Positions 1 through 60,957 of a stretch of 60,957 nucleotides of DNA are shown here, one piece after another; position 1 is the stretch's first letter; each line of letters begins with the position of its first letter. The stretch comes from an uncultured virus (IMG/VR IMGVR_UViG_3300042691_048032) (Duplodnaviria; Heunggongvirae; Uroviricota; Caudoviricetes). Below the pieces are notes generated by a model. The model was not told the origin of the DNA, searched no databases, and saw only the letters and a program-made list of their open reading frames with translations. Where the stretch lies: IMG/VR virus record IMGVR_UViG_3300042691_048032. One strand, given 5' to 3'. A program made the translations under genes and the position numbers.

Positions 1-1
1 G

Positions 2-3000
2 AAGGACGGCAAGGTCACCGTCAAGACCTACGAGGACCTGAGGGCCGTCTCGCCCGCGCTCGCCAAGGCCTTCGACGAGATGGCGGGGGGGACGAAGAAG
101 GGCGAGGCAGCGGCGAGGGCAGGCTCTGTCTCGTACCAGAAGTTCTTCGACGCCGTGATGGCGGGGAACCTCGAGGCCCTCAAGCCGTTCCAGGGCGCCT
201 TGGACAACATCAACTCAACGCTCATCGGGACGCTGAAGGGTGCGTTCGTCGGGGTGAAGGAACAGTTCACCCGCATGGGCGAACCGCTCCTCGCCGGGCT
301 CAGGAGGCCCATCACGATCCTCGAGCGGGAGATCAGCCTGTTCGTCCTGAAGGTGAACGGGACCGTGCAGAAGGTGTTCCCGACCCTGTTCGACGTCAAA
401 GACGAGAACAACAACACGATCACGAGGGTATTCGACAGGCTCGCCACCTCCATCAACACCAACATGGGGAAGATCTCGGGCTGGGTCGAGTCGATCAGGG
501 GCTGGGGCAGGTCGGTCAGCGACTTCTTCGGGAAGCTCGGCAACGGCCTTAGGCACTACTCGCGGGGATGGGACAAACTGTTCGAGGGGATACTCAGGCC
601 CTTCGGGCAGGAGTTCGTCTCCACCCTCTCGCACCTATTCGACACGTTCAACAAACTGATCGAGGACCAGCCCCTCGGCTCCTTCGAGAGGATGATCAGG
701 GCCGTCGGGGAGGCCGTCCGCAACCTGATCACCGGGTTCGGGCAGCTCAAGGCGGCCATTGCGCCCGTTTTCGCCGCCTTCTCCAACATTCTCGGCGTGC
801 TGGCAAAGCTCACCTCGCTGCCGGGCATCCAGTTCCTGATCCCCATGCTTCTCATGGGTAGGTTCATGCGGGGCAGGGCCGGCGGTGGCGGGGGCATGGG
901 TGCTGTTGGTGCTGCGGCGGGGGCGTCGATGTTCGCCTCGGCCACCCCGGGCATGGGGTTGCTCGGCATGGCGGCGATGCCGCTGATGATGGGTATGAGC
1001 GGCTTCGGCACCAGGACGAGGTACGGGGCGGCCAGTGCCGGCAACTACGCGGCCAACCGTGCCGCTGGAGCGGGGAGGATCCCCTCCGCGCTGTTCTCCA
1101 GCCCCCTCGGTTTCGGATTCGCCAGCAACAGGCGCGACGGCATGGGTCGCGGTGTTTCGGCAATGTTGGCCGGCTCCGCCGCCAGGGGCGCGATGGCGCA
1201 GGGCTTCGTCGATCGGAGGGGTCGCACGATCACCGGTTCCGTCGCCGCCACCCAGCAGGCGAGGATCGACGCGCTGATGGCAAACCGGGCGCAGATGCAG
1301 AGCATCCTCGGCCAGACCGGGGCCGGGGACGACATCAGGAAGTACATGAGGAACCAGGGCTACGACTTCGTGGCCGGGGATCCCAACGCGAGGAAGGGCT
1401 CGATCACCGCGGGCGACCATTACGTGAACAGGAACGACCCCACCGCCGGCCCCATGACCGCGGCCCAGGCCAAGGCTCTGCAGTCGCAGGAGGCGAAGGA
1501 CGCCATCGCGGCTCGGAGGAGGTACAACGCCGAGCAGATAAAGCAGGGCAGGCAACAGGCCATCCAGACGGGAAAGATCCAGGGCAGGGAGGCGGGCAGG
1601 GCGTTCGTAAGGGACTCCGCCGCCAGGTTCGGCAAGGCGGCCGGCATGGTCGGTGCGACGGTCGGACTGACGATGATCGGCGGCATGCTCTCGCAAAGCG
1701 CCGGGACCAACACGGCGAAGGCCGGTCTCGGCGGGGCCATGTCCGGCATAGGAATGGGCGTGGGGATGGGCGCGGCGTTCGGCCCCGCCGGCATGGCGGC
1801 CGGCGCCCTGATCGGCGGGGCCATCGGCCTGTTCACGGGGATGGGCAACGCGAGGCAACAACGGGAGGCGGAGAAGCGCCAGGCGCGGGAGTTCGTGAAC
1901 GAGACCGTGTTCGGTGGCAAGACGTTCAACAGGTCGGAGGACTTCAGGCAAGCGCGCGCAGACGCGGCGAAACTGCAGCTCGACATCATGAAGCTCGGCG
2001 ACGGCGAGGGGAGCCTCAAGGCGCAGATCGCCGCGATCGACGCCAGGAGGGCGGAGACGATAGACGCGGAGACCAGCCGCGTAATGGGGGCGGCCCGCGC
2101 CGAGTTCGGCGACGAGTACGACATCACGAACGACGCCGCCGCGCTCGAACTCATGGGTCAGGAGTTGATCAAGAACAAGAGGTTGACCGACGAGTACATC
2201 AAGGACATCTTCGGCGATGACGGCGTGGCCAGCAGCATGGGCGAGCTCAACGACGCGATCGCCTCCGTCTACGACACGGGGGTCGGCAGGAACGACAAGC
2301 AGATAAGGGAATCGCTTGACGCCGAGCGCAAACAGCTGGAGAGCGACATCGGCAACCTCGACACCGCCAACAACTCGCTGGCCAAGGCCCTGCAGGAGAT
2401 CACGAAACGGGAGAACCAGTACAACGAGATGGTCGGCAAGACCATGTACACCCTCGAGGGGACGGGTGTGGCGACGGCGGAGGTGGCCGCCCTGTTCGAC
2501 GAACTCGGCCTGTCCATCGAGGAGACGAGCGTCGGCATCCACGAGTTCAACCGCCTGATCGGGATGACGGGCGACCTGGCCGCCGACAGGGCCACCGGCG
2601 CGGGCAGGATGGGGAGGTCCCTGCTCGCCGACAGCCAGCTCCAGAGCGACCTGGCCGAGGGGAGGAGCAGGCTGCGACAACAGCTCGAGGACACGTTCTC
2701 GTACACGGGGCCGATGTCCAAGGACGAGGCAACGATCGTCGTCGGGCAGACGGTCAACGAGATCGTCGGCAACGCCATGGCGGAATACGCCGCCGGCAAC
2801 ATCAAGTTCTCGGATTTGGTCGGCGTGGGGGAAACCCCGGGCATGCTCCAGAACCAACTCGCCGGACTCGTGTACGGGGCCGCCGAGGCCGGGCTCTCGC
2901 CCGAACTCGTGAGCGGCCTCGCCGACGCCGTCTTCGGCGAGGGCAAACTCATCGACCAGGCGAACCAGGCGAAGACCGACCCGTTCAAGAGGGCGCAGTT

Positions 3001-3847
3001 CGACGCGGTGTTCAACCAGGATCTCACCTCGAAGATGGACAACCTCGCGCTGGACTTCGGTGCCAAGATAGCGGAGGGCTCGATGTCGGTGCCCGAGGCC
3101 CTCGAAAGTGCGACTAGCGAACTGGTCACGTGGCTGGAAGATCCCATGAACGGGGGGCTTGAGGTCACACCCGAGACGGAGTCCAAGCTGAAGAACCTCC
3201 TGTCGGGGACCATCATGAACGCCCCGCAGGCCATGGCGGATGCGATGCGCTCCGCCGGCATGGACGTCGCCGCGATGATCCGCGCCGCCATGACCGGTGC
3301 GACCTACAACCCCTCGGCCGTGGCGGCCAGGCTGGACCCATCACTCAACCCCTACGGCGGGACGGGCAACCCGAACATCGACAGGCCGCAGCCGGTAAAG
3401 GAACCGCCCCCGCCGTCGGGCGACACGAGGACGAGCAGGTTCTCCCGCGTCATGTCCGCCCACGCTCGCCTCAACTCCATGGTCCCGGGCAGGCGGATCG
3501 TCACCTCCGGCATCAGGGACACGATGCTCGGGTCGATCGGGTCCGACCACTCCACGGGGTCGGCCTACGACCTCGTCGGCGACAACCTCGTCTCGTACGC
3601 CAACAACGTCAGGAACGTGGGCGGGTTCGCCGAGTTCCACGGCGGCGGCTCCGGCAAGCACCTCCACGTCGTCCCGCCGGTCGGGGACACGACGACGTCG
3701 AGGGCGGGCGGTTACGGCGGCTCGTCGTCGACCAACTACTACAACTTCGAGATCAGCGGAGGCCCCGGCATGGATCCCGACGACATCGCCGAGGCGGTCA
3801 TGCGTAGGATCGAGAGGGCCGAGAGGAACAGGAGGGAGAGGGTGTGA
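2..3847 (+). CDS. Tail tape measure protein, 5'-truncated, with C-terminal M15-like peptidase motif
   Basis: Frame is open from the window edge. >1250 aa, Ala/Gly-rich and helical, with hydrophobic GxxxG segments, upstream of baseplate genes. C-terminus reads VTSGIR..SDHSTGSAYD..HLHV. Confidence 0.85.
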   Translation, partial: KDGKVTVKTYEDLRAVSPALAKAFDEMAGGTKKGEAAARAGSVSYQKFFDAVMAGNLEALKPFQGALDNINSTLIGTLKGAFVGVKEQFTRMGEPLLAGLRRPITILEREISLFVLKVNGTVQKVFPTLFDVKDENNNTITRVFDRLATSINTNMGKISGWVESIRGWGRSVSDFFGKLGNGLRHYSRGWDKLFEGILRPFGQEFVSTLSHLFDTFNKLIEDQPLGSFERMIRAVGEAVRNLITGFGQLKAAIAPVFAAFSNILGVLAKLTSLPGIQFLIPMLLMGRFMRGRAGGGGGMGAVGAAAGASMFASATPGMGLLGMAAMPLMMGMSGFGTRTRYGAASAGNYAANRAAGAGRIPSALFSSPLGFGFASNRRDGMGRGVSAMLAGSAARGAMAQGFVDRRGRTITGSVAATQQARIDALMANRAQMQSILGQTGAGDDIRKYMRNQGYDFVAGDPNARKGSITAGDHYVNRNDPTAGPMTAAQAKALQSQEAKDAIAARRRYNAEQIKQGRQQAIQTGKIQGREAGRAFVRDSAARFGKAAGMVGATVGLTMIGGMLSQSAGTNTAKAGLGGAMSGIGMGVGMGAAFGPAGMAAGALIGGAIGLFTGMGNARQQREAEKRQAREFVNETVFGGKTFNRSEDFRQARADAAKLQLDIMKLGDGEGSLKAQIAAIDARRAETIDAETSRVMGAARAEFGDEYDITNDAAALELMGQELIKNKRLTDEYIKDIFGDDGVASSMGELNDAIASVYDTGVGRNDKQIRESLDAERKQLESDIGNLDTANNSLAKALQEITKRENQYNEMVGKTMYTLEGTGVATAEVAALFDELGLSIEETSVGIHEFNRLIGMTGDLAADRATGAGRMGRSLLADSQLQSDLAEGRSRLRQQLEDTFSYTGPMSKDEATIVVGQTVNEIVGNAMAEYAAGNIKFSDLVGVGETPGMLQNQLAGLVYGAAEAGLSPELVSGLADAVFGEGKLIDQANQAKTDPFKRAQFDAVFNQDLTSKMDNLALDFGAKIAEGSMSVPEALESATSELVTWLEDPMNGGLEVTPETESKLKNLLSGTIMNAPQAMADAMRSAGMDVAAMIRAAMTGATYNPSAVAARLDPSLNPYGGTGNPNIDRPQPVKEPPPPSGDTRTSRFSRVMSAHARLNSMVPGRRIVTSGIRDTMLGSIGSDHSTGSAYDLVGDNLVSYANNVRNVGGFAEFHGGGSGKHLHVVPPVGDTTTSRAGGYGGSSSTNYYNFEISGGPGMDPDDIAEAVMRRIERAERNRRERV

Positions 3848-4698
3848 GTACAGTCCTCCCCCCGCGGCCGTTCCTCCAGATCGTCAGGAACAGCCCAACC
3901 ACCGCCCCACCGAGCGTCAGGACGCAGGCGAGGACGGCGACCGTGTCGAGCAACCTGACCCTCGCCGAGATGACGGCGAGGCGCGGTTCCGCCAGGCCCG
4001 GCGCGGCCCGCTCCGTTGTCTCGGCGTGGACAGCGAACACCGCCGACGCCGTTATTCCAGCCGGCTCTGGACAGGCGGTCACAGTTCTCCCCGCGCCGAG
4101 CAGGCTCAAGATCGTGTCGTTCGCAACCGTCTCGGCGACCAGCACGGAGAGGGTCACCTACTCCTTCGTCATCTCGCCCAACGAGGTATCCGCGAGCAGG
4201 ACGGGGATCAACTACACGGAGATCGGGCGTCCCGGCAGGAAACCCCTCCTCAGGTCGGCATCGCTCAACCTCCAACAGCTGACGATCACCGTGATGGTGC
4301 TCAACGAGGACAGGTCGTACCTGTCGTCGGCGCAGGCGCAGGTGGACGCGCTGGAGGCCCTGTCCCGGCTGGACTACGACCTCTCGATCGTCTACGCGGG
4401 CGTTGACCCCGCGAAGAGGTGGAGGCTCACCGACCTCCGTTACAGGTCGGTCCGCAGGAACGCCGCGAACGACGTGTCCATCGCCGAGGCGGACCTCACC
4501 TTCACCGAGGTGACGGCCATGCCCGCCGTCGTCCCGGGCATGCCGACAATCAAGGACGTGCCGCAGTCCAGGAACACGGCGGCGAACCCTGGCGCCACGA
4601 CCCCGGGGCAGCGCGGCGGAAGCCAGGCGATCATCGACAGGATCATCGCCGCCGGTCCGACACCCAACAACCCCGGCACATCCGGGGGCGGGGTATGA
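3844..4698 (+). CDS. Tail tube initiator / baseplate-proximal protein
   Basis: GTGA overlap with tape measure. 'FVISPNEVS...YTEIGRPGRKPLL' and 'WRLTDLRYRSVRR..ADLTFTE' resemble tube-initiator proteins; synteny. Confidence 0.55.
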   Translation: MSTVLPPRPFLQIVRNSPTTAPPSVRTQARTATVSSNLTLAEMTARRGSARPGAARSVVSAWTANTADAVIPAGSGQAVTVLPAPSRLKIVSFATVSATSTERVTYSFVISPNEVSASRTGINYTEIGRPGRKPLLRSASLNLQQLTITVMVLNEDRSYLSSAQAQVDALEALSRLDYDLSIVYAGVDPAKRWRLTDLRYRSVRRNAANDVSIAEADLTFTEVTAMPAVVPGMPTIKDVPQSRNTAANPGATTPGQRGGSQAIIDRIIAAGPTPNNPGTSGGGV

Positions 4699-6179
4699 TA
4701 ACCGGCGTCCTGCTCGGCGACATCGGCGAACGGGGGCGGGTGGTTGCCAAGAACAGGAAGGACGGGACGGTCGTCCTGGCCGCCGCCGCCCCCCACAACC
4801 TGTCCGTCGGCGACATGGTGACGGTCTCGGGCCTCGGGGCGGGGTGGGACGGGACTTTCACGATCCTCGCGGTCGCCTTCGGCGTCCTGTTCTCGTACTC
4901 GTCCGCGGGCGTTGACGTCGCCCAGGTCGCCGCAACCGGCACGTACGCGAGGTCTGACGGCCCGGCGGCCGACATCTCCGAGATCATCACCAGGATGAGC
5001 GTGAGCCTGACCGCGGCGGAGGTCAGCCAAGTCAGCATCTCCGTCGTCGACCCGGGGTTGGTGTACCTGAACGCCAACTACTTCCAGCTCAGGCAGAAGG
5101 TCAAGTGCCTCGGCGAGGTCTTCGAGATCGCCGCCGTCGAGGTGTCGCAGGGCAACGCCGGGGAGACCGTAACCATCGACTGTCGCCTCACGGGGATCCA
5201 ACAACTCAAGAGGGATAAGGGTTCCGCCGTGTTCACGGCGGGGTCGGCGACGTCGTTCGCCTCGGAGAGGGCGAGGCTCGTAGGCCTTGACTTCTTCGGG
5301 GAAAGCACGGCCGCCAAGGCGACCATCTCCAGGATCAGGAACGACACCACGGACGAGTCGACGTGGGACGTCATCAAGAGGCTGGCCGGCGAAAACCAGT
5401 TCGTCACATTCGAGACCGGGGGGCGTCTCTTCTTCACCTCACAGCAGTTCCTGCTGGGCAAGTACGCGATCTCGGAACAGTCGGCCACCCCCGGCTTCCT
5501 CACCACGGTCGTGAGGTGGCGGCCGAGGTTCGGGACCATTGAACTGGAGGGGGCCGCGTCAACCTCAACGGCGGCACTGACGCTTCCGGCGATCGTCGGG
5601 CCACCGGGCAGGCCGACGCTGAAGAAGGGCTCGAAGGACACCGAGCATGTGAGGTATGTGCAGAACGTCCTCAAGCAGAGGGCGGGGCAAGGGACCCTGG
5701 TCGTCGACGGCATCTTCGGGACGAAGACGTACAACGCCGTGGTCAACCTCCAGAGGTTCTTCAGGACGCCCGCCAACGGGACGGTCGGGACCGTAACGTG
5801 GCAGATCATTGACTTTCTCGCGTCCGGCTACACGGGTGCCGACTCGGGCAGGAGTTTCGTGGTGGAGCCGATCGAGTGCCCCGAAGTCCGCAGGTCGGAC
5901 GACACTTACGAGGAGATGACCGCCACGTTCCGCGTCGACAGGGAGGTGGGGAGGAAGTTCAGGCCCGGCATGACCATCACCATCGAGGGAATACCCGGTT
6001 TCACGGCCAACCTGTTGGTGAACGAGGTCTCCTGGGAGGAGGGGACGCCCGACCCGGTGTCCGTATCTGCGTCAACACCCAGCCTGCCCACCGAGTACAA
6101 GAAGAGGCAGGAACTCCTGGCCAAGGTAGACCTGACGGGCGGAGGTTTCACCAACACGGCCGCAGGAGGATTCGCGTGA
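4695..6179 (+). CDS. Baseplate hub (gp27/gpD-like) with inserted peptidoglycan-binding domain
   Basis: ATG at 4695 overlaps the previous stop. Hub-like 'ESTWDVIKRLAGENQFVTFE'; PG_binding_1-like 'PTLKKGS..VRYVQNVL..VDGIFGTKTYNAVVNLQ'. Confidence 0.7.
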   Translation: MITGVLLGDIGERGRVVAKNRKDGTVVLAAAAPHNLSVGDMVTVSGLGAGWDGTFTILAVAFGVLFSYSSAGVDVAQVAATGTYARSDGPAADISEIITRMSVSLTAAEVSQVSISVVDPGLVYLNANYFQLRQKVKCLGEVFEIAAVEVSQGNAGETVTIDCRLTGIQQLKRDKGSAVFTAGSATSFASERARLVGLDFFGESTAAKATISRIRNDTTDESTWDVIKRLAGENQFVTFETGGRLFFTSQQFLLGKYAISEQSATPGFLTTVVRWRPRFGTIELEGAASTSTAALTLPAIVGPPGRPTLKKGSKDTEHVRYVQNVLKQRAGQGTLVVDGIFGTKTYNAVVNLQRFFRTPANGTVGTVTWQIIDFLASGYTGADSGRSFVVEPIECPEVRRSDDTYEEMTATFRVDREVGRKFRPGMTITIEGIPGFTANLLVNEVSWEEGTPDPVSVSASTPSLPTEYKKRQELLAKVDLTGGGFTNTAAGGFA

Positions 6180-6442
6180 ACCGCTACACCACGCCGCTAA
6201 AGAACGCATCGGTCCCGTTCAACCCCGTTGGCATCTGGAACGCCGTCGTCACAGAGGTTCCCGACCACAGGCTGAAGGTCAGGGTCCCGAGGTTGTCAGG
6301 CGACATGGAGTACGGCCCCCTCTACGTCCTCGGTCGCGAGGACGACGTGTACGAGGTCGGCGACCTCGTGGTGGTGACGTTCCTCGAGGGCAGGCAGGAC
6401 GAGCTCATAGTCATCGGAAGAGTCAGGCAAGGCGCGCCGTGA
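6176..6442 (+). CDS. Baseplate spike OB-fold-like protein
   Basis: GTG after GGAGGA. 'RLKVRVPRL...VGDLVVVTFLEG' resembles the gp5/gpV N-terminal OB fold. Confidence 0.6.
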   Translation: MNRYTTPLKNASVPFNPVGIWNAVVTEVPDHRLKVRVPRLSGDMEYGPLYVLGREDDVYEVGDLVVVTFLEGRQDELIVIGRVRQGAP

Positions 6443-6477
6443 TCCCGGGCGACGTTCTTGTGGCAGAATGGCGAACG

Positions 6478-6825
6478 ATGGAACTCCTTTCCCTACCCTT
6501 CAGGATCGGCGCAGACGGCAGGGCCGACAGGATCTGGCAAGGCTCGGACGCCCACGCCCAGCAACAGGCCGTCCAGTTCGTGTCGACGAGGGTCGGGGAG
6601 CTCGCCATGTCGCCCCTGTACGGGTTGCAGGACCCCGCGTTCAGGCGAACCGACGCCGCCGAAGTGGTCGTTGGAATGGCGACATTCCACCCCGGGGTCC
6701 AGCTGAACTCCGTGTACGTCTACGGCGACGAGTCGGGCATGGGCGAGGTCGTGGTCGAGGTCGCCCCGGTGACGGGAACGAGCACCGCAACCGTGGCCGA
6801 ACGGAGCGTGGTCTTCAATGCCTAG
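6478..6825 (+). CDS. Baseplate wedge gp25/gpW-like protein
   Basis: 'LSLPFRI...TRVGELAMSPLYGLQDP' is typical of the gp25 family; synteny. An alternative start lies at 6439. Confidence 0.7.
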   Translation: MELLSLPFRIGADGRADRIWQGSDAHAQQQAVQFVSTRVGELAMSPLYGLQDPAFRRTDAAEVVVGMATFHPGVQLNSVYVYGDESGMGEVVVEVAPVTGTSTATVAERSVVFNA

Positions 6826-8509
6826 TCCCGACGTCAGGAACTTCGTCGACCTGACCCTCTACGACCTGGACAGCCAGTCCATCTACCTCAGGGCCCTCGA
6901 CTACATGAAGGTCGTGTTCCCCGAGTTCGAGCCGACCGAGGGATCCCTCGAGTCGGTCATCCTGCAATCGGTGGCCATGGAGGTCGCCGACCTGGTGACC
7001 TCGATCAACAGGCTCCCCGGCGGTGTCGTGCAGGTCCTGTTGAGGTTGTTCGACGTCCAGAGGCAGGAGGGCGTACCACCGACGGCGGTCGTCCAGCTCA
7101 AGGGTGCGACGACGACCAGCTATGCGATCCCCGCCGGCACGAGGTTGTTCTACCAGTCAACCCTGAACTCCACGCCGCTCGTCCTCGTCACCGACACCGC
7201 GACGACGCTCACCCACCCGAAGACCGTGAGCAGCGTCTCGGTCACCGACGACGTGGCCACCGTGACCACGTCCGACTACCACGGTTTCGCCGTGGGCCAG
7301 ACCGTAACGCTGGCCGGATTCACGGACACGGACTTCAACGACTCGTTCGAGATTGACTCCGTAGGGGACAAGACGTTCACGTTCGCCATCGTCAAGGCGA
7401 ACACCAGCGAGACTCCGACCAGCGCCACCGCAACACCGCCGCTCTCCCACCCGGCGACGGCGTTCGTCCAGGCCACGGGCACGTTCATCACCGACGGGTT
7501 CAACGGGATCCCCTCGGGGACAGCCCTCGACCTGCTGTCCGTGGTCCCGCAGATCGCCTCCGCATACCTTGCCTCAGTCGTGTCGGGCGGCCTCAACACG
7601 GAGGATGACGACACATACTTCCAGAGGGCCAGCGCAAACCTCGCCAGGGTCAACGACTCGCTGGTTACCGCCGACAACTTCACCCAATGGGTGGTGACAT
7701 CGGGCGACTTCGCGGATGTGTACAGGGCGACAGCGGTTGACGCCGCCGACGCCGAGAGGCAGGAGAGTGCGGGGTCGGTTCTCCTCGTCGTGGCCCCGAT
7801 TGACGCGTCGTCCACGAACCTGATCTCGGGCGACGGAACGGGGATCTCGCAGTCCAGCCCCTCGTGGGGCGTGAAGGACGAGATCAGGCTCGCCGCGTCC
7901 CAGAGGTCGCACCCGCTGTTGGACATCAACGTCTCGGACCCGATGCTCGCCACCGTCTCGTGTGCCGTGAGCCTCTCACCGTTCGGCTCGACCACGGGTA
8001 CGGCGGTTTCGGCCCTTGCGACATCGGTCATTGAGGGCATCGTCAACCCCAACACCTGGGATTGGTCGACGACGCTCCGCAAGAACGACATCATCGCGGC
8101 GGTATCCGCCACGACCGACGAGAACGGCGGCAGGGCCGTTGCGTACGTTACGTCGGTGGAGATCTCGCTGGACGACGTCGTCGTCCCCGCCAGCGGCGCG
8201 AAGAACAAGCCGTCGGCGACATTCTCCCTCGCCAGCACCACGTGGACATGCACGGTCTCCGCCGGCCATGACATGGACTCGTCCGACACCAACTACTTCG
8301 CCGTCTACCACTCGTCAACCGGCTGGTGGCTAAAGGAGGTGACCGTCACCTCGTCGACACAGTTCACCTTCTCCAACACTGGGATCGGGTCGACCACACC
8401 GACGGACTGGGCCATCGTCGGCTACGTGGATTCTGCGACGGGCGACCTAATCCTCGACGACCAAGCACCGCTGGTCGTGTCGGGGTCACACGTGATCACG
8501 GTGGTCTAG
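6818..8509 (+). CDS. Baseplate J-like protein
   Basis: 'EGSLESVIL..INRLP', 'IPAGT' and 'GGLNTEDDDTY..LVTADNF' are baseplate J motifs. Confidence 0.8.
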   Translation: MPSPDVRNFVDLTLYDLDSQSIYLRALDYMKVVFPEFEPTEGSLESVILQSVAMEVADLVTSINRLPGGVVQVLLRLFDVQRQEGVPPTAVVQLKGATTTSYAIPAGTRLFYQSTLNSTPLVLVTDTATTLTHPKTVSSVSVTDDVATVTTSDYHGFAVGQTVTLAGFTDTDFNDSFEIDSVGDKTFTFAIVKANTSETPTSATATPPLSHPATAFVQATGTFITDGFNGIPSGTALDLLSVVPQIASAYLASVVSGGLNTEDDDTYFQRASANLARVNDSLVTADNFTQWVVTSGDFADVYRATAVDAADAERQESAGSVLLVVAPIDASSTNLISGDGTGISQSSPSWGVKDEIRLAASQRSHPLLDINVSDPMLATVSCAVSLSPFGSTTGTAVSALATSVIEGIVNPNTWDWSTTLRKNDIIAAVSATTDENGGRAVAYVTSVEISLDDVVVPASGAKNKPSATFSLASTTWTCTVSAGHDMDSSDTNYFAVYHSSTGWWLKEVTVTSSTQFTFSNTGIGSTTPTDWAIVGYVDSATGDLILDDQAPLVVSGSHVITVV

Positions 8510-10138
8510 ATGTCCCACAGAAACCTGCTGACCACCGAAGAACAGGAAATAACCTACGTCCCCGGCCTGTGGGAGGTGTCCGGGACGAACACGATCTCGC
8601 GCTCGAGCGCACGATGGCGAGTCGCACCCGCGTCGTTGCTCCTGGCCAACACTTCGTCCTCGTCCGCAACCTGCAGGCTTGTCAGGAGTATCGACGTCGA
8701 GCCAGACAAGCAGTACAGACTCTTCGCTTTCGGCTACTCGGAAACCCCCGGCACGACCTTCGGCGTCAGGGCGAAGACGTATCTGGCGGCCTCGGCAACG
8801 CCGGAGGCCACGTACGAGTCCTCCACGGAGGCGTCCTACCAGAGGTGGACGCTCTCCTCGAGGGTTTTCACTACGGGGCAGGACACCGCTTCGGTGGATG
8901 TCGAGCTGTACGCCGAGGGTTCCCCGGTCTGGTTCGACCAAGTGGTCCTCATCGAATACCACGAGAAGCCGTACCACGCCTTCACGAACCTCGTCATGGG
9001 ACGCTTCCCTGAGTACATGATCGACTCCGACGAACAGACGTCCTACCACCTGTCAAGGTTCGTGGACCTGGGCGTCGAGCTCGGCGACGAGATACTCAGT
9101 GCCACGCTCGCCTTCGACTACATACCCGCCGTGGATGGCATCCCCGGGTACGACAGATGCACCCTCGTCGACCCCTCGTACTACCCCGACGAAACCGTGG
9201 CCAAGGCCGAGTGGCTCCCGTGGCTCGCCCAACTCGTCGGCGTCCAGGGTGTGAGGAGCGGGTCGAGTGGCCGCACCCCGTGGTTCTGGCTCGAGGAGGA
9301 GCGCGGCACGTGGTCGGAGATGGAGACAGAGATAGACCCGACCGCCAATCCCGTGTGGCCCGTGTCTTCGTTCACGAGGACCGCGGGGGTGGTGACGGCG
9401 ACGCTCGGGACACCGCAGACATCGGGACCCGCCTACTTCCCGGCGATCGGTGACGTCGTCGAGGTCACGAACGCAGAGGGCTTCTCCGGCTCGTACTCCG
9501 TCCTCACGTCCGACAGCGGCACGAAAGTTCTGACCTGGGCGCAGGATGCGTCCAACGGGACGTCGGCGGCGACGAGTTCGCTCAGGGTCTCCGACTCTTC
9601 GTGGGCGGAGATCGAGGCGGACAACCCCCTCGCCTTTGACACCGTCGCCGCACTCGCCCACCTCGTCCGCACGAGGGCCACCGGCCTCAGGGCGGGGACG
9701 GACGCCGCGATTACCGCCGCCGTTAGGGCGGTCCTTGATGGTTATGAATCGCAGGGGACGGCACGGGTGTATGAGGGTGGCGGAATACTCGTCACCACCT
9801 CGGCGCCCCACCCGTTCGAGGCGGGGGACGAGGCTTGGATCTACGACTCAGCGGTGCCCGTGTTCAACACCGGGTGGGAACCTTCGCCGCAGACGGTCTC
9901 GTCGGTCATCGACGGGCAGTCGTTCGTCCTGTCGTCGGGCCTCGCCGACCTGGGATACGGCACGGCGGCATGCTGGGTGACCAACAAGAAGGTCGTTCTC
10001 GAGCGCGTTTCGCCGCTCTCGTGGGAGTTGACGGTGAAAACCGACGAGGCGCAGACGCAGGGTGTCGACCTCGTCGTGAGGGCGGCCAATCTGGCCAAAC
10101 CCGCAGGCGTGGTCGTGTCTCACGGCTACAATACGTGA
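8510..10138 (+). CDS. Baseplate/tail protein (gpI-like) with N-terminal carbohydrate-binding-like domain
   Basis: 'WLPWLAQLVGV' and C-terminal 'KPAGVVV' as in gpI-like proteins; follows baseplate J. Confidence 0.65.
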   Translation: MSHRNLLTTEEQEITYVPGLWEVSGTNTISRSSARWRVAPASLLLANTSSSSATCRLVRSIDVEPDKQYRLFAFGYSETPGTTFGVRAKTYLAASATPEATYESSTEASYQRWTLSSRVFTTGQDTASVDVELYAEGSPVWFDQVVLIEYHEKPYHAFTNLVMGRFPEYMIDSDEQTSYHLSRFVDLGVELGDEILSATLAFDYIPAVDGIPGYDRCTLVDPSYYPDETVAKAEWLPWLAQLVGVQGVRSGSSGRTPWFWLEEERGTWSEMETEIDPTANPVWPVSSFTRTAGVVTATLGTPQTSGPAYFPAIGDVVEVTNAEGFSGSYSVLTSDSGTKVLTWAQDASNGTSAATSSLRVSDSSWAEIEADNPLAFDTVAALAHLVRTRATGLRAGTDAAITAAVRAVLDGYESQGTARVYEGGGILVTTSAPHPFEAGDEAWIYDSAVPVFNTGWEPSPQTVSSVIDGQSFVLSSGLADLGYGTAACWVTNKKVVLERVSPLSWELTVKTDEAQTQGVDLVVRAANLAKPAGVVVSHGYNT

Positions 10139-10156
10139 CGAATCGGAGGCAGGCAA

Positions 10157-11566
10157 ATGACGATCGGGGCGACAACTAGGTTCGGTTTGACCACGTGGTC
10201 GTCGGGAGACGACGCCTTCGGGCGGGCGCAGTTCCAGCAGGCGAACCTCTCGATCGACAACCTCGCCGCCATCTTCAGGTCGGGGACGACCGCGGCGACC
10301 CCGGACCCCACGGAGCCGTCCCACCAGAAGACCTTCTGGTACGACACGACGACATCCGTCCTCTACTACAACGACGGTTCGACATGGAGGCCGGTTGACG
10401 ACAAGGCCATCTCCGGCGACGCATACACGGTCGTGGCCGGGAGCGTCTCGTCCCCCCAGGGCTCCTCGGCGAGGATCGCCCGCGCCGACCACAAGCACGC
10501 CGTGTCAACGGCCGCGGCGTCGACCATCAGCGGCTCCAACTCCGAGGGAACATCGTCCTCGCTCGCAAGGGCCGACCACAACCACAACATCGCCGCTGGG
10601 ACGGTGAGCGCAACAATGCTCGCCGGCAACATCGGCAAGGCCCTGCTGGCGACCGACGTCGTGAAGGCGAACGGCGGGCTGTCCTTCGACACCACCAACG
10701 GGCTGTCCGTGAACACGGGGGCAACGATAGAGCTGTCGTCGAACGCCCTCATCGTCAAGGCGAACACCATCGACCAGACGCACCTGACGGCGAGCGTCGC
10801 CGGAAACGGACTTGCCGGCGGTAACGGCACAGCCCTGTCGGTAAACACCGACGGCACGACGCTCGAGATCAACTCCGACTCCCTCAGGGTGAAGGACTCC
10901 GGGGTGGGCAAGGCCAAGCTGAACTCCGACGTCGTCAAGGCCAACGGCGGCCTCGTCTTCGCCGCCCTCGACGGCCTGTCCGTCAACACCGACGGGACGA
11001 CGGTGGAACTCTCGGCGGGCGGTGCGGTCAGGGTGAAGGACTCCGGCGTCGGCAAGGCGAAGCTCAACTCGGACGTCGTCAAGTCGCTCGGAGGCCTAAC
11101 CTTCTCGAGCGGCGACGGGCTGTCGGTGAACACATCGGCAACGGTCGGCCTATCCTCCGGCAACCTCATCGTCAACACGGGCAGCATCGGGCCGACGCAC
11201 CTCACCGCCGGAGTGGCCGGCAACGGCATCACCGGCGGCGCCGGGACCGCCCTCGCCGTCGTCCCCGACCCCAACGGCGTGGCCACGGGGGTGGCCAGCA
11301 TCTCGGTCGGCGCCTCCGGCGTAAAGGTCAACGGCGGCATCGTGTTCACCTCGGCCGGCACCCCGAGCGCCTCTTACCCCGACGGGAACATGAGCGTGGA
11401 CACCACGAACCACCTCCTCTACTACCGCTCGGGGTCCGCGTGGAGGAACGCCCTATGGGCCGCTGGCACCGTCAACAGTGCGCCTTCGGCCAAGGGGGTG
11501 TGGGTCTCCAACGGGACGGCCCCCACGACGCAGGGTTCGGTCGGCGACATCTGGATCACCTACTAA
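10157..11566 (+). CDS. Tail fibre protein with internal repeats
   Basis: GGAGG RBS. Repeated 'ARADHxH' and 'VKDSGVGKAKLNSDVVK..GGL..GLSVNT' units; Gly/Ser/Thr-rich. Confidence 0.7.
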   Translation: MTIGATTRFGLTTWSSGDDAFGRAQFQQANLSIDNLAAIFRSGTTAATPDPTEPSHQKTFWYDTTTSVLYYNDGSTWRPVDDKAISGDAYTVVAGSVSSPQGSSARIARADHKHAVSTAAASTISGSNSEGTSSSLARADHNHNIAAGTVSATMLAGNIGKALLATDVVKANGGLSFDTTNGLSVNTGATIELSSNALIVKANTIDQTHLTASVAGNGLAGGNGTALSVNTDGTTLEINSDSLRVKDSGVGKAKLNSDVVKANGGLVFAALDGLSVNTDGTTVELSAGGAVRVKDSGVGKAKLNSDVVKSLGGLTFSSGDGLSVNTSATVGLSSGNLIVNTGSIGPTHLTAGVAGNGITGGAGTALAVVPDPNGVATGVASISVGASGVKVNGGIVFTSAGTPSASYPDGNMSVDTTNHLLYYRSGSAWRNALWAAGTVNSAPSAKGVWVSNGTAPTTQGSVGDIWITY

Positions 11567-11575
11567 GGTCCGCCA

Positions 11576-13369
11576 ATGGCCGTCTATGTGAAGACCGCGG
11601 GCGGGTGGACCGAGGTCACCAACACCGCCCCCAACATCAGGGTCAAGACGGGTGCGTCCACATGGACGGAGGCATCCATCGTCTATGTGAAGAACGCATC
11701 CGGGTGGCAGGTCGTATGGGACAACGCCGCGACCCCTCCCCTCTATTCCTCGTCGTCAACCGCCGCCGCCGGCGCAGGCTCGCCGGACAAGTCGAGCTAC
11801 ACGCTGAACTGGACGCAGCCGACCGTGTACAGCTTCAACAGGTACGAGTTCACCAGCGACGGTGGCACGACGTGGGGAAGCCCCAGCACCAACGCCGCGC
11901 TCAGGGCCTACACGTGGACGAACCTCGACTCGTCCACCTCCTACACGTTCGGCGTCAGGGTCGTCACCAACAGCGGGCGCACGGGCGAGCTCCTCAGGAC
12001 GGACACGACGGCGAACGGCAACCCCCAGCCCGTCACGTCGCTGTCCTCCTCGGGCATCACCCCGACGCAGGCGGACATCTCGTGGACGGCGTCGACGTCC
12101 ACCGACCTGGCCGCGTCAAACAGGTACGAGATCTGGGCATCCGGGGCGACCTCGGCGACATTCTCCCAGAACGGCACGTCGAAGACGATCACGGGGCTGA
12201 CGCAGAACACCTCCTACACCTACACGGTGTACGCCGTCGACTCGGGCGGGCTCAAGTCAAGCGGGGTCTCCGTCACGTTCACGACGACGAACGCGAACCC
12301 GCCCGCGCCCACCGTCTCGGGCCTCAGCAAGCAGGACGACGGCACGAGCAGGACGACGACGGCGGCCGTCCAGAAGGGGTTGACTTTCTCGGTCTCCTAC
12401 AGCGGGGAGGCCGTCTCCGCCGTGGCGGAGCTCAGGAACTCGGCGAACACGCAGACGCTCCAGACGGTGACCCTGTACGGCACGGGCAACAGGCAGACCT
12501 CGATCAACCAGAACGTCTCGTTCACCGGCCTCTCCGAGAGCACCTCCTACATCTGCAGGGTCGTGGTGACGGACGCCAACTCCGGCAGCACCACGACCGA
12601 TTCGGCCGCCTACACGACGAACGCGGCCTACGAGTACGAGAGGACGGCATCCGACAACTGGACCGTCGCCGACGTCCCCCTGACGCAGGACCGCGGCCCG
12701 AGCGCCCTCGCCATGAGGGCATCATCAAGCGTTTCGGGGCGCAGCGCCAACTCGGTGTTCTCCCCCAACGGCGGCTGGGTGTCGGGGTCCAACACGGCCT
12801 CCGAGTCCGGGACCTCCTACGAGTACATCGCGTGGCCGTTCGACTGGTCGTGGTCGGGCGTGGACAGGTACATCACCTACTACACGAGGCCGGCGGGCGG
12901 GAGCCTGGTGACGAACACGGTTCAGAACAGGTTCATCTGCGGCTTCCGCTACAGCATCTGGGTGAACGCGTCCATCAAGGACATCAAGATGTACGTCTCC
13001 CTGGGCAGGGGCTACACGACGAGCGTCAACGCCACCGATTGGAGCAACAACGGGGCGGTCCTCGGGACGATCCCGTACGGGGGCGGCAACGGGTACAACA
13101 CCGCCTACACCTACTACGCCCAGAACAACTCGACGGGCGACGGCGGGGGCGACCCGAACGAGATCGACCACCTCCCGTCCGCGTACTTCTTCCCCACCCA
13201 GGCGTACGAGTGGGAGGGGTCCGGCCTCCTCATCAAGTTCACCGGCACGAGGCTGAGTACGCATACCGGGGGGTACTCGTACTCCACCGGGTTCAGGCAG
13301 ACCTGCACGGGCATGGCGGTCAAGATGCTCTACAGGAGTTCCGTGACGGAGACGCCCTACTACCGCTGA
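11576..13369 (+). CDS. Fibronectin type III domain tail protein
   Basis: Repeated Fn3 signatures (WT..Y..LxxxTSYxxxV: 'NLDSSTSYTFGVR', 'GLTQNTSYTYTV', 'GLSESTSYICRV'). Confidence 0.75.
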   Translation: MAVYVKTAGGWTEVTNTAPNIRVKTGASTWTEASIVYVKNASGWQVVWDNAATPPLYSSSSTAAAGAGSPDKSSYTLNWTQPTVYSFNRYEFTSDGGTTWGSPSTNAALRAYTWTNLDSSTSYTFGVRVVTNSGRTGELLRTDTTANGNPQPVTSLSSSGITPTQADISWTASTSTDLAASNRYEIWASGATSATFSQNGTSKTITGLTQNTSYTYTVYAVDSGGLKSSGVSVTFTTTNANPPAPTVSGLSKQDDGTSRTTTAAVQKGLTFSVSYSGEAVSAVAELRNSANTQTLQTVTLYGTGNRQTSINQNVSFTGLSESTSYICRVVVTDANSGSTTTDSAAYTTNAAYEYERTASDNWTVADVPLTQDRGPSALAMRASSSVSGRSANSVFSPNGGWVSGSNTASESGTSYEYIAWPFDWSWSGVDRYITYYTRPAGGSLVTNTVQNRFICGFRYSIWVNASIKDIKMYVSLGRGYTTSVNATDWSNNGAVLGTIPYGGGNGYNTAYTYYAQNNSTGDGGGDPNEIDHLPSAYFFPTQAYEWEGSGLLIKFTGTRLSTHTGGYSYSTGFRQTCTGMAVKMLYRSSVTETPYYR

Positions 13370-13412
13370 CGTCTAGGGTTTCCCGGCAGGGGTGGCGTGT
13401 AGTGTCTCCTCG

Positions 13413-13796
13413 ATGTCCCCGGAAGCAGCCTCAGGAGTAACAGCCGTAGTCGTGGCCCTGATCTCGGGGCTTTTCGTCTGGCACACCCAGAAGGACGGCA
13501 ACAAAGTGTCGAAGATCAACGCCGTCATGGACGCATACGACTCAATCGTCAAGAACCTGCAGGCCGAGGTCGACAGGATGAAGCACGACATGGACGACAT
13601 GAGGTCGGCCATGGAGGAGTGCGAGAGGCGCAACCAAGCCCTCGGAGCAGAGATCGCTAGCCTCAAGCAACAGGTCGAGAGCCTCGGCGGAAAGCCCGCC
13701 TCGGAGTCGGTCGCCGCGAAGAAGCCGGCCCGCAAGGCCCCGGCGGCCAAGAAGACCCCCGCAACGAGGACTGCCAGGAAGACGAAGGGGGCCTGA
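13413..13796 (+). CDS. Membrane-anchored coiled-coil protein with Lys/Ala-rich tail
   Basis: N-terminal TM segment, heptad region and AKKPARKAPAAKK tail. ATG 7 nt after TAGTGT suggests a leaderless start. Confidence 0.55.
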   Translation: MSPEAASGVTAVVVALISGLFVWHTQKDGNKVSKINAVMDAYDSIVKNLQAEVDRMKHDMDDMRSAMEECERRNQALGAEIASLKQQVESLGGKPASESVAAKKPARKAPAAKKTPATRTARKTKGA

Positions 13797-13797
13797 C

Positions 13798-14013
13798 GTG
13801 GTCGGTGACGGCGACGACGAGGCCGTCATCCGGGAAGCCATGTCGGCACTATCCCCGGAGGGCGGGGTCGTCACCCACTGGGTGATGGTCATGGAGGTCT
13901 TCACCGACGAGGACAGGGATCTCCACGTCGCAACCTCGCAGGGGATGACGCCGTGGATGATGATGGGGATGCTCGAGGCCGCCAAGGAGATGACGCTGCC
14001 GGAAGAGGAATGA
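13798..14013 (+). CDS. Hypothetical protein
   Basis: 71-aa ORF with phage-like codon use. Confidence 0.55.
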   Translation: MVGDGDDEAVIREAMSALSPEGGVVTHWVMVMEVFTDEDRDLHVATSQGMTPWMMMGMLEAAKEMTLPEEE

Positions 14014-14075
14014 CCTGCTACCGTACCCGTGTTGCGCAACGCCTATGATTGCCATGTCAATCGGGAGGTAATCTG

Positions 14076-14441
14076 GTGATCGCCGGCATCTACAACATCA
14101 CCTGCGACCAGGGGAGCACGTTCGAGCGCGTGTTCAGGGTTACCTATCAGGACGACATCGACCCCAACCTGTACCACCCCTACGACTTCTCGGGGTACAC
14201 GGCGAGGATGCACATCCGCCGGGACGTTTCCGCCACCTCGACGCTCGCCATCCTCACGACCGAGAACGGCTCGATCTCCATCGACGGCCCCGAGGGGGTC
14301 GTCACCATCTCCATGACCGCCTCCCAGACGGCGGCGATCGAGCGTTCGGGCGTCTACGACATCGAGCTGATCGCCCCCAACCTCAGCGTCCAGAAGATCG
14401 TCCGCGGGGACTTCAACCTCAACCTGGAGGTGACGAGGTGA
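14076..14441 (+). CDS. Virion structural protein (BppU-like Ig fold)
   Basis: GGGAGG RBS before GTG 14076. Motifs 'YNITCDQGSTF..DFSGYTARMHIR..GVYDIEL'. Confidence 0.6.
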   Translation: MIAGIYNITCDQGSTFERVFRVTYQDDIDPNLYHPYDFSGYTARMHIRRDVSATSTLAILTTENGSISIDGPEGVVTISMTASQTAAIERSGVYDIELIAPNLSVQKIVRGDFNLNLEVTR

Positions 14442-15046
14442 GCGAGACGAGGATCGTCGTCGGGCAGGAGGTAAGCAACGTCTACATCTCCGCCGACACG
14501 ACCAACCTCGTCGAGGTCACCGATTCCTCGCAGAACCTCGTCGTCGTTTCCCAAGAGTTGCAGAACGTCATCAACGTCGTCACCCGGGGGATGCAGGGTC
14601 CGGCGGGCACGCAGATCATCGACGGGGAGGGTGCGCCGTCCAACTCGATCGGCAGGATCGGCGACTACTTCTTCGACAGACCGAACGGGAGGCTGTACGG
14701 CCCCAAGACGGCCCTCGGGTGGGGCAACACCTACATCCAACTGGCCGCGTACCTGGCCCTCAACGACCTCACGGACGTGCAGTCGGCCGGGGCGGCCGAC
14801 CAGGACGTCCTCATGTACAGGGACGCGACCGACACGTGGGTCAACCAGCGGATAAGGTACAGGCACGAACAGCCCGTCCCGTCCGACGAGTGGACGGTGA
14901 ACCACGGTCTCAACACCAAGCCCGCCGCCGTGTCGGTGTTCGACACCTCCCAGGAGATGGTGTTCGGCGAGGTTGACCACGTGAACGAATCGCAGCTCAT
15001 CCTCAGGTTCAGCGCGGCCTTCGCGGGGGTGGCGTACCTGACATGA
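14438..15046 (+). CDS. Tail fibre-associated protein
   Basis: '[23 protein letters not shown]' and '[23 protein letters not shown]'. Confidence 0.6.
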
Positions 15047-18000
15047 GCGTCAAGCACCTATCCCTCATCAACGCCTCAGGGCTGTCCGTCCACGGCGTCG
15101 AGATCGACCCGTACGGCGCGACGACGGGGCAGATCCTCAGGTACAACGGGACGAAGTTCGTCCCGGCGCAGAGCATCGACGGGGTCGTCATCACGTCGGC
15201 GCACGACGGGCAGATCCTCATCTACAACGGCACGAACTGGGTCAACGGCTCCTACCCGACGAACGAGCCGACCGGCCACGAGGACGCCACCCAGAGCACG
15301 CTCGACTTCGACACGGGCACGCGCATCTTCACCATCGCCCCAGCGTCGACCTCTCACGCCGTGTGGTGCAACGGCAAGCGGTACGTAAAGACGACGGCCG
15401 AGACCGTCACCCTCCCGAACCAGTCGGATCTCTACTTCGTCTACTACAACTCGTCGGGATCGCTCGCCTACTCGACGACGTTCTTCGACCTCCAGACGCA
15501 GGCCCCGGTCGCCTACATCTACTGGAACTCCACGGACGGGGCCGACCACTTCTTCGCCGACGAGCGCCACGGCATCACCATGGACTGGGCGACGCACGAG
15601 TACCTCCACAGGACCAGGGGGGCGGCGATCGCCGGCGGCTTCGGGGTCAACAACTACACGACCACGGGCAACGGCTCGCTGGACGCCCACGCCAAGATCG
15701 ACATCGCTAACGGCGTCTTCTTCGACGAGGACAAGAAGATCGAGATCACCCACTCGGCCTCGCCGGTGTACCACTCGTTCCAGCAGGTGCTCCAAGGCGG
15801 GGCGGAGATACCGATCTTCTACCGCACCAACAGCCACTACAGGAGGGACGCCGCCACCAAGTTCCCGATGAAGCAGGGCACGGCGAGGGTCACCTACAAC
15901 AACTACAGCGGCGGGTTGTGGTCCACCCCAGACATCGACAACAACAAGTTCGGCGTCACCTTCGTCGTCGCCACGAACGACGTCCACGCCCCCGTGATCG
16001 GCATGCTCGGCCAGGCCCAGTACACCGACCAGGGGTCGGCGGAGGCGGCGAGGTGGGAGGACATGGTCCTCGACGACTTCCCGGTCTACGAGTTCCGCCC
16101 CCTCTACAAGATCGTCTACCAGACGGCCAACGCCTACGCGAACACGCCCCACGCCAGGATCACCGCGGTCGTCGACATGCGTGTCGCCCTCACGCCCGGC
16201 GGCTCCGTCCCGGCGACCCCGGTGACAGACCACGGCTCCATGACCGGCCTGTCCGACGACGACCACACGCAGTACCTCACCGATGCGAGGCACGACGCCC
16301 TAGATCACAGCACCGCGCTCGGGTCCGCCGTCCTCGACGACCTCGGCGACGTGTCCGTCCCGTCCCCGTCGTCCATGGACGTCCTCCAGTGGAACGGCAC
16401 GGCGTGGGTCGGTTCGCAGGTCGTCGGGCCACAAGGTGCACAGGGCACCCAGGGACCCCAGGGGCCACAGGGCGACACCGGCGCACAGGGCGCACAGGGA
16501 GCTGTGGGCGCACAGGGAACGACCGGACCGCAGGGCGCGCAAGGCGGGGCTGGACCCCAGGGCGCACAGGGTCCGGAGGGCTCGGCCGGCACTCAGGGAC
16601 CGCAGGGCTCGCAGGGCGCGACGGGCAGCGAAGGCGCACAGGGCCCGACCGGACCACAGGGACCACAGGGGGACGTGGGGCCACAGGGGGTTCAGGGAGC
16701 GCAGGGTCCCACGGGTCCCCAAGGGTCGGTCGGACCCCAGGGGTCCCAAGGCGCCACCGGGCCACAGGGCGAACAGGGTGCGCAAGGTGTTCCCGGACCG
16801 CAGGGAGAACCTGGCCCCCAAGGAGCACAAGGCGCGACCGGCAGCACCGGCCCGCAGGGACCCCAGGGTTCGGAGGGTCCACAAGGACCGCAGGGCGACA
16901 TCGGCGTGCAGGGTCCGCAGGGACCGCAGGGCGATACCGGCGCACAGGGTCCGCAGGGTGCGCAGGGCGCACAAGGGGCGACCGGGCCACAGGGGGTCGA
17001 GGGACCGCAGGGCGCCGAGGGCGCACAAGGACCGTCGGGTCCGCAGGGCGGTGCTGGCCCACAGGGGCCGCAGGGCGACGTCGGGCCCCAGGGACCGCAT
17101 GGCTCGACTGGCGCACAGGGGGCGACGGGATCGCAGGGTGCCGAGGGACCGCAGGGTGCGGTGGGGCCACAGGGCGCCACGGGTCCCCAGGGTCCGCAAG
17201 GCTCGACCGGCCCGCAGGGTTCGGTCGGACCACAGGGCGAGGTCGGCCCGCAGGGCGCGACCGGACCGCAGGGGTCGGTCGGACCACAGGGTGACACGGG
17301 ACCGCAGGGGTCAACCGGACCGCAGGGTGCGACGGGAGCGCAGGGACCGCAGGGGGCCGCCGGCCAGTCCTCGAGCTTCTACAAGTACAAGGTGACGACG
17401 GGCTCGACGAGCGGCAACCCCGGCACGTCGTACATCTCGTACAACAACTCCTCGCAGACGTCGGCAACACAACTGCAGGTGAACCACATCGACCTCGACG
17501 GTTACGACATCGACCTGTTCCTCGGCGTCATCTCCACCGGCGATGTCGTCTACATCCAGGACGCCGGCAACTCGAACAACTATCAGAAGTTCATCGCAAC
17601 GGGGACTGTTACCGACCACGGGAACTCGTGGGTCGACATCCCTGTGTCGCACGACTCCTCGGGCGGTAGCGGCCTCTCTGGATTCGCCAACGACCTCGGC
17701 GTTCTCCTCGTCATCGCCAACATCGGCCCGCAGGGTCCGCAGGGAGCCGCCGGGTCAAACGGCGCACAGGGCGCTACGGGGGCGCAAGGGGCGACGGGTG
17801 CCCAGGGTCCCCAAGGGGCCACCGGCGACACCGGACCCCAAGGTGCGGTCGGCCCGCAGGGTGCGGTCGGCCCGCAGGGATCACAGGGCGGGGACGGAGC
17901 ACAGGGGTCGACCGGCCCACAGGGCGCGACGGGGCCACAAGGGGCGGAAGGCCCACAGGGCGCGACGGGGTCACAAGGGGCGGAAGGCCCACAGGGCGAT

Positions 18001-19572
18001 ACTGGCCCGCAGGGTTCGGTTGGCCCGCAGGGCGATGTCGGCCCACAAGGCGCGACTGGTCCACAAGGCGCGACAGGGCCGCAGGGCGCGACGGGGCCAC
18101 AGGGGGATGTCGGCGCACAGGGTGCCACCGGTGCGCAGGGCGCGACGGGACCGCAGGGGGCAACGGGGGCGCAGGGGGCAACGGGGGCGCAGGGACCGCA
18201 GGGGACGACAGGCCCCCAGGGGGACACCGGCCCCCAGGGCGCGACGGGTGCGACGGGAGCCCAGGGGTCGCAGGGACCCTCCGGGCCACAGGGTGCGACG
18301 GGCCCGCAAGGACCGCAGGGCGCAACGGGGCCCCAAGGCGCCACGGGCGCACAAGGCGCACAAGGCGCACAAGGCGGCACCGGGCCACAGGGCGCGACCG
18401 GGCCACAGGGTGCGACGGGTCCCCAGGGCGCGACCGGCGCCCAGGGCGCGACTGGCCCCCAGGGCGCAACCGGCGCAACGGGTTCGCAGGGTCCGCAGGG
18501 TTCCCAGGGCGCAACCGGGGCGACGGGCTCGCAGGGTCCGCAGGGCGCACAGGGGCCAAGCGGCCCGACGGGGACCCTCGACGCCCTGTCCGACGTGACG
18601 GCCCCGTCGCCATCGCCGACGGACTTCCTGATGTGGAACGGAACCGCATGGGTGAACGAGGCGATCAGCCTCGGCACGGACACCACCGGCAACTATGTAT
18701 CCGGCGTCTCCGCCGGGACCGGCATCAGCGTCTCGCACACCCCCGCCGAGGGTTCCACGGCGACCGTCTCGGTTGACACCACCTACTCCGGCTTCGCCCC
18801 CGTCGGTGCGATGCTGCCGTGGGCCGGTGGCGCCAACACGACGGCCACGTACACGAACTCGGACGTGCCGTCGGGGTGGTTGTTGTGCGACGGCCAGGCC
18901 GTTTCCAGGACAGGCACCTACGCCGCCCTGTTCGCCGTCATCGGGATCCGCTACGGGCAGGGCGATGGCAGCACGACGTTCAACCTGCCGAACCTCATGG
19001 GGCAGATCCCCGTCGGCAGCAAGACCGCGAACGCGGCGACGAACAACGTTCGCGTCACCTCGGTCTCCATCTCCACGGCGAACAGCACGGCGAACCACGC
19101 CCACTCGATGAACGCATCGAGCATAACGAACGCAAACGCCGTGGCCGACCACGCCCACAGCATGAACGCCTCGAACGTGACCATCACGGCAGACCAGGGC
19201 GGGCACACCCACTACACGGCCGGCAACATCACGATTGTCGCCGCCAACGACGACCACGTGCACCCGTACTTCAAGCCCAACTCCGGCGTGAACGGATACA
19301 ACACCGGTACTGCCACCGTCTTCAGCCACACGCACAACTCGGGCTGGAACTCGTTGAACGCACAGGGCGGCAACGTGACCGCCCTCTCGTCGACGCACAA
19401 CCACTTAGCGTCGGTCTCCGTCGGTACGCCGGTGGCGACCTCGGGCAACGCGACGCTACACTCGCACACGAACACGATAAGCATCGGTACGCCGGTGGCG
19501 ACGTCCGGGAACGACACCGCCCACTCACACACCACGGCGGGACAGAACGTCGTGTGGATTATCAGGTTCTGA
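15043..19572 (+). CDS. Collagen-like long tail fibre with tail-collar domain and HxH-rich tip
   Basis: Two G-X-Y blocks; tail collar '[37 protein letters not shown]'; eight HxH motifs at the C-terminus. Confidence 0.85.
16426..17370 (+). repeat. Collagen G-X-Y block 1 (~105 triplets)
   Basis: 9-nt periodic GGN-NNN-CAR pattern encoding GPQ/GAQ/GAT. Confidence 0.95.
17725..18579 (+). repeat. Collagen G-X-Y block 2 (~95 triplets)
   Basis: Same periodicity, dominated by GPQ/GAT. Confidence 0.95.
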
Positions 19573-19585
19573 CCAGGAGGGTTGG

Positions 19586-20287
19586 ATGAGGATCCAGGAC
19601 GCACCGAGGACCGACGGCATGGCCCCATTGCCCGGTTACTTCTACAAGAAACCAGGAGTCTCCGACCACTACGGGCTCTTCTCCTTCACGAGGATCATCA
19701 ACCCGTCGGAGGAGGACTTCTCGGAGGTCGCCAGCGAACAGAGGTGCGACACGATGTCGACCGTCGGCCCGACGGGGTTCCACCGGTGGGACGACGGGCG
19801 GGGCACGTGTTCGTGCGGGTCGGCGGACAGGCCGTACAGGTTGACGGGCCACCACCACATCACATTCCCCGAGTTGAAGGTGCTCGCCCCCGTAATCGAC
19901 GTTCGCCCGTACACGATCATCATGTACATGGAGCTGAAGAACCCCGCCGACGAGGTCGCCAGCATCGAGGGGCTGCACACGGAGCATTGCCGCACCCTCC
20001 AAGAACTGTTCAGGCTCATGTACGAGTGGAAGTACGCCCACGACATACTCGGCAGCAGGGAGGAGATGGCGAAGGTCTGCGCGGGGGCGATCAACATGCT
20101 CGACATACCTGCGGAGGTCCAGCGGTGGATCACCGAGGAGATGCCTCCCGAGAAGGTCGGGCGCTACCTAGCCGGCTCGACGGAGGCGAGGACAAGAAAC
20201 GAAGACATCCCGGACATCCCTGATCTGTTCGGCGAATGGTTGTACGGCAAGATCAGCACGACAAGGGGTATTGGGACCTATGGATAA
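19586..20287 (+). CDS. Hypothetical protein
   Basis: AGGAGG RBS; 233 aa with CSCG and His motifs. Confidence 0.6.
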   Translation: MRIQDAPRTDGMAPLPGYFYKKPGVSDHYGLFSFTRIINPSEEDFSEVASEQRCDTMSTVGPTGFHRWDDGRGTCSCGSADRPYRLTGHHHITFPELKVLAPVIDVRPYTIIMYMELKNPADEVASIEGLHTEHCRTLQELFRLMYEWKYAHDILGSREEMAKVCAGAINMLDIPAEVQRWITEEMPPEKVGRYLAGSTEARTRNEDIPDIPDLFGEWLYGKISTTRGIGTYG

Positions 20288-20993
20288 TGTCGGGTTCAGG
20301 TGGCTCGGCGGGCCGCAAACGGGGATTCTCGTCATTGACGGCCTCGTCGGGGAGGAGACCGTGGGCAGGCTGCTCGAGAAGATCGCACCGATCTACGCCA
20401 CGACGGCGAAACAGGGCAGGACGCTGGGCGGTCTCGACACGGCGACGAAGTACAGCATGGATCTCGGCCTGAGCGAGCACAACGCCGCCGAGAGCGGCTA
20501 CGAATGGGACGAGGAGTACGCCGACATAGAGCAGTCGTTGACCCTCTCGCTCACCATCGCGGTCAACTACTACAAGTCCAAGGTCAGGTCGTTGTACTCG
20601 TGGAACGACATCGAGGACACGGGGTTCAACATCCAGATGTACCCCGCCTACTTTGGCAGGTACGTCGAACACGTTGACTCGTCGCCGGCGGACACGAGGT
20701 CGATCTCGAGGGTCCTCGCGGCCCTCTTCTACCTGAACGACGTGGACCTGGGCGGGGAGACGTCTTTCCCGGATCACGGGCTTGAGGTGAAGCCGAGGGC
20801 CGGCAGGCTGGTCCTCTTCCCCGCCCTCTGGACGCACACCCACAAGGCGGAAGTACCGCTCTCGGGGGACAAGTGGATCATCAACACCTTCCTCGTCTCC
20901 GGCACGGCCATGAACATGGTGAGGCACTACGAGGCACGGGACGAACGACACCACCACCACGATCACGAGGCGCATCACGACCACCAGCACTAA
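20280..20993 (+). CDS. 2OG-Fe(II) oxygenase (prolyl-4-hydroxylase-like)
   Basis: HVD..FYLNDV..GGET.F..KP.AGRLVLFP..H..K pattern; His-rich tail. Confidence 0.85.
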   Translation: MDNVGFRWLGGPQTGILVIDGLVGEETVGRLLEKIAPIYATTAKQGRTLGGLDTATKYSMDLGLSEHNAAESGYEWDEEYADIEQSLTLSLTIAVNYYKSKVRSLYSWNDIEDTGFNIQMYPAYFGRYVEHVDSSPADTRSISRVLAALFYLNDVDLGGETSFPDHGLEVKPRAGRLVLFPALWTHTHKAEVPLSGDKWIINTFLVSGTAMNMVRHYEARDERHHHHDHEAHHDHQH

Positions 20994-21015
20994 CAAGAGG
21001 TGGTCTTTGTAGGAT

Positions 21016-21834
21016 GTGCCGATGATCTCAGTATGTACCCCTATCCACAACACCGACCCGGACATCCTCGCCAGAACATGGGCGAGCCTCAAGGCCCAAA
21101 CATTCACCGACTGGGAGTGGGTTGTTTGGGACGACAGCACCAACGGCGACGCGTGGAGACAGGTCTACGGCTTCTCGTCAGACGAGAGGTACAACATCGT
21201 CGCCCACCGCTCCCACGTCCACTGCGGGTCCATCGGGAGGGTGAAGCGCAGGGCGTTCATGGTGGCCGAGGGCTCAATCCTCGTCGAGCTTGACCACGAC
21301 GACGAACTCACCCCCGACTGCCTGCAGGCCGTCCACGATGCGTTCCTCGACCCCGTCGTCGGGTTCGTCTACTCGGACTGGTGCGAGATACTGCCGGACG
21401 GGCAGTCGGGGAAGTACCCGCCCGGCTGGGCGTTCGGGCACGGCTCGGAGTACTGGTCGGAGGAACACGGGGTCTGGGTCATGTCAGCCCCCGAGATCAA
21501 CCCGCAGACCATCAGGCACATCGTGTCCGCCCCCAACCACGTGAGGGCATGGAGGTCGTCCGTGTACGACGCCCTCGGCGGCCACGACCCGTCGCTCCCC
21601 GTGGCCGACGACTACGAACTTGTCGTCAGGACATTCCTGGCCACGAGGTTCTCCCACATCCCGAGGATGCTCTACAGGCAGCACATCGGCCCGTCTACCG
21701 CCCAGAGGGTCAGGAACGACCAGATACAGGTCCTCGTGGCCGACATCGCAGGCAGGTACGACGCGGCGATCACGGAGAGGTTCGCCCAAATCGAGGCGGG
21801 TTCGCCGACGCATCTCGTCAACGATACACGATGA
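21016..21834 (+). CDS. Glycosyltransferase family 2
   Basis: 'ISVCTPIHN', 'WEWVVWDDS', DxD 'LDHDD' and 'ADDYEL'. Confidence 0.9.
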   Translation: MPMISVCTPIHNTDPDILARTWASLKAQTFTDWEWVVWDDSTNGDAWRQVYGFSSDERYNIVAHRSHVHCGSIGRVKRRAFMVAEGSILVELDHDDELTPDCLQAVHDAFLDPVVGFVYSDWCEILPDGQSGKYPPGWAFGHGSEYWSEEHGVWVMSAPEINPQTIRHIVSAPNHVRAWRSSVYDALGGHDPSLPVADDYELVVRTFLATRFSHIPRMLYRQHIGPSTAQRVRNDQIQVLVADIAGRYDAAITERFAQIEAGSPTHLVNDTR

Positions 21835-21906
21835 CATTGTTGGTCTAGCCTTGTCACAAGGAACGCCCGAGGATAGGGCGTTTGCGGACTACGGAGACGG
21901 AAGAAC

Positions 21907-23358
21907 ATGGCAAAGTTCCTGACGAGCATCGACCTGCAGAAGAACCAGCTCGTCCGGGCGCGGATCGAGAACCTGTCCGACGACCCGCTCAACCCAGTCG
22001 CCGGACAGGTCTACTTCAACACCGGCTCGCACAGGTTGCGCTACTACTCGGGAACGGCGTGGATCGAGATCGACGCAGCCGTCGAGTCGATCTCGGCGGA
22101 TTCGCCCCTGAGCACCAGCGTCAACGGCACGACCGTCACCATCTCCATCGCCGAGGCCGACTCGACACACGACGGCTTCATGACGATGGAGTACGCCGCC
22201 ATGCTGACCGACGCCACCAATGCGGCGACCGGCGGCAAGCTCGTCAAGAGGGATTCCAACGGGGACTTCTCCGCAAACATGATCACCGCCGACCTCACGG
22301 GCGACGTGACGGGAACCGTATCCTCCCTGTCGAACCACGACACGGATGCCCTCGCCGAGGGGACGACGAACCTCTACTACCTCGACACCCGGGTCCAGGC
22401 CAACAGGCTGGACCAGATGGCCGCGCCGACCAGCAGCGTTTCCCTCAACTCGCAGAAGATCACCAGCCTCGCCGACCCGACCAGCGCCCAAGACGCCGCC
22501 ACCAAGGCCTACGTCGACGCCGCGAGGATGGGCCTGGACTTCAAGGAGTCCGTGCGCCTCGCCACCACGGCCACCGACGGCAACCTCGACCTGAACGGTG
22601 CGGAGACGATCGACGGCAAGGCGACATCGCCGAACAACCGAGTCCTCGTCAAGAACCAAACCAACGCCGCCGAGAACGGCATCTACGTCGTCAAGGCGGG
22701 GGCGTGGCAGAGGGCGGCCGACGCCAACGGCACGGCGGACACGGGCGAGGTCACCTCGGGCATGTTCGTCTTCGTCGAGGACGGCAACACCCAAGCCGAT
22801 TCCGCGTGGGTCCTCTCCACCGACGGTGCGATCACGGTCGGCGTCACCGGCCTGTCTTTCGTGCAGTTCTCCGGCGCAGGCCAGATCACCGCCGGCACCG
22901 GCTTGAGCAAGGACGGGAACACCCTCAATGTCGGCGGAACCGAGAACAGGATCACGGTCAACGCCGACACCGTCGACATCGCCTCCACCTATGTCGGACA
23001 GAACACGATCACCACCGTCGGCACGATCACAACGGGCACTTGGAACGGCAACGCCGTCGGGGTCGCATACGGCGGAACCGGGGCCTCGACGGCCGCCGAC
23101 GCACGGGCCAACCTCGGGGCCACGACCAAGTACGCCACGAACATCACGGGCAACGGTTCAACCACCAACTTCACGATCACGCACTCGCTGAACACGACCG
23201 ACGTCGTGGTTGCCATCTACGACACCCTGTCCGGGAATAACGACGTGGTGTACGCAGAGGTGAGGATCTCTGGCGCGAACACGGTCAACATCCTGTTCGA
23301 TCAGGCTCCCGCCGGAGGCGGAACACCGCAGACCTACAGGGTCATCGTCGTCGGCTGA
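21907..23358 (+). CDS. Virion structural / tail fibre protein
   Basis: 'KITSLADPTSAQDAATKAYVD' neck-like motif, 'RVLVKNQT..ENGIY', 'GGTGAST..ARANLG'. Confidence 0.7.
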   Translation: MAKFLTSIDLQKNQLVRARIENLSDDPLNPVAGQVYFNTGSHRLRYYSGTAWIEIDAAVESISADSPLSTSVNGTTVTISIAEADSTHDGFMTMEYAAMLTDATNAATGGKLVKRDSNGDFSANMITADLTGDVTGTVSSLSNHDTDALAEGTTNLYYLDTRVQANRLDQMAAPTSSVSLNSQKITSLADPTSAQDAATKAYVDAARMGLDFKESVRLATTATDGNLDLNGAETIDGKATSPNNRVLVKNQTNAAENGIYVVKAGAWQRAADANGTADTGEVTSGMFVFVEDGNTQADSAWVLSTDGAITVGVTGLSFVQFSGAGQITAGTGLSKDGNTLNVGGTENRITVNADTVDIASTYVGQNTITTVGTITTGTWNGNAVGVAYGGTGASTAADARANLGATTKYATNITGNGSTTNFTITHSLNTTDVVVAIYDTLSGNNDVVYAEVRISGANTVNILFDQAPAGGGTPQTYRVIVVG

Positions 23359-23362
23359 CGCA

Positions 23363-23391
23363 TTGACGGCCCGTGCCGTGCTCGTTAGGAT
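23363..23391 (+). promoter_or_regulatory. SigA-type promoter TTGACG-N17-TAGGAT
   Basis: Near-consensus boxes upstream of GGAGG and ORF 23410. Confidence 0.6.
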
Positions 23392-23409
23392 TCGGGCGGA
23401 GGTAATGAC

Positions 23410-23610
23410 ATGCCCATGAACGAGATACCCGCGGACAGGCTGGTCAGGGAGATGTCGGCGAAGATCGGCGAGGTCATCACGGAGAACATGATTCTCAGGA
23501 TCCAAGTCGCAGAACTTTCATCAGCCCTGATCGCGAGCCAGCAGGCGTTCGCCACGGAGGCCCCAGAGCCGAACATCCTCGCAGGGGCGTATGGCGAATC
23601 CACTGAATGA
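23410..23610 (+). CDS. Hypothetical coiled-coil protein
   Basis: GGAGG RBS; 66 aa. Confidence 0.5.
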   Translation: MPMNEIPADRLVREMSAKIGEVITENMILRIQVAELSSALIASQQAFATEAPEPNILAGAYGESTE

Positions 23611-23911
23611 CGAACTCGTCTGGCACGACGACGGACACTCGCTCTGGCTCGAGCTGAACAGGAACGAACTCGTCGTCCTGTCCGTCATGTGTCCGGGCGG
23701 GGAGGAGTGCAGGGACTCAAAGGGTCGGTGCGTCGTAGAGTGGTTCATCAACAGGTTCGGACTCGAGTGCCATGTCGGGGTGTCCGTCCCCGAGGAACAC
23801 TTGAGGGTCGCGTGGTCGATCGTCGGCGACATTGACGACAAGGATGAGTCGCAGGTGTGGGTCATCTCCGTGAGCGACGACCTGTACGCCGCTTGGAGGT
23901 CGTCGCTGTAA
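23591..23911 (+). CDS. Hypothetical protein
   Basis: 106-aa ORF containing Cys residues. Confidence 0.55.
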   Translation: MANPLNDELVWHDDGHSLWLELNRNELVVLSVMCPGGEECRDSKGRCVVEWFINRFGLECHVGVSVPEEHLRVAWSIVGDIDDKDESQVWVISVSDDLYAAWRSSL

Positions 23912-23961
23912 CGGGTGTCTAGGCGAGACAACCACGCCATAGCAGTAGTATCAAACTTGCT

Positions 23962-26349
23962 ATGAGGATGTCAAGCAGGGGGAGAACGTCGCTAAACCCC
24001 GTCACAGTCGTTGGTCTCCTCATGTGCCTGTTCGGCATGTTCAGCGCGTTCTTCCCGGCACGGGCCATCGCCAGCACGAATCAGGTGACATCCGCACAGG
24101 ACTTCGTGTTCTCGTTCTCGTCGCCCCAGCAGTTCACGGCGACGACCGACGCACAGAGGTTCGGGATCGACAGCCACCTGTGGCTGTACGACTCGTCTGG
24201 CGTCCTCGTCGCCGCCAACGACGACTACTACAACCTCGACTCGTACATCTCCGTTCCCCTGTCGGCGGGTGTCTACAGGCTCAGGGCTGGGGTGTGCTGC
24301 GGTGACCCGAACGCTTGGCGCGGTGGCTCGTACACCCTGACGACCAGTGCCGAACCGACGAACCTGCCGACCACGACGACCACGACCACGACAACGACCA
24401 CCACGATCCCGCCGACACTCCCGAGCAACCAGACATGGGGATGGGTTGCGGAGAACGATCAACTGGTTGTCTCCGCCCCCCAGGGCATGGTGTTCTCTAG
24501 GGTCGTGTTCGCCTCCTACGGGACGCCGACCGGGTCGAATGGCTTCATGTCCGTGGACCCGAACTGCCACGCCCAGTCGTCGGAGCAACTGGTCGAGGCC
24601 GCCTTCATCGGTCGCCAGACGGCATCCATCGGGGCCAACAACTCCGTATTTGGCGACCCGTGCGCAGGCGCGTCAAAGACTTTGGCTGTCGTCCTCGAGT
24701 TCTCCGTCGCCCCGACAACCACCACGTCCACCAGCACGACGACCACCACGATCCCACCATTCGTCGGAGAACCCACCGGCCTTTCCGTCGTCAACTCGCA
24801 GGGCGGTGTCGTCATCTCGTGGGATCGGCCGTTGCGAGGGACCACCCAGCCCGAGAGATACGCGATCATGTGGCAGTGCGACGGTTGTGGCGCAAGGTCC
24901 ATCGCAACAACGGAGACTGGCCTGTTCATCCCGTACGAGGTCATTGACGACTCGGGGCCGATCGGGCGCGCCTTCACCTTCTCGGTGAGGTCGGACAACG
25001 ACTCGCTCGGTCTGTACTCATCGTGGTCGGAGCCCTTCACCATCCAGTACCTCGGCCCGGAAGTACCTTCCGGCACATACTCGGGCGGCGGTTGCGGCCC
25101 GTACCAAGCCATGCTCGTCGTGGGCAAGTCCAGCGGTGGCTCTGTCTGGGGGTCGAATCCCTACACGGACGACTCGGACTTCGGCGTCGCCGCGGTGAAC
25201 GCCGGCCTGATCTCCGTCGGGGAATGGGCGGTCATAGAGCCCTACTGGGTCGGCTCGTACGACTCGTACCCGTCGTCAACGAGGAACGGCGTCAGCACCT
25301 CTGACTGGAACTCGTCGTGGTGCGGCTTCTACATCAAGGTTTCCGGTGCCCCGACACCCACGAGCACCACAACGACGACGAGCACAACAACGACGACGAG
25401 CACAACAACGACCACGGAACCGACCACGACCACAGAACCAACCACAACCACGGAACCGACCACGACCACGACCACAGAACCACAGGCTCCCCCCACGCTG
25501 ACCACGACCACCAGCACCACGACAACCACAACGACGGAGCCGCCAGCACCACCCACGAACACCACGAGCAGCAGCACGGAGGCCCCAGTTGAGCAGACGT
25601 TCCCCGCAACGACAAGCACGACTCAGGTATCTCAACCAACAACGCTCCCGCAAACTGTCGCGCCGCCGACGACACAGGTGACCACGACGAGCACCACGAC
25701 GACGACACTCCCGCAAGAAGTCGCGGACATAGCGGACAACGGGTACACGCAAGAAGAGATCGAACAGATAGTTGAGGTCGTCGGGTCGCTCGAGGACGAG
25801 GGCTACACGGCTGAGGAGGCGGTCGCCGTGGCCGAGGTGTCGCTCGCCCTCCAAGAACAGGGCTACGACGAAGAGACGGCCCTGCAGATTGCCGAAACCG
25901 CCTTCGCCCTCGAGGAGGAGGGCTACGACGAGGAGACCGCCGTAGCGATCGCCGAGATTGCCAGCCAGGTCTCGGACCTCGGCTACGACGAGGAGGAAGC
26001 CGTTGACATCGCCGAGACGGCCAACGAGCTCGGCGACAAGGGCTACGACGAGGAGACCGCCGTCGCCATCGCCGTAGAGGCTTTCGAGATCGAGCAACAG
26101 GGCTTCTCTGAGGAGGATTCGCTCAGGGCGGCCGAGGGCAACGCCTCGCCGGTTGCCGAGATCCTCGGCGAGTCAACCGTCGCCTCCCCGTCGCTCGGCC
26201 CTGTGACGCTTCACATAGTGATCACGCCCACGGAAAGGCGCACCGTAGTGGCCGCTGGTGTGACGGTGGTGTTCGGTGGCGCCACAATAGCAAGCGTTGG
26301 AAGTGCGTCAAGTTCGCCGTCCAGCACGTCCCCAAGAAAGAGGAACTGA
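23962..26349 (+). CDS. Secreted/membrane-anchored multi-domain protein (PPC-like, SUEL/Gal-lectin, Fn3, LCCL, Thr-rich stalk, acidic repeats, C-terminal TM)
   Basis: Signal peptide. Gal_lectin-like 'FASYGTPTG..CHA..NSVFGDPC.G.SK.LAV'; LCCL-like 'VWGSNPYTDDSD..AAV.AGLI..STRNGV'; poly-Thr; (GYDEETAVAIAE)n. Confidence 0.75.
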   Translation: MRMSSRGRTSLNPVTVVGLLMCLFGMFSAFFPARAIASTNQVTSAQDFVFSFSSPQQFTATTDAQRFGIDSHLWLYDSSGVLVAANDDYYNLDSYISVPLSAGVYRLRAGVCCGDPNAWRGGSYTLTTSAEPTNLPTTTTTTTTTTTTIPPTLPSNQTWGWVAENDQLVVSAPQGMVFSRVVFASYGTPTGSNGFMSVDPNCHAQSSEQLVEAAFIGRQTASIGANNSVFGDPCAGASKTLAVVLEFSVAPTTTTSTSTTTTTIPPFVGEPTGLSVVNSQGGVVISWDRPLRGTTQPERYAIMWQCDGCGARSIATTETGLFIPYEVIDDSGPIGRAFTFSVRSDNDSLGLYSSWSEPFTIQYLGPEVPSGTYSGGGCGPYQAMLVVGKSSGGSVWGSNPYTDDSDFGVAAVNAGLISVGEWAVIEPYWVGSYDSYPSSTRNGVSTSDWNSSWCGFYIKVSGAPTPTSTTTTTSTTTTTSTTTTTEPTTTTEPTTTTEPTTTTTTEPQAPPTLTTTTSTTTTTTTEPPAPPTNTTSSSTEAPVEQTFPATTSTTQVSQPTTLPQTVAPPTTQVTTTSTTTTTLPQEVADIADNGYTQEEIEQIVEVVGSLEDEGYTAEEAVAVAEVSLALQEQGYDEETALQIAETAFALEEEGYDEETAVAIAEIASQVSDLGYDEEEAVDIAETANELGDKGYDEETAVAIAVEAFEIEQQGFSEEDSLRAAEGNASPVAEILGESTVASPSLGPVTLHIVITPTERRTVVAAGVTVVFGGATIASVGSASSSPSSTSPRKRN

Positions 26350-26783
26350 TGTTCAGGAAGTTGTTCGAGGCACTGTTGCGCCCCGTCCTCAGGGCCCCAA
26401 AGGTGAGGGTCGACCTAGTCGTGGACGACTCGTTGCCGGATCGCTGGGTGGTCGTGGGCGAGAATGACATGGCGGTCATCGGCCTGGAGGACGGCGGGCA
26501 CGCCACCGCCAACGGCTCGCCGGTCAGGGTCATCACCGGCGACCAGCCCGCGTGCAACCAGACGACGGCGGACGACATCGGAACGCAGGGCGTTGTCGTG
26601 AGGCGCAGGGTGCTGTCCGTCCTCGTCAGGGAAGTCTGGGCCCTCTCTTGGACGCTCGTGGGTATGGCGATGGTGCTGATCACCCTGTCGGGTGACGCCC
26701 AGAGGATCTCGGCTGCTTTCGTCCTGCTCGGGGTGGTATTGCATACAATGACATTGAGGTTGCCAAGGACCCCGAGGAAGTAG
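26349..26783 (+). CDS. Membrane protein
   Basis: Two C-terminal TM segments; start overlaps the previous stop. Confidence 0.55.
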   Translation: MFRKLFEALLRPVLRAPKVRVDLVVDDSLPDRWVVVGENDMAVIGLEDGGHATANGSPVRVITGDQPACNQTTADDIGTQGVVVRRRVLSVLVREVWALSWTLVGMAMVLITLSGDAQRISAAFVLLGVVLHTMTLRLPRTPRK

Positions 26784-26788
26784 GAAAC

Positions 26789-26992
26789 GTGGAACTCAAG
26801 ATCACCCCGCAACAGAAGGCGCTCGTCGCCTCATACCTGAGGAGCGCCCTGGCGGCCGTCGTCGCCGTCGTCGCCACCGGCAACAGCGACCCGAAGGACA
26901 TCCTCACAGCGGCCGTCGCCGCCGTGGCCCCGCCCGCCCTCAGGTTCCTCAACCCCAAGGACGCGGCGTTCGGCAGGGGGAGCAAGAAGTGA
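26789..26992 (+). CDS. Holin
   Basis: 67 aa, two hydrophobic helices, 'LRFLNPKDAAFG'; directly before the endolysin. Confidence 0.65.
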   Translation: MELKITPQQKALVASYLRSALAAVVAVVATGNSDPKDILTAAVAAVAPPALRFLNPKDAAFGRGSKK

Positions 26993-27795
26993 ACCTCCCC
27001 TTCATCAAGCTCGTCGTCCCGACCGCGCTCAGTAGCAGGTTCAAGAACGGGCAACTCGACCCCTCCGTCCTCGCCCCGGTCAAGACCGGCGGGCGCATGT
27101 ACGCCCCGGTCGCCGCGGAGTTCAACAAGATGTACGACGCCGCCCTTGCGGCCGGCCACAAGCTCAGGAACGTCGGCGACTACCGAGGCTTCGAGGACCA
27201 GTTGAAGATGTTCCTCGACCGCTATGTCACCGAGGACACCGGCACCGGTGTCACCCGTAAGTACGACGGCAAGACGTGGTGGCTCAAGAAGGGCAAGGCC
27301 CCGTCCGCCGCCCCGGACCCGACCGGCGTGAGGGGCTCCAACCACGGCTGGGGACTCGCCATCGACCTCGGCTACGAGCAAGGGGGCAAGTTGGTCGGCA
27401 TGGGTGGTGCGTGTTTCGACTGGATGTGCGCCAACGCACCCAAGTGGGGCTTCTACCTGCAGACCGCGGACCGCAAGTCCAAGGAGTTCGAGGCGTGGCA
27501 CTGGCAGTACTGTCTCGGCGACAAAGCACCCGACGGCTCCGCGCCATCGGCCCCGGCCGCACCGGCCGCCGCACCCGCCGGCGGGGGGATGGTCTTCGCC
27601 TACCCCGGAAGCCCCGTGAGGAGGGGGTCGAAGGGTGACGCGGTCAAGCTCGTGCAGGCGATCGTCGGAGCGAACCCGCACGACGGCGACTTCGGCCCCG
27701 GGACCGAGGCCAAGGTCAAGGCGTGGCAGTCGTCCAAGGGACTGACCGCCGACGGCGTCGTCGGCCCCGTCTCGTGGAAGGCGATGTTCGGTTGA
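26989..27795 (+). CDS. Endolysin: M15 peptidase plus PG-binding domain
   Basis: 'YR.FEDQ..SNHGWGLAID..EAWHWQY' and C-terminal 'GSKGDAVK..DGDFGP.T..WQ..GL.ADGVVGP..W'. Confidence 0.9.
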   Translation: MNLPFIKLVVPTALSSRFKNGQLDPSVLAPVKTGGRMYAPVAAEFNKMYDAALAAGHKLRNVGDYRGFEDQLKMFLDRYVTEDTGTGVTRKYDGKTWWLKKGKAPSAAPDPTGVRGSNHGWGLAIDLGYEQGGKLVGMGGACFDWMCANAPKWGFYLQTADRKSKEFEAWHWQYCLGDKAPDGSAPSAPAAPAAAPAGGGMVFAYPGSPVRRGSKGDAVKLVQAIVGANPHDGDFGPGTEAKVKAWQSSKGLTADGVVGPVSWKAMFG

Positions 27796-28061
27796 TCAAG
27801 CAGATCAGTCTCCGCATCCTCGCCGCCTTCGCGGCGTCTGGTCTCGGCGTGGTCGGCGCAGGCTCCATCGCCGGCGTCCCGCTCTGGAAGGCGACGCTGA
27901 TGGCCGGCATCGGCGGTGTCGCCACCGTCGTGGAGCGCCTCGCCCGGCTCTACCTCGACGACGGCAACCTGTCCGCCAAGGACATCGACATGGCCTTCGG
28001 CGTGATCCAGAAGGTGCCGGAGGCGACCCAACCCGAGAAGGAAGAGGAGTCGGCGAAGTGA
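27792..28061 (+). CDS. Holin-like membrane protein
   Basis: TTG start overlapping the endolysin stop; two TM helices. Confidence 0.55.
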   Translation: MIKQISLRILAAFAASGLGVVGAGSIAGVPLWKATLMAGIGGVATVVERLARLYLDDGNLSAKDIDMAFGVIQKVPEATQPEKEEESAK

Positions 28062-28201
28062 GCACGGCCAGAATCCTCAAGTCCGTTGCGGGGGCGTTCG
28101 TCTTCCTGACCGTCATCCCCTGTGCCGTCGCCACGTGGGGCATGGCGACCGCGATCGTCGACCACAGGCGCAACATCGCCAAGGGCATGCGCTGGGAATG
28201 A
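28058..28201 (+). CDS. Small membrane protein
   Basis: GAGGAG RBS; GTGA/ATGA coupling on both sides; one TM segment; 47 aa, not in the ORF track. Confidence 0.5.
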   Translation: MSTARILKSVAGAFVFLTVIPCAVATWGMATAIVDHRRNIAKGMRWE

Positions 28202-28608
28202 GCGGCTACTCGCCCTACTGGTACAACGCCAAGGTGCTGAAGGTCGTCGACGGGGACACGGTTGACCTCATGGTCGACCTCGGCTTCAACGTCCACCACA
28301 AGATCCGCGTCAGGCTCTACGGGGTCAACACGCCGGAGTCCAGGACGAAGGACGCGGCCGAGAAGGAGATGGGCCTCAGGGCGAAGCAGTTCACCAGCGA
28401 CTGGATGGGTCGCCACCCGGAGGTGTTCGTCCAGACGGTGGCCGACAAGAACGAGAAGTACGGGCGCGTCCTCGCGAACGTGTACTCGTCGAACCGCGTC
28501 GACGACCCGGCCACCGCCTGCCTGAACAAGGACATCATCGGCGCAGGGTACGCCCGCGAGTACTTCGGCCTCGGCGACAAGACCTGGGACGAGTACAAGT
28601 CAAAGTGA
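28198..28608 (+). CDS. Staphylococcal nuclease (thermonuclease)-like protein
   Basis: 'KVVDGDT..RVRLYGVNTPE..DK..KYGRVLA..LN..G.A'. Confidence 0.85.
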   Translation: MSGYSPYWYNAKVLKVVDGDTVDLMVDLGFNVHHKIRVRLYGVNTPESRTKDAAEKEMGLRAKQFTSDWMGRHPEVFVQTVADKNEKYGRVLANVYSSNRVDDPATACLNKDIIGAGYAREYFGLGDKTWDEYKSK

Positions 28609-28623
28609 TGTAGCCTCGTCCCC

Positions 28624-29076
28624 ATGACTCACACGACTTGGGGACAGTACACGGGGCCGATCAAGGGAATCGTGTTCCTCGAGACCAAGGCGGCCGGCGA
28701 CAAGTGTCCGCCCGCAACCCAGGACATCAGGCTGAACGTCAAGAACCGCCAGAAGGCCATCGACGACGTCGGTTACGGCCCGTTCAACCCGCGCGAGAAG
28801 AACGAGAAGTTCTGGCAGGGCAAAGCGGACCGCTGGAAGGTCGGCATCCCCGAAGCCAAGAAGCAACTGTGCGGCAACTGCATCATGTTCGTCAGGTCGC
28901 CGCGGGTCCTCAAGTGCATCGAGGATGCCCTCGGGAACGAGGAGGGCAACACGGCTATGGACATCGTTGAGGCCGGCAAGATCGGCTACTGCGAGGCGTT
29001 GGACTTCAAGTGCCACTCCGAGCGCACCTGCGACGCGTGGGTGGTCGGTGGCCCGACCACGACCGACGGAGACTGA
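28624..29076 (+). CDS. Cys-rich hypothetical protein
   Basis: CGNC..C..GYC..C..CDAW pattern. Confidence 0.6.
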   Translation: MTHTTWGQYTGPIKGIVFLETKAAGDKCPPATQDIRLNVKNRQKAIDDVGYGPFNPREKNEKFWQGKADRWKVGIPEAKKQLCGNCIMFVRSPRVLKCIEDALGNEEGNTAMDIVEAGKIGYCEALDFKCHSERTCDAWVVGGPTTTDGD

Positions 29077-29085
29077 GCCAACCGC

Positions 29086-29511
29086 TCAGGGGAGCGGGGC
29101 GTTGAGTGCGATGTATTCGGCCTTGTCCGACTGGGACGGGCAGAGGTTCCTGATGCCTGCCAACAGGATGGCGAAGTGTGTCGCACGATCCACGTCGTCG
29201 GTCGCGCCCTCGTTGATGCGCTCCACGACATCGGTGTCACCCATGCCCTCCTCCATCAACCTGCACCACAACTCGCCGAACTCCAGCAACGAGTCGTCAC
29301 CCATCACGACCCCGCCGTAGAAGTAGGCGACGTCGTCGAAGAACGCGAACTGCTCCGGCGTGTAGGTGATCCGCTCGGCGGGGAGGGTGTCAACAACGGG
29401 GGCACCGGTTGTCGGCAAGGGGGCGAGGGTGGTTTCCCCCCCGCTGGTCGCACCCGACGAGCAACCAGCGAGGAGGAGAACTGTCAGCGGGAGTAGTCGC
29501 TTCACGGTCAC
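29086..29511 (-). CDS. Lipoprotein (DUF732-like)
   Basis: Lipobox LAGC; 'G.L.C..M..G...A...LCP'. Confidence 0.65.
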   Translation of the reverse strand: MTVKRLLPLTVLLLAGCSSGATSGGETTLAPLPTTGAPVVDTLPAERITYTPEQFAFFDDVAYFYGGVVMGDDSLLEFGELWCRLMEEGMGDTDVVERINEGATDDVDRATHFAILLAGIRNLCPSQSDKAEYIALNAPLP

Positions 29512-29924
29512 AGTCCCTCGAACTTGTACATCTGGCTGGGGCAGAAGTTCACGACCGCCGAAGACACAACGGTCGTGATGAACTCGGTGTCCCCGCCGGC
29601 GCCAACGATCGCCCAGATCACGTCCGAGCCACTCATCCCGCCGAGCAGGGAGTCACAAACGACCTGTCCCGTCGAGATCATCTCGTAGTCGGTGACATAG
29701 ATGGTTCCGGGGTAGGTGGTCTTGATGTCCAGGAGGAACTCGTCCTCGTCGGTCCACGGAACGGTTGGGGCCGGAGTCGCAACCGGGGCGTCCGTGGTCT
29801 TGACGACCTCCACCGTCGTGTCCGGTGCGTCCGTGCTGTCCACGTAGACGGTCTTTGTTCCGCCGCAAGCGGCGAGTGCGAGAGTGCCAACGATGGTGGC
29901 CGCAATGGTCGTTCTGTTCTTCAT
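29508..29924 (-). CDS. Lipoprotein (DUF732-like)
   Basis: GAGGAGG RBS; lipobox LAAC; 'GQVVCDSL..AVVNFCP'. Confidence 0.7.
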   Translation of the reverse strand: MKNRTTIAATIVGTLALAACGGTKTVYVDSTDAPDTTVEVVKTTDAPVATPAPTVPWTDEDEFLLDIKTTYPGTIYVTDYEMISTGQVVCDSLLGGMSGSDVIWAIVGAGGDTEFITTVVSSAVVNFCPSQMYKFEGL

Positions 29925-29965
29925 GTTCCCTCCTCGGGCTATGGGGCGGAAGGCCCGCCGAGGCG

Positions 29966-30439
29966 TCAATCTAACTCGTCGGGGTAGCGGCGCCAAGTCA
30001 TTTCTGCCTCCCCGTCCCACCATGTGGGAATCGCGCCGATCGCACGGGCCGCCTCGGCGATCTCGGGGACCATCTTCGGCAACTCCCTGTCGAGGTTGAT
30101 CAACCACCTCGCGGCGAACAGTTCCTCCGACCAGTAGGACATGGCCGACGGGAGGAGGGACCTGACGTGCTCGTGGTGCGGGTGGGTGATCTCGTCCGCC
30201 ACGAGCGCCATCCCGGCCGGCGTCACCGTGAGGCTCCTGACCGTCCCGGGGGTTGACCTGATGTACCCGCGCCTGTGCATCACGTTCAGCACCCCCTGCG
30301 CCGAGGCGGACGACGAGTAGCCGATGTACTTGCCGATCTCCCTCACCGACGGCGGGTACCCCCTGGCGGAGGCGGTGTTGACGATGAAGGCGATGATCCT
30401 CGCGTGGGTCTCGGTCGACGACTCCTTGGCGTAGCTCAC
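29966..30439 (-). CDS. LexA N-terminal DNA-binding domain protein
   Basis: 'GYPPSVREIG..G.SS.A...L..M.RRGYI...PG..R'; no Ser/Lys peptidase domain is evident. Confidence 0.75.
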   Translation of the reverse strand: MSYAKESSTETHARIIAFIVNTASARGYPPSVREIGKYIGYSSSASAQGVLNVMHRRGYIRSTPGTVRSLTVTPAGMALVADEITHPHHEHVRSLLPSAMSYWSEELFAARWLINLDRELPKMVPEIAEAARAIGAIPTWWDGEAEMTWRRYPDELD

Positions 30440-30708
30440 GCCATCTCCCTCGCGAGGTCCCACCACGCCTGCCCCCACACGTTCGACGGGTGTCGCCCGA
30501 TGCGGCACGCAACCTCGTCGGCCCTCGTGGCGGTTATGCCGTTGTCGATCCAGTGCCGGACGGCCGCCCTCGAGTGCCCGCAGGCCTCGGCGATCTGCCC
30601 GAGTTCCGTCCCGGGTTCCCACAGGGAGATGAGGGGCTGCGCCGGGAGCTTCGTCCCGGTTCCCCGCTTCCTCCTCTTCGGCTTTGCGGTTAGTGCATCA
30701 GTACTCAT
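30436..30708 (-). CDS. HTH DNA-binding protein
   Basis: 'LGQIAEACGHSRAAVRHW..ADEVAC.IG.HP..VWG'. Confidence 0.6.
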   Translation of the reverse strand: MSTDALTAKPKRRKRGTGTKLPAQPLISLWEPGTELGQIAEACGHSRAAVRHWIDNGITATRADEVACRIGRHPSNVWGQAWWDLAREMA

Positions 30709-31381
30709 CGAGGACGGAGAGTATCTTCTCGACCGCCCACTGTCCACTCCGCTCGCCGGCGTACTCCCAGCCACCGCCCTCGCGGCTCGTCCAGCGCATC
30801 GCCGGCAGGGGGATCTTCGCGCCGAAGGTGTCCTCGTTCGACTTGCCGGCCCCGCGGACCATGCCCTCGCCGAGGAGGAGCTCGTCCCTGACGAGGCGGA
30901 CGATCTCGTTCCTCCCGTACAGGTAGATGTGGGCCGTCGGGCTGGTGGCGTTCACGTAGACGGTGACCCTCGCCGAGGAGATGGTGTGGAACGACGGGCT
31001 GACCATCTCGGGCGTGCCGAAGGCGCACAACCCCCTGTGCCCGTCCCTGTTGTCCCACACGTTCACGTCCGCGAGCTGCCAGTAGTCGACGCCGAGCGAG
31101 GCGGCGAGCCTCTCCATCCCGCCAAGGTGGACGGGGTTGGACGTCACCTCGCAGACCTCCACGAAGTTCAGCGGGTACCTGTCCGGGTCGATCGGCTGCC
31201 CCTTGCACTCTGCGTACGCCCCCGACGGGAAGCGGATGTCGCCGCGCTCCCAGTTCTCATCCCTGTCGGTGACGACGGAGGGCTCCACGCCGACGACGCG
31301 GCGGAAGAACTCGGCGGCCATCTCGAGCGCCGGCCCCTCCTTGCCCCTGCCGAGCGCGTAGCCCTCGTTGCGCGAGACCAC
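30698..31381 (-). CDS. Putative PD-(D/E)xK nuclease-like protein
   Basis: 'GDIRF....AECK' motif. Confidence 0.4.
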   Translation of the reverse strand: MVSRNEGYALGRGKEGPALEMAAEFFRRVVGVEPSVVTDRDENWERGDIRFPSGAYAECKGQPIDPDRYPLNFVEVCEVTSNPVHLGGMERLAASLGVDYWQLADVNVWDNRDGHRGLCAFGTPEMVSPSFHTISSARVTVYVNATSPTAHIYLYGRNEIVRLVRDELLLGEGMVRGAGKSNEDTFGAKIPLPAMRWTSREGGGWEYAGERSGQWAVEKILSVLDEY

Positions 31382-31383
31382 GG

Positions 31384-31827
31384 CTATCTGCCCCCGCCCG
31401 GCGGCACAGCACCGCCCGCACGGCCGAGGAGCGCCGCGAAACGGGCGCTATCAGGGTGCTGGAGGAGTCTGTTTCCCACGATCTTGTACATGACCCCTTT
31501 ACCGTAACGCGTTCTGGACACGAAACCGGCGGATACGAGCTCCGAGGCCACCTTCTGGACGCGCCCCTCGGACCACCCGAGCCTGTTCCCGAAAACCCTC
31601 AGCGTTCCGGTCGGGGTCGTCGCCATCTCGCACAGCAGCCTGCCGTGCGCCGAGAAGAGGGAGATGCGGGGCTCCTCGCGCACGACCCCGAAGCCCCCGA
31701 GGGCCTCGAGCACCGCGGACACGAGCATCTCTGGCTCGCCGGCGAAGGACGACGCGATCGAGCGGACGACCTCCGAGACGACCTGCGGGTCAACCGCGTC
31801 TGGTGTAGTTACATTGGCGTCATTCAT
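31384..31827 (-). CDS. Winged-HTH (MarR-like) protein
   Basis: 'GNRLGWSEGRVQKVASELVSAGFVSRTRYGK..MY'. Confidence 0.55.
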   Translation of the reverse strand: MNDANVTTPDAVDPQVVSEVVRSIASSFAGEPEMLVSAVLEALGGFGVVREEPRISLFSAHGRLLCEMATTPTGTLRVFGNRLGWSEGRVQKVASELVSAGFVSRTRYGKGVMYKIVGNRLLQHPDSARFAALLGRAGGAVPPGGGR

Positions 31828-31938
31828 GTAGCAGCCGATGCTACTCTCTCTGTCGGCGACCGCGCGTCGCTGTCCGGGGAGGGACACGGTAGTCCGCTGT
31901 GCGCCACGGCGCCAAAGGGTGAGAGGGGTAATCCGACC

Positions 31939-32208
31939 ATGACAGGCAAACCACAACAGGGAGGCCTCGCCTCGGTCCTCAAGGGGCTGACGGACGGGCC
32001 GGCGAGAAGGTGCAACGTCTCCAGGCTCCTGGAGTCGATGGACAGGGAGACCGCCGAGGCGCTCCAGTCCGCGCTCGACACGCCGCAGGTCTCCAACAAC
32101 AAGATCAGGGCGGCGCTCCTGACCGAGGGCATCAGGATGTCCAGGGACACCATCGGCGACCACCGCCGCGGCAGGTGCTCCTGCTCCGCCCAGGGGATCG
32201 CCGGATGA
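31939..32208 (+). CDS. Hypothetical phage protein (HRRGRCSC C-terminus)
   Basis: AGGGG RBS; coupled to the metallophosphoesterase gene. Confidence 0.6.
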   Translation: MTGKPQQGGLASVLKGLTDGPARRCNVSRLLESMDRETAEALQSALDTPQVSNNKIRAALLTEGIRMSRDTIGDHRRGRCSCSAQGIAG

Positions 32209-33377
32209 GCCTCGGGGAGGCGCTCGGCGGCATCGTCGCCGAGGAGGCGGCGAGGATCACCAACAAGCAGAGGCGCGACGCCCTCGGCAAGATCGCCGAG
32301 ATGCTCGAGAGGCAGGGCATCGACCCCGCCGAGATCGGCCAGGTCAAGAGGGTCTCCCTCTACCAGACCATCACCAAGGGGGAGGACGGGGAGGCCGAGG
32401 TCCACGACCTGACCGCCATCCAGTTCTCGCCGGCGTGGCAGGACGGCCCCCAGTGGCCGGTGATAGCACAGGGGCCGAGCATCAGGCTCCCCGCCCCGAA
32501 GCCGGCGAAACCCAGCGACAGGGACTACAGGAGGGCGGTCATCCTCCCCGACATCCAGGCCGGCTACTACAGGCTCGCCGACGACTCCCTCGTCTCCATC
32601 CACGACGAGCAGGCGATCGCCGTCGCGCTCCAGATCGTCAAGGCCGCCAAGCCCGACAAGATCATCCTCAACGGGGACAACCTCGACCTGGCGGAGATGG
32701 GCAAGTACATCGTCACCCCCGCATACCAGCGGACGACGCAGGCCACCATCGACTGGATGACCACCTTCTGCGCCACGCTCCGCCACCTCGCCCCCGAGGC
32801 CGAGATCGTGTGGATCGCCGGGAACCACGAGGAGAGGCTCCCGAAGTACATCGTGCAGAACGCCACCGCGTCGTTCGGGCTCAGGCAGGGCAACGCCCCC
32901 GACTCGTGGCCGGTCATGTCCGTCCCCCACCTGTGCCGGCTCGACGAGTGGGGGGTCACCTACCTGCCCGGCTACCCCGCCGGCTCGTACTGGATCAACA
33001 ACCGCCTGAGGGTCATCCACGGCCACAAGGTCGCCTCGGGCGGCTCCACGGCCCACAAGTACCTCGCCACCGAGAAGACCTCCGTGATCTACGGCCACAT
33101 CCACAGGATCGAGCTCGCCCACAGGACGAGGGACGACTGGGACGGGCCGAAGACCATCCTCGCCGCCTCGGCGGGATGCCTCGCCAAGGTCTCGGGGGAG
33201 GTCCCGTCCACCAAGGGCGGCACCGACCTCGACGGGAGGCCGCTCCCGCAGAGCGAGGACTGGCAGCAGGGCGTGTGCGTCGTCGACTACGAGGAGGGCG
33301 AGGGCGACTTCCACCTCGAGATCGTCCCCATCATGGCCGGCAGGGCAAGGTGGCACGGCAAGAGCTACGGGGCCTGA
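32205..33377 (+). CDS. Metallophosphoesterase (calcineurin-like)
   Basis: PDIQ, NGDNLD, GNHE, HGH and GHIHR motifs. Confidence 0.85.
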   Translation: MSLGEALGGIVAEEAARITNKQRRDALGKIAEMLERQGIDPAEIGQVKRVSLYQTITKGEDGEAEVHDLTAIQFSPAWQDGPQWPVIAQGPSIRLPAPKPAKPSDRDYRRAVILPDIQAGYYRLADDSLVSIHDEQAIAVALQIVKAAKPDKIILNGDNLDLAEMGKYIVTPAYQRTTQATIDWMTTFCATLRHLAPEAEIVWIAGNHEERLPKYIVQNATASFGLRQGNAPDSWPVMSVPHLCRLDEWGVTYLPGYPAGSYWINNRLRVIHGHKVASGGSTAHKYLATEKTSVIYGHIHRIELAHRTRDDWDGPKTILAASAGCLAKVSGEVPSTKGGTDLDGRPLPQSEDWQQGVCVVDYEEGEGDFHLEIVPIMAGRARWHGKSYGA

Positions 33378-33379
33378 CC

Positions 33380-33667
33380 GTGTCCGGAATCCCCGTGGCC
33401 CTGCAGATCATCCCCCTCGTCGTGTCCGTCGCCGCGCTCTACGAGGCACGGCGCTCCCACCGCCTCGCCTCGGAGGCGCTCGAGGCCGCCGAGGAGGCCC
33501 AGGAGGGTCCGATGCTGCGCCCGTCGCCGCGGCGGGAACACCCCGCCGGACAGGTGGACCGCCTCATCAGGGACATCCTCGAGTGGGGGAACACGAACCC
33601 CGAGCCGGGCGACGACGACGACGAGATCCACGACTGGGAGGACGACGAGGGGGAGGGCGAGCGGTGA
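33380..33667 (+). CDS. Small membrane protein
   Basis: N-terminal TM segment and acidic tail. Confidence 0.5.
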   Translation: MSGIPVALQIIPLVVSVAALYEARRSHRLASEALEAAEEAQEGPMLRPSPRREHPAGQVDRLIRDILEWGNTNPEPGDDDDEIHDWEDDEGEGER

Positions 33668-34293
33668 CGACCATCATCGGCATCCAGGGGGACGGCTGGG
33701 CGTTCCTCGCCTGCGACTCCCGCGTGTCCTCCTTCGACACCACGGGGCTCGCCTACCAGTCCACCACCCTCACCCCGGGGACGGGCAAGCTCGCCAGCAA
33801 CGGCAAGTGGATCCTCGGGGCGGCGGGGGACGTGCGGGCCATCAACCTCCTGCACCACGCCTTCTCGCCCCCGACCCCCCACCCGGGGCTCCGGGGCCGC
33901 AAGCTCGACCAGTTCCTCACGACCAAGTTCATCCCCGCGCTGAGGGACTGCTTCGAGGAGCACGGGTACGCCACGCCCGACAACGACGAGAAGCAGCACA
34001 TCGCCGAGATGTCCTCCACCGTCATAGCCGCCGTGAACGCCACCATCTACGCCGTCGACGGCGACTACTCGTGGACGACCGACACCACGGGGGTCTACGC
34101 CCTCGGCACGGGGGCGGCGTACGCGCTCGGGGCGATACACGCGCTCAGGGGGAACGACGGCATCAACACCCTCCGCCAGGCCAAGAGCATCGCCACGAAG
34201 GCCCTCACCATCGCCGCCCGCCTCGACCCGCACACCGGCCCCCCGATCCAGACGCACACCCAGACGACAGACGCGCGGAACGACAAGACATGA
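33664..34293 (+). CDS. Ntn-hydrolase protease (proteasome beta/HslV-like)
   Basis: N-terminal (M)TTIIG..A.DSR..K..G.AG and 'ALGTGAAYALG..D..TG'. Confidence 0.8.
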   Translation: MTTIIGIQGDGWAFLACDSRVSSFDTTGLAYQSTTLTPGTGKLASNGKWILGAAGDVRAINLLHHAFSPPTPHPGLRGRKLDQFLTTKFIPALRDCFEEHGYATPDNDEKQHIAEMSSTVIAAVNATIYAVDGDYSWTTDTTGVYALGTGAAYALGAIHALRGNDGINTLRQAKSIATKALTIAARLDPHTGPPIQTHTQTTDARNDKT

Positions 34294-34628
34294 CGGACGG
34301 CGGAGATAGGCAAGCATGGACGAAGCTCGCCGCCTGCCGGGGGAAGACGGCGGTGATGTTCCCAGCGCACCACAAGGACACGCAGTACATCGTGGCCGCC
34401 CGAAAGGTGTGCGACGAGTGCCCCGTGAGGCGGGAGTGCCTGGACTACGCCCTCGAGTACCCGCCCGCCGACATGCACGGCGTGTGGGCCGGGCTGACGC
34501 CGAGGCAACTGGCCGCCGAGCAGAGGCGCAGGGGCATCCGCCCCTCGAGGCCGACCATCAGCCAGCTGTGGGCGGAACTCGCCGGCAGGGGGATCGCTAG
34601 GTCGGGCGGGGCAGACCCGGCCGGCTGA
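34290..34628 (+). CDS. whiB: WhiB-family transcriptional regulator
   Basis: W...AAC..FP..A..VC..CPV...CL.YAL..GVWAG with four Cys. Confidence 0.9.
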   Translation: MTDGGDRQAWTKLAACRGKTAVMFPAHHKDTQYIVAARKVCDECPVRRECLDYALEYPPADMHGVWAGLTPRQLAAEQRRRGIRPSRPTISQLWAELAGRGIARSGGADPAG

Positions 34629-34998
34629 CGCGCACCCCGCACTCCGAGCAGTAGTGGTGGCCGGCGCTCTCTGTGGTGGCGGTCGAGGCGGGGCAGGGCC
34701 ACGGTCTCCCGCACGGGGCGATCAGCGGCTCGCCGGTCGTCCACGAGGCGATCGTGTCGACGACGCTCGGCGTGTCGTGTGGCGTGTTGTGCCGTGTCGT
34801 GTCGTGTGGTGTGTTGTCCTGTGTCGTGTCGTGTGGTGTGTTGCGCGACGCGTCCGTGAGCACGGCCGCCGCCCAGGCGTTGAGCGTCATGCCGGCCCTC
34901 TCGGCGGCGTCGAGGCAGGCGTTCTTCGCCCAGCCCCTCAGGCGGACGTAGACGACGGCGTTCGCGTCAGGGTCGTGCCTGACCGGCCTCTGAGGCAT
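34597..34998 (-). CDS. Ribbon-helix-helix-like protein with Zn ribbon
   Basis: 'VVYVRL....AAERAGMTLNAW'; internal NTPHDTT repeats; C-terminal CxxC. Confidence 0.55.
   Translation of the reverse strand: MPQRPVRHDPDANAVVYVRLRGWAKNACLDAAERAGMTLNAWAAAVLTDASRNTPHDTTQDNTPHDTTRHNTPHDTPSVVDTIASWTTGEPLIAPCGRPWPCPASTATTESAGHHYCSECGVRVSRPGLPRPT
34771..34845. repeat. 30-nt tandem repeat (NTPHDTT x~3)
   Basis: gtgtcgtgtgg(c/t)gtgttg units. Confidence 0.8.
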
Positions 34999-35161
34999 CC
35001 CTGTCGACGAGCACCTCGAGGTACTCGGAGATCGTGAGGCCGTAGAGGTCGGCCATCTCGGCGAGGAGGTTCTTCGTGCGGGCGGGGACGCGGGCCGTCA
35101 CCTTGGCCGTCGTGCCCTCGGGGGCGGGGACGGGCGGGCGGCCCTGCCTGCCGGCGACCAT
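34967..35161 (-). CDS. Ribbon-helix-helix protein
   Basis: 'GRPP..VTARVP..K..L..MA..YGLTISEYLE.LV'. Confidence 0.65.
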   Translation of the reverse strand: MVAGRQGRPPVPAPEGTTAKVTARVPARTKNLLAEMADLYGLTISEYLEVLVDRDASEAGQARP

Positions 35162-35225
35162 CAGGGGAACGGCCTGACCACGGCGACGAGGACCATGGCG
35201 GCGAGGACGAGGAGGAGGCCCGGCC

Positions 35226-35552
35226 TCACGGCGTGAGCCTCGCCCCGCAGTCGTTGCAGAACTGGGCCCACGGGTACACCCGGCGCGAGCGGTGGGGGCA
35301 GTCGAGGATCGGCGCGGCGCGGTCGTCGGTGGACGCCCTGACGAACTCGGACATGGAGACGCCCGACTTCTCGGCGGCCTCCTTCCAGCGGTCGCGGGTG
35401 GCCGCCGGGACGCGGACGATCACCTGGACCGTGCCCTCGCCCGGGGCGGCCCCGGTGGGGCTGGACACGCCGGTGCCGGCCTCGTCGAGCGCGGCCGCGG
35501 CGGCGGCGAGCACCCCCTCGCCCGGCTCAGGGTAGGCGTCGTTCTTCGGCAT
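35226..35552 (-). CDS. Ribbon-helix-helix protein with Zn ribbon
   Basis: 'QVIVRVP..RDRWKEAAEKSGVSMSEFVR'; CPH..CNDCG. Confidence 0.65.
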   Translation of the reverse strand: MPKNDAYPEPGEGVLAAAAAALDEAGTGVSSPTGAAPGEGTVQVIVRVPAATRDRWKEAAEKSGVSMSEFVRASTDDRAAPILDCPHRSRRVYPWAQFCNDCGARLTP

Positions 35553-36147
35553 CGCGTGACTCCTCGTCGTGCGCCGGCTCCTCGCCGGCGGGTAGTTCCA
35601 GCAGTTGGTCGGCGGCGGCCCTCGGGAGGACGCCGCTCCTCGACATTATCTCGATCAGCTGGCGGGCCTCGGCCTCCGGGTCGAACGCGTCGGCCGCGGC
35701 GGCGGACTGGGCCCCGGCGAGGACGGCGCGCTGCGGGGCCGGCGCCTGGTCGACCGTGAGCGCGACGTTCACCTGCTCCATGCCGAGCAGGCGTGACCTG
35801 CGGTCCATGATGGCGAGGACCTGCTGGACGGCCTTCATGTCGGGCTCGACCACGTGCTCCTCGCCGTCCGGGCCGGCGACCTTGCGGTGCTGGGTGAGCG
35901 GCCAGAGGGCCTGCTGGAGCGCGTCGAGGCGCTCGAGCTCGAGCCGCAGCACCTCCGGGTAGGCCAGCAGGGCCTCCCGGTTCAGCTTCTGGAGGGACCG
36001 CTGGACGGCGTTGTTGACGGCCCCGACCGTGATCTGGAACTTCTTCGCTATCTCGTGGACCGTGACCCCCGCCCGGCGCATGGCGAAGATCCTCGAGTCG
36101 CGCTCGGCGAGGAACTCCCTGGTGAGTCCCCTGTCCGTCTCTGCCAT
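35527..36147 (-). CDS. HTH protein, small-terminase-like
   Basis: GGAGGAG RBS; 'MRRAG.T..EIA..LELERLDAL..LW..A...L.IMDRR.RLLG'. Confidence 0.6.
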   Translation of the reverse strand: MAETDRGLTREFLAERDSRIFAMRRAGVTVHEIAKKFQITVGAVNNAVQRSLQKLNREALLAYPEVLRLELERLDALQQALWPLTQHRKVAGPDGEEHVVEPDMKAVQQVLAIMDRRSRLLGMEQVNVALTVDQAPAPQRAVLAGAQSAAAADAFDPEAEARQLIEIMSRSGVLPRAAADQLLELPAGEEPAHDEESRDAEERRLP

Positions 36148-36167
36148 GTCGGTTCTCCTCCGGCCGG

Positions 36168-38000
36168 CTATTCGACCTGCTCGAATGGTAGCACCGTGCC
36201 GCGACGGAGGCGCGCCGGCCACTCGCGCATGTCGCGCGGGCCGCGCCACTGCTTCACCTGGTACTCGGGGCGGGCGGCCGAGGCGTCGGGGGCGAGCGCG
36301 TACCCGAACTCGGGCCACCGCATCCACACCGCCGACCCCATCGGGCGCAGGTCGCGCCCGGACAGCGCGTTCCCGAGGGGCGCGTGGTGCTCGAGCCAGA
36401 GGGCGACGCCGTAGGTCGCCCTGAGCTGGTCGAGGTACGTCGCGACCTCGATCGCCACCGCCTCGGCCGACCTGCCGCCGGGGTCGACGAAGGCCTTGTA
36501 GAGGGGGCCGAGGACGAGGAGCTTGGGGCGTGACTCCTCGATCACCGCCTCGAGCCTCGCCCTGTCGGCCGGCTTGAGGACGTCCACGCCGTCGGGCTTT
36601 ATCCACAGGTGCGCCTCCTCGGCGGGCCTGCCGGGCCAGTTCTCCTTCACGGACTCGACGATCCGCCTCGCGGTGCGCCTGATGATCCGCTCCGGGTTCT
36701 CGAGGTCGACGAGGAGCGTGCGCACCGGCTCGATCCTCGAGTAGGTGAACGGGTGCACGCCGGCGGCGCAGCAGATGGCCACCTGCCGGGCGAGCATCGT
36801 CTTGCCGACGCCCTCGGCCGCCACGATCATCACGCGCTCCTGCTCCTCGAGGACGCCCGGGATGAGCCACCGGTACTCCTCGTCGGCCTCGGACACGAGC
36901 TCGGCCCACGTGGTGAGCCTGCCGGGGTCGCGCCTGTCGCCGGCGGCGGCCAGCCCGTCGAGGAGCCGGCGGGCCTTCGACAGCCGGGTGTCGAGCAGCT
37001 CGCGCTCGTCGGCCAGCAGGGCCGAGACCTGGCGGGCCACCGCGTCGCCGTGCGACTGCGCCGGCTCGGGGTCGGGCGTGACCTCCGGGGCGGGGAACTC
37101 CTGCTGCGCCGGCACGGCCGCCTCCTCGGCGAGCGGGACGACGTCGTCGACCGACCCGCCGGCCGAGAGCATGTCGTGGACGTCCTTGTGCGGGGCCGGC
37201 ACGGTGCGCACCCGCACCCTGCAGCCGGCCTCCTCGAGGCGCGACGCGACGTAGGTGGCGTGGAGGACGCCCGGGTCGTCCCGGTCGGCGACGACCCACA
37301 CCCGCGCCCCGGCGAGCCACCGGGTGTGCTCGGGCCTCCACTTGTTGCCGGCCCCGTTGTCGGCGCCCATCGGGTTGCACGTCGCCGCGTGGCCGAGGGC
37401 GGCCAGGGCGTCGGCGTCCTTCTCCCCCTCGACGACCCAGACCGGCTCGCCGGCCGAGACCGCCGCCATCACCTCGGGGAGCCTGTAGAGCGGGCGCTCC
37501 ACGAGGTGCGAGGTCGACCACGTCCAGCCGCCGGCCCCGTCGGGGCACCGCTGCCTGAACGTCTTGCCGCCCTCCTCGGTGCGGTACCGGAGTACCTCCA
37601 TGACGAGCGAGCCGTCGGCGTCCGTGTACGGGTACGTCGCGACGAGCTCGCCCGGCCCCGGCTTCTTCCTCTGCTGCGCCATCCCGTGACCCCCCGTCCT
37701 CTCGTCGTCCCTCTTCCTCGCCGGCCTGTTCGCCGGCTTCCACACCTGTGCCCCGCCGTCGTCGTCGGGCCACAGGGCGGAGGGCTCGACGCCGACCGCC
37801 CTGCAGATCTCGTCGAGGTCGCACGGCGTCCCGCGGTGGCAGGTGACGAGCACCTGGCCCTGGGAGCCGACGCCGACCGAGAGCGACGGGTTCTTGTCGT
37901 CGGCCCGGCACGGGCACTTGGCCGACCACTCGTTCCTGCCGCCGGCCTTGTGGACCCCGGACAGCCTCGAGAGGAAGTCGTTCACCGGGTCGGCGCTCAC
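36168..38000 (-). CDS. DNA primase-helicase (Zn finger, Toprim, AAA_25/RepA-like)
   Basis: CPC..D..PSL..CH..C; 'WVVEGEKDAD', 'ADRD..G'; Walker A AEGVGKT. Confidence 0.9.
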   Translation of the reverse strand: MSADPVNDFLSRLSGVHKAGGRNEWSAKCPCRADDKNPSLSVGVGSQGQVLVTCHRGTPCDLDEICRAVGVEPSALWPDDDGGAQVWKPANRPARKRDDERTGGHGMAQQRKKPGPGELVATYPYTDADGSLVMEVLRYRTEEGGKTFRQRCPDGAGGWTWSTSHLVERPLYRLPEVMAAVSAGEPVWVVEGEKDADALAALGHAATCNPMGADNGAGNKWRPEHTRWLAGARVWVVADRDDPGVLHATYVASRLEEAGCRVRVRTVPAPHKDVHDMLSAGGSVDDVVPLAEEAAVPAQQEFPAPEVTPDPEPAQSHGDAVARQVSALLADERELLDTRLSKARRLLDGLAAAGDRRDPGRLTTWAELVSEADEEYRWLIPGVLEEQERVMIVAAEGVGKTMLARQVAICCAAGVHPFTYSRIEPVRTLLVDLENPERIIRRTARRIVESVKENWPGRPAEEAHLWIKPDGVDVLKPADRARLEAVIEESRPKLLVLGPLYKAFVDPGGRSAEAVAIEVATYLDQLRATYGVALWLEHHAPLGNALSGRDLRPMGSAVWMRWPEFGYALAPDASAARPEYQVKQWRGPRDMREWPARLRRGTVLPFEQVE

Positions 38001-38467
38001 CGCGGCACCTCGCCGAACGGCTCCGGGTCGACGACCGCGAGGACGATCGCGTCGCGGGCGTTGCAGACGTCCTCGTAGGCGGCGCGGAACGACTTCTCGT
38101 CGGGGCGTGACCTGCCGTCCATCCCAGCGCGGCGCATCGCCTCGGCGGCCTCCTCGGTCAGCACGTTCCACTCGGTGCCGGCCTCGACCGCCCGGAGCCG
38201 CTCCTGGACGGACGCCCAGGCCTCCGCCGGCGTCTCCACCCGTGACCCGCGGAGGACGATGGCGCGCCTGATCTCGCCGACCCTCGGGGGCCAGCCTCCG
38301 CGCACCACGTGCGAGTCGAGCTCGCGCACGGCGTCGTCGAAGTCGAGGTCCTGGAGGTAGCGCCACCAGGTGCGGATGACGGCGGCGTCCTGCCGGTCGC
38401 CGGAGTCCCGGCTCGGCCACGCGGCCCTGTAGATGTCCACCAGGCGGACGAGTTCCGTGCGGTTCAC
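37997..38467 (-). CDS. Replicative helicase loader/inhibitor-like protein
   Basis: 'AAWP..W..YLQDLD....P.VGEIR..PAEAW'; upstream of the primase-helicase. Confidence 0.55.
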   Translation of the reverse strand: MNRTELVRLVDIYRAAWPSRDSGDRQDAAVIRTWWRYLQDLDFDDAVRELDSHVVRGGWPPRVGEIRRAIVLRGSRVETPAEAWASVQERLRAVEAGTEWNVLTEEAAEAMRRAGMDGRSRPDEKSFRAAYEDVCNARDAIVLAVVDPEPFGEVPR

Positions 38468-38823
38468 CAGGCGTCGCCCTCGCGGGCCTTGTCGGCGTCG
38501 CGCGCCCCGGACTCGACGTGGTCGTGCCAGATGTCGTTGAACTGCTCGATGTGCTTGCTGTCCCGCAGGATCAGCTCGATGTCCGTGTAGACCTTCCCGC
38601 GCGGGTTCTTCCCGAGGTGGAAGTCGGACACCGAACAGCCGCGCACGGCGTCCTTGCAGGCCTCGGCCCCGTAGTCGCGGACGGCCCGTCGGATGAGGGC
38701 GGTGCGCTTGTCGTCGAGCCTCGGCTTCACCCTGGCCGCCGGCCTGAGCAGCTCGATCCAGAGGTCGAACACCTCGTGGATCTCCGGGGCCGTGGGAGTG
38801 GTTGGCGTTTCTTCTTTGGGCAT
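38464..38823 (-). CDS. Replication-initiator-like protein
   Basis: 'EVFDLW..LDDKR..I..A..AV.G...F.LG.N..Y..IELILR'; AAAGGGG RBS. Confidence 0.5.
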   Translation of the reverse strand: MPKEETPTTPTAPEIHEVFDLWIELLRPAARVKPRLDDKRTALIRRAVRDYGAEACKDAVRGCSVSDFHLGKNPRGKVYTDIELILRDSKHIEQFNDIWHDHVESGARDADKAREGDAW

Positions 38824-39143
38824 GGGTTCCCCCTTTGCCGCGGCGCGCGTGGCGGCCAACGGCAGCGTAGTAGTTCCCCGTATCGGGTTTATGGTTTGTT
38901 CTGACTCGACACCCCGAGGGGTGACTGAATCCCGACACCCTCGGGGTTAGGAGATCTGGATTGTCCGGAGGGTCTTACACCCCCCCTCCCCCCACGGCAC
39001 GCCGTTGCGTTCCGTGGTTCGGGGCGACCTCAAGCAGGCCCCGTCCCTGTCGGATGGTGCTGTGCCCGGGCTTGTTAGGCGCGCCTCGGTTGGTACGGGG
39101 GAGGTTCTAGCGCCCCTCCCCCGCACCGCGCAACCGACCCGGG

Positions 39144-39617
39144 TTATTTCTTCCCGGAGAGGCGCACCTGGCGGGCGCGCGCGGCGTGCTTGGCCCGCTC
39201 GGGGCGGCGCGCCGGCACGAGGCCCGCCTTGCGGAGGCGCGTGATCCGCGCGTTCACGCCGGCGGTGGTGCGCCCGAGCGACTTGGCGATCTGCCCGGTC
39301 GTCGCGCCCTTCGCCCACATGGCGCAGATGGTCTTCTCCTCGGCGGCCGTCCACTCGCTGTTGGCCTTCTTGCCGCGGCCGCGCGTGGCGGCCTTGGCCT
39401 TGCGCCCGGGCGCGGAGCGGAGGACCGAGTCGATCTCGTCCTGCGTGAGGCCGGCCTCCTCGAGGGCCACGCGGGCCACGTCGCTGATGCGGAGCGGGCT
39501 GCCGCCCGACCGCGCCCAGATGGTGGCCAGCTGTGCGTCGCGGGCCACGGTGAGCAGGGCGCGCACTCGCGCCTGCGGGTCCCCGTTCGGGGTCTTCTTT
39601 GCCTTCGTGTTGTTCAT
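39144..39617 (-). CDS. GcrA/Myb-like HTH DNA-binding protein
   Basis: 'WTAAEEKTICAMWAKGATTGQIAKSLGRTTAGVNARITRL'; GGGAGG RBS. Confidence 0.65.
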   Translation of the reverse strand: MNNTKAKKTPNGDPQARVRALLTVARDAQLATIWARSGGSPLRISDVARVALEEAGLTQDEIDSVLRSAPGRKAKAATRGRGKKANSEWTAAEEKTICAMWAKGATTGQIAKSLGRTTAGVNARITRLRKAGLVPARRPERAKHAARARQVRLSGKK

Positions 39618-39671
39618 GGTGAACCTCCCTGGTTCTGTGTAGTGACGCGTCGTGTGGCGCGTCGTGTGGAG

Positions 39672-39701
39672 AGTGTATGGCCGTCTCCGGCCACGTGTCA
39701 A
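39672..39701 (-). promoter_or_regulatory. SigA-type promoter TTGACA-N18-TACACT
   Basis: Consensus boxes with a palindromic spacer; two CCACACGACGCG repeats follow downstream. Confidence 0.7.
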
Positions 39702-39712
39702 GTATTCCCGGC

Positions 39713-39982
39713 CTAGCGGTCGGCGAGCCACGGCTCGAGGTGCTTGACCGCGATCCCCGTCGCGAGGCTGGCCGCCATGCGGGCCTCGTCGGGGTGCATG
39801 TCCTCGCCGGCGACGAGCCACCGGACGCACTCGCGCACGGTGTCGAACACCTCGGCCCGCTCGTCGATGACCGACCCCGTCAGCGACTCCCAGCGGAGCC
39901 TGACGACGCGCCTCGCGCCGAGGGGGCGGACCTCGACCGAGGCCCGCCTGTCGCCCTCGACGAGGGACTCGTGGAGGATCAC
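39713..39982 (-). CDS. Hypothetical protein
   Basis: GTGA-coupled to the upstream gene. Confidence 0.5.
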   Translation of the reverse strand: MILHESLVEGDRRASVEVRPLGARRVVRLRWESLTGSVIDERAEVFDTVRECVRWLVAGEDMHPDEARMAASLATGIAVKHLEPWLADR

Positions 39983-40551
39983 GCCGGCACCGGCTCGAGG
40001 TCGGCGTCCCACACGGGGAGGACCACGTAGCCGTTGCGGTAGACCGCCACCGCGATCTCGTCGGCGAGGAGCCTCTCGGCACCGCGGACGATCTTCACGG
40101 CCTGCGTCTCCGACCCGACGGAGGCGATCGCCTGTCGGACGACCTCCTCGTCGTCGGCGGCGGCCAGCATCCGCCCGTAGTCGATGACGGTGACGAGGGC
40201 GTCGCGGACGCCGATCAGGCCCGCCATGCGGCCGATCTCCCCGCCGTCGGGGCGGACGACCGTCCAGCGGACGAGGTCCTTCCAGTCCTCGAGGGCGATG
40301 CGGTCGCAGATGCCCTCGTCGTCGTGGCCCTCGTACTGGCCGTGGCACTTCGGGCACTGCGACGGGTTGTCCCAGTCCCAGTGGTTGCCCGACCCGTAGC
40401 ACTTGCGGCACTTGCCCTTCCCCCCGCGGGGGCCGTCGCCGGTCCCGTGGCACGAGGGGCAGGCCCGCCGCGTGGCCACCTCGCCGTGGTTGCAGCTCGT
40501 GCAGTCCTTCTTGCCCAGCGAGAGGGTTCGTGTTTCGGTGTTGATCTTCAT
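39979..40551 (-). CDS. DnaJ-type CxxCxGxG zinc-finger protein
   Basis: Four CxxC(xG) motifs; conserved leader. Confidence 0.7.
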   Translation of the reverse strand: MKINTETRTLSLGKKDCTSCNHGEVATRRACPSCHGTGDGPRGGKGKCRKCYGSGNHWDWDNPSQCPKCHGQYEGHDDEGICDRIALEDWKDLVRWTVVRPDGGEIGRMAGLIGVRDALVTVIDYGRMLAAADDEEVVRQAIASVGSETQAVKIVRGAERLLADEIAVAVYRNGYVVLPVWDADLEPVPA

Positions 40552-40581
40552 GCTGACCTCCTTGGTCGGTTGCTGTCGGTA

Positions 40582-40612
40582 CTAGAACGCTCGGTCGGTG
40601 TCAGAGTGTGCG
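40582..40612 (-). promoter_or_regulatory. Class B motif CGCACAC-N16-CGTTCTAG
   Basis: Exact spacing; upstream of 40551. Confidence 0.8.
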
Positions 40613-40900
40613 CCCGTCCATGCCGAGCGCGTTGGCGGGGAGGGCGATCCCCCGTGCGGCCATGCCGGCCACCTCGTCGTCGTCGAAGTACTCGGCGTCG
40701 TGGAAGTGGCTGTGGCCCGCCTCGCACTCCCACCCGCGGTCGGTGCGGACGATCGGCGCCCCGCACTCGCTGACCAGGTCGCTGGGCGAATCGGGGTACC
40801 ACTCGAAGTCCTCGACCTCGGCGTAGGCCTCCTCGACCCAGCGCGGCGTCCCATGCACCAGCCAGGTGCAGCGATCCTCGTTCCGTTCGGTTCCTTCCAT
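40601..40900 (-). CDS. Hypothetical protein
   Basis: Conserved RBS leader. Confidence 0.7.
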   Translation of the reverse strand: MEGTERNEDRCTWLVHGTPRWVEEAYAEVEDFEWYPDSPSDLVSECGAPIVRTDRGWECEAGHSHFHDAEYFDDDEVAGMAARGIALPANALGMDGRTL

Positions 40901-40929
40901 GTTGACCTCCTTGGTCGTCGTTGCCTTCC

Positions 40930-40965
40930 AAGGTACATAACGGACGAACGCCTGTCAAGTGTGCG
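40930..40965 (-). promoter_or_regulatory. Class B motif nested with TTGACA-N17-TACCTT
   Basis: CGCACAC TTGACA ggcgttcgtc CGTT atg TACCTT. Confidence 0.8.
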
Positions 40966-40978
40966 TGATCGGGAACAG

Positions 40979-41008
40979 TTGACAATCACCGCCCGGCCGC
41001 CGTACGAT
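40979..41008 (+). promoter_or_regulatory. SigA-type promoter TTGACA-N18-TACGAT
   Basis: Divergent from 40965; upstream of 41048. Confidence 0.6.
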
Positions 41009-41047
41009 CGTCGGTGACGGCCCGAGGGGCCGGCAGAGGAGGACAGC

Positions 41048-41377
41048 ATGTTCAGGGAACCGATCCACGACGAGCCCGAGCTCGACCCGCCCGCCGGCAC
41101 GACCTACTGCGAGCACTGCGGGGCGATCGTCCCCGAGGCGTACGCCGACCGGTGGCCCGTCCCGCACGGCGACGGCTGGGAGACCGAGACGGTCTGCCAC
41201 ACGTGCCGCCCGCCCCGCCCGCGCAGGCCCGACGGCTACGTCCTCCACAAGCTCGTCGTCAGCATCTCGACGCCCTGGGACACCGACCCGGACGAGATCG
41301 CCCCGCTCGCGCAGGCCCTCATGGACGCCGTGGGGGAGTCCCCGTTCCACCTCGAGGCCGTCTGGCTCCAGCGGTAG
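41048..41377 (+). CDS. Hypothetical Zn-finger protein
   Basis: GAGGAGG RBS; CEHC..CHTC. Confidence 0.6.
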   Translation: MFREPIHDEPELDPPAGTTYCEHCGAIVPEAYADRWPVPHGDGWETETVCHTCRPPRPRRPDGYVLHKLVVSISTPWDTDPDEIAPLAQALMDAVGESPFHLEAVWLQR

Positions 41378-41390
41378 GGGACAAATCAGA

Positions 41391-41416
41391 AGGCCCGCCA
41401 CATGCGTGACGGGCCT
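41391..41416. terminator. Hairpin between convergent genes
   Basis: aggcccgccac-atgc-gtgacgggcct. Confidence 0.55.
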
Positions 41417-41456
41417 CCCTCAGCGCCGCTCGCGCGGCGCGGTCTTCGTGCGTGAC

Positions 41457-41894
41457 TCACATCCCGAGCGATGCCCGGAGCTGCCAGCGCCACTTCTTGT
41501 GCATGTCGTCGCGCTCGCCCAGGAAGTTGGCGACGCCCTGCTCGTCCTCGTCCATCGCGGCCCGGAGGGCCTTGTTGATCTGCGCGATCACAACGTCGTT
41601 CGCGGCCAGGAGGTCGCGCACCATGTCGGCCGGGGCCGTCGACTCGATCTCGGTCTCCTTCAGGGTCCTGAGCTGGGCGAACTCGATCAGGCGGAACGGC
41701 GAGAAGTCGCCGACCTTCCTGATGTCCTCGGCCAGAGCGTCGATGGATCCGTTCACGTCCTCGTAGATCTCGGCGAACAGCTCGTGGTACTGGGCGAAGT
41801 CGGGGCCGGTGACGTTCCAGTGGAAGCCCTGGAGCCGGTGGTTGAGGGTCACGACGTCCGCGAGCGTGACTTTGAGTTCCTGTGCGAGAGACAT
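41457..41894 (-). CDS. dps: Dps (DNA-binding ferritin-like protein)
   Basis: 'FHWNVTGPDF..YHELF.E.Y..D.LAE.IR..K..W.L'. TACCAT lies 6 nt before the ATG, suggesting a leaderless start. Confidence 0.9.
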   Translation of the reverse strand: MSLAQELKVTLADVVTLNHRLQGFHWNVTGPDFAQYHELFAEIYEDVNGSIDALAEDIRKVGDFSPFRLIEFAQLRTLKETEIESTAPADMVRDLLAANDVVIAQINKALRAAMDEDEQGVANFLGERDDMHKKWRWQLRASLGM

Positions 41895-41956
41895 GCTGCG
41901 ATGGTACACGAAGCGCCGGGTCACGGCGGTCGTGGGGTCGGGCGTGACTCGCCGGC

Positions 41957-42364
41957 TCAGTCGACCGCCAGGCCCAGCCCGGCGAACGCCGCGAGGAGCC
42001 CGTCGGCCTCGGCCGCGCCGACCTCGGCCCGCACGAGGGCCGAGTACCTCGCCCTGAACGGGCGGTCGTGTCCCATCGGCTCGCCGGCGGGGGTCGTCGC
42101 GTGGGCCAACTCGTGGAGGACGAGCCACAGGCAGGCCATCCCGCCGATCGTGATCCTCGAGTCCCGCGGGTTGCAGTGACCGCTCCCGAACCCCCTGCCG
42201 CGCACCACCGCCCAGCCCGGGGCGTGGCGGTCGACGACCTCCTGCGCCTCGGCCACGGTCACCTGTCGGCGGGCGGGGTGCTCGACGGGTATGCCCGCCC
42301 AGTACTCCCGCTCCGCCTCGTAGGTCTTGTTGGCGTAACGCTGGCGCACCGCGGCCCGCCTCAC
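41957..42364 (-). CDS. SprT-like zinc metallopeptidase
   Basis: VLHELAH...GHD..F. Confidence 0.6.
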   Translation of the reverse strand: MRRAAVRQRYANKTYEAEREYWAGIPVEHPARRQVTVAEAQEVVDRHAPGWAVVRGRGFGSGHCNPRDSRITIGGMACLWLVLHELAHATTPAGEPMGHDRPFRARYSALVRAEVGAAEADGLLAAFAGLGLAVD

Positions 42365-42525
42365 CGGCCCTCCTCGTCCCGCACCTCCACGATGTCCCAG
42401 CCCTCGTGCCTCATCGCCCAGTGGACACTGTTGCCCTGGATGCGCAGGAGTTGCTCGAACGCCTTGTCGTAGGTGTCGTGGAGGCTCTTGGTGTCCCCGT
42501 CCCGCTTCACGGCCCAGCGACTCAT
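42361..42525 (-). CDS. Hypothetical protein
   Basis: ATGA/GTGA coupled. Confidence 0.5.
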   Translation of the reverse strand: MSRWAVKRDGDTKSLHDTYDKAFEQLLRIQGNSVHWAMRHEGWDIVEVRDEEGR

Positions 42526-42905
42526 GCCGGCACCTTGCCCGCGGCGACGGAGAAGCAGACGTCGGCGAGGGAGTCGCAGTAGACCCCCGATGCCTCGGTG
42601 GCGACGACGACCTCGCCCAGGGTGTTGCCCTTGCTCACGAGGCGGACGAGGCGGACGCTGTAGGTGTCGTCCCAGTCCAGCACGACCTCGACGGCCTTGC
42701 CCCGCCCCGCGAAGAGGAGCGCACCGACGTAGTACGAGCCGTCCTCGTCCTCTGCTTGGATCGGCATCCACTTGCCGCCGCACAGGGCGAGGGTGTTGAT
42801 GACACCGATCTGGTGGATGATGACCTTCGGGTCGCAGGCGCGACCGCTCCGGTCGAAGGCTCGCTCGAGGGCGATCCTCGCTTCTGTGTTGGTGAGTTTG
42901 CTCAT
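42522..42905 (-). CDS. Hypothetical protein
   Basis: Conserved RBS leader; TTGACC-N17-CATCAT promoter at 42939-42967. Confidence 0.7.
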   Translation of the reverse strand: MSKLTNTEARIALERAFDRSGRACDPKVIIHQIGVINTLALCGGKWMPIQAEDEDGSYYVGALLFAGRGKAVEVVLDWDDTYSVRLVRLVSKGNTLGEVVVATEASGVYCDSLADVCFSVAAGKVPA

Positions 42906-42990
42906 GTTGACCTCCTTGGTCGTTTCTTGTTGACAATGATGATGGCACAACGGTGCGGCGAGGTCAAGCCCCGCCACACCGCCGGCCCGT

Positions 42991-43209
42991 TCAGAGCAGT
43001 TCCTCGCTGATTCCGGCCCAGCCGTCGGCGAGCTCGTTCTTGTACGAGTCCCACACCCGCAGGACGCGGACGTCCATGTCCCGCTGCCCGTCGTCCGTCC
43101 TCGTCTGAGGCTCCACGACCTGGGTGACGCAGGCGACGATGATGTCGTCCACCTCGTCGGCGGTGAGTTCCCTGTCCGTCTCGAACACGATGCTGATCTT
43201 GTGCTTCAT
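42991..43209 (-). CDS. Hypothetical protein (paralog of 56279..56458)
   Basis: Conserved leader; F.TDR.LT.DEVD..I....QV.EP. Confidence 0.7.
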   Translation of the reverse strand: MKHKISIVFETDRELTADEVDDIIVACVTQVVEPQTRTDDGQRDMDVRVLRVWDSYKNELADGWAGISEELL

Positions 43210-43243
43210 GGCTGACCTCCTTGGTCGGTTGCTGTCTCCTCCA

Positions 43244-43280
43244 CTAGAACGAACGGTGCGCACGGGAGTGTGCGCACCGT
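43244..43280 (-). promoter_or_regulatory. Class B motif within hairpin
   Basis: acggtgcgcac-actccc-gtgcgcaccgt followed by TCGTTCTAG. Confidence 0.8.
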
Positions 43281-43304
43281 CCGTCAGACTCCTCCCCGTC
43301 CCCG

Positions 43305-43694
43305 TCAGCAGACCTCCCCGATCTGCACGAGGAACTCGGCGAGGACGTCGGCGGGGTCGTACTCGTACGAGGGGAACGCCCTCTTGGCCACTGCCACGAA
43401 CTCGTCCAGCAGTTCCTTGCGATCGCCGGCGTACCAATAGGTGTTCGGCCCGCCCCAGCCGTCGTTCATGAACTCGAGGATGGCCACGCCGTCCTTGTAG
43501 ATGACCCCCTCGAACTCGGAGCCGTCCAGGGTGTTCTCCTCCCGCGTGATCGTCGCCGCGTAGGCGGACACGAGTGCGATGTCGGTGGGGACGCAGGTGT
43601 GCGCCCCGTCCTCGGCGCACCACTCGTAGGGGCAAGCCTCCACGATCTTGGCGGTGAGTTCTCGGGTCGGGCTGGTGATCTTCTTCGTCTTCAT
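43305..43694 (-). CDS. Hypothetical protein (paralog of 43774..44175)
   Basis: Conserved leader; EG.IYK....IL...NDG.GG. Confidence 0.7.
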   Translation of the reverse strand: MKTKKITSPTRELTAKIVEACPYEWCAEDGAHTCVPTDIALVSAYAATITREENTLDGSEFEGVIYKDGVAILEFMNDGWGGPNTYWYAGDRKELLDEFVAVAKRAFPSYEYDPADVLAEFLVQIGEVC

Positions 43695-43728
43695 GGGCGA
43701 CCTCCTTGGTCTGTCGTCGTCGGTTGTG

Positions 43729-43765
43729 GAACGAACGGTGCGGGCCGATGTGTGCGGCCCGCACC
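43729..43765 (-). promoter_or_regulatory. Class B motif within hairpin
   Basis: ggtgcgggccg-cacacat-cggcccgcacc followed by GTTCGTTC. Confidence 0.8.
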
Positions 43766-43773
43766 GAACCCGC

Positions 43774-44175
43774 TCACGAGTAGTTGGCGATTGCGTCGAG
43801 GAAACTGACGGCCCGACCGTCGTTCTCCCACTCCTTGTCGGGGTAGGCGAGGTTGGCCGCCCGCACGAACTCCTCGTGGAGCCTCTGCCACTCGCGGTTG
43901 TCCTCGTAGGTCGCCTCCGAGGACGGGTGGAAGGCGAGACACCCTCCGTTGCCCTCGTCCTCCACGGCGAGGATCGGTCGGTCGCCCTTGTAGAGCGTCC
44001 CCTCCCAATAGATCCCGCTGTAGTGCTCGTGTTCGGAGCCGATCTCGAACGAGTACTCGGCGATGTGCTCCACGTGCGTGGGTGCGCACCAGTGCTCGCC
44101 TGCGGCTCGCATCGCGTCGGCGTGTGCCTTCGTCGGGCGGATTCTCGTGTTCTTCTTCTTGCTCTTCGTTGCCAT
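43774..44175 (-). CDS. Hypothetical protein (paralog of 43305..43694)
   Basis: Conserved leader; EG.LYK....IL...DEG.GG. Confidence 0.7.
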   Translation of the reverse strand: MATKSKKKNTRIRPTKAHADAMRAAGEHWCAPTHVEHIAEYSFEIGSEHEHYSGIYWEGTLYKGDRPILAVEDEGNGGCLAFHPSSEATYEDNREWQRLHEEFVRAANLAYPDKEWENDGRAVSFLDAIANYS

Positions 44176-44205
44176 GTTGACCTCCTTGGTCAGTTGCTGT
44201 TGGTA

Positions 44206-44246
44206 CTAGAACGCTCGGTGTCGGTCGGAGTGTGCGCACCCCGACC
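44206..44246 (-). promoter_or_regulatory. Class B motif within hairpin
   Basis: ggtcggggtg-cgca-cactccgacc; N16; CGTTCTAG. Confidence 0.8.
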
Positions 44247-44248
44247 CG

Positions 44249-44545
44249 TCAGCAGACGAGTCCGTTCAGCATCGCCTTGCCGACGACGGGGAAGTCCCCG
44301 TCCCCTTGGGCGAAGAAGACGTCGAACCCGTCCTCGGCGCACCGTGCGAGGGCCGCGAGTCGGAGCAGGGCGAGGGAGAGGGAGTCGTAGTACTCCTCCC
44401 ACTCGTTGACGACACCGTCGTTCCAGCGGAGTGCGATCGTCCCCTTGCCGTTCTCGTCGACGACGGCCGTGATCGTCGCCGACGGGTGGTCCGGGGCGAA
44501 CTTGATCTCGCTGCTGAATACCTTCTTGTCCTGTGCTGTCTTCAT
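44249..44545 (-). CDS. Hypothetical protein (MKTAQ start)
   Basis: Conserved RBS leader. Confidence 0.7.
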   Translation of the reverse strand: MKTAQDKKVFSSEIKFAPDHPSATITAVVDENGKGTIALRWNDGVVNEWEEYYDSLSLALLRLAALARCAEDGFDVFFAQGDGDFPVVGKAMLNGLVC

Positions 44546-44642
44546 GGTGACCTCCTTGGTCTGTCGTTGTTGTCCCGATGGTGACACGGGGGTGTGGCAC
44601 GGTTCCCCGCACCACGCCCCCGTGGGGGTCAGCCCGTGGGGG

Positions 44643-44846
44643 TCAGTTGTCGTAGTCCGCCCAGATGGCCCCGACCGACTCGAGCCAGTTGCGGGCGGAC
44701 TCGTAGGAGTCGAACCCCGTCGCCTGCTCGGGCCAGCCCTCGCCGCGGATGAGGATGACCTTCCACTGCCCGATCGCCTCGTGGAAGCGGTAGACGGGCT
44801 TGGTGCTGATTTTCTGCTGTGCCTTGCTTTCCTGTGCTGTCTTCAT
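44643..44846 (-). CDS. Hypothetical protein (MKTAQ start)
   Basis: Conserved leader. Confidence 0.7.
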   Translation of the reverse strand: MKTAQESKAQQKISTKPVYRFHEAIGQWKVILIRGEGWPEQATGFDSYESARNWLESVGAIWADYDN

Positions 44847-44876
44847 GGTGACCTCCTTGGTCGGTTGCTGTTGGTA

Positions 44877-44907
44877 CTAGAACGAACGGTGTTGATCGGA
44901 GTGTGCG
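44877..44907 (-). promoter_or_regulatory. Class B motif CGCACAC-N16-CGTTCTAG
   Basis: Exact spacing. Confidence 0.8.
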
Positions 44908-44926
44908 GCCCGAACCGGCGATCCCC

Positions 44927-45142
44927 TCAGCAGACGACCGCCGTGTTCATGGCCACCTCGGTGACGCTCACGCCGAACCACTCGGCGACATCGTCGACGG
45001 TCTTGAGGCTCCCGAGGACTCCGTTCTCCTTGAGGAACTGGTAAGCCTGTTCCGCCGCGAGACTGCGGGCCTTGTCCTCGGTGTCGGCCACCGCCATCAC
45101 CTCGTACTTGGTCTGAACCACTGCCACGAATACTTTCTTCAT
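44927..45142 (-). CDS. Hypothetical protein
   Basis: Leader variant GACCAAGGGGGTCA. Confidence 0.65.
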   Translation of the reverse strand: MKKVFVAVVQTKYEVMAVADTEDKARSLAAEQAYQFLKENGVLGSLKTVDDVAEWFGVSVTEVAMNTAVVC

Positions 45143-45171
45143 GCTGACCCCCTTGGTCGTTGTTCTCTGTC

Positions 45172-45207
45172 AAGGTACTAAACGAACGAACGCCTGTCAA
45201 GTGTGCG
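45172..45207 (-). promoter_or_regulatory. Class B motif nested with TTGACA-N17-TACCTT
   Basis: Near-identical to 40930-40965. Confidence 0.8.
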
Positions 45208-45224
45208 CCTTCGTCAGAAGATAC

Positions 45225-45253
45225 TTGACTCAGCCACACCCCTATGTCACAAT
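45225..45253 (+). promoter_or_regulatory. Class A promoter TTGACT-cagccacacccctatgt-CACAAT
   Basis: 17-nt spacer with the conserved GCCACACCC core and a TGn extended -10. Confidence 0.7.
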
Positions 45254-45270
45254 GATCTTTGTCAAGGGAA

Positions 45271-45301
45271 CGCACACTCCTCGGGGGAGCGTTCGTTCTA
45301 G
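45271..45301 (+). promoter_or_regulatory. Class B motif CGCACAC-N16-CGTTCTAG
   Basis: Exact spacing. Confidence 0.8.
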
Positions 45302-45331
45302 GGGTACAACCGAGTGACCAAGGAGGTCAGC

Positions 45332-45715
45332 ATGGAGACATACAGAAATGCGTACAAAGAATCAACGACCCTCGAGGATGGCTGGGCGCAGGTGTACAGG
45401 GCGGCGGACGAGGCCCTCCTGATCGCGTGGGACGGATGCCACAAGATCTACATGGCGATGGATCAGCAGGAGGCGGATTGGTTCCGTCAGAACTACAACG
45501 GCGTTCACTGCGACGACCGCACTTTCACGGGGAGTCCCGAGGAAATGATCGCCACCATCGAGGACTGGTGGGAGATGTCCTGCCCGCTCAGGTTCGTCAG
45601 CGGTGTCTGGTCCAACCCGGCCGACCCGAACGCCGGTTTCATCAGCCTGATCCCGCAGTTCGTCGAGGACGACGAGGACTACGAGGACTACGAGGACGAC
45701 GAGGACGACGAGTAG
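45332..45715 (+). CDS. Hypothetical protein with acidic tail
   Basis: Conserved RBS leader. Confidence 0.7.
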   Translation: METYRNAYKESTTLEDGWAQVYRAADEALLIAWDGCHKIYMAMDQQEADWFRQNYNGVHCDDRTFTGSPEEMIATIEDWWEMSCPLRFVSGVWSNPADPNAGFISLIPQFVEDDEDYEDYEDDEDDE

Positions 45716-45720
45716 TCCGC

Positions 45721-45765
45721 CGAGCGGTGCGGGCCGCACACTTTGGCCCGCACCGCTCGTTCTAT
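45721..45765 (+). promoter_or_regulatory. Class B motif within 15-bp hairpin
   Basis: cgagcggtgcgggcc-gcacacttt-ggcccgcaccgctcg followed by TTCTATT. Confidence 0.85.
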
Positions 45766-45796
45766 TACCAACGACGACAGACCAAGGAGGTCACCC

Positions 45797-45973
45797 ATGA
45801 AGACACGCAACTGCTCGGGCCACAGCCCGCACACCTACTCCGCCGAGTGGATCGACCGGAGGCTCCCGTTCTTCGAGAGCCTGAGGTCCGGCGACCTCTG
45901 CGCCGACTGCCTCGACGAACTCGAGGCGGAGGAGTTCGTGGAGATCGTCCACGCCTCACCGATCGCCAACTGA
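45797..45973 (+). CDS. Hypothetical protein
   Basis: Conserved leader; CxxH/CxxC. Confidence 0.65.
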   Translation: MKTRNCSGHSPHTYSAEWIDRRLPFFESLRSGDLCADCLDELEAEEFVEIVHASPIAN

Positions 45974-45979
45974 TCGGGG

Positions 45980-46006
45980 CGCACACTTCGGCATCGTGCG
46001 TTCGTT
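45980..46006 (+). promoter_or_regulatory. Class B motif CGCACAC-N16-CGTT
   Basis: Exact spacing. Confidence 0.75.
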
Positions 46007-46037
46007 ACAGAGACAGACACAGACCAAGGAGGTCAGC

Positions 46038-46313
46038 ATGGAGACAGAGACAGAGGTGCGGGCGAGCGACCCGTGCGCATGGTGCGGCGAGCCGACGGCG
46101 TTCGGGTCGGGCAGGTTCGTGAACCGGATCCCCGTCGACGACGGCTGGGGGTGCGCAGAGTGCGCCGGATACGAGTGCGACGAGTGCGGTGGGCAGATCT
46201 ACTTGGACACCGAGGTCAGGGTGGACTACACCGACGACACGGGCAAGTGGCACTTCGGCAACTACCACGAGGGTTGCCACTCCCCCGACAGGCACGGCCC
46301 CTCCGCCGAATAG
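46038..46313 (+). CDS. Zn-finger hypothetical protein
   Basis: Conserved leader; three CxxC plus HxxC. Confidence 0.7.
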   Translation: METETEVRASDPCAWCGEPTAFGSGRFVNRIPVDDGWGCAECAGYECDECGGQIYLDTEVRVDYTDDTGKWHFGNYHEGCHSPDRHGPSAE

Positions 46314-46323
46314 CGGGAGTCGA

Positions 46324-46353
46324 GAAGCCCCGGCCCTAGAGGGTCGGGGCTTC
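46324..46353 (+). terminator. Intrinsic terminator-like hairpin
   Basis: gaagccccggccc-taga-gggtcggggcttc. Confidence 0.65.
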
Positions 46354-46419
46354 GTCATTACCGTCGCCGCGTGGCTAGGATGTCGCTGACAACTAGACAG
46401 CCCCACGGGGGCGAGGGAG

Positions 46420-46941
46420 ATGACCGTGACCACTGGAAGTCACCACTACGAATCAAGGTGGGCGGCCAACGTCGAGGCCGTCCGGGCCTGGGCCGCGAAG
46501 CACGGATCGCCGATGGCCCCCGCCGGCGCGACGATCCGCCTGCGTGACGGTCGGACGGCCAACGTCGGTACGTTCGTGGCGTACGCCCGCGCTAGGCACA
46601 GGAAGGGGCTGCTCGACGCCCGCCGCGCCCGCGAGCTGTCACGCATCCCGGGCTGGACCTGGGACAGGCTGCAGCCGGGGCCGAAGGGCAAGGAGTCGAG
46701 GAACGAGGAGATCCGCCGGCTCCGCTCGCAGGGCGTCACGCTGGCCGAGATCGCCGAGAAGTACGGGATGTCACGGCAGCGCGTCCACCAGATCGCGCCG
46801 GACTCCCCGGACGAGGCCAAGCACGAGGCCCACCTCGCCAGGCGCCGGCACCAGCGCACGAAGAGGAACATCGAGGAGATGAGGGCCGCCTCGAGGGCCG
46901 CCAAGGCCTCCGGGGTTCTGAGGAAGAGGGGGGTGCGCTGA
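46420..46941 (+). CDS. Helicase-associated (HA) domain plus sigma70-region-4-like HTH protein
   Basis: 'W...V.AV.A..AKHG..G..V..AR..G.L..R..EL..IPGWTW' followed by 'TLAEIAEKYGMSRQRVHQI'. Confidence 0.65.
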   Translation: MTVTTGSHHYESRWAANVEAVRAWAAKHGSPMAPAGATIRLRDGRTANVGTFVAYARARHRKGLLDARRARELSRIPGWTWDRLQPGPKGKESRNEEIRRLRSQGVTLAEIAEKYGMSRQRVHQIAPDSPDEAKHEAHLARRRHQRTKRNIEEMRAASRAAKASGVLRKRGVR

Positions 46942-47141
46942 TGCCCGTCCTGTTCTTCGCCGGCTTCATGTCGTGGTGCTCGTGGGCGCTGATGATCGCC
47001 GTCGGCGTCCTCCACGGGGCCGGCATGGTCGACCACACGCTCGGCTACGACCAGTCCTCCGCCCTGGTGTGGCTGGCCGTCCCCCCGGTGCTCGTCATCG
47101 TCGCCGCCGCTAAGTCGGTGGCCCCGAGGGACCAGGGCTGA
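46941..47141 (+). CDS. Small membrane protein
   Basis: Two TM segments. Confidence 0.55.
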   Translation: MPVLFFAGFMSWCSWALMIAVGVLHGAGMVDHTLGYDQSSALVWLAVPPVLVIVAAAKSVAPRDQG

Positions 47142-47149
47142 AACGAGAA

Positions 47150-47184
47150 GAGGGGCCGGCCCCCGTCATGGGAGCCGGCCCCTC
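47150..47184. terminator. Hairpin between convergent genes
   Basis: gaggggccggcccc...gggagccggcccctc. Confidence 0.6.
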
Positions 47185-47238
47185 GGACCGTCGTCGCAGA
47201 CAACGACGAACCGCGCCGGACGGTCGACCCGTCGCCGA

Positions 47239-48708
47239 TCAGTAGTGCTTCGGCATCCTCTCGGACGGGAACCTGATCGACCGGAGGTCCCTGCCGTGGA
47301 CCTTGCGCCACGAGGCGCGCCACGCCGGCGGATACCACCGCTTCGGCCTGCGGCCCTTCTTGAGGTCCTTGAGCATGCCCACCGCGCTCTGGACGTCGGG
47401 GCGCATGACCACGCCGCCCTTGATGGCGATCGTGGCGCACTCCACGCCCTGCGAGTCCTTGTACCGCTGGTCGGGTCCGTGGCACAGGCCGTCGGTCACC
47501 CAGACCACGGGCGACTTCCTGCCCTGTCGCTGCTCGACCGCCCATCGGGCCGCAGGTCCGTCGACGCCGTTGCCGCTCACGCGCTCGGGCATCTCGGCGA
47601 CCATGCGCCCCTTGTCTGCGATGACCATGAGGTTCGGGCGGACCCTGTCCCTGCTGTTGGAGCAGTAGACGGCGACCGTGCAGCCGGGGGCGGCCTCGAG
47701 GATGGCCTTGATGTCCTCCTGCGAGAACTTCATGGAGGCCGAGCCGTCGATGAGGACGACGCCGCCGACCGACTTCCGCGTGGTGTCGAACACCTTGCGG
47801 TCGGGGTCGGTGAGCATCCGGTACATGCGCCTCGGCGACGTGCCGACGTGCGAGGCCTTGCGCTTGCGGCCGAGACCGCCCGGGGCGACCTTGGGCATCG
47901 GCAGGCGCACGAGGCGCAGATCGTCCCACCACGAGCCGGTGTCCTGCGGCTTCATGGCCTTCACCTGCTCGGGCTTCGGGGGCTCGGGCTTGCGCTCCTT
48001 CTGCACCCCTCCCTCGCCGGCGTCGGCATCGGTGTCATCGGCCTCGTGGATGTCGTCCTCGGGAGGCCTCGGCGGGTTGGCGATGGCGTCGGCCATCGCG
48101 GCGATCGCCTCGGTGTACGAGTACCCCCACGGCGCGAGGCCCGAGTCCTCGTGGACGTCGGTTGACGCCAGCAGGTGCGTCGGCACCTTCTCGATCCACT
48201 TCACCACGTTGTCGTGGAAGACGCGGAGGGTCTTGGCCCATTCGGGCTTGTGCTTGCGCACGCCCTTGAGGTACTCGGTGAACCGGCCCGTGTTGGCGGA
48301 GGCCAGCGCCGAGTAGACGGCGTCCTCCCACCTGTCGTTCTCGGCGTGGAACTCCCCGCCGGGCTTCTCGGTCCCGTCGAACGTCTTGGACATGTCGAAG
48401 CCGGCGCGCTTCACCAGGGTGTTCACGCGCAACTCCTCGGCCGCGACGAGCCCCTGCACGGTGGCCAGACCGCGGGCGACCCACTTCACGGAGTCGTGCG
48501 CGGTGGGGCTGATCTTGGCGTGCATGAGTTCGTGCGCCCTGATGTTGCGCTCCACGGACGTGTTGCCCTTGGGTACCTGCATCTCGCGCACCGAGAGGTT
48601 CGTCCACGACTTGCCCGGCTCGAGGGCGACCTCGGCCACCGACCAGGGGCCGTGCTCGGCGTCCTTGCGCCCGAGCAGGTCGGGCATGGCGATGGTGGGC
48701 GCGGTCAC
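47239..48708 (-). CDS. VWA-domain protein with N-terminal HExxH metallopeptidase-like motif
   Basis: 'RAHELMHAK', acidic linker, MIDAS 'IDGSASM' and 'VTDG'; GTGA-coupled to the AAA gene. Confidence 0.75.
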   Translation of the reverse strand: MTAPTIAMPDLLGRKDAEHGPWSVAEVALEPGKSWTNLSVREMQVPKGNTSVERNIRAHELMHAKISPTAHDSVKWVARGLATVQGLVAAEELRVNTLVKRAGFDMSKTFDGTEKPGGEFHAENDRWEDAVYSALASANTGRFTEYLKGVRKHKPEWAKTLRVFHDNVVKWIEKVPTHLLASTDVHEDSGLAPWGYSYTEAIAAMADAIANPPRPPEDDIHEADDTDADAGEGGVQKERKPEPPKPEQVKAMKPQDTGSWWDDLRLVRLPMPKVAPGGLGRKRKASHVGTSPRRMYRMLTDPDRKVFDTTRKSVGGVVLIDGSASMKFSQEDIKAILEAAPGCTVAVYCSNSRDRVRPNLMVIADKGRMVAEMPERVSGNGVDGPAARWAVEQRQGRKSPVVWVTDGLCHGPDQRYKDSQGVECATIAIKGGVVMRPDVQSAVGMLKDLKKGRRPKRWYPPAWRASWRKVHGRDLRSIRFPSERMPKHY

Positions 48709-49421
48709 TTGGCCACCGAGTCCACGGCGAGGGCGTCGAGGACGGCCTGCGCCAACTTGTCGCCGAACACGACCTCGGCCGCGTACGGGGCCTCGCCGAA
48801 CGACTTGCGGAGCCGGTCGAACGCCATGAACTGGCGCAGGGAGATGCGACGCTCCCCGAGGTCGGCGGCCCTGCGTGCGTAGTCGCGCAGGTCGGGGGAC
48901 AGGCGCAGGAGCGCGTCGGGGTGCGGCTCGTTGATGCGGATGCGCACGGGGAAGCGGTCGGCGAGCGCCTCGGGCAACTCGTCGATGTCCTCCACGTTGG
49001 TCGTGCAGATCACGCTGTAGCCGGCCTCGGCGCGGACGCTGCCGTTCAGCCCCGGGTGGTCCAGCGCGATGGAGTCGTCGCTGTCGGTGACGGCGAGGAG
49101 GGTGGCGAGGACGTCGCCCGACGCCTTGTCCACCTCGTCCAGGATGAGCCGACCGCCCGAGCGCAGCGCGTTGGTCGCGCCGCCGTCGCGCCACGACCAT
49201 GTGCCGTCGCCCGTGGGCAGCCAGTGGCCGGTGACGTCGGCGGATGTCATGTCCTCCGTGCAGTTCACCTTCCACACGCCGTTGCCGACGCTGCCGTAGT
49301 TCAGGCCGGCGTACGTCTTGCCGACGCCTGGCGGCCCGAACAGGATGAGCCGGTCGATGCCGGCCTCGAGCGCGTCCTGTGCGCGCTTCCAGCACTTGGG
49401 TAGTTCGTTGTTCTTGCTCAT
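48705..49421 (-). CDS. MoxR-like AAA+ ATPase
   Basis: GPPGVGKT, LILDEVD, 'TTN..LPEALADRF'; conserved leader. Confidence 0.85.
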   Translation of the reverse strand: MSKNNELPKCWKRAQDALEAGIDRLILFGPPGVGKTYAGLNYGSVGNGVWKVNCTEDMTSADVTGHWLPTGDGTWSWRDGGATNALRSGGRLILDEVDKASGDVLATLLAVTDSDDSIALDHPGLNGSVRAEAGYSVICTTNVEDIDELPEALADRFPVRIRINEPHPDALLRLSPDLRDYARRAADLGERRISLRQFMAFDRLRKSFGEAPYAAEVVFGDKLAQAVLDALAVDSVAK

Positions 49422-49457
49422 GTTGACCTCCTTGGTCGTTTGTCGTTGTTGTTGTCA

Positions 49458-49486
49458 ATGGTATCCGAGTATCGGATGTCTGTCAA
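49458..49486 (-). promoter_or_regulatory. SigA-type promoter TTGACA-N17-TACCAT
   Basis: Consensus boxes upstream of the AAA gene. Confidence 0.75.
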
Positions 49487-49489
49487 CCC

Positions 49490-49762
49490 CTAGATCTCGT
49501 CGTCGTCGAGGTACGCCTCCACGAAGTCGGCGAGGTGGTGCTGCTCCACGATCGCCCACACGGGTGCGCTGGACGAGCCGCGGTAGGAGACGCCCTCGGG
49601 CAACTCCACCTGCTCGTGCCACTCATCGGCGGCGGCGAGGGCGATGGCCTGCTCGCAGACGGGGATCATGACCGCCGGGACCGGCGGGTAGTGGTTGCTG
49701 CTCAGGTGCCATGCGAGCGCGGTCTTCGCGCCGCCGTATTCGATCATTCCTGCTGTGTCCAT
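49490..49762 (-). CDS. Hypothetical protein
   Basis: Conserved leader. Confidence 0.7.
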   Translation of the reverse strand: MDTAGMIEYGGAKTALAWHLSSNHYPPVPAVMIPVCEQAIALAAADEWHEQVELPEGVSYRGSSSAPVWAIVEQHHLADFVEAYLDDDEI

Positions 49763-49795
49763 GTTGACCTCCTTGGTCGTTTGTCGTTGTTGGTA

Positions 49796-49830
49796 ATAGA
49801 ACGGACGGTGCGCACGGAAGTGTGCGCGCC
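49796..49830 (-). promoter_or_regulatory. Class B motif within hairpin
   Basis: CGCACAC-N16-CGTTCTAT. Confidence 0.8.
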
Positions 49831-49836
49831 GATCCG

Positions 49837-50295
49837 TTACTGGGCCGGCTCCCGCGAGAAGGGCTCGCTGGCCTCTCGGCCGAACACCCGTGCGTACAGG
49901 TCTCGGCCGGCCTGCCACTCCTCCCACAACCCGTCCGACATGACCTCCACCGCGTCGCCGTAGATCTCCTTGGCGCGGATGAGGATCGCCGTCACCACGG
50001 CGTCGTACGGCAGGCGCGCCGTCTTCGTGAAGGCGAAGGCCGTGTCGGTCGTCGCCCACGCGGCCTTGGTGGCCTTCGAGTCCCACCAGAAGGTCTCGTA
50101 GGCGTGCTCGCCGGCCCCGTTGAGGGCGAAGTGCTGTTCGCTGAACACCGGCTCGTCCTCGCCGTATGCGTCGCCGATGGCGATGCCGATCTCCCGCGCC
50201 GCGGCGATGATCTTCTTGGCGTCGGTGCCGAGCCTGCGGAACGCGTCCCGGTCCTCGTGTCCGTCGGGTCGTTCCCAATAGTGCGTGTATCCCAT
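49837..50295 (-). CDS. Hypothetical protein (MGYTHYW type)
   Basis: Leader variant GACCAGGGAGGTCA. Confidence 0.7.
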   Translation of the reverse strand: MGYTHYWERPDGHEDRDAFRRLGTDAKKIIAAAREIGIAIGDAYGEDEPVFSEQHFALNGAGEHAYETFWWDSKATKAAWATTDTAFAFTKTARLPYDAVVTAILIRAKEIYGDAVEVMSDGLWEEWQAGRDLYARVFGREASEPFSREPAQ

Positions 50296-50330
50296 GTTGA
50301 CCTCCCTGGTCGTTGTCGTTGTTGATGCCT

Positions 50331-50370
50331 GAACGAACGCTCGGGGCCGAGGTGTGCGCACCCCGACCCC
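50331..50370 (-). promoter_or_regulatory. Class B motif within hairpin
   Basis: ggggtcggggtg-cgca-cacctcggcccc; CGTTC at N16. Confidence 0.8.
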
Positions 50371-50378
50371 GATCGCCG

Positions 50379-50807
50379 TCACTTCTTCGCCGAGGGCTTC
50401 TTCGGCTTCGGGGTCACCTTGATGCTCGCGGCGACGGGGACGAGGCTGGAGGCCTTGTCGGCCACCTCCTGCGAGATGTAACCCGACTCCACCGCGCCCT
50501 TGAAGGCGTCCAGGTCGACCGACCGCTTGGTCAGGTCGTCGTAGACCTTGGCCGGCACGAGTTCGGCGAGGACGTCCGCGTCCACGCTGAGTCGGCCGTC
50601 CGACTCCACGAGGGTGACGAGGGTCTCGTCGGCGAGTTCCACCTTGGCGATGCCAGCGGCCTTGAAGGCCTCGATGGCGTCGTCCTGCGCTCGCTTGGCG
50701 GCGGCCTTGGCCTCCTTCTCGGCGATGCGGGCCAGGACGAGTGCCTGGGCCGCGTACTTGGCGAGTTCGGTGGATACTGCTTGCTGGGTTTCCTGTGCTG
50801 TCTTCAT
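50379..50807 (-). CDS. Hypothetical coiled-coil protein (MKTAQ start)
   Basis: Conserved leader. Confidence 0.7.
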   Translation of the reverse strand: MKTAQETQQAVSTELAKYAAQALVLARIAEKEAKAAAKRAQDDAIEAFKAAGIAKVELADETLVTLVESDGRLSVDADVLAELVPAKVYDDLTKRSVDLDAFKGAVESGYISQEVADKASSLVPVAASIKVTPKPKKPSAKK

Positions 50808-50839
50808 GTTGACCTCCTTGGTCGTTTGTCGTTGTACCT

Positions 50840-50870
50840 CTAGAACGAACGACGCACTCGAAAGTGTGCG
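50840..50870 (-). promoter_or_regulatory. Class B motif CGCACAC-N16-CGTTCTAG
   Basis: Exact spacing. Confidence 0.8.
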
Positions 50871-50956
50871 ATCGCCCCTCGGGATCTCTGCCGTCATCCT
50901 GCCAAGGGGGTGTGGCACAGTTGCCCGTGCCGTCCCCGTGTCAAGGTGACACAGAC

Positions 50957-50985
50957 ATTATGAACTACGGGTGTGACATAGTCAA
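50957..50985 (-). promoter_or_regulatory. Class A promoter TTGACT-N17-CATAAT
   Basis: Spacer atgtcacacccgtagtt. Confidence 0.65.
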
Positions 50986-51011
50986 GTACCCCGGGAAACT
51001 TTGCCGGCCAG

Positions 51012-51047
51012 CGCACACTTGACACCGTTGCCGTCGTTCCCTACGAT
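51012..51047 (+). promoter_or_regulatory. Class B motif nested with TTGACA-N17-TACGAT
   Basis: CGCACAC TTGACA ccgttgccgt CGTT ccc TACGAT. Confidence 0.8.
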
Positions 51048-51076
51048 GTAAGGCAACAACGACCAAGGAGGTCAGC

Positions 51077-51313
51077 ATGAAGACAGAAGAGTTGAGCAAT
51101 ACATACGCGGAGATCGACGGCAAGTACCGTCGGCTCACCGTGTGCGAGGCCCGGGAGCGGGAGGAGCAGGCCGACAAGGCCGAGGCCGATCGCATCGCCG
51201 CCGGCGGTTGCCCCCACCCGATGGACGAGTGGGAGCACGGGTACGACGAGGACTCGGTCCTCGGCGACTACTACTGGTGCGGTCGCTGCGGCGAACTCAC
51301 CCAGGTGGGCTGA
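51077..51313 (+). CDS. Zn-ribbon hypothetical protein
   Basis: Conserved leader; CPH..CGRC. Confidence 0.7.
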   Translation: MKTEELSNTYAEIDGKYRRLTVCEAREREEQADKAEADRIAAGGCPHPMDEWEHGYDEDSVLGDYYWCGRCGELTQVG

Positions 51314-51314
51314 C

Positions 51315-51704
51315 ATGGACGCAAAGATCATCGTCACCCACCGACCGCTCTCCGACACGATCATGGCGTGGGTGGACGTCGAGATGTCCGACGACGACTA
51401 CAACGAGAGGGTCGTTCGGGAGAACATCGGCGAGGACATCCTCGTGGAACTCCTGAAGGTCGGGCCGAGCCACAACAGGACTCGCCTGATCTTCTCGGGT
51501 CTGCAGGTGGTCGCCGCCGGCGACAACCCGGGCTGGGAGGCGTTCGCGGGCATCGTCGCCGGCGACGGAGTGACATCGCTGATCGTCGAGGCGGCCGAGG
51601 AACTCCGCCAGCGCGCCGTCCCGATCGACGTCACCGAACGGATCATGACCGCGAACCGCACCGAGATCACCGTACCGGCCGACGCACTCCTGGTGAAGCC
51701 ATGA
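51315..51704 (+). CDS. Hypothetical protein
   Basis: Starts 1 nt after the previous stop. Confidence 0.55.
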   Translation: MDAKIIVTHRPLSDTIMAWVDVEMSDDDYNERVVRENIGEDILVELLKVGPSHNRTRLIFSGLQVVAAGDNPGWEAFAGIVAGDGVTSLIVEAAEELRQRAVPIDVTERIMTANRTEITVPADALLVKP

Positions 51705-51928
51705 GCGCGCCGACCACGGGGGTCGACGGGGCCACCGCCGAACTCCTCCACAACGTGGACAGGATGTTCGCCGCCATCGAGGCGGCAGCGTCCCGGCTCG
51801 TCGCCGAGATCGACGGCATCATCGCCGCAACGGTCGGCCACGAGCTGTTGTCCGCCGCCGAGGTGGCCGACATGATGCTCGACCTCCGGTCGACGGCATC
51901 GGCCATCGCACAGGCGGCGCAGGCTTGA
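51701..51928 (+). CDS. Hypothetical protein
   Basis: ATGA-coupled. Confidence 0.5.
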   Translation: MSAPTTGVDGATAELLHNVDRMFAAIEAAASRLVAEIDGIIAATVGHELLSAAEVADMMLDLRSTASAIAQAAQA

Positions 51929-51961
51929 CGGGCGGGCCACGGGGGTCGTAGCATCGCCCCC

Positions 51962-52174
51962 GTGGCCCTCTTCCGTGACTCACCGTACAGATGCGAGTTC
52001 TGCGGGGAGGGGCTCGACCCGAACGGGCCGGGGACCGCGCGCCGCGTGACTTGCTGGATGAAGAACGGGTCGGTGTCGGCCCGCATGCCGGGGGCCGCGA
52101 CGGCCCACGCGCACTGGGTGTGCGTCGAGGCGGCGTCGATGAAGCCGGCCGAAGACGCGCCCCGGCTGTTCTAG
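51962..52174 (+). CDS. Zn-binding hypothetical protein, probably leaderless
   Basis: TTGACG-N18-TAGCAT ends 7 nt before the GTG; CxxC..HxxC. Confidence 0.55.
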   Translation: MALFRDSPYRCEFCGEGLDPNGPGTARRVTCWMKNGSVSARMPGAATAHAHWVCVEAASMKPAEDAPRLF

Positions 52175-52205
52175 CCCCGCCCCGGCGGGGGCGTGACTCG
52201 GGGCC

Positions 52206-52409
52206 TCAGGCCTCGACTTGCTCGCCGTAGACCGCCAGCAGCTCGACCGTGCCCTCGATCTCCTCGGCGGCGCGCCGGCACAGGGCCGCAACGCGTTCGT
52301 GCTCGCCGGCCCGGAGCCTCCACCCCGCCCGCCCGCAGTCACGCTCCATCTGGGCCTCGGCGATCCTCTTCTCGACCTCGGCCCTGAGCTGTTCCGCGAC
52401 GCGCCTCAC
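52206..52409 (-). CDS. Hypothetical protein
   Basis: GTGA-coupled. Confidence 0.45.
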   Translation of the reverse strand: MRRVAEQLRAEVEKRIAEAQMERDCGRAGWRLRAGEHERVAALCRRAAEEIEGTVELLAVYGEQVEA

Positions 52410-52603
52410 GACGCGCCGACCCTTTCCTCGACGGCCCAGCGGTCCTCGCCGGGTACGAGGCCGAGCGTGGACCCGTCCTCCCATTCGACGTGGACCGTCC
52501 CGAGGTCGTCGACGAACGAGACCCGCCCCCGTGCCCCGGGGACGAGCCGCGTGAACTCGTCGCTGGTCCATACCAGCCTGACGGTGTCGCCGACGGCGGT
52601 CAT
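52406..52603 (-). CDS. DUF4314-like protein
   Basis: 'GDTVRL...D..T.L.PG..G.V..VDD.GTVHV.W..GS.LGL..GED'. Confidence 0.75.
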   Translation of the reverse strand: MTAVGDTVRLVWTSDEFTRLVPGARGRVSFVDDLGTVHVEWEDGSTLGLVPGEDRWAVEERVGAS

Positions 52604-52980
52604 GAACGAACCGCCTCGTCCGCGGCGACGACGGCGACCATCTCGCGATCCCAGTCGCCGTCCTCGATGTGCGTCAGGGCCGACCAGACGCTGAGGTAGA
52701 TCCTCTCCCGCTCGGGGTCGTCCTGGTGGATGCGTTTCTTGAAGTTCTCGTAGTCGACGCCGGCGGCCGAGTCGGCGAGATACCGGCCCCACTCCGCCTT
52801 GTCGACGACGACGCGGTAAGGGTAGTCCGCGTCCCGCATGGCGATGATCCGACCGATGTCGTAGCCGGCCTCGCGGACCCGGATGAGGTCCTTGCTGTCC
52901 CGGGCGCGCACCATGAGCTTGCCCGGCTTGTCGCGGTGCTGCACCGCGCTGAAGTATCCGTCTGTAGTTGCTGTCCACAT
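52600..52980 (-). CDS. Hypothetical protein
   Basis: Leader variant GACCGAGGAGGTCA; TTGACA-N18-TACCCT promoter upstream. Confidence 0.7.
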   Translation of the reverse strand: MWTATTDGYFSAVQHRDKPGKLMVRARDSKDLIRVREAGYDIGRIIAMRDADYPYRVVVDKAEWGRYLADSAAGVDYENFKKRIHQDDPERERIYLSVWSALTHIEDGDWDREMVAVVAADEAVRS

Positions 52981-53047
52981 AGTTGTGACCTCCTCGGTCG
53001 TAGTAGTTGTAAGAATGTTTCAGGGTAGCGGTATTCGGCCACCCCTG

Positions 53048-53251
53048 TCAACCCTCGGGGTCGCCCCGCCGTTCGAGGGCGTCCTTCGCGCTCACGTACC
53101 TAATCACGCCCGGCGCCATCACCACGAACACGTTCGGCCCCTCGGCGGGATGGGACGACATGCCGTCGAGCGCGGCCAGGGCTTGCCTGACCGCGTCCTC
53201 GGGGCTGTCGGCGTCGTAGATCATCGTCCACGTCACCTCGTACTCCCTCAT
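53048..53251 (-). CDS. Hypothetical protein
   Basis: ATGA-coupled. Confidence 0.55.
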   Translation of the reverse strand: MREYEVTWTMIYDADSPEDAVRQALAALDGMSSHPAEGPNVFVVMAPGVIRYVSAKDALERRGDPEG

Positions 53252-53652
53252 GGCCGCACCAGCACCTTGCCGGCCACGGAGATCTCCACGTCCTCCGTGT
53301 TGACCTTGCCGCCGCCGAAGAGGTGTGCCCACATGTCGAGGTCCTCCCCGACGACGACCCAGACGGCCTCCGACTCCGGTGCCGCCACGGCGATGGCGCG
53401 GAGGATCTCCTGCCACTCCCACGGCTGCTTCTGCCCGTCCCACCCCTCGATGGTGACGCCGTCGTGGGCGGTCTCGGCGATGAAACCGAGTTCGCACAGC
53501 TCCTCGGCGACCTCCTCGGCCGTGTCGCCGAACAGCTTGCCGTCGCTCCACTTGGTGCGGCAGGTGGGCGGCAGCGCGGCGTTGAGCCTCGCGAGTCCGT
53601 CGGCCTTGATGTGGATGTCGTCCATCCTGAGCATGTTTATTGAGTATCCCAT
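53248..53652 (-). CDS. Hypothetical protein
   Basis: Leader GACCGAGGAGGTCAACATG. Confidence 0.7.
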   Translation of the reverse strand: MGYSINMLRMDDIHIKADGLARLNAALPPTCRTKWSDGKLFGDTAEEVAEELCELGFIAETAHDGVTIEGWDGQKQPWEWQEILRAIAVAAPESEAVWVVVGEDLDMWAHLFGGGKVNTEDVEISVAGKVLVRP

Positions 53653-53708
53653 GTTGACCTCCTCGGTCGTTCGTTGTTGATGTCGGTTGTTCGTCGTGGC
53701 CCGTGCGA

Positions 53709-53912
53709 TCACGCGTCGGGGCCGGCGATTACCACGCCGTCGACGTACGAGTGGGCCGCGATCACGCGGGGGTCGTCCCCGTCCATCGGGGCGTGTGTCT
53801 CGTCCTCCGCGCTCTCGACGTAGTCCCACGACTCGTCCATGCCGCACACGTCGCCGTCCTCGTCCGTGTAGACGGTAACGACGACGTTGAACACGTGCCA
53901 TGCCGGCTTCAT
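53709..53912 (-). CDS. Hypothetical protein
   Basis: GGAGG RBS; coupled to the upstream gene. Confidence 0.55.
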   Translation of the reverse strand: MKPAWHVFNVVVTVYTDEDGDVCGMDESWDYVESAEDETHAPMDGDDPRVIAAHSYVDGVVIAGPDA

Positions 53913-54133
53913 CACGCCTCCACGATGTCGTCGGGGTGGATGCCTCCGCGGTCCACGATCAGGTCGAAGCACCGCTGGCACAGGACCGCCGTGGACGACT
54001 CCACGTACGGGCGGTAGGTGTCGTACCAGTACCACTGGCCCGCCTTGATCTTGCAGTCGAAGTGGAAGCAGGTGATGTCCTGCTCCGCCCGCTTGCTGAC
54101 CATCTTGAATGTGCCCTTCTTCATTGTTGCCAT
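53912..54133 (-). CDS. Zn-finger hypothetical protein
   Basis: Conserved leader; C....C..CxxC. Confidence 0.7.
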   Translation of the reverse strand: MATMKKGTFKMVSKRAEQDITCFHFDCKIKAGQWYWYDTYRPYVESSTAVLCQRCFDLIVDRGGIHPDDIVEA

Positions 54134-54163
54134 GTTGACCTCCTTGGTCGGTTGCTCGTACTC

Positions 54164-54194
54164 CTAGAACGAACGACGCCCACCGAAGTGTGCG
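54164..54194 (-). promoter_or_regulatory. Class B motif CGCACAC-N16-CGTTCTAG
   Basis: Exact spacing. Confidence 0.8.
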
Positions 54195-54211
54195 GGATCC
54201 GTACCGATCAC

Positions 54212-54240
54212 ATCTTGACACATACTCGGGGGCGAGTCAA
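54212..54240 (-). promoter_or_regulatory. Class A promoter TTGACT-N17-CAAGAT
   Basis: TGT extended -10. Confidence 0.6.
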
Positions 54241-54258
54241 GTGGTGATCGTGATCCGT

Positions 54259-54287
54259 TTGACCGTGCGCGGTACGGGCGTTACGAT
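54259..54287 (+). promoter_or_regulatory. SigA-type promoter TTGACC-N17-TACGAT (leaderless start of SNF2 gene)
   Basis: The -10 box ends 6 nt before GTG 54294. Confidence 0.7.
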
Positions 54288-54293
54288 CGTGCC

Positions 54294-56258
54294 GTGCCGC
54301 GCATCGTCCAGTCGGGCGGGAGCCAACTTCTCCTGGCCGACGATCACCTCGTCCTCGACTTCCCCTACGACGCCGATCAGGTCGCCCGGGTGAAGGCCAT
54401 CCACGGGGCCAGGTGGGACAAGGTCGCCCGGGTCTGGCGGGTCCCGGTCGAGAGCATCGCCGAGGCCCGCTCCTTCGCCCGTGACTGCTCCTTCTGGGTC
54501 GCCCCGGAGGTGCTGCGCTTCGACCTGCCGGCCCCGCTCGCCGGCGGAGTCACGGCGGGCCGCAAGCGGCTCCGGCTCGACTCCGGGAGGCTGCTGATCG
54601 AGTTCGGCTACGACCAGCTGATCGCGGAGGCGGCCCGGAAGACGCCGGGCGTGGCCTGGGACAAGCGGGCCAAGGTGTTCGCGGCCCCGGAGTCGGCGGC
54701 GGCCGACGTCGTCTCGATGTGCTCCCGGTTCGGTTTCGACATCGACCCGGCGGCCCGCGAGCTCGCCGAGGCGGAGTCACGCAGGGGGGAGGAGTCCGTC
54801 GCCGCGTCCCGTGCGCTCGACGCCGACCTCGACGTCGCCGGCCTCGGCGGGACGCTCCGGGGTTTCCAGCGGGCCGGGGTGAAGTACCTCCTCGACTCCC
54901 GGCGGGCCTTCCTGGCGGACGACATGGGCACCGGGAAGACGATCCAGTCGCTCGTGGCCCTCGAGGCCGCCTCACAGCGGGGCGTGACCGCGTGGCCGGC
55001 CGTCGTCGTCTGCCCGGCGACCCTGGTGCTGAACTGGCCCCGGGAACTCGAGCGGTGGCTGCCCGGGAAGACCTGGCGCGTCGTCCAGGGCCGCAAGGAT
55101 CCCGGCGACCTCTCCGGGGTCGACCTCGTGGTCGTCGGGTGGCCGAACCTGTCGAGCCACGTCGAGGCCCTCTCCGGGTTCTCGAGTTACGTCTTCGACG
55201 AGAGTCACGCCGCGAAGAACTACGAGGCCGCCCGGACCAAGGCCGCCATCCGGGTCGCCCGGAACGCCCCGGGCCTCGTCCTGTGCCTCACCGGGACGCC
55301 GATCACGAACCGGCCCGCCGAGTACGCCTCCCAGCTCGAGATCCTCGGCCGCATCGGCGACTTCGGGGGCCGGTGGGCGTTCTACAAGCGGTACTGCAAC
55401 GCGTTCCGTGACCGCTGGGGGCAGTGGCACCTCGAGGGCGCCGCGAACCTCCCGGAACTCAACCAGAAGCTCCGGGCGAGCTGCTACGTGCGCCGCACGA
55501 AGGACGAGGTGATGCCGGAGCTCGACCCGGTCGAGACGGCCGTGCGGCTCGTCCCCCCGGACCCGAAGGTGATGCTCGAGTACCGCAAGGCCGAGGAGGA
55601 CATCGTCGAGTACGCCGCGAACAGGGCCGCCGAGATCGCGAGGGAGCTGGGCAAGCCCGCGGGTCACGCCGCCGTCCGGGCGCGCTTCGCCGCTGAGTCG
55701 AACGAGCACCTCGTTCGCACCGCGGCCCTGCGCCGGCTCGCCGCCCGGTCGAAGATGCCGGCCGTCGAGGAGATGGTCGAGGAGATGCTCGAGTCCGGGC
55801 GCAAGGTCGTCCTCGCGGCGCACCACCGGGACGTCGTCGACGACCTGGCGTCGAGGTTCGGCGGCCTGAAGATCCAAGGCCAGATGTCCCCGGAGGAGGT
55901 CGAGCGGGCCAAGCGTGACTTCCAGGAACTCCCCGTCGACAAGGCCCCGGTGATCGTCCTGTCGATCATGGCGGCCAAGGAGGGGCACACGCTGACGGCG
56001 TCCCAGGACGTGATCTTCGTCGAGGAGCCGTGGACGCCGACGGACGTCGACCAGGTCGTCGCCCGGTGCCACCGCATGGGGCAGGCGGGATCAGTCACGG
56101 CGTGGCACGTCCTCGCGTCGGGGACGATCGACGAGGCGGTCCACGGGCTCGTCGAGAGGAAGCGCGGCGTGGTCCGGGCGGCCACGGACGGCGAGGATCC
56201 CGCGGTCCAGGCGGGTTCGGTCGTCTCCGACCTACTGCTCGGGATGCTCGGCGGCTGA
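54294..56258 (+). CDS. SNF2-family helicase with two HARP-like N-terminal domains
   Basis: LADDMGTGKT, DESH, LTGTP..N and Q..ARCHRMGQ; duplicated 'F.YD.....K...G..WDK..'. Confidence 0.9.
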   Translation: MPRIVQSGGSQLLLADDHLVLDFPYDADQVARVKAIHGARWDKVARVWRVPVESIAEARSFARDCSFWVAPEVLRFDLPAPLAGGVTAGRKRLRLDSGRLLIEFGYDQLIAEAARKTPGVAWDKRAKVFAAPESAAADVVSMCSRFGFDIDPAARELAEAESRRGEESVAASRALDADLDVAGLGGTLRGFQRAGVKYLLDSRRAFLADDMGTGKTIQSLVALEAASQRGVTAWPAVVVCPATLVLNWPRELERWLPGKTWRVVQGRKDPGDLSGVDLVVVGWPNLSSHVEALSGFSSYVFDESHAAKNYEAARTKAAIRVARNAPGLVLCLTGTPITNRPAEYASQLEILGRIGDFGGRWAFYKRYCNAFRDRWGQWHLEGAANLPELNQKLRASCYVRRTKDEVMPELDPVETAVRLVPPDPKVMLEYRKAEEDIVEYAANRAAEIARELGKPAGHAAVRARFAAESNEHLVRTAALRRLAARSKMPAVEEMVEEMLESGRKVVLAAHHRDVVDDLASRFGGLKIQGQMSPEEVERAKRDFQELPVDKAPVIVLSIMAAKEGHTLTASQDVIFVEEPWTPTDVDQVVARCHRMGQAGSVTAWHVLASGTIDEAVHGLVERKRGVVRAATDGEDPAVQAGSVVSDLLLGMLGG

Positions 56259-56278
56259 TCCCCGCCGGTCGCCGGCGA

Positions 56279-56458
56279 TCACGACTCGTGGACGATGTCG
56301 ATCCCGCTCGTCGTGTAGGTCGCGTCGACGTACTCGTTGCCGTCGTCGACCTGAGGCTCCTCCACCTGTGCGAACAGCGTGGTGATCAGCGAGTCGACCT
56401 CGTCGTCGGTGAGCGGTCGGTCGGTGGTGAACGTGATGGTGATCGTGTTGGTTGTCAT
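56279..56458 (-). CDS. Hypothetical protein (paralog of 42991..43209)
   Basis: Leader variant GCCCAAGGAGGTCA. Confidence 0.65.
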   Translation of the reverse strand: MTTNTITITFTTDRPLTDDEVDSLITTLFAQVEEPQVDDGNEYVDATYTTSGIDIVHES

Positions 56459-56523
56459 GGTGACCTCCTTGGGCCGTTTGTCGTTGTCGTCGTCGTGATG
56501 TTCGGTTGGGGGTGGCGTGGCGG

Positions 56524-56844
56524 TCACACCGCCCCGACACCCTCGTGGATCTCGCGGCAGAGTCCCCACGGACCTCCCTCGGTCTCGTAGATCCCGAAGA
56601 TCGCGATCGCATCCCCGAACCGCTTGAGCAGTTCGCCGTAGTAGTCGCCGAGCGCATCACGATCCTCCTGCGGGAGGGACTCCAGCACCCCGATCGCATA
56701 CCTCAGTTCGTCGGGGGTCTCCTCGACCTCCTCGTCGGTGTACCACCCCGACATGTCGTCGGTCATGGCGATCATCTGGAACACGGTCTCGTCCTCGTTG
56801 AGCCTGTCCAACACCTCGTAGTGCTTCTTCATCTTCTCGTCCAT
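56524..56844 (-). CDS. Hypothetical acidic protein
   Basis: Leader AACCGAGGAGGTCA. Confidence 0.65.
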   Translation of the reverse strand: MDEKMKKHYEVLDRLNEDETVFQMIAMTDDMSGWYTDEEVEETPDELRYAIGVLESLPQEDRDALGDYYGELLKRFGDAIAIFGIYETEGGPWGLCREIHEGVGAV

Positions 56845-56878
56845 GCTGACCTCCTCGGTTCGTTTACTTGACAGACTC

Positions 56879-56907
56879 ATCTTGACACAGGGGTGTAGCA
56901 GAGTCAA
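56879..56907 (-). promoter_or_regulatory. Class A promoter TTGACT-ctgctacacccctgtgt-CAAGAT
   Basis: 17-nt conserved spacer. Confidence 0.7.
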
Positions 56908-56929
56908 GTATTGGGGGAGGGGCGGGGTG

Positions 56930-56958
56930 CGCACACTTGCCCGCCGTCCGATCGTTCT
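56930..56958 (+). promoter_or_regulatory. Class B motif CGCACAC-N16-CGTTCT
   Basis: Exact spacing. Confidence 0.8.
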
Positions 56959-56989
56959 GATGGCAACGACTACGACCAAGGAGGTCACC

Positions 56990-57172
56990 ATGACAACGAA
57001 CACCGCCAGCAAGACCGAACGAGAGATCGACCGCCTAGAGGAACTCCTGGACAGCGGGCGGCTCCGCGAGATGTTCCTGAACCCCGACGAGGGTCCGGCC
57101 TTCGCGTTCGGGTACCTGAAGGCGGCGATCGCCAACCTGATCCGGGTACACCGGGTCGAGAACGGGGACTGA
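56990..57172 (+). CDS. Hypothetical protein
   Basis: Conserved leader. Confidence 0.65.
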   Translation: MTTNTASKTEREIDRLEELLDSGRLREMFLNPDEGPAFAFGYLKAAIANLIRVHRVENGD

Positions 57173-57255
57173 GCCCCCCCGCATGCGTGACCCTCCCCGC
57201 AGGTGCGGGGCCGCGCGGTCACGCCATCAGCAAAGGTCGGGCGTGACCGCCGGCC

Positions 57256-57558
57256 TCACCCCCCGCCGTCCAGCTCGGGGTCGTGCCAGCGCCAGGTCCC
57301 GTCTCTCTCCAGGACGATCCCGGTCGGCGGGCGGCACTCGGCCAGGTGGAACGGATCGCCGGCCCTGCTCCACGTGAAGTCTCGGTTCACGACGACGGGG
57401 CAGGCGGGTCGACCGTCGTCGTACGCCCTGTCCACGATCCATCGCCCGATGATGACCGTCCCCAGCACGAGGGACGACCAGAAGGTGAACCTCACCGCCG
57501 TCCTGACCGTGTAGTAGATCGGCGGATGCCACCCGCCGCGTGTGTTCCTCTGTCCCAT
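57256..57558 (-). CDS. Membrane-anchored hypothetical protein
   Basis: AAGGAGGTCA leader; one TM segment. Confidence 0.6.
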   Translation of the reverse strand: MGQRNTRGGWHPPIYYTVRTAVRFTFWSSLVLGTVIIGRWIVDRAYDDGRPACPVVVNRDFTWSRAGDPFHLAECRPPTGIVLERDGTWRWHDPELDGGG

Positions 57559-57615
57559 GTCTGACCTCCTTGTAGTCGTCGTGGGATCAGTAGACCGAAA
57601 CGCGGTTGGAATGTC

Positions 57616-57650
57616 AAGGACCCCCGACGGTATTCCCGTCGGGGGTCCTT
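57616..57650. terminator. 15-bp hairpin terminator
   Basis: aaggacccccgacgg-tattc-ccgtcgggggtcctt. Confidence 0.7.
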
Positions 57651-57673
57651 TGTCGTCTCGGTGTCGGGTTCGT

Positions 57674-57862
57674 TCAGTCGACCGTCTTCCATCGGTCGTA
57701 CGCATCGGCGACGCAGTCGTCGCAGAACAACTCACCCTCGTCGTTGAGCGTCGGTTCGCTCTCGCCCTCAGCGAACAACTCCTCGCACTCCATACACCGC
57801 CAGCACGTGCAGTAGTCGACGGGGTCTTCGCAGATGTCGCAGGTTTCCTTGGTTTCCGTCAT
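57674..57862 (-). CDS. Cys-rich Zn-finger protein
   Basis: Conserved leader; multiple CxxC. Confidence 0.7.
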   Translation of the reverse strand: MTETKETCDICEDPVDYCTCWRCMECEELFAEGESEPTLNDEGELFCDDCVADAYDRWKTVD

Positions 57863-57904
57863 GGTGACCTCCTTGGTCTGTGTCTTTGTTTCCTTGACAT
57901 CACA

Positions 57905-57933
57905 AGTATGACATAGGGGTGTGGCGGAGTCAA
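57905..57933 (-). promoter_or_regulatory. Class A promoter TTGACT-ccgccacacccctatgt-CATACT
   Basis: 17-nt conserved spacer; GTCAAG downstream. Confidence 0.75.
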
Positions 57934-57999
57934 GGGTGAAGTAGTGCGGTCCAGATGGTGGTGGTAGTGGTGCCAATACCCCGGCGGGATCGCACACCC

Positions 58000-58509
58000 C
58001 TACCCGCGGCCGAAGACCGCCGGCCCAGCGGGGCCACGCCGACCGCGGACGACCCTCTCCACCCGGCGGGCGGCTCGGTCGACCGGCTCGTGCTCCCAGA
58101 CCACCACGACAGCCCAGCCGTCACGGCGGAGTTCCCTGACGGTTCTGGAGTCACGCCGCCTGTTGCCGGCCATCTTCTCCCTCCACCATTCGGTGTGCGT
58201 GACTGCGGGTCTGGAGTGCTCCTCGCACCCGTGCCAGTAGCACCCGCGGACGTCGACGACCACCCTCTGCCGGGGGAAGACGATGTCGTGGGTCCGCCGG
58301 TTGTCGAGGATCTTGCGGTGGACGCGGAACCTCAGGCCCCGTCGGTGGAGCTCGGACCTCAGGGCGACCTCGGGGGCGGTGTCCCTCGTCCTCTGCGACC
58401 TCATCCTGTCCCTCACCGCCGGCGACGAGGCGGGCGGCGGTGGCGGGAGAACGGAACGGGGCGACCCTCCTCGGGCCGCCCCGTCTGCTCGCGGTTCCGT
58501 CGCCGTCAT
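58000..58509 (-). CDS. vsr: Vsr (very short patch repair)-like endonuclease
   Basis: 'RM...R.RDT.PEVALR..LH..GLRFR..DIVF..V.V.GCYWHGC..WW..K...N..RD..GW.V..VWEH'. Confidence 0.85.
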   Translation of the reverse strand: MTATEPRADGAARGGSPRSVLPPPPPASSPAVRDRMRSQRTRDTAPEVALRSELHRRGLRFRVHRKILDNRRTHDIVFPRQRVVVDVRGCYWHGCEEHSRPAVTHTEWWREKMAGNRRRDSRTVRELRRDGWAVVVVWEHEPVDRAARRVERVVRGRRGPAGPAVFGRG

Positions 58510-59120
58510 GCGGCGACCTCCCCCCACTTCGCCTCCATGTCGTCCTCGGCCTCGTCGAGTTCCCTCATCCACGACCACTCCCACTCCTCCAACTTCCGTT
58601 CCCACTCCTCGTCCTCGGACGAGAAGTCCTGCTCGGGGATCTCCACGCCGCGGTCCTCCAGGAGTTCGCCGCCCCTGTGGGCGGTGACCCCCGAGAAGCC
58701 CCACCCCTCGTCCACGTATCGGGTGACGAAGAGGAGCGTCGGGAAGAGTGCCGAGACCTTGGCGAGTAGTTCGCTCGCCGGCCCCCACGCCGAGAGGTAG
58801 ATGGCGGTCGTGGAGTGCTCGTCGTTCGACGTGACCTCGCCGTCGTAGTCGCCCCACTTCGTCCCCCACTCGGCGTTGGCCCAGTCGTACCAGTTGGCGT
58901 AGCCGTACTCGGCGAGGTTCGATGCGTGTTGCTCGGCGTACTCCTTGGCCTTCTCGGGATCCGACGTGAAGCCCGAGAACGAACCCTTGAGTCCCTCGGG
59001 CATGGGGTGGAACACGGAGAGGCTGAACCTGCCGTCCTCGTCCTTGGCCGAGTCCACGAAGCGGTCTCGCTCGTCCTTCGGGCCTGTGATGATCGTTGTC
59101 TGTTCGCAATGGTTGGGCAT
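58506..59120 (-). CDS. DUF1281/YubB-like ferredoxin-fold protein
   Basis: MPNHC..WYDW..WGTKW..SAWGP..FP.L; conserved leader. Confidence 0.7.
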   Translation of the reverse strand: MPNHCEQTTIITGPKDERDRFVDSAKDEDGRFSLSVFHPMPEGLKGSFSGFTSDPEKAKEYAEQHASNLAEYGYANWYDWANAEWGTKWGDYDGEVTSNDEHSTTAIYLSAWGPASELLAKVSALFPTLLFVTRYVDEGWGFSGVTAHRGGELLEDRGVEIPEQDFSSEDEEWERKLEEWEWSWMRELDEAEDDMEAKWGEVAA

Positions 59121-59156
59121 GGGTGACCTCCTTGGTCGTTGTGTTGTTGTTGTTGT

Positions 59157-59195
59157 TGGAACGAACGGGGCGGGTCGCGTCGTGCGACCCGCCCC
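59157..59195 (-). promoter_or_regulatory. Class B variant (CGCACGA-N16-CGTT) within 12-bp hairpin
   Basis: ggggcgggtcgc-acgac-gcgacccgcccc followed by GTTCGTTCC. Confidence 0.7.
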
Positions 59196-59201
59196 CTCCC
59201 G

Positions 59202-59654
59202 TCACTTCGCCGAGGCGTTGATCTTCGGGACGACCGACTCGGTGAAGAACATCGTCTTGCCGTTGGGCTTGCCGTCCTTGCCGACCTCCAACGCAACGAT
59301 GGGGAACTTCTGACGGCTCGCCGCGATGCCTGCGAAGATGTAGTTCTTCGGGGCGGACGAACCCTTCACGGCGGTGCTGAACGCCGTGCCGAGGGGTGCG
59401 GTGAGCGACACCGTCGCCCCGCCGACGTGGTAGACGGTGTACCCGAAGCGGGTGTAGTAGATCGCCTCGGGCGACTTGATGTTCACGCCCGACGCGTCCT
59501 TCTCCTCGACGCTGGTCTCCACGACGAGCTTGTAGATGTCGCCGTACGAGGTCTTGATCTTCGGTGCGGCGAGTCCGTTCTCGGCGAGGATCTTCTCCAC
59601 CGCCGATCGGATCTCGTTGGTGATCTTGAGTGCCTGTTCCTTGGTTACTTCCAT
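59202..59654 (-). CDS. Hypothetical protein
   Basis: Leader GACCGAGGAGGTCAACATG. Confidence 0.7.
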   Translation of the reverse strand: MEVTKEQALKITNEIRSAVEKILAENGLAAPKIKTSYGDIYKLVVETSVEEKDASGVNIKSPEAIYYTRFGYTVYHVGGATVSLTAPLGTAFSTAVKGSSAPKNYIFAGIAASRQKFPIVALEVGKDGKPNGKTMFFTESVVPKINASAK

Positions 59655-59688
59655 GTTGACCTCCTCGGTCGTCGTTGTTGACAAGTAG

Positions 59689-59718
59689 ATACTGACATAG
59701 GGGCGTGGTGTCTGTCAA
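59689..59718 (-). promoter_or_regulatory. Class A promoter TTGACA-gacaccacgcccctatgt-CAGTAT
   Basis: 18-nt spacer with the conserved core. Confidence 0.6.
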
Positions 59719-59745
59719 GTATTTCTTTCCACCTCGAAGAATGAC

Positions 59746-59774
59746 TTGACTCCGCCACACCCGTGTGTCATACT
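59746..59774 (+). promoter_or_regulatory. Class A promoter TTGACT-ccgccacacccgtgtgt-CATACT
   Basis: 17-nt conserved spacer; GTCAAG downstream. Confidence 0.75.
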
Positions 59775-59808
59775 GAGTGTGTCAAGGAGACAGACCAAGG
59801 AGGTCAGC

Positions 59809-60009
59809 ATGAGCAAGACACGGAACACCAGCCATTGCCATTGGTGCGGGACGGATCTTCGGTACGCCGAGGAGATCGCCACGAGGGACTACGGCAACGC
59901 CGTCATCGCCCTCTGCCCCGACCGCTGTGAGGCGGACCACGACCACGAGGAGCACCTCAAGCGTTGGGCCGCCGAGCTTGAGGAGGAGGAACGGGCGGTG
60001 GCGAAGTGA
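59809..60009 (+). CDS. Zn-finger hypothetical protein
   Basis: Conserved leader; CHWC..CP..C. Confidence 0.65.
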   Translation: MSKTRNTSHCHWCGTDLRYAEEIATRDYGNAVIALCPDRCEADHDHEEHLKRWAAELEEEERAVAK

Positions 60010-60227
60010 CCGCCACCGTCGCCCGCAGGGTGACCGTCACCATCCACACCACCGCCGAGGAGCCGTACTGGACGATCACCGACACGGACACGGGCGAGAG
60101 CATCCACGACTACATCGACGGCTGGTACGGGGACATTCCCGGCGAGGTCTGCGAGGAAACGACGTGGCGGAGGCTCCGTAGGCATTGTGCCGAACAGGGG
60201 TGGTCCGTGGAGGAGGCGTGGTCGTGA
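60006..60227 (+). CDS. Hypothetical protein
   Basis: GTGA-coupled. Confidence 0.5.
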   Translation: MTATVARRVTVTIHTTAEEPYWTITDTDTGESIHDYIDGWYGDIPGEVCEETTWRRLRRHCAEQGWSVEEAWS

Positions 60228-60361
60228 AGGCCCGCAAGTCTCGCACGGGCGGGCGGGCGTGGTCGGCCGAGGACAGGTTCGCGTTCGCGACGAACCGCCT
60301 CAGGGCGAAGACCGTTCCGTCGAAGCGTCGCCCGGGGCCGTCGGCGGCCGACTGGTCGTGA
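60224..60361 (+). CDS. Small basic hypothetical protein
   Basis: GGAGGAGG RBS; GTGA-coupled; 45 aa. Confidence 0.4.
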   Translation: MKARKSRTGGRAWSAEDRFAFATNRLRAKTVPSKRRPGPSAADWS

Positions 60362-60377
60362 ACGCCCTGCGTGACTG

Positions 60378-60956
60378 CTAGAAGGGGTTCGTCGGGCTGA
60401 AGTAGTTGATGCCGGTGATCGTGCGGCCCGAGTCGGATCCGTCGAGGTACATCGACCCCACCTGTGTCGCCCAGAGCAAGAGCTTCGTCCCGGTGTAGCC
60501 GGCGATGCCCGGGGTCGGGCCTGTCGGCGGCGAGAAGTTCGACGAGTACTTCGCCGTCCCGTTCACGATGTGGAAGTTGGTGATCGTGCCCCCGAATGTC
60601 GCCCCGGCGGACTGCGACGCCTCGTTGCCTATCGTGATGCCGATGTCGGAGGACCCGACGACCCCGGAGTACGAGCCCGTCGTCCCCGTCGACACGCCGT
60701 CACGGTAGAGCCTGATGGTCGACCCCGTCCTGACGACCGCGTAGTGGCCCCAGAGACCGTTGGCGGCGTACGACCCAAGGTTCACCGGCCCGCCCGGCGT
60801 CCAGAAGTAGAACGTCCCGCCCTCGAGCGAGACCCCCATCTTCTGGGTCGGGTAGTTGCCCATTGCGAAGACGCGGGGGAACGAGTTCGTGTCGAGGCGC
60901 CGGTGCCACCACTCGATGGTGAAGTTGCCGGCCAGGCGGAAGTCGATCGAGGCCGG
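60378..60956 (-). CDS. LamG/concanavalin A-like domain protein, 5'-truncated
   Basis: Frame is open to the window edge. 'NFTIEWW..WGHYAVVRTGSTIRLY.DG..IG..F.G.I....G.AKY'. Confidence 0.75.
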   Translation of the reverse strand, partial: PASIDFRLAGNFTIEWWHRRLDTNSFPRVFAMGNYPTQKMGVSLEGGTFYFWTPGGPVNLGSYAANGLWGHYAVVRTGSTIRLYRDGVSTGTTGSYSGVVGSSDIGITIGNEASQSAGATFGGTITNFHIVNGTAKYSSNFSPPTGPTPGIAGYTGTKLLLWATQVGSMYLDGSDSGRTITGINYFSPTNPF

Positions 60957-60957
60957 G

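Follow-up and report, generated by a model that had tools for sequence, protein, structure and literature searches.

Integron gene cassettes form arrays of small, promoter-dependent cassettes with a repeated short site as the boundary. Among phages, start-associated sequences (SAS) and extended SAS are reported for Cluster K mycobacteriophages (PMC3203893), an SAS-like motif for Cluster EF Microbacterium phages (PMC7302621), and promoter-early stem-loop (PeSL) cassettes for T4-type phages (PMC2839356, PMC4122927), according to the accessible text of these papers. Here we analyzed a 60,957-nt stretch of DNA (the window) which, judged by its gene content, is part of an uncultured myovirus with an actinobacterial host, of roughly the 130-kb class. 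Its baseplate J and primase/helicase proteins are at most 37% identical to those of Arthrobacter, Gordonia and Microbacterium phages, and WhiB and DUF732 are also encoded in the window. We consider it likely that 39.6-60 kb is an accessory region whose 29 standard expression heads double as homology for cassette exchange. The region is probably hyperplastic and expressed early. The 3' end of the head is like start-associated sequences, its overall plan is like that of T4 PeSLs, and the likeness to both that was noted in the original prediction holds within the accessible text.

Repeated heads in the accessory region

We searched both strands of the window for GACC(A/G)AGGAGGTCA with the pattern GACCRAGGAGGTCA, allowing up to one mismatch. 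There were 27 matches (22 exact, five with one mismatch) where 0.12 were expected (100 shuffles); 21 are on the minus strand and six on the plus strand, all are confined to 40554-59806, and positions 1-40553 hold none at this threshold. An ATG lies downstream of all 27, at a spacing of 2 nt (22 copies), 3 nt (four) or 5 nt (one), and each opens an ORF of 58-238 aa. The original prediction of a leader shared by about 29 starts and absent from the structural half thus stands: 27 of the 29 starts carry the 14-mer, and the remaining two, 57558 and 39617, carry the variants CTACAAGGAGGTCA and GAACCAGGGAGGTTCA (the latter in repeat family D3) in its place. The cargo was described as small and acidic or zinc-finger proteins, with a putative role in host takeover or anti-defence; these are indeed mostly small and acidic (pI below 5.5 in 22 of 29), but at least two CxxC pairs occur in just three of 29. 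At its 3' side the head ends in an invariant 14-nt start-associated sequence, GACCAAGGAGGTCA, with the ATG 2-5 nt on, and this sequence contains a strong 8-nt Shine-Dalgarno (SD), AAGGAGGU.

39615..60009, probable hyperplastic accessory-gene region, all 29 leader-headed genes
39620..39635, minus, variant SD motif GAACCAGGGAGGTTCA, 5-bp arms, ATG 39617 (repeat family D3; fold)
40554..40567, minus, 14-mer SD motif, gene 39979-40551
40903..40916, minus, 14-mer SD motif, gene 40601-40900
42908..42921, minus, 14-mer SD motif, gene 42522-42905
43213..43226, minus, 14-mer SD motif, gene 42991-43209
43698..43711, minus, 14-mer SD motif (1 mismatch), gene 43305-43694
44178..44191, minus, 14-mer SD motif, gene 43774-44175
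44548..44561, minus, 14-mer SD motif, gene 44249-44545
44849..44862, minus, 14-mer SD motif, gene 44643-44846
45145..45158, minus, 14-mer SD motif (1 mismatch), gene 44927-45142
45316..45329, plus, 14-mer SD motif, gene 45332-45715
45780..45793, plus, 14-mer SD motif, gene 45797-45973
46022..46035, plus, 14-mer SD motif, gene 46038-46313
49424..49437, minus, 14-mer SD motif, AAA_5 ATPase gene 48705-49421
49765..49778, minus, 14-mer SD motif, gene 49490-49762
50298..50311, minus, 14-mer SD motif (1 mismatch), gene 49837-50295
50810..50823, minus, 14-mer SD motif, gene 50379-50807
51061..51074, plus, 14-mer SD motif, gene 51077-51313
52986..52999, minus, 14-mer SD motif, gene 52600-52980
53655..53668, minus, 14-mer SD motif, gene 53248-53652
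54136..54149, minus, 14-mer SD motif, gene 53912-54133
56461..56474, minus, 14-mer SD motif (1 mismatch), gene 56279-56458
56847..56860, minus, 14-mer SD motif (1 mismatch), gene 56524-56844
56974..56987, plus, 14-mer SD motif, gene 56990-57172
57562..57575, minus, variant CTACAAGGAGGTCA, gene 57283-57558
57865..57878, minus, 14-mer SD motif, gene 57674-57862
59124..59137, minus, 14-mer SD motif, gene 58506-59120 (DUF1281_C)
59657..59670, minus, 14-mer SD motif, gene 59202-59654
59793..59806, plus, 14-mer SD motif, gene 59809-60009

The motifs are conserved across three lineages. G002, a 130-kb viral contig of 57% GC that is estimated to be 88% complete, is syntenic with the window and holds 24 copies of the 14-mer, each heading a gene, with 23 of them at 92.4-114.3 kb; G003 holds 21 copies and G004 six, and in a third lineage the repeated 14-mer is also present in L091 and L094 (66-67% GC).

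Architecture of the heads

Upstream of the A/C tract, the heads carry at least one of two kinds of promoter-like module, and some carry both. Module 1 is of the sigma-70/SigA type with an extended -10 (type A), TTGACT-N3-CACACCC..TGT-CAnnAT..TGTCAAGG, and module 2 (type B) is of another class, in which the spacing is rigid, GCACAC-N16-CGTTCTA. Sigma-70-type sites number 10 in 40000-59999 against 1.3 in shuffles, GCACAC-N16-CGTTMTA with up to two mismatches occurs at 15 sites where 1.29 are expected, and the 14 nt 5' of the 14-mer are rich in A and C (A 44%, C 30%, G 19%, T 7%), which agrees with the promoter motif and A/C tract originally described.

40583..40611, minus, type B module GCACAC-N16-CGTTMTA
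40936..40964, minus, type B module (1 mismatch)
43245..43273, minus, type B module, strong hairpin (z -6.4)
43727..43755, minus, type B module, strong hairpin (z -5.9)
44207..44235, minus, type B module, hairpin (z -2.3)
44878..44906, minus, type B module
45272..45300, plus, type B module, 3' of type A promoter (predicted)
45736..45764, plus, type B module, strong hairpin (z -5.3)
45981..46009, plus, type B module (1 mismatch)
49797..49825, minus, type B module, strong hairpin (z -4.5)
50329..50357, minus, type B module (2 mismatches), hairpin (z -2.1)
50841..50869, minus, type B module, hairpin (z -2.1)
51013..51041, plus, type B module (2 mismatches), overlapping TTGACA-N17-TACGAT
54165..54193, minus, type B module
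56931..56959, plus, type B module (1 mismatch)
40979..41008, plus, sigma-70-type promoter-like site TTGACA-18-TACGAT
42939..42967, minus, sigma-70-type site TTGACC-17-CATCAT with TG
45225..45253, plus, predicted type A promoter TTGACT-17-CACAAT, TG, CACACCC spacer
49458..49486, minus, sigma-70-type site TTGACA-17-TACCAT
50957..50985, minus, predicted type A promoter TTGACT-17-CATAAT
51925..51954, plus, sigma-70-type site TTGACG-18-TAGCAT
54259..54287, plus, sigma-70-type site 5' of SNF2 helicase gene, without 14-mer
56879..56907, minus, predicted type A promoter TTGACT..CACCCC..TGTCAAGAT
57905..57933, minus, predicted type A promoter TTGACT-17-CATACT with TG
59746..59774, plus, predicted type A promoter TTGACT-17-CATACT with TG

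A GC hairpin often overlaps type B if the end of a co-directional gene lies close by on the upstream side; in our reading of the gene map, a hairpin is found at six of the eight window type B sites preceded by such a gene. The hairpin probably shields each cassette from its neighbour. From these sequences we infer early timing, promoter activity of both modules and terminator activity of the hairpins, and the heads would ensure that each cargo gene is strongly transcribed and translated whatever its context. It is possible, if doubtful, that type B is not a promoter and functions instead as a 5' UTR RNA element or as an intrinsic terminator composed of the hairpin and GUUCGUUCU. The -10-like part fits TAnnnT poorly, the copy at 45721-45759 was flagged as terminator-like, and stable hairpins (z < -1.5) lie over 11 of 24 copies; however, the other 13 lack a significant one, and hairpins differ in register whereas the distance between the two boxes is rigid around a variable spacer. 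An RNA element or terminator also sits poorly with the placement of type B, which precedes a type A promoter at G002 101411 and follows one at window 45272, with a T-tract that shows no increase in length in the 57%-GC relative, and with the lack of any Rfam match to the module.

Leader repeat families span 35-83 nt; examples are 43687-43766 and 45725-45804 (80 nt, 90% alike), 44521-44572 and 44822-44873 (52 nt, 88%), and 40898-40965 and 45140-45207 (68 nt, 85%). The earlier description of leaders as near-identical fits only a few pairs and not the whole family, because most copies are merely 60-85% alike. The G-poor A/C tract before the 14-mer would keep the leader unstructured; the mean MFE of 14-mer TIRs is -7.6 kcal/mol, compared to -17.0 for 24 further gene starts in the window (p 9e-9), and random windows give -19.4. 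The flanks GACC/GGUC could form a 4-bp mini-hairpin with AAGGA in its loop. This stem is within the MFE fold of 23 of 27 leaders (mean pair probability 0.78), and the stem variants GAACC/GGUUC and GCC/GGC retain a 5-nt loop. The recurrent variant (G)CCCCAAGGAGGCC, found at five places in G002 and in 12 of 199 tabulated TIRs, has no folding advantage over shuffles (z -0.28), and complementary arms are absent from other TIRs (CCAC.., CAAC..). Support for the SD mini-hairpin is mixed.

The invariant SD flanks would either insulate or present the SD, or else tag this gene class for a single trans-acting factor, and they may pair with the 16S rRNA of the host. We find it unlikely that the flanks are functionless, such that only a strong, optimally spaced SD is selected while GACC and TCA are kept by copying of heads (concerted evolution). 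Such copying is compatible with the cassette exchange at heads described below, with an SD variant that moves together with its CDS in one replacement, and with distant relatives in which AAGGAG follows a (CTA)n tract without GACC/TCA flanks. However, leaders are not homogenized as a whole: when 14 pairs of orthologous leaders from the window and G002 are aligned, their identity reaches 0.91 within the 14-mer and falls to 0.31 just upstream. All 14 positions stay at 0.91 between lineages of 57% and 67% GC, and the arm variants preserve complementarity in three forms, both of which count against functionless flanks.

Gene exchange among relatives

The heads would act as short homology for recombination since they are repeated on both strands, and relatives show deletions, insertions, CDS replacements, promoter swaps and inversions with junctions located in heads. 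Gene content and order are not invariant: compared with G002, 11 of the 29 motif genes of the window have no homologue and six have moved to the other strand or another place. All nucleotide-level junctions were taken from sister-clade relatives, because the sole near relatives of the window, G001 and L089 (99.3-99.99% identical), show no cassette difference; metagenome contigs aligned to the window gave no trustworthy joints. G004 is without 95134-96034 of G002, with the crossover inside shared AGCCCCAAGGAGGCCAA, and L159 shows a 256-nt one-gene insertion with ATGACCAAGGAGGTC at either boundary; both ends of these two indels fall within the repeated SD motif of 14-18 nt. A comparison of G002 with G003 shows one CDS exchanged over its full length, ATG to stop, below a leader in which the two are identical as far as the start codon; a further breakpoint is inside the A/C tract. 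One gene of G004 has a swapped N-terminus.

The original prediction held leaders to be exchange substrates and named the position of breakpoints in relatives as its test. Of 32 block boundaries, eight are no more than 25 nt away from a motif ATG, where 4.8% are expected (p 1e-4, about 5-fold enrichment), and five of 16 blocks have a boundary near a motif ATG (p 0.013); together with the indels and the replacement between conserved leaders, this bears the proposal out. It seems quite unlikely to us that the motif is purely regulatory and that the junctions coincide with it only through selection for intergenic breakpoints. In favor of that reading, purifying selection acts on the motifs as discrete, conserved boxes, viable rearrangements are to be expected in intergenic DNA regardless of heads, 24 of the 32 boundaries are away from motif starts, and a 24-nt non-leader repeat stands on either side of one indel of 665-689 nt. 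Intergenic preference alone, however, would not predict two indels with both ends inside the SD motif, nor does it sit well with the 5-fold enrichment or with orthologues in which the same 14-mer is joined to promoter modules of different class (about eight of the 14 window/G002 leaders, in our reading of the alignment). In the exchange between heads that we favor, a site-specific recombinase would play no part. An integron-type system, in which the motif is the site of a circle-excising site-specific recombinase, would explain why the same short site bounds cassettes on both sides but is highly improbable, as crossover points vary (inside the SD, A/C tract, ATG or stop), a scan of 80 window proteins gave no tyrosine or serine recombinase, and G002, at its estimated 88% completeness, yielded neither type and no RecT or RecA.

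Comparison with known systems

The window array is like integron arrays in being made of small cassettes with a recurring short site at their boundaries, and unlike them in having no integrase and no attC-like structure, in carrying cassettes on both strands, each with its own predicted promoter, and in its varying junction positions.

As far as the accessible text of the SAS papers goes, SAS and the 14-mer are both short, asymmetric, multi-copy motifs of non-structural genes only (PMC3203893, PMC7302621). Both take the RBS position a few nt before the start codon, with ATG preferred, and comprise an SD core plus conserved positions outside it, with symmetric outer parts (GGG..CCC in SAS, GACC..GGTC in the 14-mer); in both, about half of the copies are tied to a second upstream element, and the same motif heads genes of unrelated families. 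The sequences differ, those of the SAS systems being GGGATAGGAGCCC and GGGAAAGGACCCC. The window motif is longer and has 27-29 copies against 10-19, its phage is unrelated to the SAS phages and much larger, and its upstream element is a rigid two-box module in place of 17-bp inverted repeats. Indel junctions inside the motif are seen with the window-type 14-mer, and the accessible text makes no mention of them for SAS (PMC3203893, PMC7302621).

PeSLs, as portrayed in the accessible parts of the T4-type phage literature, belong to another host phylum and another phage lineage. The window heads differ in their high GC without an AT-rich upstream tract, in an additional second, non-sigma-70 module, and in an SD part that is invariant over 14 nt, with crossovers inside it. 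Mini-circles and promoter or terminator activity have been demonstrated for PeSLs, whereas promoter and terminator activity of the window heads is predicted. Within the same accessible text, both combine a sigma-70-like promoter with a stem-loop whose register varies, an SD and a start codon; both cluster in hyperplastic regions, in front of ORFans; and both mark sites where close relatives differ by insertion, deletion or replacement, for which the proposed mechanism is homologous recombination between heads.

The start-proximal motif and its distribution

We searched the 60,957-nt window for the pattern GACCRAGGAGGTCA, allowing at most one mismatch. The pattern occurs 27 times, as compared with 0.12 times in shuffled sequence, and 22 of the copies are exact; 21 lie on the minus strand and six on the plus strand. 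The copies have the 14-mer GACCAAGGAGGTCA as their consensus and are confined to 40554-59806. Every one of them precedes an ATG, at a distance of 2 nt (22 copies), 3 nt (four) or 5 nt (one), and all 27 of these ATGs open ORFs of 58-238 aa. The original prediction listed 29 leader-headed starts and held that the leader is missing from the structural half. The 14-mer accounts for 27 of these starts, the other two carry variants (CTACAAGGAGGTCA at start 57558 and GAACCAGGGAGGTTCA at start 39617), and positions 1-40553 contain no match, so both statements stand. No orphan or antisense copies were seen: all 27 copies in the window, and all 24 in the related viral contig G002, precede ORFs. Read on the opposite strand, the 14-mer with its A/C-rich tract resembles a weak terminator, with TGACCTCCTTGGTCG ahead of a run rich in T and G, as at 42908-42922 and seven other plus-strand sites; such readings make up 11 of 22 terminator-like calls and are probably an artefact of the scan.

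The left 39 kb of the window carries genes for the tail and baseplate, a fibre with collagen repeats, lysis enzymes, WhiB, DUF732 proteins and a primase-helicase. The presence of WhiB and DUF732 proteins points to Actinobacteria as the host phylum; the nearest cultured phages by protein are actinobacteriophages, at no more than 37% amino-acid identity, and none of 50,697 phage records matched 39600-46100 in a megablast search. The whole window (1-60957) is syntenic with roughly 45.8-114.5 kb of G002, a contig of 130,481 nt with 57% GC that is 88% complete according to CheckV; for many of the larger conserved proteins the identity between the two is 65-90%. This synteny indicates that the window is a piece of a larger myovirus-like genome, probably that of a phage with an actinobacterial host. 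No tRNA genes were found. The 1509-aa product of the fibre gene (15043-19572, plus strand) combines a phage tail collar domain with nine stretches of collagen triple helix. Downstream of the gene at 19586-20287 lie a 2OG-Fe(II) oxygenase (20271-20993) and a family-2 glycosyltransferase (21016-21834), and the region might specify a collagen-like fibre along with the enzymes that hydroxylate and glycosylate it.

The identical 14-mer is found 24 times in G002 (23 copies at 92.4-114.3 kb), 21 times in G003 and six times in G004, both also related viral contigs. A third lineage with the repeated 14-mer is represented by L091 and L094 (66-67% GC), whose AAA_5 protein is 76-78% identical to that of the window; the sequence of the motif is thus unchanged between lineages of 57% and 67% GC. 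Within IMG/VR, contigs of this phage group are the only ones with several copies of a 19-nt pattern. Among 185,579 cellular genomes the same pattern occurs in at least 120 stretches, with single copies per record among the 80 listed, and the cellular matches listed show no multi-copy use and do not point to a host. In the literature searched, the 14-mer and a 12-mer taken from it are both absent; the 11-mer is present in 41 papers, of which the 10 listed deal with unrelated topics.

Between 14 orthologous leader pairs of the window and G002, identity is 0.91 over the 14-mer, with all 14 positions conserved at that level, and 0.31 over the 50 nt upstream; by our reading of the printed alignments, the promoter class differs in about eight of the 14 pairs. 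The relative L061 (76% identity) carries relaxed forms such as CCAAGGAGGTCA and GCCAAGGAGGCA, and relatives of 47-49% GC retain only a G-poor (CTA)n tract and AAGGAG. In two of the latter, L080 and L063, early-type genes are headed by (C)CTACTACTAAC-AAGGAG-N-ATG, so that this phage group also has another leader word, private to these relatives. A second recurrent Shine-Dalgarno (SD) form, aGCCCCAAGGAGGCC(A/G), replaces GACCAAGGAGGTCA at five neighboring minus-strand G002 genes (93576, 93946, 95129, 95771 and 96057; loci L051 and L029-L031), one of which is replaced in G003 by a gene with the GACC form. We conclude that the 14-mer head is a genuine feature with firm statistical backing, and that three lineages have conserved it.

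The cargo was predicted to be mostly small acidic or Zn-finger proteins, of a kind typical of host-takeover or anti-defence genes. The acidic part is borne out, with a pI below 5.5 in 22 of the 29 genes, whereas only three of the 29 have two or more CxxC pairs. The 29 genes include two paralogous pairs, and four of the motif genes scanned have a family match (above the Pfam cut-off or to a PHROG).

Domain matches of motif genes and candidate regulators in the window
Gene 48705: AAA_5 ATPase (Pfam/PHROG scan)
Gene 58506: DUF1281_C (Pfam/PHROG scan)
Genes 44927 and 46038: PHROGs of unknown function
39144-39617: HTH regulator PHROG, gene headed by a variant motif
29966-30622, minus strand: LexA-type DNA-binding domain protein, candidate regulator
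34353-34628, plus strand: WhiB-like protein, candidate regulator
46420-46941, plus strand: helicase-associated domain with sigma-70 region-4 HTH, candidate regulator

Sigma region 2 (Sigma70_r2) was not found in G002. Neither RegB nor RegA was found there, a weak result because their controls also matched nowhere.

Upstream modules and predicted folding of the leaders

The 14 nt preceding the 14-mer are composed of 44% A, 30% C, 19% G and 7% T. Further upstream lie two kinds of promoter-like module. The first (type A) has the form TTGACT-N17-CAnnAT and is frequently accompanied by TG ahead of the second hexamer, CACACCC in the spacer and TGTCAAGG downstream. Its consensus is common to the window (five sites) and G002 (nine sites), and sigma-70-like sites number 10 in 40000-59999, versus 1.3 in shuffles. 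The second (type B), GCACAC-N16-CGTTMTA with at most two mismatches, has 15 sites for the 29 starts, versus 1.29 expected, all within 40.5-57 kb of the window. It is placed upstream of type A at G002 101411 and downstream of it at window 45272, and because it can stand on either side it fits a putative second promoter class better than a UTR element.

Type B is a two-box element with an optional hairpin. Hairpins with z below -1.5 cover 11 of 24 copies, the conserved box being sometimes part of the stem and sometimes of the loop, and by our reading of the gene map six of the eight window copies lying directly after a co-directional gene carry one. These predicted hairpins fit a terminator or insulator role, as in PeSLs. 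An Rfam scan gave no match above any gathering score, only three at chance level. Repeat families among the leaders span 35-83 nt on both strands, and in three genes the repeat extends into the first six codons, MKTAQ[D/E]. The description of some leaders as near-identical holds for a few pairs, at 85-90% identity, but most are only 60-85% alike.

The leaders are predicted to fold weakly. The mean MFE of windows from -35 to +25 is -7.6 kcal/mol, as compared with -17.0 for 24 other gene starts of the window (p = 9e-9) and -19.4 for random windows. One structure is predicted in most leaders, a 4-bp GACC:GGUC stem of about -5.2 kcal/mol with AAGGA in the loop; it is part of the MFE fold in 23 of 27 leaders, with a mean pair probability of 0.78. 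Complementarity is kept in three forms of the arms, GACC/GGUC, GAACC/GGUUC (39617) and GCC/GGC (in relatives). The GACC and the C after GGU would mismatch the usual 3' end of actinobacterial 16S rRNA. Against the stem, the CCCC..CC form folds no better than its shuffles and complementary arms are missing in several translation initiation regions, so we regard the SD mini-hairpin as possible and partly supported. Strict covariation of the SD arms was also considered; its evidence is mixed, and the structural claim is therefore kept to the statement that the stem can form.

Gene exchange at the leaders

Backbone gene order is constant between the window and G002, while 11 of the 29 motif genes have no G002 homologue and six (43305, 44927, 45332, 57283, 58506 and 59202) have changed strand or place. 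The segment at 42.9-46.0 kb reads as an inversion between heads of opposite orientation. Nucleotide-level junctions come from the close relatives G002, G003, G004 and L159 rather than from the window itself; two further relatives, G001 and L089, are uninformative on cassette content because they are 99.3-99.99% identical to the window. G001 (99.8% identical) lacks about 75 nt at 41654-41728, inside a ferritin/Dps-like gene (41457-42128) and between two CTCGG repeats, which by our letter count would be an in-frame loss of 25 codons; L089 keeps the segment.

Several junctions fall within heads. G004 lacks G002 95134-96034, and the junction lies within a shared AGCCCCAAGGAGGCCAA, leaving the coding sequence that belongs to one head behind the promoter of a different head. 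An insertion of 256 nt in L159 has ATGACCAAGGAGGTC at either end and consists of the 14-mer and a small CDS rich in Cys, together with a type B module and an A/C tract. A comparison of G002 with G003 shows one CDS swapped for unrelated sequence from ATG to stop, under a leader that does not differ before the start codon; a second replacement has its breakpoint within the A/C tract, so that the SD variant travels with the CDS. One G004 gene has a swapped N-terminus, and a gene of L094 has a head and new first codons, its L091 homologue being headless, inverted and translationally coupled. The 16 divergent or indel blocks have 32 boundaries, eight of which are no more than 25 nt from a motif ATG (4.8% expected, p = 1e-4), and five of the 16 blocks have a boundary there (p = 0.013); the other 24 boundaries lie away from motif starts. 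Gene gain, loss and shuffling at the leaders, as originally proposed, are thus seen in the relatives as indels and CDS replacements at heads with enriched boundaries. These junctions show that a ribosome-site motif of 14-18 nt can serve as a crossover for gain or loss of a single gene.

Another insertion, of 665-689 nt with an ORF of about 200-235 aa, distinguishes G003 (L054) 3034-3698 from G002 109521-109544. A 24-nt direct repeat, TAGCGCCTGAAnnGCCAGTCACGC, borders it; this repeat is not a leader and encodes the last codons (..RDW[H/R]FRR and stop) of neighboring genes.

The stretch is present in 20 of 24 public runs among the matches listed, from 10 studies labelled as freshwater, lake water, aquatic or fungus metagenomes; in one RNA run, 5% of the sampled words were present. 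Metagenome contigs from four runs on 40000-59999 have lengths of 0.6-2.9 kb, with ends that often fall at heads; no usable joints were found among them, the sides of the joints listed being about 20-27 nt. Contig depth spikes at 45336-46002, up to 329 versus about 20 elsewhere, coinciding with an acidic low-complexity coding repeat; the gene at 45332-45715 has an acidic low-complexity tail, DEDYEDYEDDEDDE (45640-45715), under this pile-up.

Integron-type arrays depend on a site-specific recombinase and a fixed recombination site. We ruled against such an array here: no site-specific recombinase was found among the 80 window proteins scanned, G002 (88% complete) has no tyrosine or serine recombinase (PF00589, PF00239), and crossover positions vary. 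Searches of G002 for RecT and RecA were also negative.

Comparison with start-associated sequences and PeSLs

Start-associated sequences (SAS) of Cluster K phages are described, in the passages of the source that treat them, as short asymmetric motifs with 11-19 copies per genome, located 3-7 nt from the start codon with a preference for ATG and only in the non-structural part of the genome. They contain an SD core, with conserved positions beyond the reach of 16S rRNA pairing, and about half of the sites have an ESAS of imperfect 17-bp inverted repeats (PMC3203893). The corresponding passages of the 2011 and 2020 papers assign the SAS no function (PMC3203893, PMC7302621). As far as these descriptions go, the 14-mer resembles the Cluster K and EF SAS: it has a similar copy number and position, favors ATG, keeps to non-structural genes and has symmetric outer parts. 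A partner element upstream may be a further likeness, although type B does not consist of paired 17-bp repeats. Unlike the Cluster K consensus GGGATAGGAGCCC, it reads GACCAAGGAGGTCA and is carried by a different phage; it is the same kind of element from another sequence family.

It is conceivable, although on balance we doubt it, that the invariant SD mini-hairpin does a dual job, as a class-wide translational operator or insulator and as a preferred crossover site for trading single genes. In the first role it would be read by one phage or host factor, or would just shield the SD from plugged-in cargo; in the second, related phages would swap single genes in register, and a newly gained ORF would be expressed at once. 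If true, any SAS would be a plug-and-play junction for the accessory-gene pools of phages, and the Cluster K and EF motifs would gain a function. The SD-presenting mini-hairpin is a concrete hypothesis that can be tested in reporters.

PeSLs of T4 superfamily phages, according to the portions of the sources that describe them, combine a sigma-70-like early promoter, preceded by an AT-rich tract upstream of the -35 box, with a stem-loop whose place with respect to the promoter boxes varies. PeSL cassettes lie in hyperplastic regions before ORFans, flank indels and replacements in close relatives, and yield mini-circles by exchange between neighboring heads (PMC2839356, PMC4122927). The whole head is similar, on this partial account, in its promoter-like module, variable-register stem-loop, SD, hyperplastic location and indels at heads. 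It differs from PeSLs in belonging to an unrelated high-GC phage and in having a second promoter-like class and an invariant SD, and the AT-rich upstream tract is absent from the window leaders examined. To our knowledge, PeSL-mediated shuffling has been demonstrated only in T4-type phages. The original prediction likened the leaders to both systems, and the likeness divides between the two levels: the 14-mer shares the features of SAS and the whole head those of PeSLs. The evidence therefore supports the reading that these heads combine a SAS-like 3' end and a PeSL-like whole in one lineage. If general, this combination would explain how small accessory genes can be expressed although phages maintain them in a large pool that changes fast, and it would provide a rule by which such cassettes could be delimited in phage genomes from metagenomes.
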